Positions 1-64,000 of a DNA stretch of 64,000 nucleotides are shown one piece after another. Position 1 is the stretch's first letter. The number at the start of each line of letters is the position of its first letter. Below the pieces are notes generated by a model. It ran no database searches. It was not told the DNA's origin and saw nothing but the letters and a program-made list of their open reading frames with translations. The position numbers were made by a program, and so were the translations under genes. This stretch comes from Mobula birostris. Its lineage: Eukaryota. The DNA lies in assembly GCF_030028105.1 (NCBI RefSeq), contig NC_092374.1, positions 178,770,057 to 178,834,056 of the forward strand, in the 5' to 3' direction.

Positions 1-1304
1 TCGTCTCAATAGGTCTGCGGCAGACACCATCTCCATGGCTCTCCACATGGCTTTAGACCACCTGGACAACACAAACACCTATATCAGGATGCTGTTCACC
101 GAATACACTGTAGCTCATCATTTAATACCATCATTCCCACAACCCTGATTGAGAAATTGTGGAACCTGGGTCTCTGTACCTCCCTCTGCAAATGGATCCT
201 TGACTTCCTAACCGGAAGACCACAATCTGTGCAGATTGGTGATAACATCTCCTCGCTGACGATCAACACTGGCACACCCCAGGGGTGTGTGCTTAGCCCA
301 CTGCCCTACTCTCTACATACACATGACGGTGTGGCTAGGCACAGCTCAAATAGCATCTATAAACTTGCTGATGATACAACCATTGTTGGTAGAATCTCAG
401 GTGGTGATGAGAGGGTGTACAGGAGTGAGATATGTGAACTAATGGAATGGTGTCACAGCAACAACCTGGCACTCAACGTCAGTAAGATAAAAGAGCTGAT
501 TGTGGACTTCAGGAAGGGTAAGACGAAGGAACACATACCAATCCTCACAGAGGGATCAGAAGTGGGGAGAGTGAGCAAGTTCCTGGGTGTCAAGATCTCT
601 GAGGATCTAACCTGGTCCCAACATATTGATGTAGTTATAAAGAAGGCAAGACAGCAGCTATACTTCATAAGGAGTTTGAAGAGATTTGGCATGTCAACAG
701 ATACACCCAAAAACCTCTATAATTTTACTATGAAGAGCATTCTGACAGGCTGCATCACTGTCTGGTATGGGGGGGAGGGGTGTGGGGAGGGACTACTGCA
801 CAGGATCGAAAGAAACTGCAGAGGGTTGTAAATCTAGTCAGCTCCATCTTGGGTACTAGCCTATACAGTACCCAGGACATCTTTAGAGAGTGGTGTCTCA
901 GAAAGGCAGCATCCATCATTAAGGACTTCCAGCACCCAGGGCATGCCCTTTTCTCACTGTTACCATCAGGTAGGAGATACAGAAGCCTAAAGGCACGCGC
1001 TTAGCGATTCAGGAACAGCTTCTTCCCCTCTGCCGTCCGCTTCCTAAATGGACATTGAAACCTTGAACACTACCTCACTTTTTTTAATGTACAGTATTTC
1101 TGTTTTTTGCACATTTAAAAAAAATTATTCAATATACATATACTGTAATTGATTTACTTGTTTGTTTATTTATTATTGTTACTTTTATTTTTTTTCTCTG
1201 TTCTAGATTATGTATTGTATTGAACTGCTGCTGCTGAGTTAAGAAATTTCACATCACATGCCGGTGGTAATAAACCTGATTCTGATTCTGATTCTGATTC
1301 TGAT
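1..1304 (+). mobile_element. Rex1/Babar-type LINE, 3' part with (GATTCT)n tail
   Basis: RT motifs [20 protein letters not shown] and [18 protein letters not shown]; frameshifted C-terminus; tandem-repeat tail. Confidence 0.88.
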
Positions 1305-1394
1305 CGGGGTCGCTTTAGCAACAGAAGTTACTACTAAGGACGGTGCCCTGCTGACGGAGGCCTCCCGCTCCTCCATTGCATTTTCCTCCTAACT

Positions 1395-2390
1395 TCACAG
1401 CTTTACTTGGTAAAAGATGGAGGGGGGGGGCATCTTACGGGTCATTCGAATAAGTAGAGCAATCATGTCATGTAACAGTGCACCCTTCACAACTTGCTCC
1501 ATCCTCAAGCAATCTCTCTGAGACAGTTGAATGCTCCTTTTGTGGCACAAACAGTGGAGTGGATTCTTCAGCCAGAAAATGAAGGCAGATAACTTCTCTC
1601 CTTCCTCCTGGAATGTGTGCCTAAGCTTCATCCTAAGATCAGCTGCACTTCCAGCAGTGCCATACGTATCTTCCCGGGCTTGCAGGTAATTAGCTGACTG
1701 GGCTAATGGGTTTTCTGTCTTGGGTATCCTTATGATATCAGCCATGGCCCCTTAATTTCTCCATCAGACTCAGTTTTTTTCATATTATCTGAGCACTCCA
1801 GCATCTGAGCCCAGTCCAAGCCCCACATTCTGCTTCCCCATCGGGTGTAGGTTTGGCCACAGTGAACACTTCCGGCCTACAATAACTTTAGCTCACTACA
1901 GATATACTTCTGCATTTATCAACCAGTGATTCAATAGCTAAAACAAGCCCAGAATTTAAATCAATAGCTAAATTACTCATTTAGGACTATTACATCAGAT
2001 ATCCCCTCCCCCTCACCCGCAGAAACAAGAGCAACTTTTCTTTAAAGCCTTCACCCTCAGCTACAGGAAACTTGACCTTCAACTCAGCACCCTTGTCTAC
2101 ACTTCCCCTTTCTCTGAAAATATGGACGGCTCATGGCCCTGCCTCTCCAGGTACTCCAGTGGTGCCAGGCAGATCCACACCCGTTATGTCAGCTCTAGTC
2201 TGAACGAACTCCTCATCTTTCCCCTCTGTTTGCTCCATGACCATAGCTTTCCCTAATCCTCCAACAGTACTTAAAACCCGAATCAACAGTTCATCTGGGC
2301 AGCAGGTACCCAACCCACTCAGAATACAAGCATTAGTTACAGGCAATGTCTTTGAATCGCACAACACTCAATCCCTGCACGTCCATGAGC
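1395..2390 (-). mobile_element. Decayed PNMA-like (Ty3/Gypsy) gag relic
   Basis: 2131-2367 resembles the PNMA N-terminal domain (NACILSGL...LG...LPG...GEAGPW). 1395-1745 resembles the capsid region (HTFQEEGEKLSAFIFWL...MEQVVKGA). Not one ORF; recognised by eye only. Confidence 0.55.
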
Positions 2391-3635
2391 ACGTATCTTA
2401 ATCACTTTCCTGGACAATAAATTAACGCAGGCTTAAACACAAAACCCACATAATCAATTCTTAGGGCAGTCACACAGCTTTCAATGAATTCATTCCAGGA
2501 TGATGCTCCCACAATGAAACCCCTTTGTACTGGGCATCTCTGGGAATGTGGCTCATTAGCCCCTCGCTAACAGCCGCGGGACTGTGGCAAGAAACCCACC
2601 TTTCTTAGTCTTCATACATCTAGAGTGTATACAACTTTGGTCCCGCCAAATATGTGAGGTTGTGAAGTCTCGCCAACGCAAACCACGGTTTGTGTGAATG
2701 CTGTGTAATTTACTGCCCCTGACAAGAAACAACAGGTCGTACACTGCATGCAATTGTAAAGAAGTATGTTTAAGAATGTTAACTTAAGCAACCAGTTATT
2801 TAAGGAAAGAAAGAAGAAAACAAAAAAAGGCCCATTATACTTAAACAGCCACATGTGCACGGTGGAGCTTACATTTTCCAGAAGCTGTTGTTTTCGATGT
2901 ACACACTGCAACTTCCGAATGTCACTCGAAAATCATCCTGAACAAACAGGCTCCCCCACTGGAGTACTGGTTCTTCCTCCTTGAAACCATTCATCTGCAC
3001 AAAGCACCTTATGCAACAGGCGCGGCATCCTCAGCCATCTTTTCTCCTGCCTTCTCCCCGCTCCTGCCAACAAAGACCAAGACCCACACCAGTGTCCCTC
3101 ACAAAAACTCTCTGCCCAATGTTCTAGAGAACCTTCTTCCAATTCCACCACCCTGTCTGGCTGACACCACATTCTGTAGTAGAACAACGAAGCCCCTTAT
3201 CTCAGCTCAAACCCAAACAGGCTGAAAGTTGAACAGAGTGCTCTTACAGAACTGCTAAAATGAAATCCCTACAGCATAGCAGTAAAAATATTAGCCAGAG
3301 CGTTACAGTGACAGAAGAGGAATGGGAATTGCAGAGAAAAATTAAAATGTTGGCCACTGGGAAATTCTGCTTTTGGTGGATAAAGCGGAGGTGCTCGACG
3401 AGGCAGTCCCTCAGTTTATGTCAGATCACACCAATATAGAGGAGGCCACATCGGGAGCACCTAATACAATAGAATACCTAAACAGATTCACAGGTTACCT
3501 GGAAGGACTGCTTGGATGGTCATGGTGAGGTAGAAGAGAACAGAGATTCTCTATCGCTCTTCAGGTGGCAGGAAGATGGGGTGAGTGTGGATGTCCAAAA
3601 AGAGCAAAACATAGAACTTTATACTTTAAAAATGC

Positions 3636-5064
3636 AAACGCAAGGAATTCTGCAGATGCTGGAAATTCAAGCAACACATATCAAAGTTCCTAGTGAACAC
3701 AGCAGGCCAGGCAGCATCTCTAGGAAGAGGTACAGTCGACGTTTCAGGCTAAGACCCTTCATCAGGACTAACTGAAGGAAGAGCTAGTAAGAGATTTGAA
3801 AGTTGGAGGGGGAGGGGGAGATCCAAAATGATAGGCAAAGACAGAAGGAGGAGGGATGGAGCCAAGAGGTGGACAGGTGATTGGCAAAAGGGATACGGGA
3901 GGATTATGGGACAGGAGGCCCAGGGAGAAGGAAAAGAGGGAGGGGGAGGAACCCAGAGGATGGGCAAGGGGTATAGTTAGAGGGACAGAAGGAGAAAAAG
4001 GAGAAGTGAGAGAAGGAATGTGTGTATATAAATAAACAACTCACCTACGACCCCACCAGCCTCCAGGTCCAACATATTATTCTCCGTAACTTCTGCCACC
4101 TCCAACTGGATCCCACCACTAAGCACATCTTTCCCTCCCCTCACCTCTCTGCTTTCTGCAGGGATCGCTCCCTACGTGACTCCCTTGTCCATTCGTACCC
4201 CCCCCAATCCTTCCCCACTGATCTCCCTCCTGGCACTTATCCTCACTGATCTCCCTCCTGGCACTTATCCTTGTAAGCGGAGCAAGTGCTACACATGCCT
4301 TTACACTTCCTCCCTTACCACCATTCAGGGCCCCAGACAGTCCTTCCAGGTGAGGCGACACTTCACCTGTGAGTCGGCTGAGGTGATATACTGCGTCCGG
4401 TGCTCCCGATGCGGCCTTCTATATATTGGTGAGACCCAACGCAGACTGGGCGATTGTTTTGCTGAACACCTACGCTCTGTCTGCCAGGGAAAGCAGGATC
4501 TCCCAGTGGCCACACATTTTAATTCTACATCCTATTCCCATTCTGTCATGTCTATCCATGGCCTCCTCTACTGTAAAGATGAAGTCACACTCAGGTTGGA
4601 GGAACAACACCTTATATTCTGTCTGGGTAGCCTCCAACCTGATGGCATGAACACTGACTCCTCTAACTTCCGCTAATGCCCCACCTCCCCCTTGTACCCC
4701 TTCCGTTATTTATTTATATACACACATTCTTTCTCTCTCTCCTTTTTCTCCCTCTGTCGCTCTGACTATACCCCTTGCCCATCCTCTGGGCTCTCCCCCC
4801 CTTTTCCTTCTCCCTGGGCCTCCTGTCCCATGATCCTCTCATATCCCTTTTGCCTATCACCTGTCCAGCTCTTGGCTCCATCCCTCCCCCTCCTGTCTTC
4901 TCCTATCGTTTCGGATGTCCCCCTCCCCCTCCCACTTTCAAATCTCTTACTAGCTCTTCCTTCAGTTAGTCCTGACGAAGGGTCTCGGCCTGAAACGTCG
5001 ACTGTACCTCTTCCTAGAGATGCTGCCTGGCCTGCTGCGTTCACCAGCAACTTTGATGTGTGTT
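3636..5064 (+). mobile_element. Penelope-like element (GIY-YIG endonuclease region) with inverted terminal repeat
   Basis: ORF 4176-4676 has VIYCVRCSRCGLLYIGETQRRLGDCFAEHL (GIY-YIG). About 3683-4038 is the reverse complement of about 4705-5064. Confidence 0.88.
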
Positions 5065-6905
5065 ACTTTATTGTCGCCAAACAATTGATACTAGAATGTA
5101 CAATCATCACAGCGATATTTGATTCTGTGCTTCCCGCTCCCTGGAGTACAAACTGATAGTAAAGATTTGAAATTTAAATTATAAATCATAAATAGAAAAT
5201 AGAAAATTGAAAAATGGAAAGTAAGGTACTGCAAAAAAAACCGAGAGACAGGTCCGGATTTTTGCAGGGTATGGTCCAGATCCAGGTCAGGATCCGTTCA
5301 GCAGTCTTATCACAGTTGGAAAGAAGCTGTTGTACCCCTTGCCCATCCTCTGGCCGTATGAGTCTTCAAGCTCCTGAGCCTTCTCCCCGAGGGAAGAGGG
5401 ACGAAAAGTCCGTTGGCTGGGTGGGTCATGTCCTTGATTATCCTGGCAGCACTGCTTCGAAAGTGTGCCGTGTAAACTGAGTCCAAGTGTGGAAGGTTGG
5501 TTTGTGTGATGTGCTGCGCCGTGTTCACTATCTTCTGCAACTTCTTCCAGTCTTGGACAGGACAAATTCCATACCAGGTTGTGATGCACCCTAGAAGAAT
5601 GCTTTCCATCGTGCATCTATAGAAATTAGTGAGGGTTTTAGGGGACAGGCCAAATTTCTTTAGCTTCCTCAGGAAGTAAAGGCACTGGTGGGCCTTCTTG
5701 GCAGTGGGCTCTGCTTGGTCGGACTAAGTCAGGTCATTTGTGATATTGACCCCGAGGAACTTAAAGCTTTTGACCAGTTCCACTTGCGCACCACCGATGT
5801 AAATTGGGTCGTGCGGTCCGCTACTCCTTCTGAAGTCAACAACCAATTCCTTCGTCTTGCTGACATTGAGGGATAGGTTATTGTCTTCGCACCAAGCCAC
5901 CAGGTTCTTAATTTCCTCTCTGTACTCAAACTCATCATTACCCAAGATACGGCCTACAATCGTTGTGTCATCAGCAAACTTATATATTGAGTTCGATGGA
6001 AACTTGGCTACACAATCATGGGTGTACAGTGAGTACAGCAGGGGGCTGAGTACACAGCCTTGTGGGGCATCGGTGCTCAGAGTGATTGTAGAGGAGAGCT
6101 TGTCCCCTGTTTTTACAGCCTGGGTCCTGTCTGTGAGGAAGTTGAAGATCCAGCTGCAGATCTGAGTGCTAAGGCCCAGGTTCTGGAGCTTAGGAATCAG
6201 TTTATTTGGAATGTTGGTATTAAGGGCAGAGCTGTAGTAAATAAAAAGGAGCCTTACGTATTCGTCTTTATTCTCCAGGTGTTCTAAGGAGGAATGTAGG
6301 GCCAGGGAGATGGCATCTGCCATTGACCTGTTGCTCCAGTAGGCTAATTGCAAAGTGTCGAGGTTGACTGGTAGGCTGTGGTTGATGTGTGCCATAAGCA
6401 ATCGCTTGAAGCACTTCATAGCGATTGATGTCAGAGCCACAGGTTGATAGTCATTCAGGCATGCTACCTTGCTCTTCTTTGGCACCGGGATTATCCTTGC
6501 CTTCTTAAAACACAAGGGGATCTTAGACTGAAGCAAGGAGCAGTTGAAGATGTCAGCAAACACTCCAGCTAGCTCGCTTGCACAGGCCCGGAGAACCCGT
6601 CCCGGGACGCCATCTGGGCCCATCGCCTTCCTTAGATTTATCTTCAGGAAGGTCCTTCTAACATCCTCCTCAGTGACGATGAATCTCAACGCCACCAGGT
6701 CCGGTTCATCCAGAGGGAGCAGGAGGCCCCTCTTCTCTTTGAATCTTGCGTAGAATACATTAAGTTTGTCAGGAAGAGAAGCGCCACAGTTATTGATATT
6801 CCCAGCCTTTTCTTTGTGCCCAGTGATCTCATTTAGACCCTGCCATAGTCTACTGGCATCCCTCTGGTTAGTGAGGTAGTGTTCATGGGTTGATTCAAGG
6901 TCCAT
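5065..6905 (-). mobile_element. Rex1/Babar-type LINE (RT, 393-aa ORF) abutting the Penelope tail
   Basis: [44 protein letters not shown] and [11 protein letters not shown] motifs. Confidence 0.9.
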
Positions 6906-7569
6906 TCAGAAATCTGATGGCAGAGGGGAAGAAACTGTTCCTAAAATGTGTGTGTTTGTCTTAAACCTCCTCCATGATGGTAGCAATGAGAAGAGGGCAT
7001 GTTCCTCTCCTGTCACGCATCCTCTCCTGGATCCACCTATCATTTGCCACTTCTTCCCACCTCTTTAAACTGATTATCATCTCTCTAACTTTCAATAAAG
7101 ATGAAGGGTCTCTGCCCTAAATATTGACTGTTCATTTTCCCCCTCAGATGCTGCCTGATTGCCGAGTTCCTCCAGCATTGTTTCTTCCTGTTTACCTCAT
7201 CTCTTTGATTCTGTTTGTGCTGCTTCCTGTTCTCAGATCACCGCTCAGCAATAACTAGAATGTGGGTAAACCTGTTAGACTAGTGGAGGGGTTCTCAAAA
7301 AACGATTTTAATGTCAGGGAATAATGGCTAAAAACACACATACAGTGTGAACTAAGGAACTCAGGAGGTCAGGCAGCATTTATGGAAGGAAGTGGGCAGT
7401 CAAAATTTCTGGTCAAGACACTTTTCTTCCTCTCTTGCCTTCTCCATCTGCCTATATTCCTCCTTACTGTTACGCACTATTGTCTGCCCGCTCTTGCTCC
7501 ACCCTGCACCACCCAGTTACAAAATTAGAACTGTTTAAATGTCATTACCTTATATGTTGTGAAATGGGC

Positions 7570-8650
7570 TTTCCCTTCTCCCATCATGGATGCTGATCTC
7601 ACCCAGATCTCCAACATTTCCCAGGCATCAGCACTCACCCCATCTCCAACTGCCATTACACGGGTAGAGTTCCTCTTGTCCTCACTGACCACCCATGAGC
7701 CTCCATATCCGACACATCATTCTCTCCAACGTCTGCCATCTTCAATGGGACCCTGCTATCAAACATGCTTTACCTTACCCCCTCTCCACTCTCTGCAGGA
7801 ATTTCTACCTCCATGATTCCTTTGTCCATTCATCCTTCCTCGTAAATCTCCCTATTGGCACTTATCCTGCAAGTGGCAGAAGTTCTATACTTGTCCATTC
7901 ACCTCCTCCCTCACCTCCATTCAGGACCCCAAACAGTCCTTCCAACTGAGGCAACACTTCACTTGTGAATCTATTGGGGCCATGTACTGTATCCGGTGCT
8001 CCTAGTGTAGCAGCCTCTACATTGGTGAGCCCCGACGCAGATCGCGGGTCCTCTTTATGAAGCAGGTCCATCAGCAAAACGCAGAATTTCCCAGTAGCCA
8101 ACCATTTCAATTCCTATCCCCATTCTTGCTCTAATGTTGGTCCATGGCCTCCTCTCCTGCCACTCTGGGTCCTCTCTCAAGTTGGAGGACCAACACCTTG
8201 TATTTCGTCTAGGTAGCCTCCAGTCTGATGGCATGAACATCAATTTCTCCAACTTCCGGTAATTGTTTTCTTGGTCCTTTCTCTCTTCCTCATTTCCCCA
8301 ATCTGGTCTCTTTTTCTCCTCACCCGCCTATCACTTATCCTGGTACCCTCCTCCTTCCCTTTCTCCTATGACCCACTCTTTTCTATCAGATTCCTTCTTT
8401 CCCAGCCCTTTACGGTTTCCACTCATCACCCTCCAGCTTCTCACCTTACCCCTCCCGCACCCACCTGGAATACAACCTTCTAGCTGGTCCTCCTCCCCTT
8501 CACCCCACCTTCTTATTCTGGTTTCATCCCCCATCCTTTTCAGCCCTGATGAAGGATTTTGGCCGAAATGTCGACAGTTTAATCATTTCCATACATGCTG
8601 TCTGACCTTCGGAGTTCCTCCAGCAGTTTTTGTGTCTTGTTGTGAAATTT
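7570..8650 (+). mobile_element. Degenerate Penelope-like element
   Basis: Nucleotide similarity to 4050-5064 (ttcacttgtgaatct...ctacattggtgag...ggaggaccaacacctt) and the same 3' tail. Confidence 0.8.
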
Positions 8651-9019
8651 CTTGCTTTGTGGCTAAGACCTAAAAATTGCTGTAAGTTACAGAATATATA
8701 AATAGAGCAAAAAAAGGAATAATAAGGTAGTATTCATGGATTCATGTAACATTCATTAATGTTAATACAAAAGTGAAGAAGCTGTTCCTGCATCACAGAG
8801 TGTGGGTCGTGGGCCTCCTGAAACATTGGAGCACCCATTGTTGGAATGGGCACTGTCAGAGAGTTAAAGGGGGAATGGGAGCGAGAGTGCCAAAACAGAT
8901 AGTGGAGAGGTTGAGGAGACAGATTTTGTTAAGACCTCAGACTGAGCCAGGAATCAAAAGATTGAGCATGGTGCAACTAATGTCCTGAACTGCGTATATT
9001 CAATTCAAGAAGAATATTC

Positions 9020-10470
9020 CCTGCGATCTGCAGCCTGGTCATCTCGGAGGCTGAAATACACAAATGTTTCCAATGAGTGGGCAGTCGCAAGGCTTCGAGA
9101 CCAGATGGCCTCCCTGGCCGGGTACTCAGAGTGTGCTCGGCACAACTGGCTGGTGTGCTTACAGACATTTTTAATCTCTCCCTCGCGCAGTGTAGAGTGT
9201 CCTCCTGCTTCAAAACATCCACCGTTGTTCCTGTACCGAAAAAGCCCAAGGTAACATGCCTGAACGACTGGCGTCCTGTAGTAATAAGCAAATGCTTTGA
9301 AAGGCTGCTCAAGGACTGCATCTGCAGTTTGCTACCACGTAAACTGGACCACCTACAATTTGTCTACCGACTCAACTGATTGACAGACGATTAGCCACAG
9401 CTCTTCACACCAGGAAAAGAGGGATGCTTATGTGAGCATGCTGTTCTTGGTCTACAGTTCAGCATTCAACACCATAATTCCCTCCAGGCTCGACAGGAAG
9501 CTCAGAGACCTCAGCCTTCACCCTACTTTGTGTAGCTGGATCCTGGACTTCCTGTCAGATCATTGGTAGTTTGTAAGAGTGGGCTCCTTCACCTCTGCCC
9601 CTCAACCCAAATGCCCCTCAGGGCTGTGTCCTAAGCCCCCTCCTTTACTCTCTGTATACCCATGACTGTGTCACTACCCACAGCTCCAATCTGCTGATTA
9701 AATTTGCTGACCACACTACAGTGATTGGCCTTATCTCAAATAACAATGAGGCAGCCTACAGAGAGGAAGTCATCACCCTGGTACAGTGATGTCAAGAAAA
9801 CAACTTCTCCCTCAATGTCGCAAAAACAAAGGAGCAGGTTGTGGATTACAGGAGGAATGGAGACAGGCTAACCCCTATAGACATCAATGGATCTGGGATT
9901 GAGAAGGTGAACAGCTTTAAGTTCTTCGGCATCCACATCACCGAGGATTTCATGTGGTCTGTACATACCAGCTGCGTGGTGAAAAAGGCCCCCAGATCCT
10001 AAGAACTTTCTACGGGGGCATAATTGAGAGCATCCTGACTGGCTGTATCACTGCCTGGTCTGGGAAGTGTACTTCCCTCAATCGCAGGACTCAGCAGAGA
10101 GTGCTGTGGACAGCCCAGCGCATCTGTCGATGTGAACTTCCCACTATTCAGGACATTTACAAAGACAGGTGTGTAAAACGGGCTGGGATCATTGGGGACC
10201 CGAGTCACCCCAACTGCAATCTGTTCCAGCTGCTACCATCCGGGAAATGGTACTGCAGCATAAAAACCAGGACCAACAGGCTCCGGGACAGCTTCTTCCA
10301 CCAGGCCATCAGACTGATTAATTCATGCTGATACAAGTGTAGTTCTATGTTATATTGACTGTCCTGTTGTTCATGCCATTTATTATAAATTACTATAAAT
10401 TGCACATTCTACATTTAGACAGAGACGTAACGTTTTTACTCCTCAGGTATATGAAGGATGTAAGAAATAA
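9020..10470 (+). mobile_element. Degenerate Rex1/Babar-type LINE
   Basis: [13 protein letters not shown] and [18 protein letters not shown] motifs plus the C-terminal region; many frameshifts. Confidence 0.85.
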
Positions 10471-11175
10471 AGCCAACTTAATTCATAAGAAAGGCAGATG
10501 AGCTTGGAGCATGGATAAGATATTGTATAAATCAGTGAGACATTAGTTGCAGGAGGGTGAAGACAGGCAGTTCAATATTCTGGGGATCTGCTGTTTCAGA
10601 TGCGACAGTGTGGGGGGAATTAAAGGGGGAGGAGTGGCATTAATAATCAGGGAAAATGTCACATCAGTGCTCAGTCAGGACAGACTGGAGGACTCATCTA
10701 GTGAGGCTTTATGGGTGGAACTGAGTAATATGAAAGGTGTTTGTGTTAATGTGGCTATATTGTAGACCACCCAACAGTCTATGGGATTTAGAGGAATAAA
10801 TTTGCAGAGAGATCGCAGACTGTTGCAAGAAACATTAAGTTGTTATAGTAGGTGATTTTAACTTTTCACGGAGTTTATCAAATGTGTTCAGGAAAGTTTC
10901 CTTAATCAGTACACAGAAGTCCAATGAGAGAGTGTACAGTACTTGATCTGCCTTTAGGGAATGAGACAGGGCAGGTGACAGAAGTTTGTGTAGGAAAAAG
11001 CTTTTCACCTAGTGCTCATAATGGCATTAGTTTCAAAATAAATATGCAGAAAGATAGGTCTGGTCCGCAGGTTGTGATTGGAGAAAGGCCAATTTTGATG
11101 GTATCAGAAAGGATCTGGCAAGTGGGAACTGGGACAGTCTGTTTTCTGGCAAAGGTGTACTTGGCAAATGGGAAA
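10470..11175 (+). mobile_element. CR1-type LINE endonuclease fragment
   Basis: Degenerate GGGVALIIRENVT...EALWVEL...LDLPLGNETGQVTEV. Confidence 0.7.
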
Positions 11176-11204
11176 CCTACAGAAGTGAAATTTTGAAGTC
11201 CAAA

Positions 11205-12010
11205 CAAGAGAAAATCAGCAGATGCTGGAATTCCAAGCAACACACACCAAATGCTGGAGGAACTCAGCAGCCCAGGTAGCATCTATGGAAAAAAGTACAA
11301 TTGACATCTTAAGCCGAGACCGTTTGACAGGACTGGAGAAAAAAAATGAGGAGCAGAATTAAAAAGTGGGGGAGGGGAGAGAGAAACACAAAGTGATAGA
11401 TGAAATTGGGAGGAGGAGGGATGAAGTAAAGAGCTGGGATGTTGGTTGGTGAAAGAGATACAGGGCTGGAGAAGGGGGAGTCCAATAGGAGAGAACAGAG
11501 GCCATGGAAGAAAGAAAAGTGAGGAGAAGCACCAGACAGAGGTGATGGGCAGGCAAGGAGATAAGGTGAGAGAGCGAAAGGGGCATGGTGAATGGTGAAG
11601 GTGAAGGTGGGGGGGGGGGCATTAACGGAAGTTCAAGAAATCGATGTTCATGCGATCAGGTTGGAGGCTACCCAGAGGGAAGATAAGATGTTGTTCCTCC
11701 AACCTGAGTGTGGCCTCATCATGACAGTAGAGGAGGCCATGGAATAGGGAATCGGAATGGAAAGTGGAATTAAGATGGGTGGCCACTGGGAGATCATGCT
11801 TCTTCTGGCAGATGGAGTATAGGTGCTCTGCGAAATGGTCTTCCAATTTACTTTGGGTCTCACTGATATACAGGAGGCAGCACCGGGAGAACCGGACACA
11901 GTAAATGACCCCAACAGGCTCACAGGTGAAGTGTTGTTGCCTCACCTGGAAGGACTGTTTGGGGCCTTAAATGGTAGTTGGGGAGGAGATGTAGGGGCAG
12001 GTGTAGCAAT
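11205..12010 (-). mobile_element. Penelope-like element
   Basis: ORF 11622-11945 FTCEPVGVIYCVRFSRCCLLYISET (GIY-YIG) plus the tail. Confidence 0.85.
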
Positions 12011-12031
12011 TAATTCTGCTTTCAAGGGGCG

Positions 12032-12535
12032 GAATGATGTGCTTGTTGGGGGGGGTGGAATGATGTGGGGGGGCACGGAATGTGGTGGGGGGGATGCGGA
12101 ATGATGTGCTTAGTGGTGGGGGGGTGGAATGATGTGCTTGGTGGTGGGGGGGCCGGAATGTGGTGGGGGGGGCACAGAATGATGTGCTTGGTGATGGAGG
12201 GGGGGCAGGGAATGATGTGCTTGGTGTTGCGGGGGCAGGGAATGATGTGCCTGGTGGTGGTGGGGGGGCACGGAATGATGTTCTTGGTGGTGGGGGGGGC
12301 AGGGAATGATGTGGTGGGGGGACACGGAATGATGTGCTTGGTGGTGGGGGGCAGGAAATGATGAGCTTGGTGGTGGGGGGGCAGGGAATGATGAGCTTGG
12401 TGGTGGGGGGGCACAGAATGATGTGCTTGGTGGTGGGGGGGAACGGAAAGATGTTCTTTGTGGTGGGGGGGCAGGGAATGAAGTGCTTTGTGGTGGGGGG
12501 CAGGGAATGATGAGCTTGGTGGTGGGGGGATCCCC
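12032..12535. repeat. G-rich minisatellite, about 30-bp unit (GGAATGATGTGCTTGGTGGTGGGGGGGGCA)
   Basis: Roughly 15 or more imperfect tandem units with shorter variants; source of the spurious Pro/His- and Gly-rich ORFs. Confidence 0.95.
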
Positions 12536-13421
12536 TTCAAACTTCATCACAATGGATGTAAGTACAAAGGGACAATAGCATTGAGGCAGGTTACTATGTT
12601 CTTCTTAGGCACAGGTATCATTGAAGACTACTTGAAGTAGGTGGGTACCACAGACTGGTAAAGCAAGAGGTTAAAGATATTGGGAAACACTCCAACCAGT
12701 TGATCAGCATAGGTCTTTAGTAATCAGGCAGGTACCCCATCTGGGCCAGATACTTTCTGTGGGTTCAGCCTCATGAAGGATGTTCTCACGTCGACCTCAG
12801 AGCTGAAATCACAGGGTCAACAGGAGCTATGAGAGTTTGTGAAGGTGCCTCCATGGTCAAAGCAAGCATAAAAGGCTTTGAGTTCATCTGGCAGCAAAGC
12901 CTTGTGGTGACCTGTGTCGCTTGGACTCACTTGTAGGAGGTAATTGCATCCGAGCCCTGCCACAGCTGTTGAGCATCCTTCACTGATTCCAGTCTGGTCT
13001 TGAATTGCCACTGTACATGTGAGATGGCTTTCTGGAGATCGCACCTAGATCCCTTTTATTTTACTTGGACACCAGTACTGAATGTCACTGATCTGACCCT
13101 CATAGGACTCTGAATGATTTTGTGGGGACACGAATGTCTACAACTGTTTTTATAAAGCCTGATTTCTGAAAATGCAGTCTAGAGTTTGAATGGTAGCTCT
13201 TTCTTATGGTAGTATAGCAGTGGCTGAGTATGTTGGGATCCCTGGTGCTGCAGGTGATATGTTGATGTTAATTGGGCAGAGATTTCTTCATACAAGCCTA
13301 ATGAAAGCCTCCACCAATGATCTGAAAGATATTGGGTTAGGCTGTTTCTTATTTGCCGATGGCAGCATTCAGTACATCAAGTGCCTGCTTAACATCGGCC
13401 TTTAGCAGTACTTATGTAAAC

Positions 13422-15367
13422 CAGCCTTTCTCAACCTTTTTGCCCTGGAAGAACCCTTGAAATCATTTTCAGGTCTCAGGGAACCCCCTACGTATAAATT
13501 ATTATATCTATAGCTCACGGTATGTTAGTATGATCAGTAAGTTGTGGATATAATCATCCAAAAATAGTTGTCAATGCTCTTTTGAGTAGAGAACCTTTCT
13601 TAGGGAAAAAAAAAGGTAGTTAAACTCAGCTTAGCTTTCTTGAAATTAATCTCTTTGTTTCTCTTCCATAAATTTTAAAACCTCATAAGGCAAACATAAT
13701 AAGTTTCTGTTAAATAAATGGCTTAAGCCAAAATAGGATTTAATTTTTCTAAAGGTAGGCTCGGTAGGTTTAATTTAAATAAAAGTTGTAAATTGATTTT
13801 AATTAATGCCATTTACAACATGAAAATTTATTGACAATGTTAAATAGTAAAGTTACTAAAAACTACGAGCCAAAGCAAAATGAATAAAATTATAGCCTAA
13901 GACATGATTTTATACAAGTTTTTGAAAACACATTTTCTTAGCAAGTGTCATGATCAGGCTCAGACATTGGCCTAGCACGTGTTAAACTCTCTGCTTGTTG
14001 TTTGTCACAGACTAGGCACAATGGATTAGGACAACTTTGATCACCAGTCCATGTAAAACCCATTGATAAGCAGATTTTATTGTAAGGATGACTTTTTTGT
14101 GTCTGTTGTTGCACTAGTGCAGTGAAATGACTCAGAAGATTGTAACCTTAGCAGAATTGTCCATAAGCCTAGATCTGGAATCTTCTATCTCACACCTCCT
14201 CTTCAAAAAATCACCACATTGGACCACCTTTAGAATGAAAATTTCCCTCCAACTTTCGACTACAAACTGGGAGAGTTTGTTCACTCCCATAAGTCAGTTG
14301 GTGGCATGTAAGGGGAAGTAATTCAGGAGGGAGAGGCTGACGTCACAACCCAAGTTGGGTGAGTCTATTGAATGCTCAGAAAACACACTTCATGCTCCTC
14401 GTCAGCCTATCATCTTCCCCTCTGTGCAATATAGTGCTCACCAATTATCAACAGCCTTCCCTATCTCACTGAGAATGGTCTCAACTAAATAAACATGGCC
14501 CAATTGCGCACTGCTATACCGAGCTAAGAGACCTCTAACGAGTCGTAAACACAGAATAATCTGCAGATGCTGGGATCAAAGCAACACTTTCAGTACGCTG
14601 GATGAACTCAGCAGGTCGGGCAGCATCAGTTAGAAACGATGAGTCGACGTTTCGGGCCAGAACCCTTCAACAGGACTGAAGAATGAAAGATGGGGAAGGA
14701 TTTGAAGAATGCTTGTAGCTTCAGTTGAAAGACCAGTAATTTGAAAGACAAAGGGGTGGGGGAGGGGAAGCATTTATGTCATAGCCCTGAAAACAATGGG
14801 TAGTAGAAGATGGAGGCGGAACCATGAGGGAGCTGGGGGAGGGGGGTAGAGTGAAATAGGGAAGGAGGAAGGGAGGGGGAGGGAATTACCGGAAGTTGGA
14901 GAATTCTATGTTCATATCAAGGGGCTGGAGACTACCCAGACTGTATATGAGGTGTTGCTCCTCCAACCTGAGTCTAGCCTCATCATGGCAGTAGAGAAGG
15001 CCATGTATGGACATATCTGAATGGGAATGGGAAGCAGAATTGAAATGGGTGGCTGCCGGGAGATCCTGTCTGTTGTGGTGGACAGAGTGGAGGTGCTCGA
15101 TGAAGCGGTCCCCCAATCTGCGTCGGGTTTCACTGATGCAGAGGAGGCCGCATCGGGAGCACCGGATGCAATAGATGACCCCAACAGACTGACAAGTGAA
15201 GTGTTGTCTCACTAGACCTCTAACGAGATTGCTAATGGGGCTGCTTGGTCACTGCCCACCACTCTGAGTGCTAGCATCGTGCAAAGTTAAAAAAATACGA
15301 TTTTTTTTAATGACAACCTCGTGGAATCCCTAGCCATCTCTCGCAGAACCTCAGTTGAGAAACCCTG
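13422..15367. mobile_element. hAT (Charlie-like) DNA transposon, non-autonomous
   Basis: TIRs CAGCCTTTCTCAAC (13422) and GTTGAGAAACCCTG (ending 15367). 8-bp TSD ATGTAAAC (13414-13421) / ATGTGAAC (15368-15375). Confidence 0.85.
14543..15213 (-). mobile_element. 5'-truncated Penelope-like insertion with 14-bp TSD
   Basis: GIY-YIG ORF 14886-15212. The direct repeat AGACCTCTAACGAG occurs at 14529-14542 and 15214-15227. Confidence 0.9.
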
Positions 15368-16069
15368 ATGTGAACTGTGTTAAGGATCAGAGAAGAACTC
15401 TCTTGGCAAGTAGAACAGTTAGCACTTAACCATTAGATGTTCCAGTGTTGGGGAACAAGACTGCAGCAAGATCGCTGCATCCCAGCACCACAAAGAGTTT
15501 ATCATGAAGCACAGACACCCACCTTTTGCCTTCTCTGAATCAGCAGTCTGGTCCATCCTATGTACATGGAGCCCTCAGGTCTGATCACTGAATCCAGCAT
15601 GTCTGGAGTGAGCCATGTCTCCATGAAACACAGAATACAGAAATTCCTCATTTCCCTCTGATACAGCAATCTTGCCCTTAGGTTCTCAACCTTGTTCTGC
15701 AGCAACTGTACGTTTGCTAACAAGATACTTGGTAGAGAAAGTTTCATGCCCTAGTGTTTTAGTTTGGCTTGGAGTCCTCCCTGCCTCCCTCTCTTAAGGC
15801 CATGGTGATGTATCCTTGTCTGCTTAAAGGTCCCATATGTGCATTCTTGAGAGTTAAGTCTGCCAAATCCTTCAGAAGATCATGAAATCGCTAGTTTATC
15901 AAGATGGTTCAAAAGTGCATTACTTTAAGGGAAATTACAGGCTGCAGATTGCAGTGAAACTAGTTCAGAAGAAGTATATTTAGAGGTTTTGTAAGATGCC
16001 CTCAAAACATTGACATCTTGAGACATCAGTCAGGATGCTGTCCACCATTTATCTATAGGAATTTCCAAG

Positions 16070-17700
16070 AGGTTTTGGTGACATACCAAATTGCTTCAAA
16101 TGCCTAACGAAATAGAACAACTGGTATGCTTTCTTCAGATTATATCAATGTGTTGGGCTCAGGATAGATGCTCCAAGATGTTGAGACCCACAACTTTAAA
16201 AATGTTCACCCTTTCTACTACTACCCCTCAATGAGGACTGATGTGTGTTCTGCTGACTTCCCCATCCTGAAGTTCTCAAAATCAATTTATTAATCTTGCT
16301 AAATTGAGTGTAAGAGTGTTGTGGTGACACCACTCAACCAACCCAATATTTCACTCCTGTATGCCTCCGCCAGGACATCCAAAATTTACTAACAGCAGCA
16401 AAATTATAGAGGGTGTTTGAGCTGTGACCAGCCGCAGTCATAACTGTAGAGCAATGGGCTAACCACGTATCCTTGAGGATTGACAGTGTTCACTGTCAAC
16501 AAAGAAGAGATGTTATTATCAATCCATGCCAGCTATAGTCTCCTGATGAGGAAGTCTAGTATCCAGTTGCAGAGGTAGGTACAGTAGCCAGGGTTTTGAA
16601 CTCATTTATTAGTACAGAGAGGATGATGGTGTTGAAAGTTGAGTTGTAGTTAATAAAACTGCAGCCTAACATATGTATTGCTGTTTTCTGGGTGCTCCAA
16701 AACCAAGACAGTGAGGCTGCATCTACTGTAAATCAGTCGGTGAATTGGCAGGAAGTCCAGATCCTCAGGAAGCAGTTAGCTCTACCTATAACCAACCAAG
16801 CATAGTATGGCTATCTCCCCTCTATGTTTCCAGTCTAAAAGTAATATTTGGCCTGAAAAGATGACTGTCCATTTCCTTCCATAGCTGCTGTCTGACCCTG
16901 TTCATTTCCTCCAGTATTTTGTGTGCTGCTCCAGATTCAAGAAACTGTAGTCTCTTGTGTCTTTTCAGTTAACTAAAAAGGCAGGGACAGCATGAGATTA
17001 AGGGTCCTTGAAAGTGAGTCCATAGGTTATTAAACTGTGAAATTATTCCCTCCGGTTCAAGAACCTGATGGTTGAGGGGTAACAACTCTGGTGTAGGTTC
17101 GGAGGCTCCAATACCTTCTTCCTGATGGCATCAGCAACAACAGGGCATGTCGTGGGTGGTAGGGGTCCTTGGTGATGGATGCTGCTTTTTTGCAGCAGCA
17201 CTCCATGTAGATATGCTCAATGGTGGAGAATGCTTTACTCATGATGGACTGGACTGTATCCATTATTTTTGTAGGTTTTTCTGTTCGGGGCATCAGTGCT
17301 TCCATACCACACCACACCCTCCACCACACATCTGTAGAAGTTGGTCAAAGTTTTATGAGTCATGCCTAACCTTTGCAGACTTATAAGGAAGTAGAGGTGC
17401 TGCCCTGCTTTCTTAGTAATGGCACTTATGTTCTGAGCCCAGGACATTTCTTCTGAAATGATAAAATTAAGGAATTTAAAATTGCTGACTATCTCCACCT
17501 TTGATTCCCCAATGATGACTAGCTCATGGACCTCCACAGTCTTCTCCTTAAGTCAATAATCAGATCCTTGGTCTTGCTGACATTGAGTGAGAGGTTGCTG
17601 TTGTGGCACCTCTCAGCCAGATTTTCAATCTCCCTCCTATATGCTGATTCACCACCGACTTTGAATCAGCCAATGACAGTGGTGTCATCAGCAAACATAA
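16070..17700 (-). mobile_element. Two degenerate Rex1/Babar LINE fragments (about 16070-16800 and 16990-17700)
   Basis: Reverse-complement matches to ADDTT / NNLSLNV / KELIIDFRR and the C-terminal [13 protein letters not shown] region. Confidence 0.75.
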
Positions 17701-17722
17701 ATATGATTGGAAATTTGGATAT

Positions 17723-18004
17723 TGTTTTGGGTCTCAGATTCTTCTTTGGAATGTGAAAAGAGAGAAAGAAGCAAGTTAAAGGCAGAGAAGGTGGGGTAGG
17801 GTGGGATGTTATAGAGTCACACAGCTTGGGAACAGGCCACTCGGCCCTCTGTGTCTATGCTGACCAGTGTGCCTGTCTCTATTAATCCCATTATGCAGCA
17901 TAGTCAATGACTCTATAACATCCCACCCTACCCCACCTTCTCTGCCTTTAACTTGTTTCTTTCTCTCTTTTCACATTCCACTGAAGGATCTGAGACCCAA
18001 AACA
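17723..18004. repeat. Fold-back: 97-bp inverted repeat with 88-bp spacer
   Basis: 17723-17819 is the reverse complement of 17908-18004, with 4 mismatches counted by eye. The right arm runs into a Penelope-type tail. Confidence 0.92.
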
Positions 18005-18201
18005 TTATGGTGTTTCTCTCTCCACAGACACTAGCTGGCCTACTGGGTGTTTACAAAATTTTCTGATTTTATTTCACTGCTTTTCCCACACAAAAGCCGC
18101 AGGTTCATGGACAAAACAAACAGCTGGAGTAGCAAGGGAGCACCTGAAGGAAAGGAATGGTGCAGGAGAGCAGTCATGTCTGAGCTCTTTCATTCACAGG
18201 T

Positions 18202-18207
18202 TTTATT
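18202..18207 (-). terminator. Candidate polyadenylation signal (AATAAA) of the MHC class I gene
   Basis: AATAAA at the end of an AT-rich non-repeat stretch about 1.5 kb past the stop. Other AATAAA hexamers exist nearby, so this is not unique. Confidence 0.4.
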
Positions 18208-19447
18208 GGTATTTGTCACAAAACTGTGGTAAAAATATTTACAGCACATATAATATTACAAAGGCATGGACCATAATGGTAACCCAGACAATGCACCATA
18301 AAATTAGCATTTAGATTTACAGGTCTGTTGCAGCTCAAACCTGACATAACAATGTTCTTTTTTAAGAGACGATGCTAATCAGTCTCTTCCAGCTAATCCA
18401 GCACAGCATTGTGGGCCGAAGGGCCTGTATTGTGCTGTAAGTTTTCTATCTTCCTGAATTGCTGGAAGTGGACTCTGGATAAAATGTCAGAGCAATGAAC
18501 CCAGGGCCATTATAGCACAGGGTCATTTGGTCGGTCAGATCTCTATATCCTGAGACATCAGGTTGATGGAGTCACTTGGCACAGTCTGTGTGCAGGTTGC
18601 ATAGTCTTCCTGTGACTGGCTGGGTTTCCACTGGGTGCTCCAGTTTTCCTCCACATCTTGAAGATACCTGGGCTTGTAGGTTTATTGGCCAGAATAAATT
18701 GTCTCCAGTGCATAGGTAAATTGTAGAATTTGAGGGGAAGTTGCAGGGGTGTGGGAAGGGTAAATAAATTGAGTGGTGGAATCCAGGGGTAGTTGATGGG
18801 AATGTGGGAGAATATTGAGGAGGTTGTTGTGTAAATGGGCACTTGATGGGCTTCCATGTTTTGAGACTATGATCACAGCTGGACACTTCTGACCTTCGAA
18901 CATAAAAGGTGAGCAAATAGTAAATCTAATTCAGAATTAATCTTTGTGTTCTGTAATTCATTCCTCTTCCTGATTACACACTGCCAGTCAACCAGCGCAA
19001 CTTAAGCGGAGTCTCTGATCAGACGCTTCACGACACAAGCACTTTCCCTTTCTCACCACTGCAGTCTGCTTCTTGTGTTGGTATCATTTGTGTTGATTGT
19101 TCGCTACTAGCATCTATAACAGAAAGTCACAAGATGAGTGAAGATTCTGGACAAAGTTTATAATAAAAACTCTTGATGGTAAGAAATAATCCTAAATAAT
19201 CCTACATGCTGTTGTTACGCATACACACAAAGTCTACACAGGGCCACTGTCCCACAAGAGGTGTAGGGCTTGGGGGGATTAGGCTGATGGCATGAAATTG
19301 GAGCTAGTTGAGTGGGCACCATGGTTGCATGGACACAATGCGACAAAGGCCCTATATCCATGCTGAATTACCCTGTGATTCTAAACACTTCATGCTTATC
19401 CTTGGTCCCTGTGCATTAAAACCATGTTATTTGCCGCGGTGTTCATA

Positions 19448-19636
19448 AGCTGTGTACATACATCTGCTGATGCCTCTGGACACAACCTCAGTGATGTTCC
19501 TGGAATCATCGGGTGTTTCGGGACTTTCAACATCATACACCCTCCTCCAGGTGACCCAGCCAGGGATGATCAGACCCCAGCTTGTGTCCAGATGGCTAGC
19601 TACTTATGACTCCATGGCTCCCCTCTTTTGAGCCAC
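19448..19636 (-). mobile_element. 3' terminal fragment (189 bp) of a HERO-like RLE retrotransposon in the putative MHC 3' UTR
   Basis: Near-identical to 35564-35752 in reverse orientation; both end at ...TGTATGTACACAGCT. Confidence 0.9.
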
Positions 19637-19695
19637 GATTTGTTCCTGTGGGATTTGAGAATGAAATTAGCAATATCTCCCTTGAGTGTGGTATT

Positions 19696-19769
19696 TCAGA
19701 CATTGGAGTAGGGGATGATCTTAATACAAAGACTGTAAAGTTTCCTGTTATTCCATCTGTGGTATACAG
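19696..19769 (-). CDS. MHC-I: MHC class I terminal coding exon ([24 protein letters not shown])
   Basis: Acceptor ttacttttcctgccag, phase 1, TGA at 19696-19698. The preceding 108-nt intron is in frame and has no stop codon. Confidence 0.6.
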
Positions 19770-22700
19770 CTGGCAGGAAAAGTAACGGGATAGAATCTTG
19801 AATCACATACAATGGGATGCCACACCCATACTGGCAATACCCTACAGAGTACAGCATATTGGCATTTTGATACTGACCTGATTTAAATATCGTCCCCGTG
19901 GATTCTAAACAAAGAAAGATGCACACATTAGCTGTTGAGAAATACCACCAACAAAATATTTCAGAGGCTTCTTTTGAACTTCTTAAAACATTTTCATTTA
20001 AGAGTGACCAAAGGTAGCTCAACAACAATGTCACATCAATGCGGTATGGTTCGTGAAATGCCTTTGGTCACAATTTACAAGAAGGCATCCTTGAGGACTA
20101 ATCATATCCAGAGCAGATGGTCAGAGGATAAGGGAGGCTGGGCCATCCGACGGATGCGAGAGGGAGCACCGGGCCGCCGGACAGGGGTGAGAGGGAGTGC
20201 CTGGCTGTTGGACGGGGGCGAGAGCCAGCACCAGGCCACTGGACAGGGACGAGAGGGAACGCTGGGCCACTGGACAGGGGCCAGAGGGAGCACTGGGCCG
20301 TCAGACAGGATGGAGAGCAAGAGCCAGCACAGGGCCCCCGGATGGGGAAAAGGAGGAGTGCTGCACAACACTTTCTTGCAATAAGTTTATGAGACTGTAC
20401 ACAGATCTCCCAGCCACTTGTTGCTTCTTTGGGCTGGAAGGCACAATGTCCACATGCACATAGACTGTGTGTAGCTGCAGTCCCAATTCACATATCTGAG
20501 GGAGCTTCTCCTCGCCTTCTGGTTGGATTTAAGCTCCACCCTCTTTGTATTTGGTCAGCTAGTGCAGGGGGACACAGGACAGGAAGAGGATGCCTGGTTA
20601 ACTTGTTCCTTGGGTTGGCCAAGTTAAATATCACAGGATCCTGGAGGCAGGTAGCTGAGGGCTCCATCCGGGCTGCCTGCCTGGCAATCCACCAGGGGTA
20701 CATTCACACCCAGGTATCCATGCAGAAATAAGATGCAATGCCCACGGGCACCATCTAGTTAGTCCAGAAACATATGTCCCCACAGGGCATACATTGCATT
20801 CTAGACGAGGATGTGAATATTTTAATTTAATTGGTCTTCATCAATTGTTGTTGCTTAGTGTTTTGTTGCAGAGTTGTAGCATTGTGGTTCTTGAAATAAA
20901 TTTATTTTTGTAAAGAAAATGAGGATGTGCTGCTAGAAAAGGAAATAAGAGAGTGCTTGATGGTTAGTCGGGATTTGGAGAATGAATGGCCTGTCCCTCG
21001 TGATAGACTATTGATCATCATCTCTGCCTGATCTCTGTTCAGTTCTGCAGCCTACAATTTCACTGCTGACATCTCAGCACATAGGCCAAGAGGTGCTTCG
21101 GGTGAATCAAACCTTGCAACTGTGAGCGACCCATTCATGAGCTTGGCATGAAAACTGAAGTACACCACTCAGTCTTACCTCTGCTTGAGCAGATGCATTT
21201 TATCACTCCTTTACTGTACATCAGCCAGATGCAAACAGCTCCCACAGCACTGATAACTACCAGCAGGTTGAGGATAATCAGCCATATAGTTACTCCACTG
21301 TCTGGCTCTAATGAAGCAAGGAGAGAATTGTTACCAGATCACTGTGCAGTGAGCATCAGTCCACCTGCACTTTTCCCATGCCTTACACAAGGCTCCCCCT
21401 ATTCCTTACAAATAGTAGAATAATTGCAGCATAGATTAAGGCCATTCCATATCAGGTCAAAGGAAGGACATTCTGGCCAGTGCCTCTCCGCACAGACTGT
21501 TAGGACAGGTTTGAGTGAAAGTTCAAAGTAAATTTATTATCAGAGTATACATATTCTACCTAGAGACACAATATACTACATTGAGATACAAGTTCCTGCA
21601 GGCATTCACAGTAAAACATAGAAATACAGTACAGTCAATGAAAAGCTACACACAAAGAGTGGCGAACAGCCAATGTGTAAAAGAAGGCAACGGTAAAAAT
21701 AAAAAAAGCAAGTAAAGAGTAATGAGAACATGAGCTCTACAGTCCTTGGAAGTGAGACCATAGGTTGTAGAAATAGTTCAGAGTTCAGGTGATTGAAGTT
21801 AACCATGCTGGTTCAATAGCCTGATGGTGTAGGGAATAACTGATCCTGTCCCTGTTGGTTTGGGACCAATAGCTCCTATACCTCCTCCCCAATGATAGCA
21901 GTGAGAAGAGAGCATGACCTGAAGGGAGGAGGGGGGTGGAGGGGGGGGGTCCTTGATGATAGATTCTGCTTTCTTGTGGAAGCTCTCCTTGTAGATGTGC
22001 TCAATGGTGGAAAGGGCTTTGTCTATGATAGACTGTGATACATCTGGTGCTGTTGGGAAGCAGCACCATCATCAGTACCACTGTGCCTTCCCTTGCAAGC
22101 CTGTTATCTAGCAGTTCAGGGACATCTTCGAACAGATCATAAGGAGAAGCAACCTACCATCCTGATCTCCATACCTGCCCACACATACCTGACCCCTGAC
22201 CTTACTACCCAGTCTCTTTTCTTTCTTTTTAAATCTTTTTATTAATTTTTCAAAATTATAAACTCAATAACAAAGTTGGTACAAAGAGATTGGGATAATG
22301 TTCATCAGCATATATAAAATGAATTTTAAGTATCATAGATATAAAAGACTTTCAAACTCATAATGAGATTAATCATTAAAAAAAGAAATAAAAAGAAAAA
22401 AAATATATATAAACAAAAAAAAACCCAAAAGAAAAAGAGAAAAAAAACCCAAAAAAAGCAAAACAGGGCTAGACCAACAGCTTGTATCAGACATGTTCAC
22501 TAATGTCTTCAACTCCTCTCCTCTCATATAATTTAAGTTTAGAAAAAAGATTCGGAAAGGTCAGATTACATCATATGAAAATGTTGCATAAAAGGTTTCC
22601 AAGTTTCTTCAAATTTAACCGAAGGGTCAAAAATATCACTTCTAATTTTTTCTAAATTTAAACTTAATATGGTTTGAGAAAACCATTGGAATGTAGTTGG

Positions 22701-25700
22701 AGGGTTAGTTTCCTTCCAGTTCAACAAAATAGATCTTCTCACCATTAAAGTAACAAAAGCTATCATTCGACAGGCTGAAGAAGACAAAGATCTATGTTCT
22801 ACCATTGGCAATCCAAAGATTGCCGTAATCGGATGGGGTTTTAAATCAAAGCATAGAACTGTTGAAATAATATCAAAAATGTCTTTCCAATATTTTTCCA
22901 AAAGAGGACAGGACCAAAACATATGAGTTAAAGTAGCCACTTCAGAGTGACATCTATCACAAGTAGGGCTCTGTGGGAATAAAAATGAGCTAGTTTATCT
23001 TTGGACATATGAGCTCTGAGTACTACTTTAAATTGTATTAATGTATGTTTAGCACATATAGAAGAAGTACTAACTAATTGAAATTTTTTTTCCAATTTCT
23101 CTATAGGTAGGGAAAGTTGAAGCTCCCTTTCCCATTCATTTTTGATTTTATCAGATATATCTGGCTGTAATTTAATAATTATATCATAAATTATTGCTAT
23201 TAATCCCTTCTGCAAAGGATTAAAACCTAAAATTTTATCAAGAATGCCAGAATGATTTGAAGTCAGAAAGGTAGGCAACGTGGTATTTTTAAAATTTCTT
23301 ATTTGTAGGTATCTAAAAAAATGGGATCTAGGCCAATCAAATTTCTCAGATAACTGCTCAAAAGACGTAAAGCAGTTATCCAGAAATAGATCACGAAAAC
23401 ATATTATATCTTTCATTTTCCATATCAGAAAGGCTTGATCCATTACCGAGGGTTGGAAAAAGAAATTAGATATAATAGGGCTTGATAACATAAATTCATT
23501 CAGGCCAAAAAATTTACAAAATTGAAACCATATTCACTATGTTTGTTTAACTATAGGGTTGAAAATTTATTTATTCAATTTAGATAGTGCAAAAGGCAGC
23601 GAAGTTCCTAAAATGGAAGCTAAAGAAAACCCTTGTACAGAATGGCCTTCAAGGTTTACCCAATATGGTCGTGGAGTTATATTCTAATCTTGTGTCCAAA
23701 ATATTAAGTATCGGATATTAATTGCCCAGTAGTAAAATCTTAGGATAGGCAATGCCAAACCACCCTCTTTCTTAGATTTCTGTAAGTATTTTTTACTTAA
23801 TCTGGGATTTCTAGTTTGCCATATATAAGAGGAAATTTTAAAGTCAATAGTATCAAAAAAAGATTTAGGAATAAAAATCGGTATCGCTTGAAATAAATAT
23901 AAAAATTTGGATAAAATCATCATTTTAATAGCATTAATACGGCCAATCAGTGATGGAGACAAAGGGGACCATTTAGTAATCAGTTGTTTAACCTGATTAA
24001 TTAATGGTAAAAGGTTGAAATTGAATAGATCCTTATGTCTCTTAGTAATTTTAACTCCCAAATAAGTAAAATAGTTAGTAATCACTCTAAATGGACAGTT
24101 TCTATAAATGGGAACCTGCATATTTAATGGAAGGAGTTCACACTTACCTAGGTTCTGTTTATAACCAGAAAAACTACTAAACTGAGCAAGCAAAGTTAAT
24201 ACTGCTGGAATAGATTTTCCTGGGTTAGAAGTATGTAATAGTAGATCATCTGCATATAGTGATAATTTATGAGTCTCATTTCCACGGGTAATACCAAATA
24301 TATTAGGAGAGGAACGAATGGCAATAGCTAGTGGTTCCAAGGCAATATCAAATAGTAGTGGACTAAGAGGGCAACCCTGCCTAGTACCACAGAATAAATG
24401 AAAAAAAGGGGATCTTTGATTGTTAGTAAATACCGAGGCCAAAGGGGTAAAATATATCAGTTTAATCCAGGAAATGAATATCGGACTCAAATTAAATTTC
24501 TCAAGGGTATTGAATAAATATATCCATTCAACTCTATCAAAAACTACCCAGTCTCAGTATGGCAGTGGTCTTGGCACTTGAAAACTCCTGGCAGATGGTT
24601 GAGAGCTTCAAATTCCTCAGTGCAAACGTCTCCAACAATCTGGCCAGATCCAGGTACTTTACCACCACAGCCGAAAAAGCACACCAGTGCCTCTGCATCT
24701 CAAAGTTTTAAAAAGTTCAAAGCAAATTTATTATTAAAATCATATATGTCACCATATACCACCCTGAGATTCATTTTCTTGTACACATTCACAGTATGTA
24801 CAGAGAAACGTAATTGGATCAATGAAAATCTGCACACAAAGTGGACAAAGAAAATAAAACAAAAACATTAATAATAATAAATAAATAACACTGGACAACA
24901 AAGATTTTGCTTCCTGAATACTTTTGGGTGTATCTTATGGATTTCAGGCTGCTAATTATGAAAATCACCATGAAATTTCCCTATCACGCACCATTTTTTT
25001 GAGATTGCCCATATTGGTTATTTCAATTCATAATCCAAGTCAGAATAACTAAGGCCCAGATTAAGGAAGGAATTTCTGTTGGCCCACAAATCAAACAGGT
25101 CATCAATGACAGGAAATTTAAAGAACTTCAGTGGAAATGGAGGAAATTGCATGGAAGTCATTCAAGAATGTTGTTGAATTTTTTCTTGGGAACTACAGAG
25201 CACCAAACTACGCGCAGCTGGTTAACAAGATGTCCCAAGCAGATGAAACCATGAAGTGCAACATGTCACTAAAGGTTCACTTCCTGCATTCCCATTTAGA
25301 CTTCTTCCCAGCAAATCTTGGCATTGTCAGTGAGGAGCGTGTTGAAAGGCTTCAGTAGGATATTGTGGACATGGAGAAATCATATCAGGGAACTGGAATC
25401 CATCAGTGCTGGCTGATTATTGCTGGACACTTAACGCAAAGTCTCAGACACTGAGATCAGATGAAAATCATCAGCAAATTGAACTACTGCAAAGTGACAG
25501 CACCATGATGCAATTTAACACATTACATTCAATAAAAGTTAATTTCCAGTTTCTCCAAATTCCTCTGTGATACAAGTAGTCTGAAATTGTATTTGTGTTC
25601 AGTTTCAAGCATAAACAAAAAAAATTCTGAGGAAGCAACGCTTATGAAAAAAATAAATAAGCATCTCAGAGACCATGAAAATTCAGCCTGTCCCCATTGA

Positions 25701-28700
25701 TCCTCACCAATTTTTAATTGATGCACCATATCTGGATACATCACAGCTTGTTTTGGCAATTGGCTACCCAAGACCACAAGAAACTGCAAAAGTTGTGAAT
25801 AGAGCCCAGCCTCAATTCCATTGACTCTGCCACACTTTTCGCTGCCTCAGGAAAGTGGGCAACATAAGCAAGGACCCATCCCCCACCAGTCAGTTTTCTC
25901 TTCTCCACCCCCCCCCGACCCAAGATATTTTCTGTTATCCCTCCTCCCACTGAGCAGAAGATATAAAAGCCTGAAAGCATATGTGACCAGGATCAAGAAT
26001 AGCTTCTATCAGATCCCTGAAAAGTAGTCCTCTTTTATGCTTGCAGACGAAATCTCGACCTCGCAATCTACATCAACGTTGCCGTTGCATCGTATTGGCT
26101 ATCTGCACTGCACTTTCTATGTTACTGTAACTCTATATTCAACATTGTTTTCTTTTAACTACCTTGATGTGCTTATGTATAGAATGATCTTTCTGAAGGG
26201 CACACAAACTGAGTGGTTTTCACTATATTTTGGTACATGTACTGGGAATCAGAGGGGGAACTTCTTCACTCTGAGGATGGGGCGAATGTGGAACGAGCTG
26301 CGAGTGGAAGTGTTAGATGGACGTTCAATTGTAACATGTGAGAGAAATTTAGATAGGTATATGGATGGATGAATATGGAAGGCCATGATCTGGGGGGTGC
26401 AGGTAGATAGGACTAGGCAGAAGAGTAGGCTGGCATGGACAAGCAGGGCTGAATGGCCTGTTTCTGCCCTGTAATGCTCTATGATTCTACATGACAATAA
26501 TAAACCAATACAAATACTGATATCTTACACCCACACACCCCACAATACCTTCTCCACCCTTTCACCCCATGATTTACTCATTACTCATCCATGTCTTACC
26601 CCAGGTGAAATCCACTCCTTTCGGCCTGCTGCTGTGCTGCACATGACAGACATGTTGCCGTCTCTCCGTAGGCTCTAACAGCAAGGACACCTTTATCTGG
26701 TAGGTGTTGTCATGGTTGGGTAAAATGCTAGAGTTTGCATGTGGGGGAAGAGGTTGGCCATCCCTAAACCAGGTCACAGTGATGGCCTGTGGGTAAAAGC
26801 CAGTGGCCAGGCAATGGAGAATGAGGCCTTCCCCATCTGGAGTCATCTTGGAGTAGACCATCACATCTGGGACAGCTGTGGGAGAAGACAGTTAGTGTTA
26901 GAGATACACAGCTTGCAGACAGGTCCTTTGGCCCGATGTACTGTAAGCGCTGAGTGAGTGTGAGTGTGAGAGTGTGGAGCATGAGTGTGAGAGTGTGGGA
27001 GCGTGGGAGTGTGAGAGTGTGGGAGTGTAGGAGTATGAGTGTGGGAGTGTGTGAGTGTGTGTGCGTGGGAGTGTGCACGTGCGGGAGAGTGGGAGAGGGA
27101 GGGGGAGGGGAAAACAATGCCAGAGACGGAGTGGGCATGATAGGGAGCAATCAAGAGAGGGCAAGAAAGCAATCGAGTGAGAGGGGGCGAGGTGATCAAG
27201 AAAGGGAGTGATTGAGAGTGAGAGATTGATAGAGAGCATTGGAAAGACAGGGAGCGCATTAAAGAGTGGTAGAGAGAGAAAGAGCATTGGAAAGACAGGG
27301 AGAGCATTAAAGAGTGGTAGAGAGAGAAAGCGACCACAAAAGAGAGAGAACGCAAGTGATACAGAGTGTGAGCAAGCAATTGAGAGGGAGAGAGAAAGCA
27401 ATAGAGAGCGAGTGATTGAGAGGGAGCGAGAGAGACAGACGGGAACAGAGCTGACAAGAGCCGCTGCCTCACTGCTCCAAAGAACTAGTTTGCTCCTGAC
27501 CTCCAGCACTGTGTTTATGGAGTTTGCATGTGCTCACTGTGACTGTGTGGGTTTGGGGAATTTTCTTGGTTGCTCTGGTTTTCTCCTACATCCCAAAGTC
27601 ATGCATACTGGTGGGAAAGTCATCTATATTATCCACTGTGAATTGCCCTCAGTAATTACACGAGCGATAGAATCAGGATTGTGGTGAAGGATGGAGATAA
27701 TTGATAGGAACATGGGGAGAATAAAATAGCTTTTCTATACTCAATGGTCAATTTATCAGGTAAAGAAGTGTTCCTAATAAAGTGTCCATAGGAGTGGAAC
27801 CCAGTGGGGTCTTCTGCTGCTGCAGTTTGTCCATTTCTAACTTTGATGTGCTGTGCATTCAGGATGCTGTTCTGCACGCTAAGTCCTAACATGCAGATAT
27901 TTGAGTTACTGACACCTTCTCGTCAGCTTTAACCAGTTGGGCCATTCTCCTCTCTTATTAACGAGGTGTGTTTGCCCACAGAACTGCTTCTCACTGGAAT
28001 TAGTTTTTTTGTTTTTTTGCATGATTCTCAGTAAATTCTAGAGACTGTTGTGCATGAATATCCTAGGAGATGAGCACCTCATCTGGCACCAACAATCATT
28101 CCATGGTCAAAGTTACTTAGATCACATTTATTTCGCATTCTGATATTTGGTCTGAACAACAATTAAATGTTTTGACCATGTCTCTATGCTTTTATGTATT
28201 GAGTTCCTGCCACATGATTGGCTGATTAGATGTTTGTATTAACAAGTAGGTGTACCTGTTCAAGTATACTCCAGCCAAGGTTATGAGGCCTGGTCCCACG
28301 GGCAGGTTTTCACCAATGACTGGCTAGATTACAGGCAACACAGTCACTGCCTAAGCAAAAGCTGCCAAATATTTACTGATAGGTTCAGCAACCAACAGCA
28401 CCACTTGTTGTAATGTGCATGATCTTACAATATATTGTGAAATGGTGCTATAACCAGACATAAACCACTAACTAATATGACGATATAGCAAATGCTGTGT
28501 GCCCAGATGACACTTCAACAGCAGTACTGAAGACCTGCGTCTCCAGAACTTGTCGTGTCCTTGGCCAAGTTGTTCCAGTCCAGCTAACATCACTGGTATC
28601 TACCCAACAATACGACTGTAAGACCATAAGACATATTAGCAGAATTAGCCTATTGAGTCCGCTCCACCATTCCATCATGGCTGATTTATTACCCCCATTC

Positions 28701-31700
28701 TCTTACTGTCTCGCTATAACCTTTGAAACCCTTACTAATCAAGAACCAGCAGCACTTTAAGTATACCGAATGTCTTGGCTATACATCTGTTGCGGCAATG
28801 AATTCCTCAAAAGAAGTTCCTCCTCATCCTTCTTCTAATCTGGAGGTGCATCCTTGTATTCTGAGTCTGTGCCCTCTGGCCCTGGACTTGCCCACTATAG
28901 GAAACATCTTTCCACGTCCTCTCTATCTGGGCCTTTCAATATTAGACAGGTTTCAATGAGATTTCCCCTCATTCTTCGAAACTCAGTGAGAACATACCCA
29001 GAGCCGCCAAACAATATGGATCATTCCCCAGGAGCCTCCTGTTCTCCAAAGCAGGGCCAAACAAAGCCAACCACTTACTACTCCATTAGTCCACTCTTGA
29101 TCATCAACAAAGCGATGGAAAGGATACAAACAGTGCTGTAGTTGGAAAGGAGACACCAACCAATACAGTTACAAATGGATCTCATAAGATCTGCCAATGG
29201 TGACCACTCACCAGATCTCACTGTTGCTCAACTTGATTGTTAGACCAAGATTTACGCCACCAAGTAACAAAAAAATTGCAGTCCATGGAAAAAGAGCGTA
29301 ACTAATTGGATATCTCACTCATAGAGCCAGCACAGGCATGTTGGGCTGAATGGCCTGCTTCTTTGCAGTAGGGATTTATGAATAATTTATTGCATGCTTA
29401 ATAATAACTTACATCAAAGTTGGCCAATAGGAAAGCACTTGTAATGATTGAAGATAGATCTTATTTTGTGAACTACACCACCTAATACTTTCCAAGCAGC
29501 ATGTATTCAGAATCATACTTGTAGAACAGTACAGTACGGGATCAGGTCCTTTGGCCAACAATATCTGCACTGAATATAAGATCCACATCCCGACGTTCCC
29601 TGCATATTCATTTCTCTCACGGTCTTTTAAACACCAGACCTTTATCTGCTTCCACCACTGGCAGCCCGTTCCAGGCATCTACTACCATCTTTGTAAAAAG
29701 ACATTTTCCATACACTGTCCTGTGCCCTTTACCCCTCTCACCTTAAATACCTCAAAGTCAAAGTTGAAGTTGAGTTTACTGTCATGTAGACAAGGACATG
29801 TATGCACCGGTGCATTGAGAAGCTTCCATGCAGCAGGCACATGGCATCAGATAGGCATGCCCGGGGATAAGATGTCTGTGGTAATTTTAGAAACTTCGGT
29901 CAGGTCTCCCTTCAGCCTTTGATAATCCAGAGAAAACAGCCCTAGTTTATCCAAACCCTTCTTATAGCTCTTGTACTCCAATCCGACAGTGTCCTGGTGA
30001 ACCTGTTCTGCACCCTCTCCAAAGCCTCCACAACTCTCTTGTAATTTACTCACAGAATAAATGAACACTGATGACGTGTCATAGACACTCCCTTGTTTCT
30101 AGAGCTGTGGATCTCCAATCAGGTCTGGCAGTGCATTCAGAATCAGGTTTTATATCACTGGCATATATGTTGTGGAATTTGTCATTGTGGCAGCAGTTCA
30201 ATGCAATATATAGTAAACACAAACTATAAATTACAATAATAAATATATATAAAAAGTTAGATTAAATAAGTGGTCAAAAAGAGAGCCAAAAAAAGGGGAG
30301 AAATATAATAAGAGAGTGTACATGGGTCATTGTCCATTCAGAAATCTGATGGCAGAGGGGAAGAATCTGTTCCTGAAACATTTAAGTGTGTGTCTTCAGG
30401 CTGCTGTACTGCCTCCACGATAGTAGCAATGAGAAGAGGGCATGTCCTGGGTGATGGGGTCCTTTTTGATAGATGCCAGCTTTTTGAGGCATTGTGCTTT
30501 GAAGATGTCCTTGATGCTGGGGAGGCTAGTGCCCCTGCTGGAGCTGGCTCGATTTGCAACTTGCTGCGGCTTTTGCTGATCCTGTGCAATGGCACCACCA
30601 TATCAGACAGTGATGCAACCAGAGGCTGAATGTGTACCGCTACCAGGATGACAGCAGAAAACACCCTCATAAATAAAGCGTACAAAATTTGACCACTAGA
30701 TGTTCCATGTTGGGTGAGCAGGTTTGAGACGAGACTGCCATGTTTGTGCAGCACAATGAAAAGTCTCAGCTATTCTGTCCTTGTGGTGAATAGTGAAGCC
30801 CACAGGTAGGATGAACCATACTTCCATGAAGCAAAGTACACAGAAGACCCTGATGTCCCTCTGGTACTGCAATTTTGCTGTGAGGTCTTCATTTTATTTT
30901 CTAGAGACCATACATTCACCAGTAGGATAGGTGGAAGTAGGAGTCTAAGGGCTCCATATTTTAATCATACCTGCAGACCAGCACACCTTCCTGTTTTAAG
31001 AACAGGTTCATTCCCCCTGCCATCAGATTGCTGAAAAGTTCATGAACGAATGAACATCTCACTAATTGTCTTTTTGCTCTGTTTATTCAGTTCATTCCTC
31101 ATGTATAATAACTTTTTATGTGTCCCACTGCACTGCTGTAACAAAACAACAAATTACACACAGTGGCTACATTATTAGGTACACTTGTACACCTGCTCGT
31201 TAATGCAAAGATCTAATTAGCCAATCATGTGACAGCAAAAGCATGCAGACATGGTCAAGAGGTTCAGTTGTTCAGACAAAACATCGTAACGGGAAAGAAA
31301 TGATCTTAGTGACTGTGACTGGAATTGTTGGTGCCACATGGTGTGGTTTGGGTGGTATCACATTTAACTCTTTCCTTACACTAATTAAGTGGCCACCTAG
31401 TGTATAACAGCGATAATGAACCCGATCCTAATTCTGATCCTAAAAAACAAAGTCCTGCTGCATTTCCTCATGACTCGAGCTATTGGTTCCAGTTCAAACT
31501 AACACCATGGAATTAGTGGGGGCAACGTGAAACGTGCGGGAGGACGTGGCTGGCAGGGAACTGATCAGATGTTGAATGGCAGATGTTTAGCCTGACCTAC
31601 CTTTGCGAGACAGTGTCTGGGCTCCGTACTCAAGATATTTCTTGAGCCACTCGACACAGATGTTCTCTGTGTAATGCTTTTTGTAGAGATTGTTGCTGTT

Positions 31701-34700
31701 GTCACTGTTCCACTTGTCCTTCGTGGTGATCGCGATGGGAGAGGTGGTGACCCAGGTGGCATGCTCAAGGTCAAAGCTGATTAGGTCTTGGCCATTGAAG
31801 GCGAACTGGCGGACCCCGCTCACCGTTTGGTCGTCATTCAGCTGGCAGCTTGATGTGTACTGCAGGTAGTTCAGCCCTGGAGAAGGAGGAGAAATCAAAA
31901 TCTGGCCTCAGGTCACACCTGCATCTCGTACGATAATGTGGAACCCAGGGGCATGGATCTCCATTCACCATTGTTCCACATTACACACTCAATGTCCAAT
32001 AACTACTTATTGCACACTCATTACACTTCCACACAGCCATCCACTCACCATTACACTCCCACTCTGCCATCTACTCACCATTACACTCCCACAGCCATCC
32101 ACTCACTGTTACACCATGACATTGCCATATGGCCATATACACATTATTACCAACGTATTACATCCTCACATGGCCATCACTCACCATTACCCACACTTTT
32201 CAATCTCATACAACCATCCACTCCTTATTATATTTTCATATGGCATCCACTCACAACAGTCCCATCCAGCCATTACCCACCCATTACACTTGAATACAGC
32301 CATCTACTCACTTTTACCCACCCTTTAAATACCCAGATTGCAATCACTCATCATTACCCACCTATACACTCCCACACAGCCATCCACTCACTATTACATA
32401 CTCATTACAGTTCTACACACCCATCCACTCACCATTACACACTCATTACACATATACATAGCTATCACTGATCATTATCCACTTATTACCTCCAACACAG
32501 ACGTCAATTCATCACTGCCCTCCCATTAGTCCTAACTTTGCAGTCACAGCCATTCCTCGTTCTGAGTCAGACATCATTCCTATTCATTACATTCCCAACA
32601 TTACCATCTGCTCACCATTACGTAGCCTGGATCGCACACCCATTGTGCCTGTCCACTTACCATTTCCCGCCATTTTCATGTCACTGTCCTCTCTCCAATA
32701 CACCATTGGGTTGCTCTCCCAATATAGTGGTCCGCTCCCATTGAACACTACAGCACAGAAAAACACCCTTTGGCCCACCTAGTCTATGCCAAACTATTGT
32801 TCTGCATAGCCGCATCGACCTGCACCTACACCTGCACCATAGCCCTCCATAACCATGCCATCCAGGTGTTCATCTGAACTTCTCTGATGTTGAAATCAAA
32901 CCTGATCATTCCACATTCGCAGCCACCGATGTTCACCTGAGTACTTCATCTTTCACCTTTAGCCTATGATATCTAGTTCTAGTCTCACCCGACCTCAATG
33001 GAAGAACACTGCTTATATGTACCCGATCTATAATACTCATAATTTTGTATATTTCTATCAAATCTCTGCTCATACTCCTATGGTCCAGGGAATAAAGTCC
33101 TAACCTGCTCAACAGTTCCTTATGACTTAAGTCCTCAAGTCCCGACAACATCCTTATAAGTTTTCTCTGCACTCTTTCAACATTATCAATACCTTACTTG
33201 TAGGTACAGGAGGTGACCAGAACTGCACACAACACCCCAAATTTGACCTCACCAATTTCCTATACAACTTCAAATAACATCCCCACTCCTGTTCCCAATA
33301 CTTGGATTTATGAAATCTAATATGCCAAAATCTCTCTTTATGACCTTATCTACCTGTAACACCACATTCAAGGAATTATGGATACGTATTAACAATCCCT
33401 CTGTACTACCACACTCATTAGTGCCCTACTGTTCACTGTGTACTGTATGTCCTACCCTAGTTCTCTCAAAGTGCAACACCTCGCATTTGTCTACATTAAA
33501 TTTATCTGTCACTTTTCAGCTTTTCCTCCCATCCCTCCACCCGCACCACGGCTGGTCCAAATCCTGCATAAGCTTTGATAGGCTTTCTCACTGTCCATTA
33601 TGCTCCCAATCTTGGGGGTCATCTTTAAATTTGCTGATCCAGTTTAACACATCATCATCCAGATCATTAATAAAGATGAAAATCAATGGATGCAGCACTG
33701 ACCCTTGCAGCACACCTCTAGTCACAGGCCTCCAGTCAGAGAGGCAAACATCTCTGGCTTCTCTAATGAAGCCAATGTCACATCCAATTTACTATCTCAA
33801 CTGAAGTGACTGAACATTTTCAATCAGCCTCACACATGGCTCCTATAAAAACAATGTGGGTCTGCATACAGTGTGAAGCCCATTCACTTTACAAGCATAA
33901 TGATGCACGCACCTGTCATGTTTCTCTTGGTTCGTTGAATTGCTATCTGGAGGTTGGCCATGGACAGCTTGTGCCGATTGATTAGTCTCTGGGTCTCCTT
34001 CGTCCAGTAGTCACCATCCAGTTCTCTCTCCATCCACGGCTGTCTTGAAATGTCCTCCATAATACTGTTGTCAAAGTAGGTTATCTGGACATCATCCAAA
34101 AGTCCAACGTGTACAAACTCAGGAAAATCCACATTTCCGGTCATCGAGGTGTAAAAATATTGCAGTTTGTGTGTCTCTGCCAAATACAAAACAACCACAA
34201 CTTCATAATGAGGTCACATATCATGGCGATTCTCCTTCCTCATCTCCTGCCCCGCTAGTCATCAGTGATGTGCAAAGCTCAAAAAATGAACATATTCAAC
34301 TTAGTGTTTGAAGAAAATCACTAAAACAGACAGATGGAAGGGAAACACGTACAGTTCTGATTATTGCACTACAGGATACATGTGACCACACCGGAGGGGC
34401 GCAAAGAATATGGCGTATTCGGTTTATGAGGAAAGACTGAAGAGACTGTGTTTGTTTTCCTCGAGGCAGAGTAGGTTGAGGAGGGATCCAAAAGAGGTGT
34501 GTCAAATTATGAGACACATAGAGAAGATAATGAGAACCTTTTCCCCATAACAAAGACATCTGAAGTAGACAGCGTAGGCTTAAGGAGAGAGGAAGTTGAG
34601 AGGGAATTGAGGGAAATGTTTTCACCCAGAAGGTGAGGTTCAGGAAGTTATTACCCTCAGACTACCTCAACACTGGACCAATTCCATAACCTACGGACTA

Positions 34701-37700
34701 ACTGTCAAAGACTACATCTAGTTTTCACAGTATTATTTAGTGGAGGAGATGAGAGCCTGCAAGGCGGTGGGAATGAAGCAGCAGGGAGCTTGGACAAGAT
34801 GGGAGAATGCGGTTGCGAGGAAAGTGACCTGGGCTGATCTTTGGAAAGCCGAACCACACTGCATCCAATTTCTCATCCATGCAGTGTACGATGTGCTTCC
34901 AAGCCCATCAAACCTGCACACATGGGGAAAGGCAGAGTCATCTGCGTGGCCACTGTGCTCCAAGCGAGGAACCCTGGAGCACATCCTCAGCGGCTGTGCA
35001 AGCGCACTTGGTGAGGGATGGTACAGGTGGAGGCATGATCAGTTCCTGAAGACCACCGCTGAAGCCGTCAGCGCAGAGGTTGAGTGGGCGAAGAGGTCCC
35101 GACCCTCCAAGCAGACCATTGCCTTTGTCAGAGCTGGGGAGCAGCCAATACCTGCCAAAAGGACATCTGCAGGCATTCTGACTTCTGCAAGGGACTGGCA
35201 GCTGTTGGTGGACCTCGAAGGGCAGCTGAAGTTCCCCAACCATATCGCAGCCACCACCCTGCGACCAGACATTGTCCTAGTGTCTGAGTCTACTAAGCAA
35301 GTGGTACTGCTGGAGCTGACAGTCCCATGGGAAGATAGCTTGGAGGAGGCCTTTGAAAGGAAGCTCTCCAAGTACGCAGGACTGGTCAGCAACTGTCAGC
35401 AGGCTGGATGGAGAGCGAGGTGTCTCCCAGTAGAGGTTGGTTGTAGGGGATTCATAGCATGTTCTTTAGTTAGAGCCTTCAGCATTTTGGGCATCGAGGG
35501 AGAGAGGAAGAGGAGAGCCATCCGCAGTACCACCGATGCAGCAGAGAGGGCCTCAAGATGGCTGTGGCTCAAAAGAGGGGAGCCATGGAGTCATAAGTAG
35601 CTAGCCATCTGGACACAAGCTGGGGTCTGATCAGCCCCGGCTGGGTCACCTGGAGGAGGGTGTATGATGTTGAAAGACCCGAAACACCCGATGATTCCAG
35701 GAACATCACTGAAGATGTGTCCAGAAGCATCAATAGATGTATGTACACAGCTAATTATTATTGTTTGTCTTTTTTTCTTTTGTATTTGTACATTTTGTCT
35801 CTTCTACACATTAGTTGTTTGTCTGTAATTGTATATGTGTAGTTTTTCATTGATTATTGTGTTTCTTTTACTGTGAATGCCTGCAAGGAAGTGAATCTCA
35901 GGGTAGTATATGGTGACATAGTCATGCTTTGATAATAAATTTACTTTGAATTTTTGAACTTTGATTGCAATTTGTAAAACACACTTTGAGGAGCAGATAG
36001 GTAATCTCAGAGACATAAAAGTGTCTGAATTCAGTAGACAACATGCTAGTTCTCATGGGTGGGTGAGAGTGGAGAGTCATCAGCTTCAAATTCCTGGCTG
36101 CCAACATCTCAGTGACGTTTCATGGGCATGGCACATAAATTAAATCATTAAAAAGGTCCATCAACATCTCTGCTTTCTGAGAAACTTAAGATTTGCCATA
36201 GCACCAAAAATGAGAAGAAACTTCTACAGAAGTACTATAAAGTATTCTGACTGGAGGCCTCTTGATTGGTATGGCAATTCCAATGCTAAAGAACACAAGA
36301 TATGGCAGGGAGTAGTGGACATAGCTTGGTCTAAAATGGACACAGCCCTCCCGTCCACTGACAGCATCTACAGGAGGTTCTGCCCCAAGAAGATGGCATC
36401 TATCAGCAGCATCTTTTCAATCTTGGTCATGCCCTCCTCTGGGTTTTGCCACTGGGCAGGAGGTACAGAAGCCTGAAGTCCTACATCATCAGCTTCAGGA
36501 TCAGATACTTTCCTACAACCAAGAGGTCCTTGAACTGACCTGCACGACACCAATCTACCTCAGCAATGGAGCAGTGCAGACCACCTCTAGAACTATCCTG
36601 GTTTTATTGTTGATTGTGTTTTTTTTTTGGAATAATGTCTCCTTTTTGCACATTTTTTCATTTCTATTCACCATCATATAGCTTACATATAACTTACCTG
36701 TATGTACAAATTATATTCTGCAATTGTGAGCCTGTGATGATGCTGCAAGCAAGTTTTTCACTGCATGTGTACCTCGCTGTATTTGTGCACATCACAATAA
36801 ACTTGATTTGAGTTGATTTGAATTGCAAAGGCACAGAAGGCTAAGGACTAAATGCTGGCAAACAGAACTGCTATAGATGAGGACACAACAGTTAGCATGT
36901 TTGTGATGGTCTGAAGGGACTGCTACTGTCCTCCATGAATCTATGACCCTCTCATTTCAAAATTTGCCTGCTTTCTTTTTTTTTGAATATCCCAGATGAT
37001 TCAGCTTCCCCTGCATAGGGAATTCCAGAGATTATCCATTCTCTCTGAGAGTGTCAATTGTGTCAAAATGCTGTTGATTGATGTCAGTACTGTTTTCAAT
37101 ACAATTATTCCCCAGATATTGGTTGGAAAATTGTCCATGTTTGGTCCCACTACTTGCCTCTGTAACTGGACCTTGATGTTTCTGATGAACATAGAACATA
37201 CAGAATAATACAGCACAGTACAGGCCCTTCAGCCCACAATGTTGTGCCGACCCTCAAACCCTGCCTCCCACATAATCCCCCACCTTAAATTCCTCCATAT
37301 ACCTGTCTAGTAGTCACTTAAACTTCACTAGTGTATTTGCCTCCACCACTGACTCAGGCAGTGCATTCCACGCACCAACCACTCTCTGAGTAAAAAAACT
37401 TCCTCTAATATCCCTCTTGAACTTCCCACCCCTTATCTTAAAGCCATGTCCTCTTGTATTGAGCAGTGGTGCCCTGGGGAAGAGGAGCTGGCTATCCACT
37501 CTACCTATTCCTCTTATACCTGCTGGTCTGCACTGCTTCATTCCTCTGAAGAGACCACACACTGCCCCTGTTGGCAGCAATGTCTCTGATCCCATCACAC
37601 ATAGCACTAGCACGCCCCTAGGGCCGTACTTTCAACCTACTGCTGTTCATTACACTAACACACAACTGCGTTGCCAAATCCATTCTAACTGCATCATTAG

Positions 37701-40700
37701 GTTCGCAGACAATGCAAAAGTGGTTGGCCTCATCAACAGCAATGATGAAACAGCAGGAAGGAGGTAGTGCAGCTTGTGGACAGGTGTAAACACAGCAACA
37801 TAAATCTCAATGTTGACAAGACTAAAAGAGATAATGTTCGACTTCAAGAAGATGCAGGCTGACAACTTCATACTACACATAATGGCTTCTTTATGGAGAG
37901 AGTCAGAAGCACCAAGTTTCTTGGAGTGCACATGACTGGCAATCTCCTATCTCCCCACCTTCCCCACATTTCCTCCCACCCTCCCATTTTCACCACCTTC
38001 TACCGGAGCACCAAAAAGAGTGTCCTAATCAGCTGCATTACTGTCTGGTACAGTAACATTATACATTATAATGTCTTACATAAACATGCACATCGCACTT
38101 CATGCCAACCTGTCAGTCTTCACACATGCCACTCAGGGATTGTGCTCATGTTATTTTGCGACTTTATGTGCCGGATTGGACGATCCAGGGGCGGCGTGGT
38201 GGTTAACACAACGTTTTACAGTACCAGCAATCCAAATTCAATTTCCACTGCTGCCTGTAAGGAGTTTGTACGTTCNNNNNNNNNNNNNNNNNNNNNNNNN
38301 NNNNNNNNNNNNNNNNNNNNNNNNNNNNNNNNNNNNNNNNNNNNNNNNNNNNNNNNNNNNNNNNNNNNNNNNNNNNNNNNNNNNNNNNNNNNNNNNNNNN
38401 NNNNNNNNNNNNNNNNNNNNNNNNNNNNNNNNNNNNNNNNNNNNNNNNNNNNNNNNNNNNNNNNNNNNNNNNNNNNNNNNNNNNNNNNNNNNNTCCTGAG
38501 ACTGCCTGGACAGGAATGTGGGAAAATGTGGGCTGACCACCAGGCATCTAGCTAACCGAGTTTTGGATCTTGGACTAGTGTAGATGAATGCTTGATGGTC
38601 AGACTGTTTCTGTAATGTGCGTCTCAATGTGAATAAAGTGGGGTGTAGGGAAAGTGGAAAGCACTTTAATGCCTCTGCATCCACCTTGGCCCTGAGAACA
38701 TTTTCTTTTACTCATCTGCTGGAGAGGCATTATTTATAGGCCCTTCATTACTGCCCCATTGAAGGTGAGGATGAACCATCTTTGTCGATCTGCTGGAGAC
38801 CTTCTGGTGAAAGTTCCACCAATAAGCCATTGGAGTGAGGTGCTGTATGCTAGGACTTAATGTCCAATGAACATTCAGGAGTGGCAATATATTTCCAACT
38901 CTGGATGGCGTGGGGAACCTGCAGGGAGTAGTGTTCCCATGCAAATTAAGCTTTTGACCCTCCTGGTGGTGGTCACAAGTTTTTGGTGAGGAACTGTGAT
39001 GGATTTCATAGATGGTGCAAACTGCAGCTGCCATCCACTCGTAAAGTAAGGAATGAATGTTCAGGGTGGTGGATGGCAGGCTGCTTTGACATCCAGCAAA
39101 GAGAAGAGTACACGTTAGCACTCCTGACGTGTGTAATCTGACTGGATTCATTGTCCGCAGCAGCAGCGAGGCCAGGGGAGAACTGATACAAACCTGCTAC
39201 ACAAATAAAACAGACTGTAGGAAACCAAAGGGCTGAGGTATAAAGAAAAGGTGGGACTGGATTTGGAGAACACAATTTGTATCCAGAGGGTGGTTGGATT
39301 CTGGAATGAACAGCCTGAGGGGTGGTGGACCAGAGACTCTCACAATGTTGAAGCATCTGGATGAGCATTTAAAGCACTAAGGCACAGAAGCTGTAGATGA
39401 AAAGCTAGTAAATGGAGTTATATGCAAAGGTACTCAATAGTCAACAAGTATATGGTGAACTGAAGGCAATTTCTGTGCTATATAATTCCAGAAGCTGTTA
39501 AGGGAGATGGTTTAGAGTCATACAGCACTACAGCACAGAAACAGGCCATTTGGCCTATCCAGTATATGCCAACCTGGTCTTTTGCCTAGGACCATCAAAC
39601 AGCACCCTGACCATAACCATCTATACCTCTCATCGATATACAGTACCAATCCAAGTTTCTCTTTAATGCTACAATCAAAATTGCACATATACCTTCTGCT
39701 GTCAACTTGTTCCATGCCCACAGCACACTCTGAGTGAAGAAATTCCCCCACAAGTTATAGAGTCATAGGTGATTCTTTATTGATGCAATCAGCCATTTCC
39801 CACAGCTTCATACCATGAACACGAGAGCAGCACAATGATTCAGCAAGCAGAGCAGTGCTCCACTTCATAGTTGTACTGTTCTCCTTGCTGAATAATTGTG
39901 CTATTATAAAGTTGCATGCTATTCAGACACAAACAAGAGAAAATCTGCAGATGCTGGAAATCTGAGCAACACACACAAAATGCTGGAGGAACTCAGCAGG
40001 CCAGGCAGCATCTATGAAAAAGAGTACAGTCGAAGTTTTGGCCCGAGACCCTTCAGCTGGACTGGCGAGAAAAAGCTGAGGAGTAGATTTAAAAGGTGGG
40101 CGGGGGGGAGGGAGAAAAACACAAGATGATAGGTGAAAACTGAAGAGTAAAGATCTGGGAAGTTAATTGGTGAAAGAGATGGTGAGCAACAGGAAAACAA
40201 AAAAGGGGAGGAGATCCAGAGTGAGGCGCTGGGTGGGCAAGGAGGTAAGGTGAAGGAGGGAAAAGGGGATGGGGGATGGGGGATGGGGGATGGGGGATGG
40301 GGGATGGGGAAGGGGGGGCATTACTGGAAGGTCGAGAAATTCTGTATATTGGTGACCCGACGTAGATTGGGAGACCGCTTCGCTGAGTACCTGTGCTCTG
40401 TGCGCCAGAGAAAGCAGGATCTCCCAGTGGCCACCCATTTTCATTCCACTTCCCATTCCCATTCCCATAATTCATGATGAGGCTACACTTAGGTTGGAGG
40501 AACAACACCTTATATTCCATCTGCATGGCCTCCAACCTGATGGCATGAACATCGATTTCTCGAACTTCCAGTACTGCCCCGCCTTCACCATTCCCCATCC
40601 TCTTTCTCTTTTCCATCTCTCACCTTATCTGCTTGCCCACCTGTTACCTCCCTCTGGTGCTCCTCCCCCCACCCCCCGCCACCTTTTGTTTCTTCCATGG

Positions 40701-43700
40701 CCTTCTGTCCTTATCTATCCTACTTCCACCTCCTCCAGCCCTGTATCTCTTTCACCATCAAATTCCCAGCTCTATACTTTCACCTATCACCTTGTGTTTC
40801 TCTCTCCCCTCCCTCCACTTTTTAAACCCTATTCTCAGCTTTTTCACTCCAGTCCTGCTGAAGGGTCTCGGCCCAAAACATTGACTGTATTCTTTTCCAT
40901 AGATGTGGCCTGGCCTGCTGAGTTCCTTCAGCATTTTGTGTGTGATCACAGATTGTAACCACTCTGCCGAAGACCACAAGAGTCATTACACTGTTAATGG
41001 CAAGACTCTCAGCAGTATTGATGTACAGAGGGAGTTGGGGTCCATGTCTATAGCTCCCAGAAAGGGGCAACGCAGGTTGATATGTTGGTAAGTAAAGTAT
41101 ATTCATGCTTGCCTTCATTAGTGGAATTTCTGAGGTCAAGAGTCAGGAAGCTATGTTGCAGCTTTATAAAACTCTGGTTACTTGGAATATTTCATCCGGT
41201 CCTGGCTGCCCCATTACAAGAAGGATGAGAAAGGTTTAGAGAGAGTGCAGTAGAGGTTCACTGAGCTGCTGCCTGTATCACAGGGCATCTGTTGTATGGA
41301 GGGGTTGGTCAAACTTGTGCTGTTTTATTCTCTGGAGTTGCAGCGGCTGTGGTGTGTCCATAACTATAAAAAAATGTCCAGGTATGACTTATGGAAGACT
41401 ATTTTAAGGGCGAAAAAACCCCCAATTTCCATTGTGGTTAGAGATGGAATTGGAGATGGAATCTGGTAGGGCTTGCAGACCATTACTTCCTAAAAAAGTG
41501 AAACCTAATATCATGTATGGCTGTGAATTTCACTCCCAGATGAGATCAATGCTTTTATTCATGCTTTGAGTAGAAGAATAAAATTACACCTGTGTGGATC
41601 CCTGCAGCATCTGATGACCCTGTGATCCCTGTCTTGGAGATCGGTGTTAGAACATCTTTCAAGAGGGTGAACTCTCACAAGGCATCAGGACCTGGTGGTG
41701 TACCTGGTAGAGTTCTGAAAACTTGTGCCAACCATTTGATGGGAGTATTCAAGGACATTTTCAATCTCTCATTACTGCAGTCAGAGGTTCACACCGGCTT
41801 CAAAAGGGTGACAATCATACCAGTGCTCAAGAACAGCAGGGTGAGCTGCCCCAAAAGCTATCAGCCAGTGGCACTCACACCTACTGTGATACAGTGCTTT
41901 GAGAGATTGGTCATGGCCAGAATCAACTCCTGCCTTTGCAAGGACCTGGACCTGCTGCAATATGTCCACAGTGATGCAATCTCACTGACTCTCTGCTCGG
42001 AATTGACTGCAGCTCAGCATTCAACACAATCAGTTCTAACCAACAAGTTCTAAAACCTGGGCCTCTGTACCTCCTTCTGCATCTGTATCCTTGAGTTCCT
42101 GTGAGGATCAGAAGTAACATCTTCTCACCCATGATTGTGTGCTGAGGCACAGCTCAAACCCATCTATAAATATGCTGACAACACAAATATTGTTGGGAGA
42201 ATTTCAGCTGGTGACGAGGAGGTGTATAGGAGTGAGACAGATCAGCCGGTAGAGTGGTGTCACAGTAACAAACTTGCACTCGAGGCTAATAAGACCAAGG
42301 AACTAACTGTGAACTTCTGGAGGGGAAACTGAGGGAACAAACACAATTTCTCTGTGAGGGATTAGAAGTGGAAGGGACGAGCAGTTTCAAGTTCCTGAAT
42401 GTCAACATCTTTGAGGATCTATCCTATGACTAAAATATTGATGCAATTACAAAGGCAGAACAGTGGTTATATTTCATTGGGACATTGGGGAGAATCAGAA
42501 TCAAAATCAGGTTTAACACTGCTGGCATGTGTCATGAAATTGGTTAACTTTGCTGCAGATTACAATACAAATTTATATATACAGTATATAGTTATATTAA
42601 ATAAGTAGTGCAAAAATAGAAACAAAAAAGTGGTGAGATAGTGTTCGTGGGTTCAATATCCATTCAGAAATTGGATGACAGAGGGGAAGAAGCTGTTCCT
42701 CAATCATTGAGTGTGTGCCTTCAGGCTTCTGTACAATGAGAAGAGGACATGTGATGGCTGATGGGCGTGCTTAATGATGGCATTGGTATGTCACCAGAGA
42801 CACTCACAAATTTCTACAGATGTACCGTGGAGAGCATTCTAACCTGTTGCCTCATCATCTGGTATGGCGGCTCCACTGCGCAGGATCGATAAAAGCTGCA
42901 GGAAGTTGTCAACTCAGCCAGCTCCACTGTGGTCACCAGCCTCCCCTGTATCCAGAATACCTTCAAAGAGAGATGACTCAAGGAGACGGCATCCATCGTT
43001 ATGCCATCACATGCCCTCTTCTCATGGCTACCATCAAGGATGAGGTACAGCAGCCTGAAGGCACACACCCAATGTTTCCAGATCAGCTTCTTCTCCTCTG
43101 CCATCAGATTTCTGAATGGACACTCAGCCCACAAACACTACCACAGTCATTCTTCCCTAACTTCTTCCGTGACTTATTTTATACTTATACACTTACTATT
43201 GTAATTTTTAGTTCTTTTATTATGTATTGCAATGTATTGCTGCCACAAAAGAACAAATTTCATGACATATGCCCATGATATTAAACCTGATTCTGATAAA
43301 ATTATGAGGGGCATAGATACAGAAAGCACCCAGTATCTTCATTGTTAAAACGTCTAATACTATAGGGCATACATCTAAGATGGGAGTGAGGGTAAATTTA
43401 AAAGAGATGTGCAAGGCAAGTTTATTTACACAGTAGGGATGAATTTAGTAAGGCATTTAATTGCAAATTTAATTATTTCACACAACATTGCAGGCCGCAG
43501 GATCTACTCCCGTAATGTTCTATGTTCTAAATTGCAGGGAGCTGAGTACACAGCACAGTCCATCACTCTGGTTACATTTCCCCCTACCTCAGGAAAGAAG
43601 ACAACAAACCCTTTGCACCCAAATCATTTTTGGTTCTCCCCACTCCTACTGGGAGAGGATTCAAAACTTGAAAACAGGAACCAGCTGCTTTAAGGACTGC

Positions 43701-45641
43701 TTTGGTCCAGCTGTCATAAAGCTCTTGAACAGACCTGCAGTAAAATAAATTTGAACCATCAACCTTACAGCCTACCTTGTTATGGCACTTGCACCTTATT
43801 CTCTGAAAATGTAATACTATAATCTGCATTCTTTTATTCCTCTTCTCTTTGCTCTACTTTGATGTACTTATGTTTTGAAATTATCTACAATGATAACATA
43901 CAAAACAAAGTTTCCCACTGTATCTTGGTATAGCTCCAATACCACATACAAGTTTGCTGATGATACCACTATTGTGGGCTGTATCAAAGCTGGTGATGAA
44001 TCTGCATACAGGAGGGAGATTGAAAATTTGGCTGAGTGGTATAATAACAACAACCTCTCACTCAATGTCAACAGTACCAAAGCACTGATTGTGGAATTCA
44101 GGAGAGGGAAACCAGAGGTCCACAAGCCAGCAATCATGGAGGACCAGAGGTGAACACCGTCAGTAACTTTAAATTCCTGTGAATCACCTTATCAGGGGAC
44201 CTGTCCTGGAACCATCATTATTGCGAAGAAAGCACTTCCTCAGGAGTCTGCGAAGATTCAGCATGTCATCAAAAACCTTGGCAAACTTCTATAGATATGT
44301 GGTGGAAATTGTGCTGACTGGCGGCATTATGGCCTGGAGTGGGAACACCAATGCCCCTCAGCAGAAAATCTACAAAAGGTGGATTTGGTCCTTTACATTG
44401 CAAGTAAAACCCACTAAATCATGAAACATTGCCATACAAAAGCTGCTTCTATCAACATCATCCTCACCACCCAGGCCGTGCTCTTTTCTGGCTGCTGCCA
44501 TCAGGTAGAAGGTATAAGTGCCTCAGGACTCACACCACCCAGTTCAAGAACAGTTACTACCATTATTACCCCTCAATCATCAGACTCTTGAACAAAAGGG
44601 GATAACTATACTCATTCTATCTCTGGTGTTCCCACAACAGATGATCTCACTTTAAGGATTCTTAAACTTGTTATTTCATGCTCCTTATTTATTGCTATCT
44701 ATTTATGTTTGTATTTGCAGAGTTTGTTGTTCATTGATCCCGTTTACAGTTACAGTTTTATAGATTTGCTCTGTATGATCCTAGAAAAAGAATCTCCGGG
44801 TTGTATGTGGTGCCATGTACGTACTCTGATACAGTAATAAATTTTACTTTGAACTTTGAACATCTGACGGAGGTCAGCAGACGAGAAGAACTTAAAAGGA
44901 AGCAGAAAAATTATCAGGGGGTTGAGACATTAGATCTGGGACAGAATCAACAACTTGGGTGGATTCGGCTGATAAAATAAAAATTGTACAAACACTGGAG
45001 GTCAGCGTTGAGCCTGGGCCGACGGCGCAGCGAAACAGCAATGCCACCAGATGCACCACCCCCAAGTCCTTCAAGCCACAGTTTTTTTTAATGATTTTGC
45101 CCTGAGGCAAGTCGACTGGAGTGATCCAAACACGGAGTTCCATAAAGTTGTAGAGTTAGAGGGGCGGGGGGATAGCCAGGTTGATTCCACCCTTCCACCC
45201 TTCCGGGAAAGAGTAGAGAGAGGGACAATCCTCGACAACAGGGGGCACAAAGAGCACACTGTGCGCTGCATGTCTGATGGGCCATGGCTCAACAACAGTA
45301 GAGCCCAGCCATACTGGAGGTGTGCAGATCACCCCTATTCCTGTAGTTCCGAAATCAATTTAAAACGGATCATTTTAATGTTGTCTGTTCCCCGTTTACT
45401 ACCTCCCCGGTTCTGTAATTATGCGTCCTGTTGTTAGTCAGGGAAGTTACACAGGAATCCTTCACTGGAGTCCTTTATCGGGCAAGGATTAAATATCACC
45501 CCTTTCAGACCCTAACCATAGTCTAAAATTATCAACGAAGTGTCTCCCGGGGCGACAGTGGAGGCTGGGTTGATGAAATCACCACTTACCTGGGCAAACC
45601 GGACGAATGGAAAGACACAGGGCACAGACTATCAGCAACAT
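19696..45641 (-). CDS. MHC-I: MHC class I heavy chain, 7 coding exons, 365 aa; probably nonclassical (UDA-like lineage, tentative)
   Basis: Hand-spliced model: 45590-45641 (52 nt), 33913-34176 (264), 31601-31876 (276), 26600-26875 (276), 21179-21307 (129), 19878-19904 (27), 19696-19769 (74). Total 1098 nt, open from ATG to TGA. All introns GT-AG and phase 1, with exon sizes typical of class I domains. The leader link and the two tail exons are predictions. Confidence 0.93.
19878..19904 (-). CDS. MHC-I: MHC class I cytoplasmic mini-exon (ESTGTIFKS)
   Basis: Branch point ctaat, acceptor atctttctttgtttag, 27 nt, donor CAG|gtcagt, phase compatible with the TM exon. Confidence 0.7.
20140..20347. 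repeat. Degenerate GC-rich minisatellite, about 30-bp unit, about 6 copies (MHC intron 5)
   Basis: Repeats of GGGCC(A/G)CTGGACAGGGGCGAGAGGGAGCAC-like units. Confidence 0.8.
21179..21307 (-). CDS. MHC-I: MHC class I transmembrane exon
   Basis: (E)[42 protein letters not shown]. Acceptor ttctctccttgcttcattag, donor AG|gtaaga, 129 nt, phase 1 at both ends. Absent from the supplied ORF track. Confidence 0.9.
22226..24550 (-). mobile_element. L1-clade LINE, 5'-truncated ORF2 (RT plus C-terminal region), in MHC intron 4
   Basis: [56 protein letters not shown] and THMFWSCP motifs; frameshifted; T-rich 3' region. Confidence 0.9.
24889..25650 (+). mobile_element. Chapaev3-like (CMC superfamily) DNA transposon relic
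   Basis: Begins CACTGGACAACAAA. Transposase C-terminal motifs [26 protein letters not shown] and [26 protein letters not shown]. Family assigned from recalled motifs; the 3' TIR is degenerate. Confidence 0.65.
26600..26875 (-). CDS. MHC-I: MHC class I alpha3 (Ig C1-set) exon
   Basis: (A)VPDVMVYSK...[21 protein letters not shown]...LPNHDNTYQ...HVCHVQHSS...FTW. Branch point ctaac plus acceptor tcttctcccacag, donor G|gtaaga. Confidence 0.96.
26950..27440. repeat. GT/GA-rich microsatellite and low-complexity tract next to the alpha3 acceptor
   Basis: (GTGAGA/GTGTGG)n then GA-rich sequence with an internal direct duplication of about 40 bp. Confidence 0.9.
31155..31405. mobile_element. Tc1/mariner-derived non-autonomous element
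   Basis: Degenerate TIRs TACACACAGTGGCTACATTATTAGG ... CTAATTAAGTGGCCACCTAGTGTA with TA ends. Confidence 0.6.
31601..31876 (-). CDS. MHC-I: MHC class I alpha2 domain exon
   Basis: (G)[12 protein letters not shown]...[13 protein letters not shown]...TTKDKWN...[17 protein letters not shown]...RK. C101/C164, T143, K146, W147, Y159 and Y171 are present. Acceptor ccttctccag, donor G|gtaggt. Confidence 0.97.
31960..32530. repeat. C/A-rich low-complexity degenerate tandem repeat (MHC intron 2)
   Basis: Recurrent CCATCCACTCACCATTACACTC-like units. Confidence 0.85.
32930..33840 (-). mobile_element. CR1-type LINE 3' fragment (MHC intron 2)
   Basis: Minus strand has GVLQGSVL...ISKFKDD and ...[27 protein letters not shown]. 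Confidence 0.75.
33913..34176 (-). CDS. MHC-I: MHC class I alpha1 domain exon
   Basis: (E)[35 protein letters not shown]...QPWM...DYWTKETQ...QRTKRNMT(G). Acceptor ttgtatttggcag, donor G|gtgcgt. Contains Y7, Y59, R84 and an N-x-T sequon. Confidence 0.96.
34737..35752 (+). mobile_element. HERO-like non-LTR retrotransposon (restriction-like endonuclease), 5'-truncated, in MHC intron 1
   Basis: Uninterrupted 286-aa ORF 34740-35600 with a zinc knuckle (W/C-PLC...LEHILSGC), RHD, RPDIV, ELTVPWE, KLSKY and VEVGCRGF, then a 152-nt 3' UTR. Confidence 0.85.
38276..38493. other. Assembly gap (218 N)
   Basis: Run of N inside MHC intron 1. Confidence 1.
39931..40942. mobile_element. Rearranged Penelope-like element with inverted tails (MHC intron 1)
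   Basis: A minus-oriented tail at about 39931-40330 and a plus-oriented tail at about 40480-40942 surround a GIY-YIG fragment and a (GGGGAT)n tract. Confidence 0.8.
41560..44840 (+). mobile_element. Cluster of degenerate Rex1/Babar LINE fragments (about 41560-42440, 42790-43295, 43885-44840)
   Basis: [25 protein letters not shown] and [11 protein letters not shown] motifs. Confidence 0.8.
45590..45641 (-). CDS. MHC-I: MHC class I exon 1, signal peptide [17 protein letters not shown]
   Basis: ATG at 45641 with an in-frame TAA just upstream, a hydrophobic core, and a consensus donor CCAG|gtaagt at phase 1 that joins alpha1 as ...VCP-E-THKLQY. It lies about 160 bp downstream of an SXY/ISRE module. 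Intron 1 is 11.4 kb and contains the N gap. Confidence 0.8.
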
Positions 45642-45796
45642 TCCCCAAACTTAATGCTCGGTCGGAACACAGAATAAAATTATATAAAAAATATAATGAA
45701 AACCGACAGATTTATCCACACAACTCTACGGCTTCATTTCCGGGTACTCGGTGCTAAGCCTGTTAAAAAAAAACTAAGCTTTTCCTATACAGGCAG

Positions 45797-45837
45797 CCAA
45801 TTAGAAGCTTAAGGAAATCTGATCACCAGTTACCAGG
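45797..45837 (-). promoter_or_regulatory. MHC X1/X2-Y module (RFX / CREB-like / NF-Y)
   Basis: The minus strand reads CCTGGTAACTGGTG (45824-45837; compare HLA-DRA X box CCTAGCAACAGATG) overlapping TGATCA. After a 19-nt spacer comes CTAATTGG (45797-45804; inverted CCAAT Y box). X-Y spacing matches the canonical 19-20 bp. Confidence 0.8.
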
Positions 45838-45860
45838 CAGTCTTGATGCCTGCAGTTTGA

Positions 45861-45872
45861 GAAATAGAAACT
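45861..45872 (-). promoter_or_regulatory. ISRE (IRF-binding element)
   Basis: AGTTTCTATTTC on the minus strand fits AGTTTCNNTTTC exactly, 23 bp upstream of the X box, the same order as in mammalian class I promoters. Confidence 0.82.
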
Positions 45873-46570
45873 AACAGAGAGGCGCGGCAGTTGCTGGTTA
45901 TAAACAGAAGTTAGAGTCCAGTTTTTTTGTTGTTCTGGAGCCTCGGATGTTGAGGGGCGGCCTGACAGAAGTGTATGAAATTATGCGAGGCAGAGATACA
46001 ATAGACATACTGTAGACCTTTTGCCAAGACCTATATTGTTTTTGAACTTTATTAACGTTCAGTAACATGCTGACAAGGCTTGGAAGATAGTTCAGGATTA
46101 AGGTATAACAGCCCAGTCTTAATGAGTAATAAGATACAAATTTCCTCTATGTTCTGCACTGAATTAATTAGCTGCACCACTAATAAAGGGGAGAGGCTGT
46201 TCCGAAAGAAGGGTTTCTGATTCATAATTTTTACTCGGTTCTCTTCCCCTCTGATATATCACAAATAAATGAAGGGAATCCCAGCTATTTTCTCAACGCA
46301 TTTTTGTCTTTTAAGAGTTGTCCCATGTACGTGGCTGCCCCAATTAACCAGTGGTCTAATTAACCAGGGAGGGAACATCGACTCAGACCTTGAGGCCTGC
46401 GTCGGGCATTTTCATGCCTTACAAGGTGCAGATCCCTCCCTCCCTCCCTAATTAACCAGAACCCACCGTATTTGCCGGACAGCAAATGGTAGGATGTGAA
46501 GTGCTTCCCTCTCCAGATGAGGGGCACTTCCCCTACTAACAGTGACATCTAAACAAATTCCACTCTAACC

Positions 46571-46724
46571 ATGCAAACAAGAGGAATTCTGCAGATGCTG
46601 GAAATTCAAGCAACACACATCAAAGTTGCTGATGAAGGGTCTCGGCCTGAAACGTCGACTGTACATCTTCCTAAAGATGCTGCCTGATCTGCTGCGTTCA
46701 CCAGCAACTTTGATGTGTGTTGCT
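46571..46724. mobile_element. Compact Penelope-tail fold-back upstream of the MHC promoter
   Basis: Perfect 23-bp inverted repeat at 46609-46631 / 46702-46724, made of Penelope-tail sequence. Confidence 0.8.
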
Positions 46725-48199
46725 CCACTCTGACAATACTGGATAATTCCAGCCACCTATGACAGTGGAAAATACTCTGCTTGAGTGCACTCACTGTTGA
46801 ATAATAATGCACTCAGGTACCTCCTGTACCTAACAAAATGCCCAAATGCTCATGGACCCTTGCTGCCGCAGCCATCCCGGTTACTCTTCTGCACGCCACT
46901 GTTGTACCATGTATTTCTGCTGCCTTCCTGTCAGCATGAACCAGTATGGCCATCCTCCTCCTACCTCCCTCATTAGCTAGGCATTTTCACCCAGAGAACT
47001 GCCACTCACCGGACGTTCTTTATTGTTATTCACGGCATTCTCTGTAAACTCTAGAGACTGTTGTGCGTGAGAATCCCCAGAGATCAGCAGTTTCTGAGAT
47101 TCTCGAGCCATCCAGTCTGGCATCAACAATCATTCCTCAAATAATCACAACAGAGTTGTCAAGCACGATTTCCCGTTATGGAAACCATGCTGACTTTGGC
47201 GTATTTTATCACGTGCTCCAAGTATCTCAAAGTCTCGTTCTCAATAATGGACTCTAACATCTTCCCAACTATTGAAGTAGTTACACCCCCACAAAGGTAG
47301 GCTATTTAGAACCAAATTCATGGAGTGGTGAACGTATGGAATTATCTGTCACAGTTAGCAAAGATGAGCAATGCTGAATATACTTAAGTCATAGAGAATC
47401 AGACTGATCTTTTTCACACTGACTTTCAACCAATTAAATTTGTGGATGATGTCACGTGTAGTGTACAGTGAAGAGGATTATCTAAAATTACAATAGATCC
47501 AGATCAATTCACACAGAGAGTGGTGGGAGCGTGGAATGCACTGCCAGCGAAGGTGATAGAGGCAGATTCAATAGGGTATTTTAAGATACTGTACTCTTAG
47601 ATAGGTGCAGACTTGAGCAAGGTGCAGCGGTTTGGTAAGATAAAGTAAGGTAGGACGTACACAGTAAATGTTGATGCCTGGAGAGTAAAGAAGAAGGAAG
47701 ACTCCAGGGGTACAGGTATGTTGTTATCTAAAAGTGGAGACATGGGTAGTCAGGTGTTATACTTTGCTCTATCAGTCAGGGTACAGAGTACAGGAGCTGC
47801 GGCGCCATGTTACAAATGAAGAAGTTATTGGTGAGACCTTACTTGGAGTACAGTGTGCATTTCTGGTTGCCTAGCCGGAAACGGTACAGTAAAGATTCAC
47901 AAGGATGTTGCCAGGACTGGAGGGCTTGCGTTATAAGGAGATGCAGGATAGGCTAAGACGTTTTCCACTGTAGCGTAGGAGGCTGAGGGTTGAGCTTATA
48001 TAACATCACCAAGTCGCATAAATGCAGCATAACGTCCTGTACCCAGTGTGTTGACTGATGAAGACCAGTATATCAAAATGTTATTCGACACTTTTATCTA
48101 CCAGTGATGGCACTTTCAGAGAAATATGTACCTGCACACCTCAGTCCCTTTGTTCTACAACGCTACCATTTACTATAAAGGTTCTAACTTTGTTTAACT

Positions 48200-50150
48200 T
48201 CACTAAATGCAACATTTCGCACTCGTGCAACTCGAAATGCTTGGCCTCACATTGAAACTCACGGCCGCAATGGAAATGAATAAACAGTCCTGATGAAAGG
48301 TTTCGGTTCGAACGGCGACTGCTTATTCAATTCCATCGATGCTGCCTGAACCGCCAAGATTCTCCAGCGTTTTGTGTGTGTTGTCCGCAGTAGAACAAAA
48401 GCTGCTCATATCAGCGTTTGATTAGTTGGTGGTTGCGATTGCATAATAACCCAGTGCCGCTGATTGGTTAAAACACCTGCCAATCAGGTGACCCCCTTCC
48501 TACAGAAGGGTCCCACCGTTTATTTCCATAGTCGGTACCTGACCTGCCGAGTTCCTCCAGCATTTTGTGTGTATTGTTTTTGATTTCCAGCATCTTAAGT
48601 ATTTCTGGTGTTTAAGATTCAGCTCTTTCCTGTGTCTGGAAACAAAGTGAGCGGGAAAGGGTTCAATGGGATTTTTCTGCTGCGTTTTTTTAAACAGTAA
48701 AATACCCAGCAATGTCCATAGGAGAATGGGGGAGGGGGCACAGGAAACGTGCCTCGTGTTCTGTGAAAGCATCCAGACTGCCTACTTTGAGATATGTGCT
48801 TAGCTCTCAAGCTGATACTGTAAATTAATTGAAAGCTGGGCTGAGTTTTGCGGGCTAACTTATAAAATTAAGATGCCACGTGATGACCCAAGAAATGCAG
48901 AGTCCCAGATAATTCTCAGTTTCTTCGCTGTGGTGAAAACCAATTTCTCGTGGGAAATATTGTTCTTTTGGAAGTCCATCCCTCTGGAAAGGATGCAAAC
49001 AAGTCCCTGGAGGTTTACCCTGTGATTCCTTCTGGTGAAACGTTGAAGACAACTCCACATTCTGAGGCAAAAAAAAAACGACTGGAGGAACGCAGCGGGG
49101 TCGAGTAGCGCCCGGGGTGGGTGGGGGAGAAGTTGTCGGCGGGTCGGGTCGACCTCTTGCGTCAGGATGAAGAGGGGACAGGAATGATGGCGGTTACAAA
49201 GGGGAGAACGGTAAGGGAGAGAAAGAGACCAAGGAGATATATCGGGGAGGATTGAAGAATCAGAATTAAGTTTAATTAGCACCGCACGTGTCGTGAAATT
49301 TGTTTTGCGGTAGCAGAACACTGCAATACGTAACTATAATTTACAATAAGTATATATAAAAAAGATTAAATAAGTTGGGGATATTGGAGGGGAAAACACT
49401 GAGTAAATGCCCATGGGTTCGTTGGCCTTTCAGAAATCTGATGGCGGAGGGCAAGAAGCCATCCCGAAACGTTGAGTGCCTCTTCAGGCTCTTGTACCTC
49501 CTCCCTGATGGCAGCAATGAGAAGAGGGCATGGTCTAGTTGATGGGCGTCGTTAATAATAGATGCCGCCTTTTTGAGACATCGCCTTTTGCATTTATTAA
49601 TATTTTTCAGGAATTTGTTACCAGGGCTTTTGTGTTTGGCGCCAGGACGTGTTGTATACCGCAATGAACTTTTCAGGATACATTTACCATGGTGATCGAG
49701 TGGGACACAAGTTTTCCTGAACACAACACGACGGTCCTGTGTGGACAGTGACACGAGGTAAGATGCAGGGTGAGACCTTGCCACTGCTGAGTACAGGGCG
49801 TCAGTCTCACGGCACACGGGGAAGCTGTTTGAAAGAGGCTGGTTTGGTCGCTATGTAACAGAAGACAGCGCTGGGTTGTGCAGAGTCTGAATTTCTAGCA
49901 GGTGCCGCCGGAAAAAGCAAAATTAATTGGGCAAAGCATTCACCGAAACCACGGATTTGATGCGGAAAGTTTCATGCATCGTTTGAAATCGGGTCGAAGG
50001 GCCTGTATTGTGCTGTAGATTTTCCATGTTTCTATGTTTGCAGGGCTCATGAATCCGCCTATGGGCTCTCTGGGTGGTGGAGTGTGCTTGTGTTGGTCGA
50101 ATCGTCGGGAGTTGGTGATCTTTGGAAAAGGCAAAAACTGCTGCTATAGC
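48200..50150. promoter_or_regulatory. CpG-retaining region with twin CCAAT boxes (possible promoter)
   Basis: CpGs are visibly frequent even inside repeat fragments. ATTGG at 48463-48467 and CCAAT at 48480-48484; donor-like sites AAA|gtgagc (about 48646) and GAG|gtaaga (about 49757). Confidence 0.4.
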
Positions 50151-50374
50151 AACTTGGCCACAGTGTGAAAGAAAATCTACATCCTGACATGCAATAACCC
50201 AGTCTGCAAGAAACCGTGGGAGAGAAAATATTGGAAGCTAGCGATTATGGTAATTAAGTTGCAGGTGAAGAAGTCAGATGTCCAAGTCCAGCAAGTTCCC
50301 GCCTGTACTGAAAAACAAATCGTTCACTTCCCCAGACAGATTCTGATTAACCCGCTCAGTTGTTCTTTGAATCT

Positions 50375-52104
50375 CAGGTGACGAGAGGGCGTACAGGAGT
50401 AAGATATGCCTCTGAGTGAGAATGGTACTGCAGCAACAACCTGGCACTCAAAGTCAGTAAGACGAAAGACGAAGGAACACATACCAATCCTCATAGAGGG
50501 ATCAGAGGTGGAGAGAGTGAGCCGCTTCAAGTTCCTGGGTGTCAAGATCTCTGAGGACCTAACCTGGTTTCAACATATTGCTGTAGTCGTAAAGAAGGCA
50601 AGACAGCAGCTATACTTCATTAGGAGTTTGAAGAGATTTGGCACGTCAACAAATACGCTCAAAAACTTCTATAGTTGTACTGTGGAGAGCATTCTGACAG
50701 GCTGCATCACTGTCTGGTATGGAGGGGCTACTGCACGGGACCAAAAGAAGCTGCAGAAGGTTGTAAATCTAGTCAGCTCCATCTTGGGCACTAACCTACA
50801 AAGTACCCAGGGCATCTTTAGGGAGCGGTGTCTCAGAAAGGCAGCGTCCATTATTAAAGACCTTCAGCACCCAGGGCATGCCCTTTTCTCACTGTTACCA
50901 TCAGGTCGGAGATACAGAAGCCTGAAGGCACACACTCAGCGATTCAGGAACAGCTTCTTCCCCTCTGCCACCCGATTCTTAAATGGACTTTGAAGCTTTG
51001 GACACTACCTCACTTTTTTTGTTTTTGCACTTTTTAATAATTTATTCAATATATGTAATTGATTTACTTGTTTTTAATTATGTTTTATTTTATTTATTAT
51101 TTTTTTCTCTCTCTCTGCTAGATTATGTATTGCATTGAACTGCTGCTGCTAAGTTAACAAATTTCACGTCACATGCCGGTGATAATAAACTTGATTCTGA
51201 TTCTGATTCATTTATCCAGCAGTTTGTTTTTCTCTCCAGATTTCAATCCTCATATGAAAGAGGGATTGAAGTGATGAAACCCTGGTTTGTGTTAAAGGGA
51301 GTGCGCAAGATATGCCAGCTAGTGGAGTGGTGTCACAGCAACAACCTGGCACTCAACGTCAGTAAGACAAAAGAGCTGATTGTAGACTTCAAGAAGGGTA
51401 AGATGAAGGGTAAGATACCAATCCTCATAGAAGGATCAGAAGTGGAGAAAGTGAGCAGTTTCAAGTTCCTGGGTGTCAAGATCTCTAAGGATCTAACCTG
51501 GTCCCGGCATATCGATGCAGCGACAAATAGGGCAAGACAGCGACTATACTTCATTAGGAGTTTGAAGAGATTTGGTATGTCAATAAAAACACTGAAAAAC
51601 TTCTATAGATGTACCGTGGAGAGCATTCTGACAGGCTGCATCACTGTCTGGTATGGGGGGGAGGGGGCGCTACTGCACAGGACCAAAGGAAACTGCAGAG
51701 GGTAGAAGGCTCCATCTTGGGTACTAGCCTACAAAGTACCCAGGACATCTTCAGGGAGCGGTGTCTCAGAAAGGCAGCGTCCATTATTAAGGACCTCCAG
51801 CACCCAGGGCATGCCCTTTTCTCACTGTTACCATCAGGTAGGAGGTACAGAAGCCTAAAGGCACACACTCAACGATTCAGGAACAGCTTCTTCCCCTCTG
51901 CCATCTGATTCCTAAATGGTCATTGATCTCATGAACATTACCTCACGTTTTTAATATATATTATTTCTGTTTTTGAATGATTTTTAATCTATTCATTTAC
52001 TGTAATTTATTATTTTTTTCTTCTATATTATGTATTGCATTGAACTGCTGCTGCTAAGTTAACGAATTTCACGACACATGCTGGTGATAATAAATCCGAT
52101 TCTG
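50375..52104 (+). mobile_element. Two tandem 5'-truncated Rex1/Babar copies (about 50375-51208 and 51305-52104)
   Basis: Same young subfamily as 1-1304; both begin near the [11 protein letters not shown] motif and end with the aataaa-(gattct) tail. Confidence 0.88.
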
Positions 52105-53259
52105 TAACCGGGAATGAGGTGTGATGGAGAGAGGGTGGGGAAACTGGGCTCCAGTATGCTGGAGAGAAGGCGAGAACTGGGGTCCCCAGTATGTGAGAGG
52201 GAGTGTGGGAACTGGGAATGAATAGCCAATTCCTACTTTTTTTTCATAACCTTGTAGAATTATACAGCGCAGAACCAACTCTTCAATGCCCAGCGTAATT
52301 CCTATCTAATTAATCTTATTTGGCTGTGTTTGGCCGTAAACCTTTCTTATCCATGCACCTATCTTTTAAAAGTTGCACCTGTAACTGACTCTACCACTTT
52401 CACTGACAACTTGTTCCATATCCCCATCACTCTGTGGGGAAAATGCTCCTCAAGTCCTCTTAAGGTTTGTCCTCTTTCTTCTTAAACCTGCGTCTTCTAG
52501 TGTTAGACTTCACTATCCCTGGGGTAAAAAAAACTGTGACTATTCCCCCATCTATGTCCTTCATCATTTTATAAATCCCTATAAGGCCACCACTCGGCCT
52601 TCAGTTCCGGGGAAACCGTCTCCGCTTATCCAGTGTCTATAACTCAAGCCCTCCAGTACACCTAACCTTCTTGTTTATGCATGCTCTTTAACTTGAGGCC
52701 GTACTGTGCAGAACACTCTGAGGTCTAGCCAACATTTTGTACAATTCTAATCTGATTTCCCAGTTCTTGCACTCAATGCAGCAGCTGATGAAGTCCAGCT
52801 CGCCATCTACCTTTCTCACTGCCTGTGTCAGCGCCTCCTTAACCTCACCATGCCAGAACTCGTTGATTATCTGCTATTCGTGGTGGAGAGGAGTAAATGC
52901 TCAGTATCATTTAGGTTAAATGCATTTATTCAACGATTTACTTATCAAAGGATCAAATACAATGACACGCTTTTGAAAATTTGGGAAGCCTTAGAGAGCA
53001 GATTCGCCTGAGATGGAGCATTTCAATTATGAGGGGAGGCTGGGATTGTTTTTCTTGGGCTGGGGGAAGCTAATTTAGGAACTAATAGACAAAATTATGA
53101 GGATTAGATACAGGGAAACTTTGTTCCATGGCAGGCGTACCTAAAATTAGAAAGCATGGGTTTAGGGTGAGGCTGGAGGTTTAGAGGGAAACTAAAGACT
53201 TTCTTCTTTCAAAGGGTGGTTGGACTCTGGAGTGCACTGACTGAGAGGCTGGTGAAAGT

Positions 53260-54880
53260 TAAAGGTAAATTTATATCTATATCTATCCATATAAAACACA
53301 GTACACCCAAGAACCATAACAGAATCAATGAAAGACTGCATCCAAAAGGGTGGACAGTCAACCAATATGCAAAAGGCAATTAACTGTGCAAATATAATAG
53401 ATATAGTATAATAAATAAACAATAATTATCAAGAACATGAGATGAAGAGTCCTAGAAAATGAGTCCATAGGTTCTGGGAACTGTTCAGTGATGGAGCAAG
53501 TGAAGTTGTACCCTTTGGTTGATGTACTTGATGGTTGAGGGGTAGTAACTGTTCCTAAACCTAGTAGTGTGAGCCTTGAGGTTCATGTACCTTCTTCCTG
53601 ATGGCAGCAGCGAGAAGAGAGCATGATCAAGATGGTGGGGGTTCCAGGTGATGGACGCTGCTTTCCTACGACAGTGCTCTGTGTAAGTGTGCTCAATGGT
53701 GGGAAGGGCTTTACCTGTGATGGACTTGGTTGTATCCACTACTTTTTGTAGGACCTTCTGTTCAAGGCCATTGATGTTTCCATAACAGGCTATAATGCAA
53801 CCAATCTATATACTCTCCATCACACATCAATAGACATTTGTCAAAGTATTAAATGCCATGCCGAATCTTTGCAATCTTCAAAGGAAGCAAACTTTCTTCA
53901 TAATTGCACTTGTATACTGGGCCCAGTCTTCTGAAATGATAACACTGAGGAAGTTAAAGTTGCTGACCATCTCCATCTTTGATTCCCCAATCAGACTGGT
54001 TCATTGGCCTCCAGTTTCCTCCTCCTGAAGTCAATAATCAGCTCCATAGACTTGCTGGCATTGAGTGAAAGGTGGTTATTGTGGAACCACTCAGCCAGAT
54101 TTTCAACCTCTCTCCTATATACTGATTCGTCACCACCTTTGATTTGGCCAGTGACAGTTGTGTCATCAGCAAACTTGAATATGGCATTGGAGCTGTGCTT
54201 AGCCTTGCCATCACTTGTATAAAACAAGTAGAGTAGGGGGCTGAGCTCACAGCCTTGTGGAGCCCCTGTGCTGATGGAGATTATGGAGGAGATGTTGTTG
54301 CCAATATGAACTGAGTGGCATCTGCAAGTGAACAAATCGAGGAAACAATTGCACAAGGAGGACTTGAGGTCAAGGTTTTGAAGCTTAGAGATTATTTTTG
54401 TTGGGATGATAGTATTGAATACTGAGCTGTAGTAGATAAAGAGCATCTGCAGTGTATGAGTCTTTTCTGTCCAGATGCTCTGGCATTGAGAAAAGAGCCA
54501 ATGAAATGGCATATGTTGTGGACCTGTTGTGCCGCTAGGCAAGTTGGAGCAGATCAAGGTCACTTTTCAGGCAGGAATTGATGTTTCATCACCAACTTCT
54601 TCATTGTGGATGTAAGTGCTACTGGACAATGATAACTGAGGTAGGTTACCATGTTCTTCAGCACTAGCATGATTGAGGCCTGCTTGAAGCAGATGGGTAC
54701 CTCATTGTTGAAGCAAGAGGTTGAAGATTTTGGTGAACACTCCAGCCGGTTGATCAGCACAAGTCTTTACTACTGACCAGGTACCCCATCCAGGCTGGCT
54801 GTTTTCTGTAGGTTCAGCCTCCTGAAGGATGCTCTCACATTGGCCTCAGAGACTGAAATCTACAGGGTTATCAGGGACAG
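53260..54880 (-). mobile_element. Degenerate Rex1/Babar LINE
   Basis: ORF 53991-54563 TGAPQGCELSPLL...FKFADDTTVTG. Confidence 0.85.
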
Positions 54881-55319
54881 AGACTCCTACAACCTGAATC
54901 ATCAAGTTCAGAATGACCTAGTGCTGGTAAATGGGATTAGTAGAGACAGCAGGCTGTAAAAGCTGGAATCTGCAGTGGAAAACATTGCTGGAGGATTTCA
55001 GCATCTGTGGAGTGGTGATGGTAGGGGAACGGGAGGGGAAAAGCAGTTTTTTAGTATAGGCAGGAACTTGATTGGCTTGAACAACTATGACTGAGTTCTT
55101 AAACTGCTGTTTACTGACTGCAATCATGAGCTTCTGAGATCTTTACTAATCAGGCGATTAGTAAAATCAGCATTTGGCTTGTGGTATGGCTTGCATCTTG
55201 ACATTAGAATAGTGCGGCTACCGTAAAGTCGAAACACTGCGGTACTTGGTGGGCTGAGTGCAGGGACTGTGTTTTAGATAGGATATCAGAGTAAAGCTCT
55301 ATTCATCTGCACGCTAGAG

Positions 55320-55706
55320 AGTGGGGGGGGCCACAGCCCTGTGTGCTGGAGGGGGAGTTGGGGGGGGACACAGTCCTGTGTGCTCGAGGGGGAGTGGGGG
55401 GAGGCACAGCCCTGTGTGCTTGAGGGGGAGTTGGGGGGGGGGACACAGCCCTGTGTGCTTGAGGGGGAGTGGGGGGGGATACAGCCCCGGGTGCTCGAGG
55501 GGGAGTGGGGGGGGCACAGCCCTGTGTGCTCGAGGGGGAGTGGGGGGGGACAGTCCTGTGTGCTCGAGGGGGAGTGGGGGGGCACAGCCCTGTGTGCTCG
55601 ATGGGGAGTGGGAGGGACAGCCCTGTGTGCTCGAGGGGGAGTGGGGGGGACAGCCCTGTGTGCTCGAGGGGGAGTGGGGGGGACAGCCCTGTGTGCTCGA
55701 GGGGGC
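55320..55706. repeat. G-rich minisatellite, 11 units of about 33-39 bp (ACAGCCCTGTGTGCTCGAGGGGGAGTGGGGGGG)
   Basis: 11 cag(c/t)cc unit starts counted; length variation lies mainly in the G-runs. Confidence 0.95.
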
Positions 55707-56519
55707 GTCATTGGGAGGCAGTGGTAGATGACTAAAGGTTAGACAGAAAAAAAGAGGCAGATGGAGTGAAATCAGGGGAGTGGAGTTTGGAGAAAACTGC
55801 TGGAGGGAGATAAGTAAAGATACTACTCAACCTGCAGAGTTCCTCCAGCAGATTGTTTGTTGCCCCAGATTCTTGCATCTGTAGCTTCTTGTCTTTCTAC
55901 CATCAGCACTGATCTGGTCCAGGTCTCATCTCCGCTTCTGTGCCAGATCCTCAATTCACTATGTCTGTATTCACTAGAGGACTGTGTCCATTCCGGGTTT
56001 GTATTCATTAGAAGTCTGAATTTACTATATGTCTGTACTGTCGTGAAGACTGCGTTCACTAGAGGTCTGTGGCATAAATTTCCCTCTCTTTCGAAACTGT
56101 TTACCCATGTCAATGTTGTAATGTTTGTAATATCCTGTATCCTGTTTGCAGTATGCTGCTAAAGTGAGTAATTTTCATGGCATTTCTACCCTGGTATGCA
56201 GGCGTATGACAATAAACCAACCTCCCCTTTGTTACCCTCTTCCTCCGGTGATCCAGCCTCCATAAATCCCCGGGATGGAGAATTCACCATCCACTGTGAG
56301 AAGCGTTAATTATGTTCCCAGATTTCAGACTCCCACTAGGGGAACCATCTCAATATCTACCCTCTCATGCACTCATCATTATACATGTTTCAAAAATATC
56401 ACCCCTCATTCTTCATTTGGAATGTAATGATTCAAAAATGTGCGCAATTTTCTGGTCTTTGTTTGGAGACTCTTACTTGTTTTAGAGGACACTTCTTAAA
56501 AGTCATAGCTTGGAAACTG

Positions 56520-56900
56520 GATCCGTCCCGAGCACCAAGCACCCATGAATACTTAGCTGCAGATACCCCACTGCTGCCCCAAAACCACCAATGTTCCGGG
56601 CCCCTGCAGCCGGGACGTCCACCCAGCAATGCAGCAAGTCCGTTCAGTCCGCCGGCGCCGCGGGGGTCCGATGGGTGATTGACAGCTCGGGCGCAGGAAG
56701 AACTAGATTGGCTGTTTGACCTGCCAATCAGATAAGAACCGCCCATTTACAGCGGCCGCGGCCTCCTTTCGTTGCAGAGCGAGCAGCCGAAATGAGCGGA
56801 GCGGAGACGGTGAGGCTGAGATGGGGGATGGTTGGACGCATAGACCGGAGCGGTGTGGGGATATGGACGGGGCCACTACTGTTGCTGTTATGGGAAAGGG
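56520..56900 (+). promoter_or_regulatory. CpG island promoter and probable first exon of an unidentified plus-strand gene
   Basis: CpG-rich, with ATTGG (56707-56711), CCAAT (56724-56728) and a GC box CCGCCC (56739-56744). These are followed by ATG AGC GGA GCG GAG ACG (56792-56809, MSGAET) and donor |gtgagg. Downstream exons were not identified. Confidence 0.6.
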
Positions 56901-57845
56901 TCGGAACTGTAAGATATACCGGGGAGAATGAATGTGATATATAGTAACGATGCATTTTCTTTATTTGCAAACTGGTAGATTGAGGGAGGTTGTTGAATAG
57001 TCAGGAGCAGGCGTGATCTGTTATCTGTTGACACTTCAGAGCACCTTAGGGTGGTGAATACACCTCGATCAAGCCATCTCTCATCCTCCTCCCCAAAGAG
57101 AAAATCAACTTTAAACACGAGGAAATCTGCAGATGCTGGAAATTCAAGCAACGCACGCAAACTGCTGGTGGAACGCAGCAGGCCAGGCAGCATCCACAGG
57201 AAAATCAACCCAGCTTGCTCAACCTTTCCTCATTAAGGCGGGCTCTCTAACCCAGGCAGCATCCTGGAAAATCTCCTCTGCTCCCTCTTTAAAGCTTCAC
57301 ATCCTTGCTGTAACGAGGGGACCAGAATTGAACACAATATTCCAAATGAGGTCTAACCAAAGTTTAGTTATAGAGCTGCAACATTACTTCGTGACCCCTG
57401 ACTAATGAAGAACAATACCTCATACACATTCTTAACCACCCTCACAACTCTGAGGGATCTATAGATGTTGTTCCAAGATCCCACTGTTACTCCACACTGC
57501 TGAGAATACAGGCATTAATCTTGTACTCCTTTCTTCACTTTCATCTTCCAAAGTGTATCACTTCACACTTGCCCAGATTGAACTCCATCTGCCACTTCTC
57601 AGCCCAGCTCTCTATCTTTTCTGTGTCCCATTGTATCCTATGACAAGCTTCTACACTATCCATAACACCACCAAACTTCAGTTGGAGAATGAAATATGAG
57701 TAATGTAAATGGACGGCTAATAGTTGTCATGGAATTGATGGGCTGAAGGACCTGTTTCCTTGCTGCTGTTTGCCGTCCGGTATAGGGGCAATATTTTCAA
57801 TGATTTTCTGATATACTTGTGAAATGTTTTGAAGTGAATGTGGGC

Positions 57846-57850
<5 letters not shown>

Positions 57851-57900
<50 letters not shown>
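57851..57900. repeat. (TG)n microsatellite
   Basis: About 25 TG units. Confidence 0.97.
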
Positions 57901-57904
<4 letters not shown>

Positions 57905-58841
57905 AACTCTTTACAAGGTTGCAGAGTTAACACATTGTGTTCATCATAGCCCGAAGACAGTGAATGACATGCGCCAAAGATCAGTAACTGCAAACTTATG
58001 CCCAGGTCACCATGGTCCCACTGACTTGGAGAAGTTGTCAATTAGACATTATTACCTTCCCCAACCTAGGGCTGGTCTTTAACTCCTGGTCACAAGCATG
58101 AAGACAAATGGTGGACATACCTTGGACATGAAACTGCTGATCTCCCATATGAGATAGACAGATATAGGAAGAATGTCAGGAATCTGAAAAAGGGTGTAGA
58201 AGAGATGGGTATGGATCTTACTGGGAGTGGAGGGCTTGAGTTATAAGGAAAGGTTGGGATTGTTTTCCCAGGAGTGTACAGGGCTGAGGGTGTGCTTACA
58301 GAGGTCCATAAAATAATGAGGAACGTAGACAAAGTGAATGGCCACGGTCTGTTTTCCTATTGTGAGGGAATCTGAAATGAGAGGTGGAGAAAGATTTTGA
58401 AAGGGTCTGAGGGGACACCTTTTCACACAGATTGATGTGGATATATGGAGCAAACTGCCAGAGGAAGCTGTAGAGGTAGCAACAGTTACTATGTTCAATA
58501 GATAGGCACATGGATAGAAAATATGTAGAAGGACATGGGACTAGCAGCTTGGTTGGAATGGATGAGTTGGGCTAGAGGGTAATTTCCATAGCTCTGAGAC
58601 ACTAAAATTGTTAGCTGTCTGTGTTCAGGCATTGGGTGTTGAATGGAAGATTTTCAAGCTGCTGTTCATTAGCTTTTCTCATGGAGGTGGAGCGTGCTTT
58701 GCTGGGTAGGTGATGGACACAGGTCATGGGAGCATCAAAGGAAGCCCCAAATTTCAAGTCCACAAGCAAACAGATCCAAGTAACATATTTGCCTTTCTTT
58801 GTGAGGTTCAGTTGCATCCAGAATGGAAGCTGCAGCACATG

Positions 58842-59030
58842 GCTGGCATAGTGGCAGAGCACTGGAGACACTTCCTCACCGCACCGGAGACCCAAGTTCG
58901 ATTCTAACCTCAGGTGTTGCCTATATGGAGTTTGCACATTTTCTGTATGACTGTGTGAGCTCGTAGGTTATAATTGTCCCATGAGTAGGTGAGTTAATAT
59001 GGGGAGAATAAAATGAATTAGAGTAAATAG
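58842..59030 (+). mobile_element. tRNA-derived SINE (HE1/V-SINE-like)
   Basis: A-box-like TAGTGGCAGAGC and B-box-like GTTCGATTC, then the GGAGTTTGCACATT central domain. Related copies at about 18590-18790, 27530-27720, 38185-38275, 59520-59640 and 62280-62440. Confidence 0.6.
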
Positions 59031-62000
59031 CCAGCGCAGGCTTGGGGGGCAAAAGGCAATTTCCATGTTGTGGAGACAATACCGCAGATGCTGGAATCTG
59101 GAGAATGACCAATCTGCTGGAAGAATACAGTAGATCAAGCAGCATTTGCGAGAGGAAAGGATTGAGTTCTTATGCAGGGTTTTGACCTGAAAGCTCAACA
59201 TTTCCTTTCTTTCTACAGATGCTACTTGACCCACTGAGTTCTTCCAGCAGATTGAGCTATTTCCTTGTTACATCTCTCTGACTTAATCACAGTTGTGGAG
59301 GTTTCAGCTTGAAACTGCAATACTGCGAATTTGTAAAGTCCTATTTGTATATTTAAGACAGGGCTTTATAGATCTCTGACCAGTTTTATGATCGAAGGAT
59401 TGTATTTCCCAACTTGCAGGCAGGCTGGAGTGAAGTGCATCACACTGGTTTACACTGCAGGTGCCCTTGTAAGCAGCCTGTTTTTTTTCCTCCCACAGTA
59501 GCAAATCACTTTTCAACACCAGTGGCTGGAATATCAGAGTTCAATTCCTACTGCTGTCCGAAATAAATTTGTACCTTGTCCCTGTGACTGCATCTCTTCA
59601 GTTTCCTTTCACATTCCCAAAGGCATATTGGTTAGGGTTAATAAGTTGTGAGCATGCTCTGTTAGCACTGGAGGCAATGGTGATGCTTGCAGGCTGCCCC
59701 TGGTATATTTTCAAGCTATGATGGTAGTTGACACAAATGATGCATTTCATTGTATGTTTTGATGTGTACATGACAAACAAAGCTAATCTAATAATTCAAA
59801 TCATTGTAGCTGTTGCTCTGAAGATAATTAATTCACTGTTGACTTGGGCAGATGAATTGAGAGCACACTGAATATTGAGAGAGTTCTGGTCACCATGCTG
59901 TAGAAAAGATGCCATTCAGCTGAAAAGAGTGGAGTTATATGAATTGGGTTATTTCCCCTGGAACATAGAGGCTGACAATATCATCATGGGCATAGTCTTT
60001 TTCTCAAGGTAGGGGAATCTAAAACCAGAGGGCACAGGTTAAAGGTGAGAGGAGGCGAATTTAATGGGGGCCTGCGAGGCAACTCTTTCATGCAAATGTT
60101 GGTGGCTACAAATGGGCCAACTGCAGGCAAATGGGAGTAGCTCAGTTGGGCCAAAGGGCCTTTTTCCATGTTGTCTAACTCTCCATGGAGAGACTATTAA
60201 GTACATATTTGGCACATTTAGTAAGTACTTGGGTGATTTTACAGGTTAGTTCTGGAGTGCAGAACTAATAGTTAAATGCTTTGGAAATTAAACTTTGTGG
60301 AAGGTGCCTTTTGGTGAGTGTAATTAATGTGACTGTAATAGTTATGACAATATTAAGTCTTTCTTGAACAATTAGTTAAGTTTTTGCTTGGGTGATGTGA
60401 TCGGTATGAGATGAAGGAATACACATACAGTTTGGAAAATGATTCCAGGTGATGGAGTTGAATAAGATACAATTATGTAAATCATCCAAGAATCATTCAA
60501 CATTGCAAAGCAGGTTAATAAAACATCAGTGTCAGGTCACATAGTTAATTTCTCATGGAGAGGGTGCTGTACATGGTTAATCCACAATTAAGAATACTGT
60601 TATGTTGTTGTTACCATGTTCTAAACACTCAAGAAGTCAGAACACTCAAGACTACAGATGCTGGAATCTGGTGCAATAAACAACCTGCTGGAGGAACTTA
60701 GCAGATCAAGCAGCTCTTGGGCTGTATTCCCTGGACTTCAGGCAAATGAGAGGGGATCTCATAGCAACATTCCAAATGTTAAAATGCCTGAACAGATTAG
60801 ATATGGCAAAGTTATTTCCCATGGTAGGGGATTCTTGGACAAGAGGGCACAACTTCAAGATTGAAGGACGTCCAATTCGAACAGAGATGCAGAGAAAGTA
60901 CTTTAGTCAGCAGGTGGTAAATCTGTGGAATTTGTTGCCACAAGAGGCTTTGGAGTCCAAGTCATTGAGTGCATTTAAAGCAGAGATAGAGGAGAGATGG
61001 AGGAGGAAGAACTGTTGACATCTTAAGTCAAAAAACTGCCTCAGGACTGGGAGTAGTGGTGGCATTATAGGGGGGGAGGTGGGACAAAGGACAAAGCTCA
61101 GAGGTGATTGGAGGAGTGGGTTGGATGATGGACAGTTCGAGCTATGTTTTGGAGGAGGAGTGAAGTTGGAAGATGGAGGCAAGTGGATGCTAGATGGAGG
61201 CAGACACAAAAAGAGGCCGATGCAGCCATGAGTGGCAAGAGGCAGGTGAAGATGGAAACAGAGCAGCAGGAACACTAAAGACTACCGGATAAATAAGGAA
61301 GGCAACAACGGGAACCACTGGGAGAGCCGAAAGGTGGATGGAACCAGAACTAGAACCATGTGGGAGGGTGGGGAGAGCCAGTGGGTGAAATGTATGGGTA
61401 ATAGGTGCATCAAACTGGGAGGGAATGAAGATGGTTGGTAAGGGTGGCAAAGGAAACACAAATAGTGGGGCTGGAGGAGGTTTGGAATGAGGGAGAGCGA
61501 AGCACTGGGAATACCGAAGAAAGGATTACCAGAGATAGGAAAACTCAACATTTGTGCTGTTGGCTTGTTGGCTATTCAAGTGGAAAGTGAGGGAGCACCA
61601 GTTGAAAAGTGAGGGGACTGATCTGAGCATTCTCTGAACTGTTATATTAGGCCTGCTGCTCTCTCCACAGAGTGCTTCCTGAATTGCAGAGTGTTTTCCA
61701 GCATTTGCTGCTTTTATTTCAGATTACCAGCATGTGGCAATTTTTTTTATTACTTTCACCTTCTCTGTCTAATTGTAATCTCTATATTGTGTACAAAGAG
61801 TAAGGTTCGCATGGATGTGAGATTGTAACTTGACAGAAGATTTTAAACACCAGGGACCTTCAGCAAAGGAGAACATGTGTGAGTGACTGAATCAAAATAG
61901 AGTTGTACCGTAAAGATCCAAGCCCTTCTGCTCATCTTGTCCACAGTGACCATCAAATATCCAACTCTACTGTTCTCATTTACCTGCATTTAATCTTTAA

Positions 62001-62539
62001 AAATGGTAATGAATGGAATGTATTCACTTGTCTCAAAACCTTCTCACTAGAAATCAGAAATATAAGTAACTAATATAATCTCAGGTAGGAGTAAGGAAAA
62101 ATGTTCACTCCTGATGTCTGGGCAGAGGATGGAAATCCCTGGTATAAGCAGATGTGAGGCAGCTTTTGGGACCACTGTGTGAGTCTATGTCACCCATCAA
62201 ACAAGTAGAAAACAAGCTGCAGGAAGAAGTTTACCACGGTTATCTTGACTGTGCATCTTCCCACCCGAAGGAGTTAGCACATTCTGCCTGTGACCGCGTG
62301 GGTTTCCTCCCACAGTCCAAGAATGTACCGGATTGTAGGTTAATTGATCATTGTAAATTGTCCTGTGATTAGGCTAGGATTAAGTTTGGAGATTGCTGGG
62401 TGGCATGACTCGAAAGGCGTATTCTGCACTGTATCTCAATAAATAAATAAATAAAATGAATGATAGAAAGATTGATAGATATATATATAAATAAATAAAC
62501 AAACAAAGTGCTATTCCCTTTTCTCAGTTCATTCATCCC

Positions 62540-63511
62540 CATCCTGTTCCCAGGATGTGGCTTTGCTTTCCAGGTTATCAGAGATGTTGTCCTCCTTCAA
62601 AGAATGGGGTTTCCCTTCCTCCACTATTGATGCTGCCCTCACCTGCAATTCCCCCTGTTTCCTGAACATCCGTTGTCACCCCATCTTCCCACTGCCTTAA
62701 CAGTGATAGTTTCTCCTGCCTTTACCTACTACCCACCTGTGAGCCTCCGCATCCAGCACACATCTTTACCCCTCCCCCTCCCCTGCACACTTTCTCCACT
62801 TTCTGCAGGGATCCCTTGTCCATTTGTTCCTCCCCGCTAATCTCCGTCCCGACACTTATCCCTGCTAGCGGCCAAAGTGCTACACCTGCCCATTCACCTC
62901 CTCCCTCACCTCCATTCAGGACCCCAAACAGTCTTTCCAGGTGAGGCGACACTTCCAGGTGGGTCGTCTACATTGGTGAGACCTGCCGTAAACTGGGGGA
63001 CAGCTTCGTTCAGCACCTCTGCTCCATCCACCGAAGGCAGGACTTCCCAGAGGCCAAACACCTGAATTCGGATACCCATTCCTGTTCTGACCTGCTGGTC
63101 CACGGCCTCTTCTTGTGGCAATATGCGGCCACCCTCAGGAGAAGCAATACTTATATTTCAACTGCAATAAATATTTATTTCTTCTTCTGGTAAAAATATT
63201 TTTCTCTCTCCCTACCGTCTCTTCTGTTTCCCACTCTGGCCTCTTACCTCTTCTCAAATGCTTATTACCTCCCCCTAGGTCCTCTCCTCCTTCCCTTTCT
63301 CCTATGGTCCACTCTCCTCTCCTATCAGATTCCTTCCTCTTCTGCACTTTACCTTTCCAACGCACCTGGCTTGACCTATCAACTTCTAGCTATCCTCCTT
63401 CCCCTCCCCCCTACCTTTTTATTCTAGTGTTTTCCCACTTCCTTTACAGTCCTGAAGAAGGGTCTCAGCCCAAAACATCGACTGTACATTCATTTCCATG
63501 GATACTGCCTG
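62540..63511 (+). mobile_element. Degenerate Penelope-like element whose tail is interrupted by a Rex1 3' fragment (about 63512-63868)
   Basis: GIY-YIG-region similarity at 62880-63150. The tail ...gatactgcctg resumes as acctgctgagtttctccagc after the Rex1 (tatgac)n end. Confidence 0.75.
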
Positions 63512-64000
63512 CTGGTGTCTGAAAGGAGGATGCTGTCCAAGTTGCATGCCATCTTGGTCAATGTCTCCCATCCACTACATAATATACTGGGTGGGCACAG
63601 GAGTACATTCAGCCAGAGACTCAATCCACCGAGATGCAGCACTGAGCGTCATAGGAAGTCATTCCTGCCTGTGGCCATCAAACTTTACAACTCCTCCCTT
63701 GGAGGGTCAGACATCCTGAGCCAATAGGCTGGTCCTGGACTTTATTTCCTGGCGTAATTTACATATTACTATTTACCTATTTATGGATTTATTACTGTTT
63801 AATTATTTATGGTGCAACTGTAACGGAAACCAATTTCCCCCGGCATCAATAAAGCATGACTATGACTGACCTGCTGAGTTTCTCCAGCATTTTGTCAGTG
63901 TTGCAGGAAGAACTCACTGAATCAGGCAACGTCTGTAGAGGGAGGTAGTCCAGATAGTTTTGACCTAAAACATCAACTATCTGTCCATTTCCCTCCACAG

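Follow-up and report, generated by a model that had tools for sequence, protein, structure and literature searches.

A single-copy MHC class I gene of Mobula birostris assigned to a non-classical lineage of cartilaginous fish, most likely UDA

Cartilaginous fish reportedly possess an ancient, MHC-linked, non-classical class I lineage, UDA, which is said to keep 8 of the 9 residues binding the peptide termini, to conserve its other peptide-binding residues among elasmobranchs, to be low in copy number and mono- or oligomorphic, to occur in Holocephali as well, and to lie outside the tight UAA/TAP/LMP block. Other class I molecules with which the gene described here can be compared are the classical UAA (nurse-shark structure 6LUP and the Triakis scyllium alleles), the non-classical shark UGA (PDB 9ch4, released in 2026), the mammalian oligomorphic class Ib molecules HLA-E and Qa-1, which present a conserved peptide set, and MR1, in which Lys43 is the residue linking the molecule to its ligand. 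UDA has been placed as a single-copy gene in the MHC-Ib cluster that lies close to B2M and BRD2 (PMC10751288), while UBA is derived from UAA and UEA is multicopy (PMC12562908).

The window, i.e., the whole 64,000-nt stretch of M. birostris DNA analyzed, carries a class I heavy-chain gene which is very probably the single-copy ortholog of an ancient non-classical lineage, most likely the published UDA. It has in common with UDA the presence of a single copy per elasmobranch species, the existence of chimaera relatives, the 8 of 9 termini residues, a groove conserved between species, and the position near B2M and BRD2 in the MHC-Ib cluster, which was seen in the case of the sawfish ortholog. Nothing essential differs: in the larger sample used here the groove is nearly rather than perfectly invariant (26/35 pocket positions), F replaces Y at position 116 in the stingray/manta branch, and the glycan sequon of M. 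birostris is shifted from N86 to N88. The comparative results confirm the published picture of UDA and open no new question. The gene is already present in the public annotation, but it now has a lineage name, which the automatic "MR1-like" annotation did not give; its 3' end has been corrected, and the assembly gap inside it has proved to be harmless.

Organization of the gene and its product

The gene is located on the minus strand, where it is complete and open, with seven coding exons (1110 nt) encoding 369 amino acids; all the splice junctions are of the AG/GT type and in phase 1. The initial annotation had described an open chain of seven exons, which is what was found, and a length of 365 residues, which is not: the predicted protein is identical at 369/369 residues to RefSeq XP_072115051.1 (Mobula birostris), named "MHC class I-related gene protein-like". 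The gene spans 26,614 bp, as in the public record, and its M. hypostoma counterpart spans 26,230 bp. Its features are as follows.

45590-45641, minus strand: exon 1, with the ATG at 45641-45639, the 17-residue signal peptide and one base of the codon that follows; donor GTAAGT; leader practically the same as in the Pristis and M. hypostoma orthologs; the 3' end of this exon recurs, in reverse complement, as an RNA loose end beyond 34179.
34177-45589, minus strand: intron 1, repeat-rich, 11,413 nt long including the estimated length of the assembly gap at 38276-38493.
33913-34176, minus strand: exon 2, alpha1 (264 nt, 88 aa), with Y7, Y59, R84 and the N88-M-T sequon; covered by spliced RNA contigs.
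31601-31876, minus strand: exon 3, alpha2 (276 nt), with C101, C164, N119, L123, T143, K146, W147, Y159 and Y171; RNA joint 31875/33912.
26600-26875, minus strand: exon 4, the alpha3 Ig C1-set domain (276 nt; Pfam C1-set); its first bases recur, in reverse complement, as an RNA loose end before 31601.
21179-21307, minus strand: exon 5 (129 nt), encoding the connecting peptide, the transmembrane helix and a juxtamembrane stretch rich in Cys; donor GTAAGA; homologous to the skate and Pristis transmembrane exons.
19878-19904, minus strand: exon 6, a cytoplasmic mini-exon (27 nt, ESTGTIFKS), the counterpart of which is ESTGTISKS in the M. hypostoma RefSeq protein.
19028-19113, minus strand: coding part of exon 7, the C-terminal tail ending in VLVS, with the stop codon TGA at 19030-19028; matched by the Pristis tail in tblastn; acceptor and stop read in the sequence; outside the coordinates initially given for the gene.
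18430-19027, minus strand: 3' untranslated region, extending at least this far according to the RNA word content; a common interspersed repeat begins at about 18440.

The last exon had first been placed at about 19767-19696, ending in IPYSNV and a stop codon. This assignment was wrong, since the exon has no counterpart in the tail of any ortholog and is missing from the RefSeq protein; the true exon is that at 19113-19028, and the tail it encodes is homologous to those of the Mobula hypostoma, Hemitrygon, Hypanus and Pristis proteins. The gene extends beyond 19696 by about 670 bp in terms of its coding sequence and by more than 1.2 kb when the 3' untranslated region is included. A Ser-rich 11-aa match to skate tails at 20937-20905 was also discarded as a chance or decayed match: it lacks a donor site, and the phase-1 donor of exon 5 does not lead into its reading frame. 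No further gene is called within 10 kb of the gene, which is located on the same 210-Mb record as the UAA-type gene P0299.

The product is a standard class I heavy chain consisting of a signal peptide, alpha1, alpha2, an Ig-like alpha3, a transmembrane segment and a long Ser-rich tail. The MHC_I (E 6.5e-34, residues 19-194) and C1-set (E 1.3e-15) domains were detected by Pfam, and a hydrophobic transmembrane segment is encoded in exon 5. The AlphaFold2 model (mean pLDDT 93.8) shows the class I order of secondary structure, the best structural matches being the peptide-presenting chicken BF2 (TM 0.90-0.91) and nurse-shark UAA 6LUP (TM 0.88), and the four cysteines of the disulfides C101-C164 and C203-C259 are all present and aligned. 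An insertion of two residues before the glycan site had been proposed in alpha1, with R84 depending on the gap. In HLA-A2 numbering, the stretch from the equivalent of Y59 to the end of alpha1 has the same length as in HLA-A2, so that there is no such insertion; R84 is unambiguous, and only the sequon has moved. The usual N-linked glycan site N86 is absent in M. birostris, where K occupies position 86, and N86-x-S/T is retained in M. hypostoma, Pristis, skates and the nurse shark; M. hypostoma and most of its relatives in the clade described below read R84-T85-N86-x-S/T. In that clade, the sequon is followed by one residue more than in shark UAA and chicken BF2.

Lineage of the gene

In the tree, the manta protein belongs to a clade (support 100/99-100) containing one gene per elasmobranch species, the topology of which is that of the species tree. 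The count over annotated proteins gave one member per elasmobranch species, including one in M. birostris. Among the members are nurse-shark QGX07421.1, labelled "nonclassical MHC class I antigen", and the sawfish gene LOC127585849, which is marked MHC-Ib and adjoins B2M, a ZFP2-like gene and BRD2 (supplement of PMC10751288). Sequences of the chimaera Callorhinchus form a sister clade (100/99), and a multicopy clade found only in sharks is also sister to the clade of the manta gene (98/87). The UAA-type clade (100/100) is separate and includes nurse-shark 6LUP, the Triakis alleles, and the manta UAA-type genes P0299 and P0311. The initial proposal of a non-classical gene belonging to UDA or to a sister lineage is supported by this separate clade, by the rejection of a UAA placement in the AU test and by the near-invariance of the groove. 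The name itself was reached from the features that UDA is reported to have (Almeida et al. 2020, J Immunol 204:892) and by elimination of the other lineages, the sequences compared bearing no UDA label.

Since none of the clade members compared is labelled UDA, the gene might instead be placed in a different non-classical lineage of elasmobranchs (UBA, UEA, UFA or UGA) or in a sister lineage without a name, for which the shark-only multicopy sister clade and the good match with the UGA crystal structure 9ch4 (TM 0.90) could also be taken to speak. This assignment is improbable, however. The identity with 9ch4 is only 34%, which indicates a different lineage, and in comparisons with the nurse-shark member of the clade, 9ch4 scores no better than chicken BF2. 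The clade of short, divergent class I proteins (305-321 aa) lies far off in the tree. UBA derives from UAA and UEA is multicopy (PMC12562908), whereas the clade of the manta gene is single-copy with chimaera relatives; in the sawfish it adjoins B2M, the site reported for UDA (PMC10751288).

The possibility that the gene is a classical, polymorphic, peptide-presenting UAA gene hardly deserves to be retained, this identity being ruled out by the tree. The likeness is real as regards the domain plan, the disulfides, the predicted structure and the eight termini anchors, all of which are kept, and the gene is well expressed in all the RNA runs examined. However, the gene lies outside the UAA-type clade, with which it shares approximately 36-40% identity, and forcing the batoid members into that clade was rejected (delta lnL 169, p-AU 0.0027). 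The pockets are fixed across species in the manta lineage and variable in UAA. The alpha1 domain of the manta gene is also one residue longer at its end, and the alpha3 domain four residues longer at its start; the tail is longer and Ser-rich, with juxtamembrane cysteines, and lacks the conserved end of the UAA tail.

Conservation of the groove and possible ligands

The alignment confirmed the residues first reported in the groove, namely Y7, Y59, R84, T143, K146, W147, Y159 and Y171, together with L123 and N119 in alpha2. Eight of the nine peptide-termini anchors are therefore retained, position 123 being Leu. Since Leu123 also occurs in 4 of the 13 UAA-type sequences, the 8 of 9 anchors alone are not a mark of a non-classical molecule.

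The pockets of the clade are nearly invariant. Among 14 elasmobranch members, 26 of the 35 pocket positions are invariant, as compared with 41 of 145 positions (28%) elsewhere (Fisher 1e-6), the mapping of HLA positions 45, 152, 155 and 156 onto the clade being approximate because it spans indels. When only the non-anchor pocket positions are considered, 20/26 are invariant in the clade (14 species) and 2/26 in UAA-type genes. The manta protein departs from the clade majority at a single pocket position, 116, where it has F for Y. The pocket residues are thus almost frozen across sharks, rays and skates. Near-invariant pockets throughout the shark-ray tree, in a platform that otherwise drifts, should be of some use in the search for a ligand.

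Within species, no differences were found over 543 nt of alpha1 and alpha2 in RNA samples X1 and X2, which come from the same species, and the contigs of X3 and X6 were identical to each other at all the listed positions; these comparisons cover two samples per species, which may be tissues of a single animal, and rare variants are lost in contigs. Among 12 skate transcripts, alpha1/alpha2 were poorer in variable sites than alpha3 or the tail, and their nine variable sites all fell outside the pocket positions.

These data are consistent with a chain that would pair with beta-2-microglobulin and would have a groove closed at both ends, accommodating short peptides whose N and C termini are free. 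Since, in the sequences compared, the pockets determining specificity vary neither within nor between species, a single ligand or a restricted, conserved group of ligands might be presented to a T-cell or NK-type receptor, and the initial suggestion of a restricted peptide set may hold. This mode would be more like that of HLA-E/Qa-1 than that of a polymorphic classical molecule, in view of the intact termini anchors, the invariant pockets and what appears to be little or no polymorphism. There is no orthology with HLA-E/Qa-1, however, and the chemistry of the groove differs: its center is unusually basic (R66, R70, R114 and K156), and D45 and E63 lie close to the B pocket, the mapping of positions 45 and 156 being approximate. 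There is some slight chance that this basic groove holds a single conserved self ligand, perhaps acidic or modified, and that the molecule serves as an HLA-E/Qa-1-like sentinel for an invariant T-cell or NK receptor, kept since before the shark-chimaera split.

MR1, to which the automatic annotation refers, resembles the manta protein in its class I fold (Foldseek TM approximately 0.80-0.82, 32-33% identity), but is not an ortholog: the manta protein keeps the peptide-termini anchors that MR1 lacks, and its structural similarity to MR1 is lower than that to the peptide-presenting BF2 and UAA. In the clade alignment, no Lys conserved throughout the clade was found in the segment aligned with Lys43 of MR1.

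Transcription and integrity of the gene

Spliced transcripts of this intact gene are present in two Mobula species. The splicing proposed initially could be followed in RNA contigs joining the leader to alpha1 and alpha1 to alpha2, the loose end beyond alpha2 being the start of alpha3. In four runs from the two species, the leader is spliced directly onto alpha1 with no letters in between. The joint 31875/33912 between alpha2 and alpha1, which skips 2036 nt, is present in all four runs, with one contig per run. The only run of N in the window, at 38276-38493, is inside intron 1, and since the RNA contigs join the leader straight to alpha1, this gap conceals no exon and leaves the reading frame untouched. 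The idea that the seven-exon model is an assembly artefact, with a leader from another gene copy, or a decaying pseudogene, prompted by the estimated-length gap between the leader and alpha1 and by the abundance of retroelement fragments in the window, can practically be discarded in view of this direct reading of the leader into alpha1, its orthology with the Pristis and M. hypostoma leaders, the frame open throughout and the similar spans in the two Mobula species.

The spliced-RNA runs X1, X2, X5 and X9 contain 100% of the words sampled from 18430-19113, as against only 7-25% of those from the intron-rich stretch 26500-34300. The lengths of the RNA contigs (1726 and 1740 nt) fit an end near 18420, a position close to which no poly(A) signal was seen; the contigs probably stop there because of the start of the common repeat.

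Gene model and transcripts

Class I alpha1, alpha2 and alpha3 domains were unmistakable in the open frames on the minus strand of the window, and the exon limits were set from the splice sites read in the sequence.

Exons of the class I gene (window positions)
Exon 1, 45641-45590, minus strand: ATG, 17-residue leader, donor GTAAGT
Exon 2, 34176-33913, minus strand: alpha1
Exon 3, 31876-31601, minus strand: alpha2
Exon 4, 26875-26600, minus strand: alpha3
Exon 5, 21307-21179, minus strand: connecting peptide, transmembrane segment and Cys-rich juxtamembrane stretch
Exon 6, 19904-19878, minus strand: 27-nt cytoplasmic mini-exon
Exon 7, 19113-19028, minus strand: tail and TGA stop

The acceptors are all AG, the donors all GT and the junctions all phase 1, and joining the seven exons gives a coding sequence of 1110 nt, i.e., 369 amino acids. 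A search started with the alpha2 exon and continued with follow-up searches reached a 90% cluster consisting of two proteins, XP_062894944.1 from Mobula hypostoma and the 369-residue XP_072115051.1 from Mobula birostris. The latter is identical to our model at 369/369 residues, which identifies the window as giant manta ray DNA. In the public record the gene spans 26,614 bp; this corresponds to 45641 to 19028 of the window and is near the span of the M. hypostoma gene (26,230 bp). The open seven-exon class I gene proposed in the initial annotation is thus borne out by the junctions and by the RefSeq identity, and the gene is already annotated publicly, as "MHC class I-related gene protein-like", with the exact protein in RefSeq. 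What is added here is its lineage assignment, the correction of the 3' end, the proof that the assembly gap is intronic and a broader survey of groove conservation; the overall result is sound and ordinary.

The 365-residue length and the stop at 19696 in the initial annotation have to be replaced by 369 residues and a stop in exon 7. The acceptor used in that model lies about 110 nt after exon 6; the resulting last exon (19696-19767) encodes a tail with no homolog and is intronic in the RefSeq-identical model, and the ITIM-like IPYSNV end was based on this wrong exon. Exon 7 aligns with the tails of Pristis, M. hypostoma, Hemitrygon and Hypanus, and all words sampled from 18430-19113 (100%) are present in the spliced-RNA runs, as compared with just 7-25% of those from the intron-rich region 26500-34300.

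The only run of N in the window (38276-38493) falls in intron 1, with the leader exon 7.1 kb upstream of it and alpha1 4.1 kb downstream, and is therefore crossed by no reading frame. When contigs from four RNA runs (X1, X2, X3 and X6) were aligned to 31400-34400, alpha2 and alpha1 were found on one contig per run (818 to 1740 nt) in all four cases, with the 2036-nt intron removed; the skipped intron has CT..AC ends, which read GT..AG on the minus strand. The unaligned contig ends match the flanking exons: as the reverse complement, the letters before 31601 give the first bases of the alpha3 exon, and those past 34179 the 3' end of the leader exon. The leader beyond the gap is therefore spliced straight to alpha1, and the gap conceals no exon. 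Since X1 and X2 show no difference from the window, while X3 and X6 have common differences reproducing the M. hypostoma protein (e.g., I43V, D54N, V163A and the PVFP leader), the gene is expressed in two Mobula species.

Lineage of the gene

Maximum-likelihood trees of 58 and 72 rows both place the window protein first with M. hypostoma, then with the stingrays, then the sawfish and then the skates. The enclosing clade comprises one gene per elasmobranch species (support 100/99-100), including the nurse-shark QGX07421.1, titled "nonclassical MHC class I antigen", and its sister is a Callorhinchus clade (100/99). The clade formed by the classical UAA-type sequences is separate (100/100) and includes the nurse-shark UAA structure 6LUP, the Triakis alleles, the Heterodontus sequences and the manta's own F10-like genes; constraining the batoid members with it lowers the log-likelihood by 169 units (p-AU 0.0027). 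Identity to the shark UGA structure 9ch4 is just 34%, and the trees also contain a divergent clade whose proteins are short (305-321 aa). A 2025 review gives UDA, UFA and UGA as single-copy and UBA and UEA as expanded (PMC12562908). Single-copy UDA sits with UEA in a class Ib cluster lying between brd2 and beta-2-microglobulin, and the sawfish ortholog LOC127585849 is listed as MHC-Ib directly after B2M and a ZFP2-like gene (PMC10751288 and its supplement). The proposal that the gene belongs to UDA or a sister lineage is therefore supported by the phylogeny, the features and elimination, and we take the clade to be UDA, some doubt attaching to the name. This lineage was reportedly published in 2020.

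The sister of this lineage is a multicopy clade, sampled here from sharks only (25 rows in the first tree); none of the sequences sampled is a ray member of it. In this multicopy clade, Y7 and R84 are absent from most sequences, and in many Y159 or Y171 is missing as well. The clade may correspond to the UEA lineage.

Groove conservation and putative mode of action

The window protein was aligned with 13 other elasmobranch members of the clade, three chimaera and 13 UAA-type sequences (including 6LUP), with positions numbered as in HLA-A2. The eight anchors Y7, Y59, R84, T143, K146, W147, Y159 and Y171, together with L123 and N119, were found as previously described. R84 is fixed throughout the clade with no gap required, so it does not depend on an alignment gap. 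The supposed two-residue insertion before the glycan site amounts to a shift of the sequon from N86 to N88, the sole change there: most members carry R-T/S-N-x-S/T, and M. birostris R-T-K-R-N-M-T. L123 is usual in the clade and also occurs in 4/13 UAA-type sequences, one of them from manta.

The sequon at the end of alpha1 (33913-33935) alternates within the lineage, being N86 in M. hypostoma, Pristis, skates and nurse shark, and N88 in M. birostris, Hemitrygon, Hypanus, Heterodontus and Pristiophorus.

Across 14 elasmobranch species, 26/35 pocket positions are invariant versus 41/145 of the other alpha1/alpha2 positions (Fisher, 1e-6). Among the 26 non-anchor pocket positions, 20 are invariant in the clade versus two in UAA-type genes, which show the reverse pattern. 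Twelve skate transcripts of the lineage have 32 variable sites, only nine of which are in alpha1 and alpha2 and none at pocket positions. The fixed groove residues include R66, R70, R114, K156, D45 and E63 (45 and 156 being mapped approximately).

Class I domains and both disulfides are present in the protein, and its structure was predicted confidently (pLDDT 93.8). The closest solved structures are the peptide-presenting chicken BF2 (TM 0.90-0.91) and shark UAA (0.88), MR1 scoring lower (about 0.80-0.82). The molecule would hold short peptides by their termini in a closed-ended groove, and its ligand set would be narrow and conserved because the specificity pockets are fixed. The fixed R66, R70, R114 and K156, along with D45 and E63, hint, speculatively, at a charged ligand.

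In two distant species, as represented by a skate transcript of this lineage (P0009, five contigs) and Hemiscyllium isoform X2 (P0160), alpha3 is skipped and alpha2 is joined directly to the transmembrane exon, which leaves the product in frame because all the exons are phase 1. This alpha3-less isoform may be recurrent.

Upstream region and remainder of the window

An ISRE-like AGTTTCTATTTC occurs upstream of the ATG (45795-45875, minus strand), with an inverted CCAAT (ATTGG) about 55 nt downstream of it. The RNA contigs reach about 87 nt beyond the ATG, provided that the 5'UTR runs uninterrupted in the genome, and the two elements precede the probable start of the transcript by about 70-150 nt. 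They fit an interferon-responsive class I promoter.

Introns 3 and 2 contain long low-complexity tracts (26900-27500 and 31936-32530) translating as His/Thr/Ser/Leu-rich repeats on both strands, which are non-exonic simple-sequence DNA. Besides the class I gene, the window contains no evident cellular genes; fragments of reverse-transcriptase-like retroelement ORFs are numerous and occur on both strands (157-831, 5724-6905, 23684-24490, 50406-50993 and 53991-54563). An open frame of 286 aa in intron 1 (34740-35600, plus strand), which has no class I similarity, is probably part of a mobile element.
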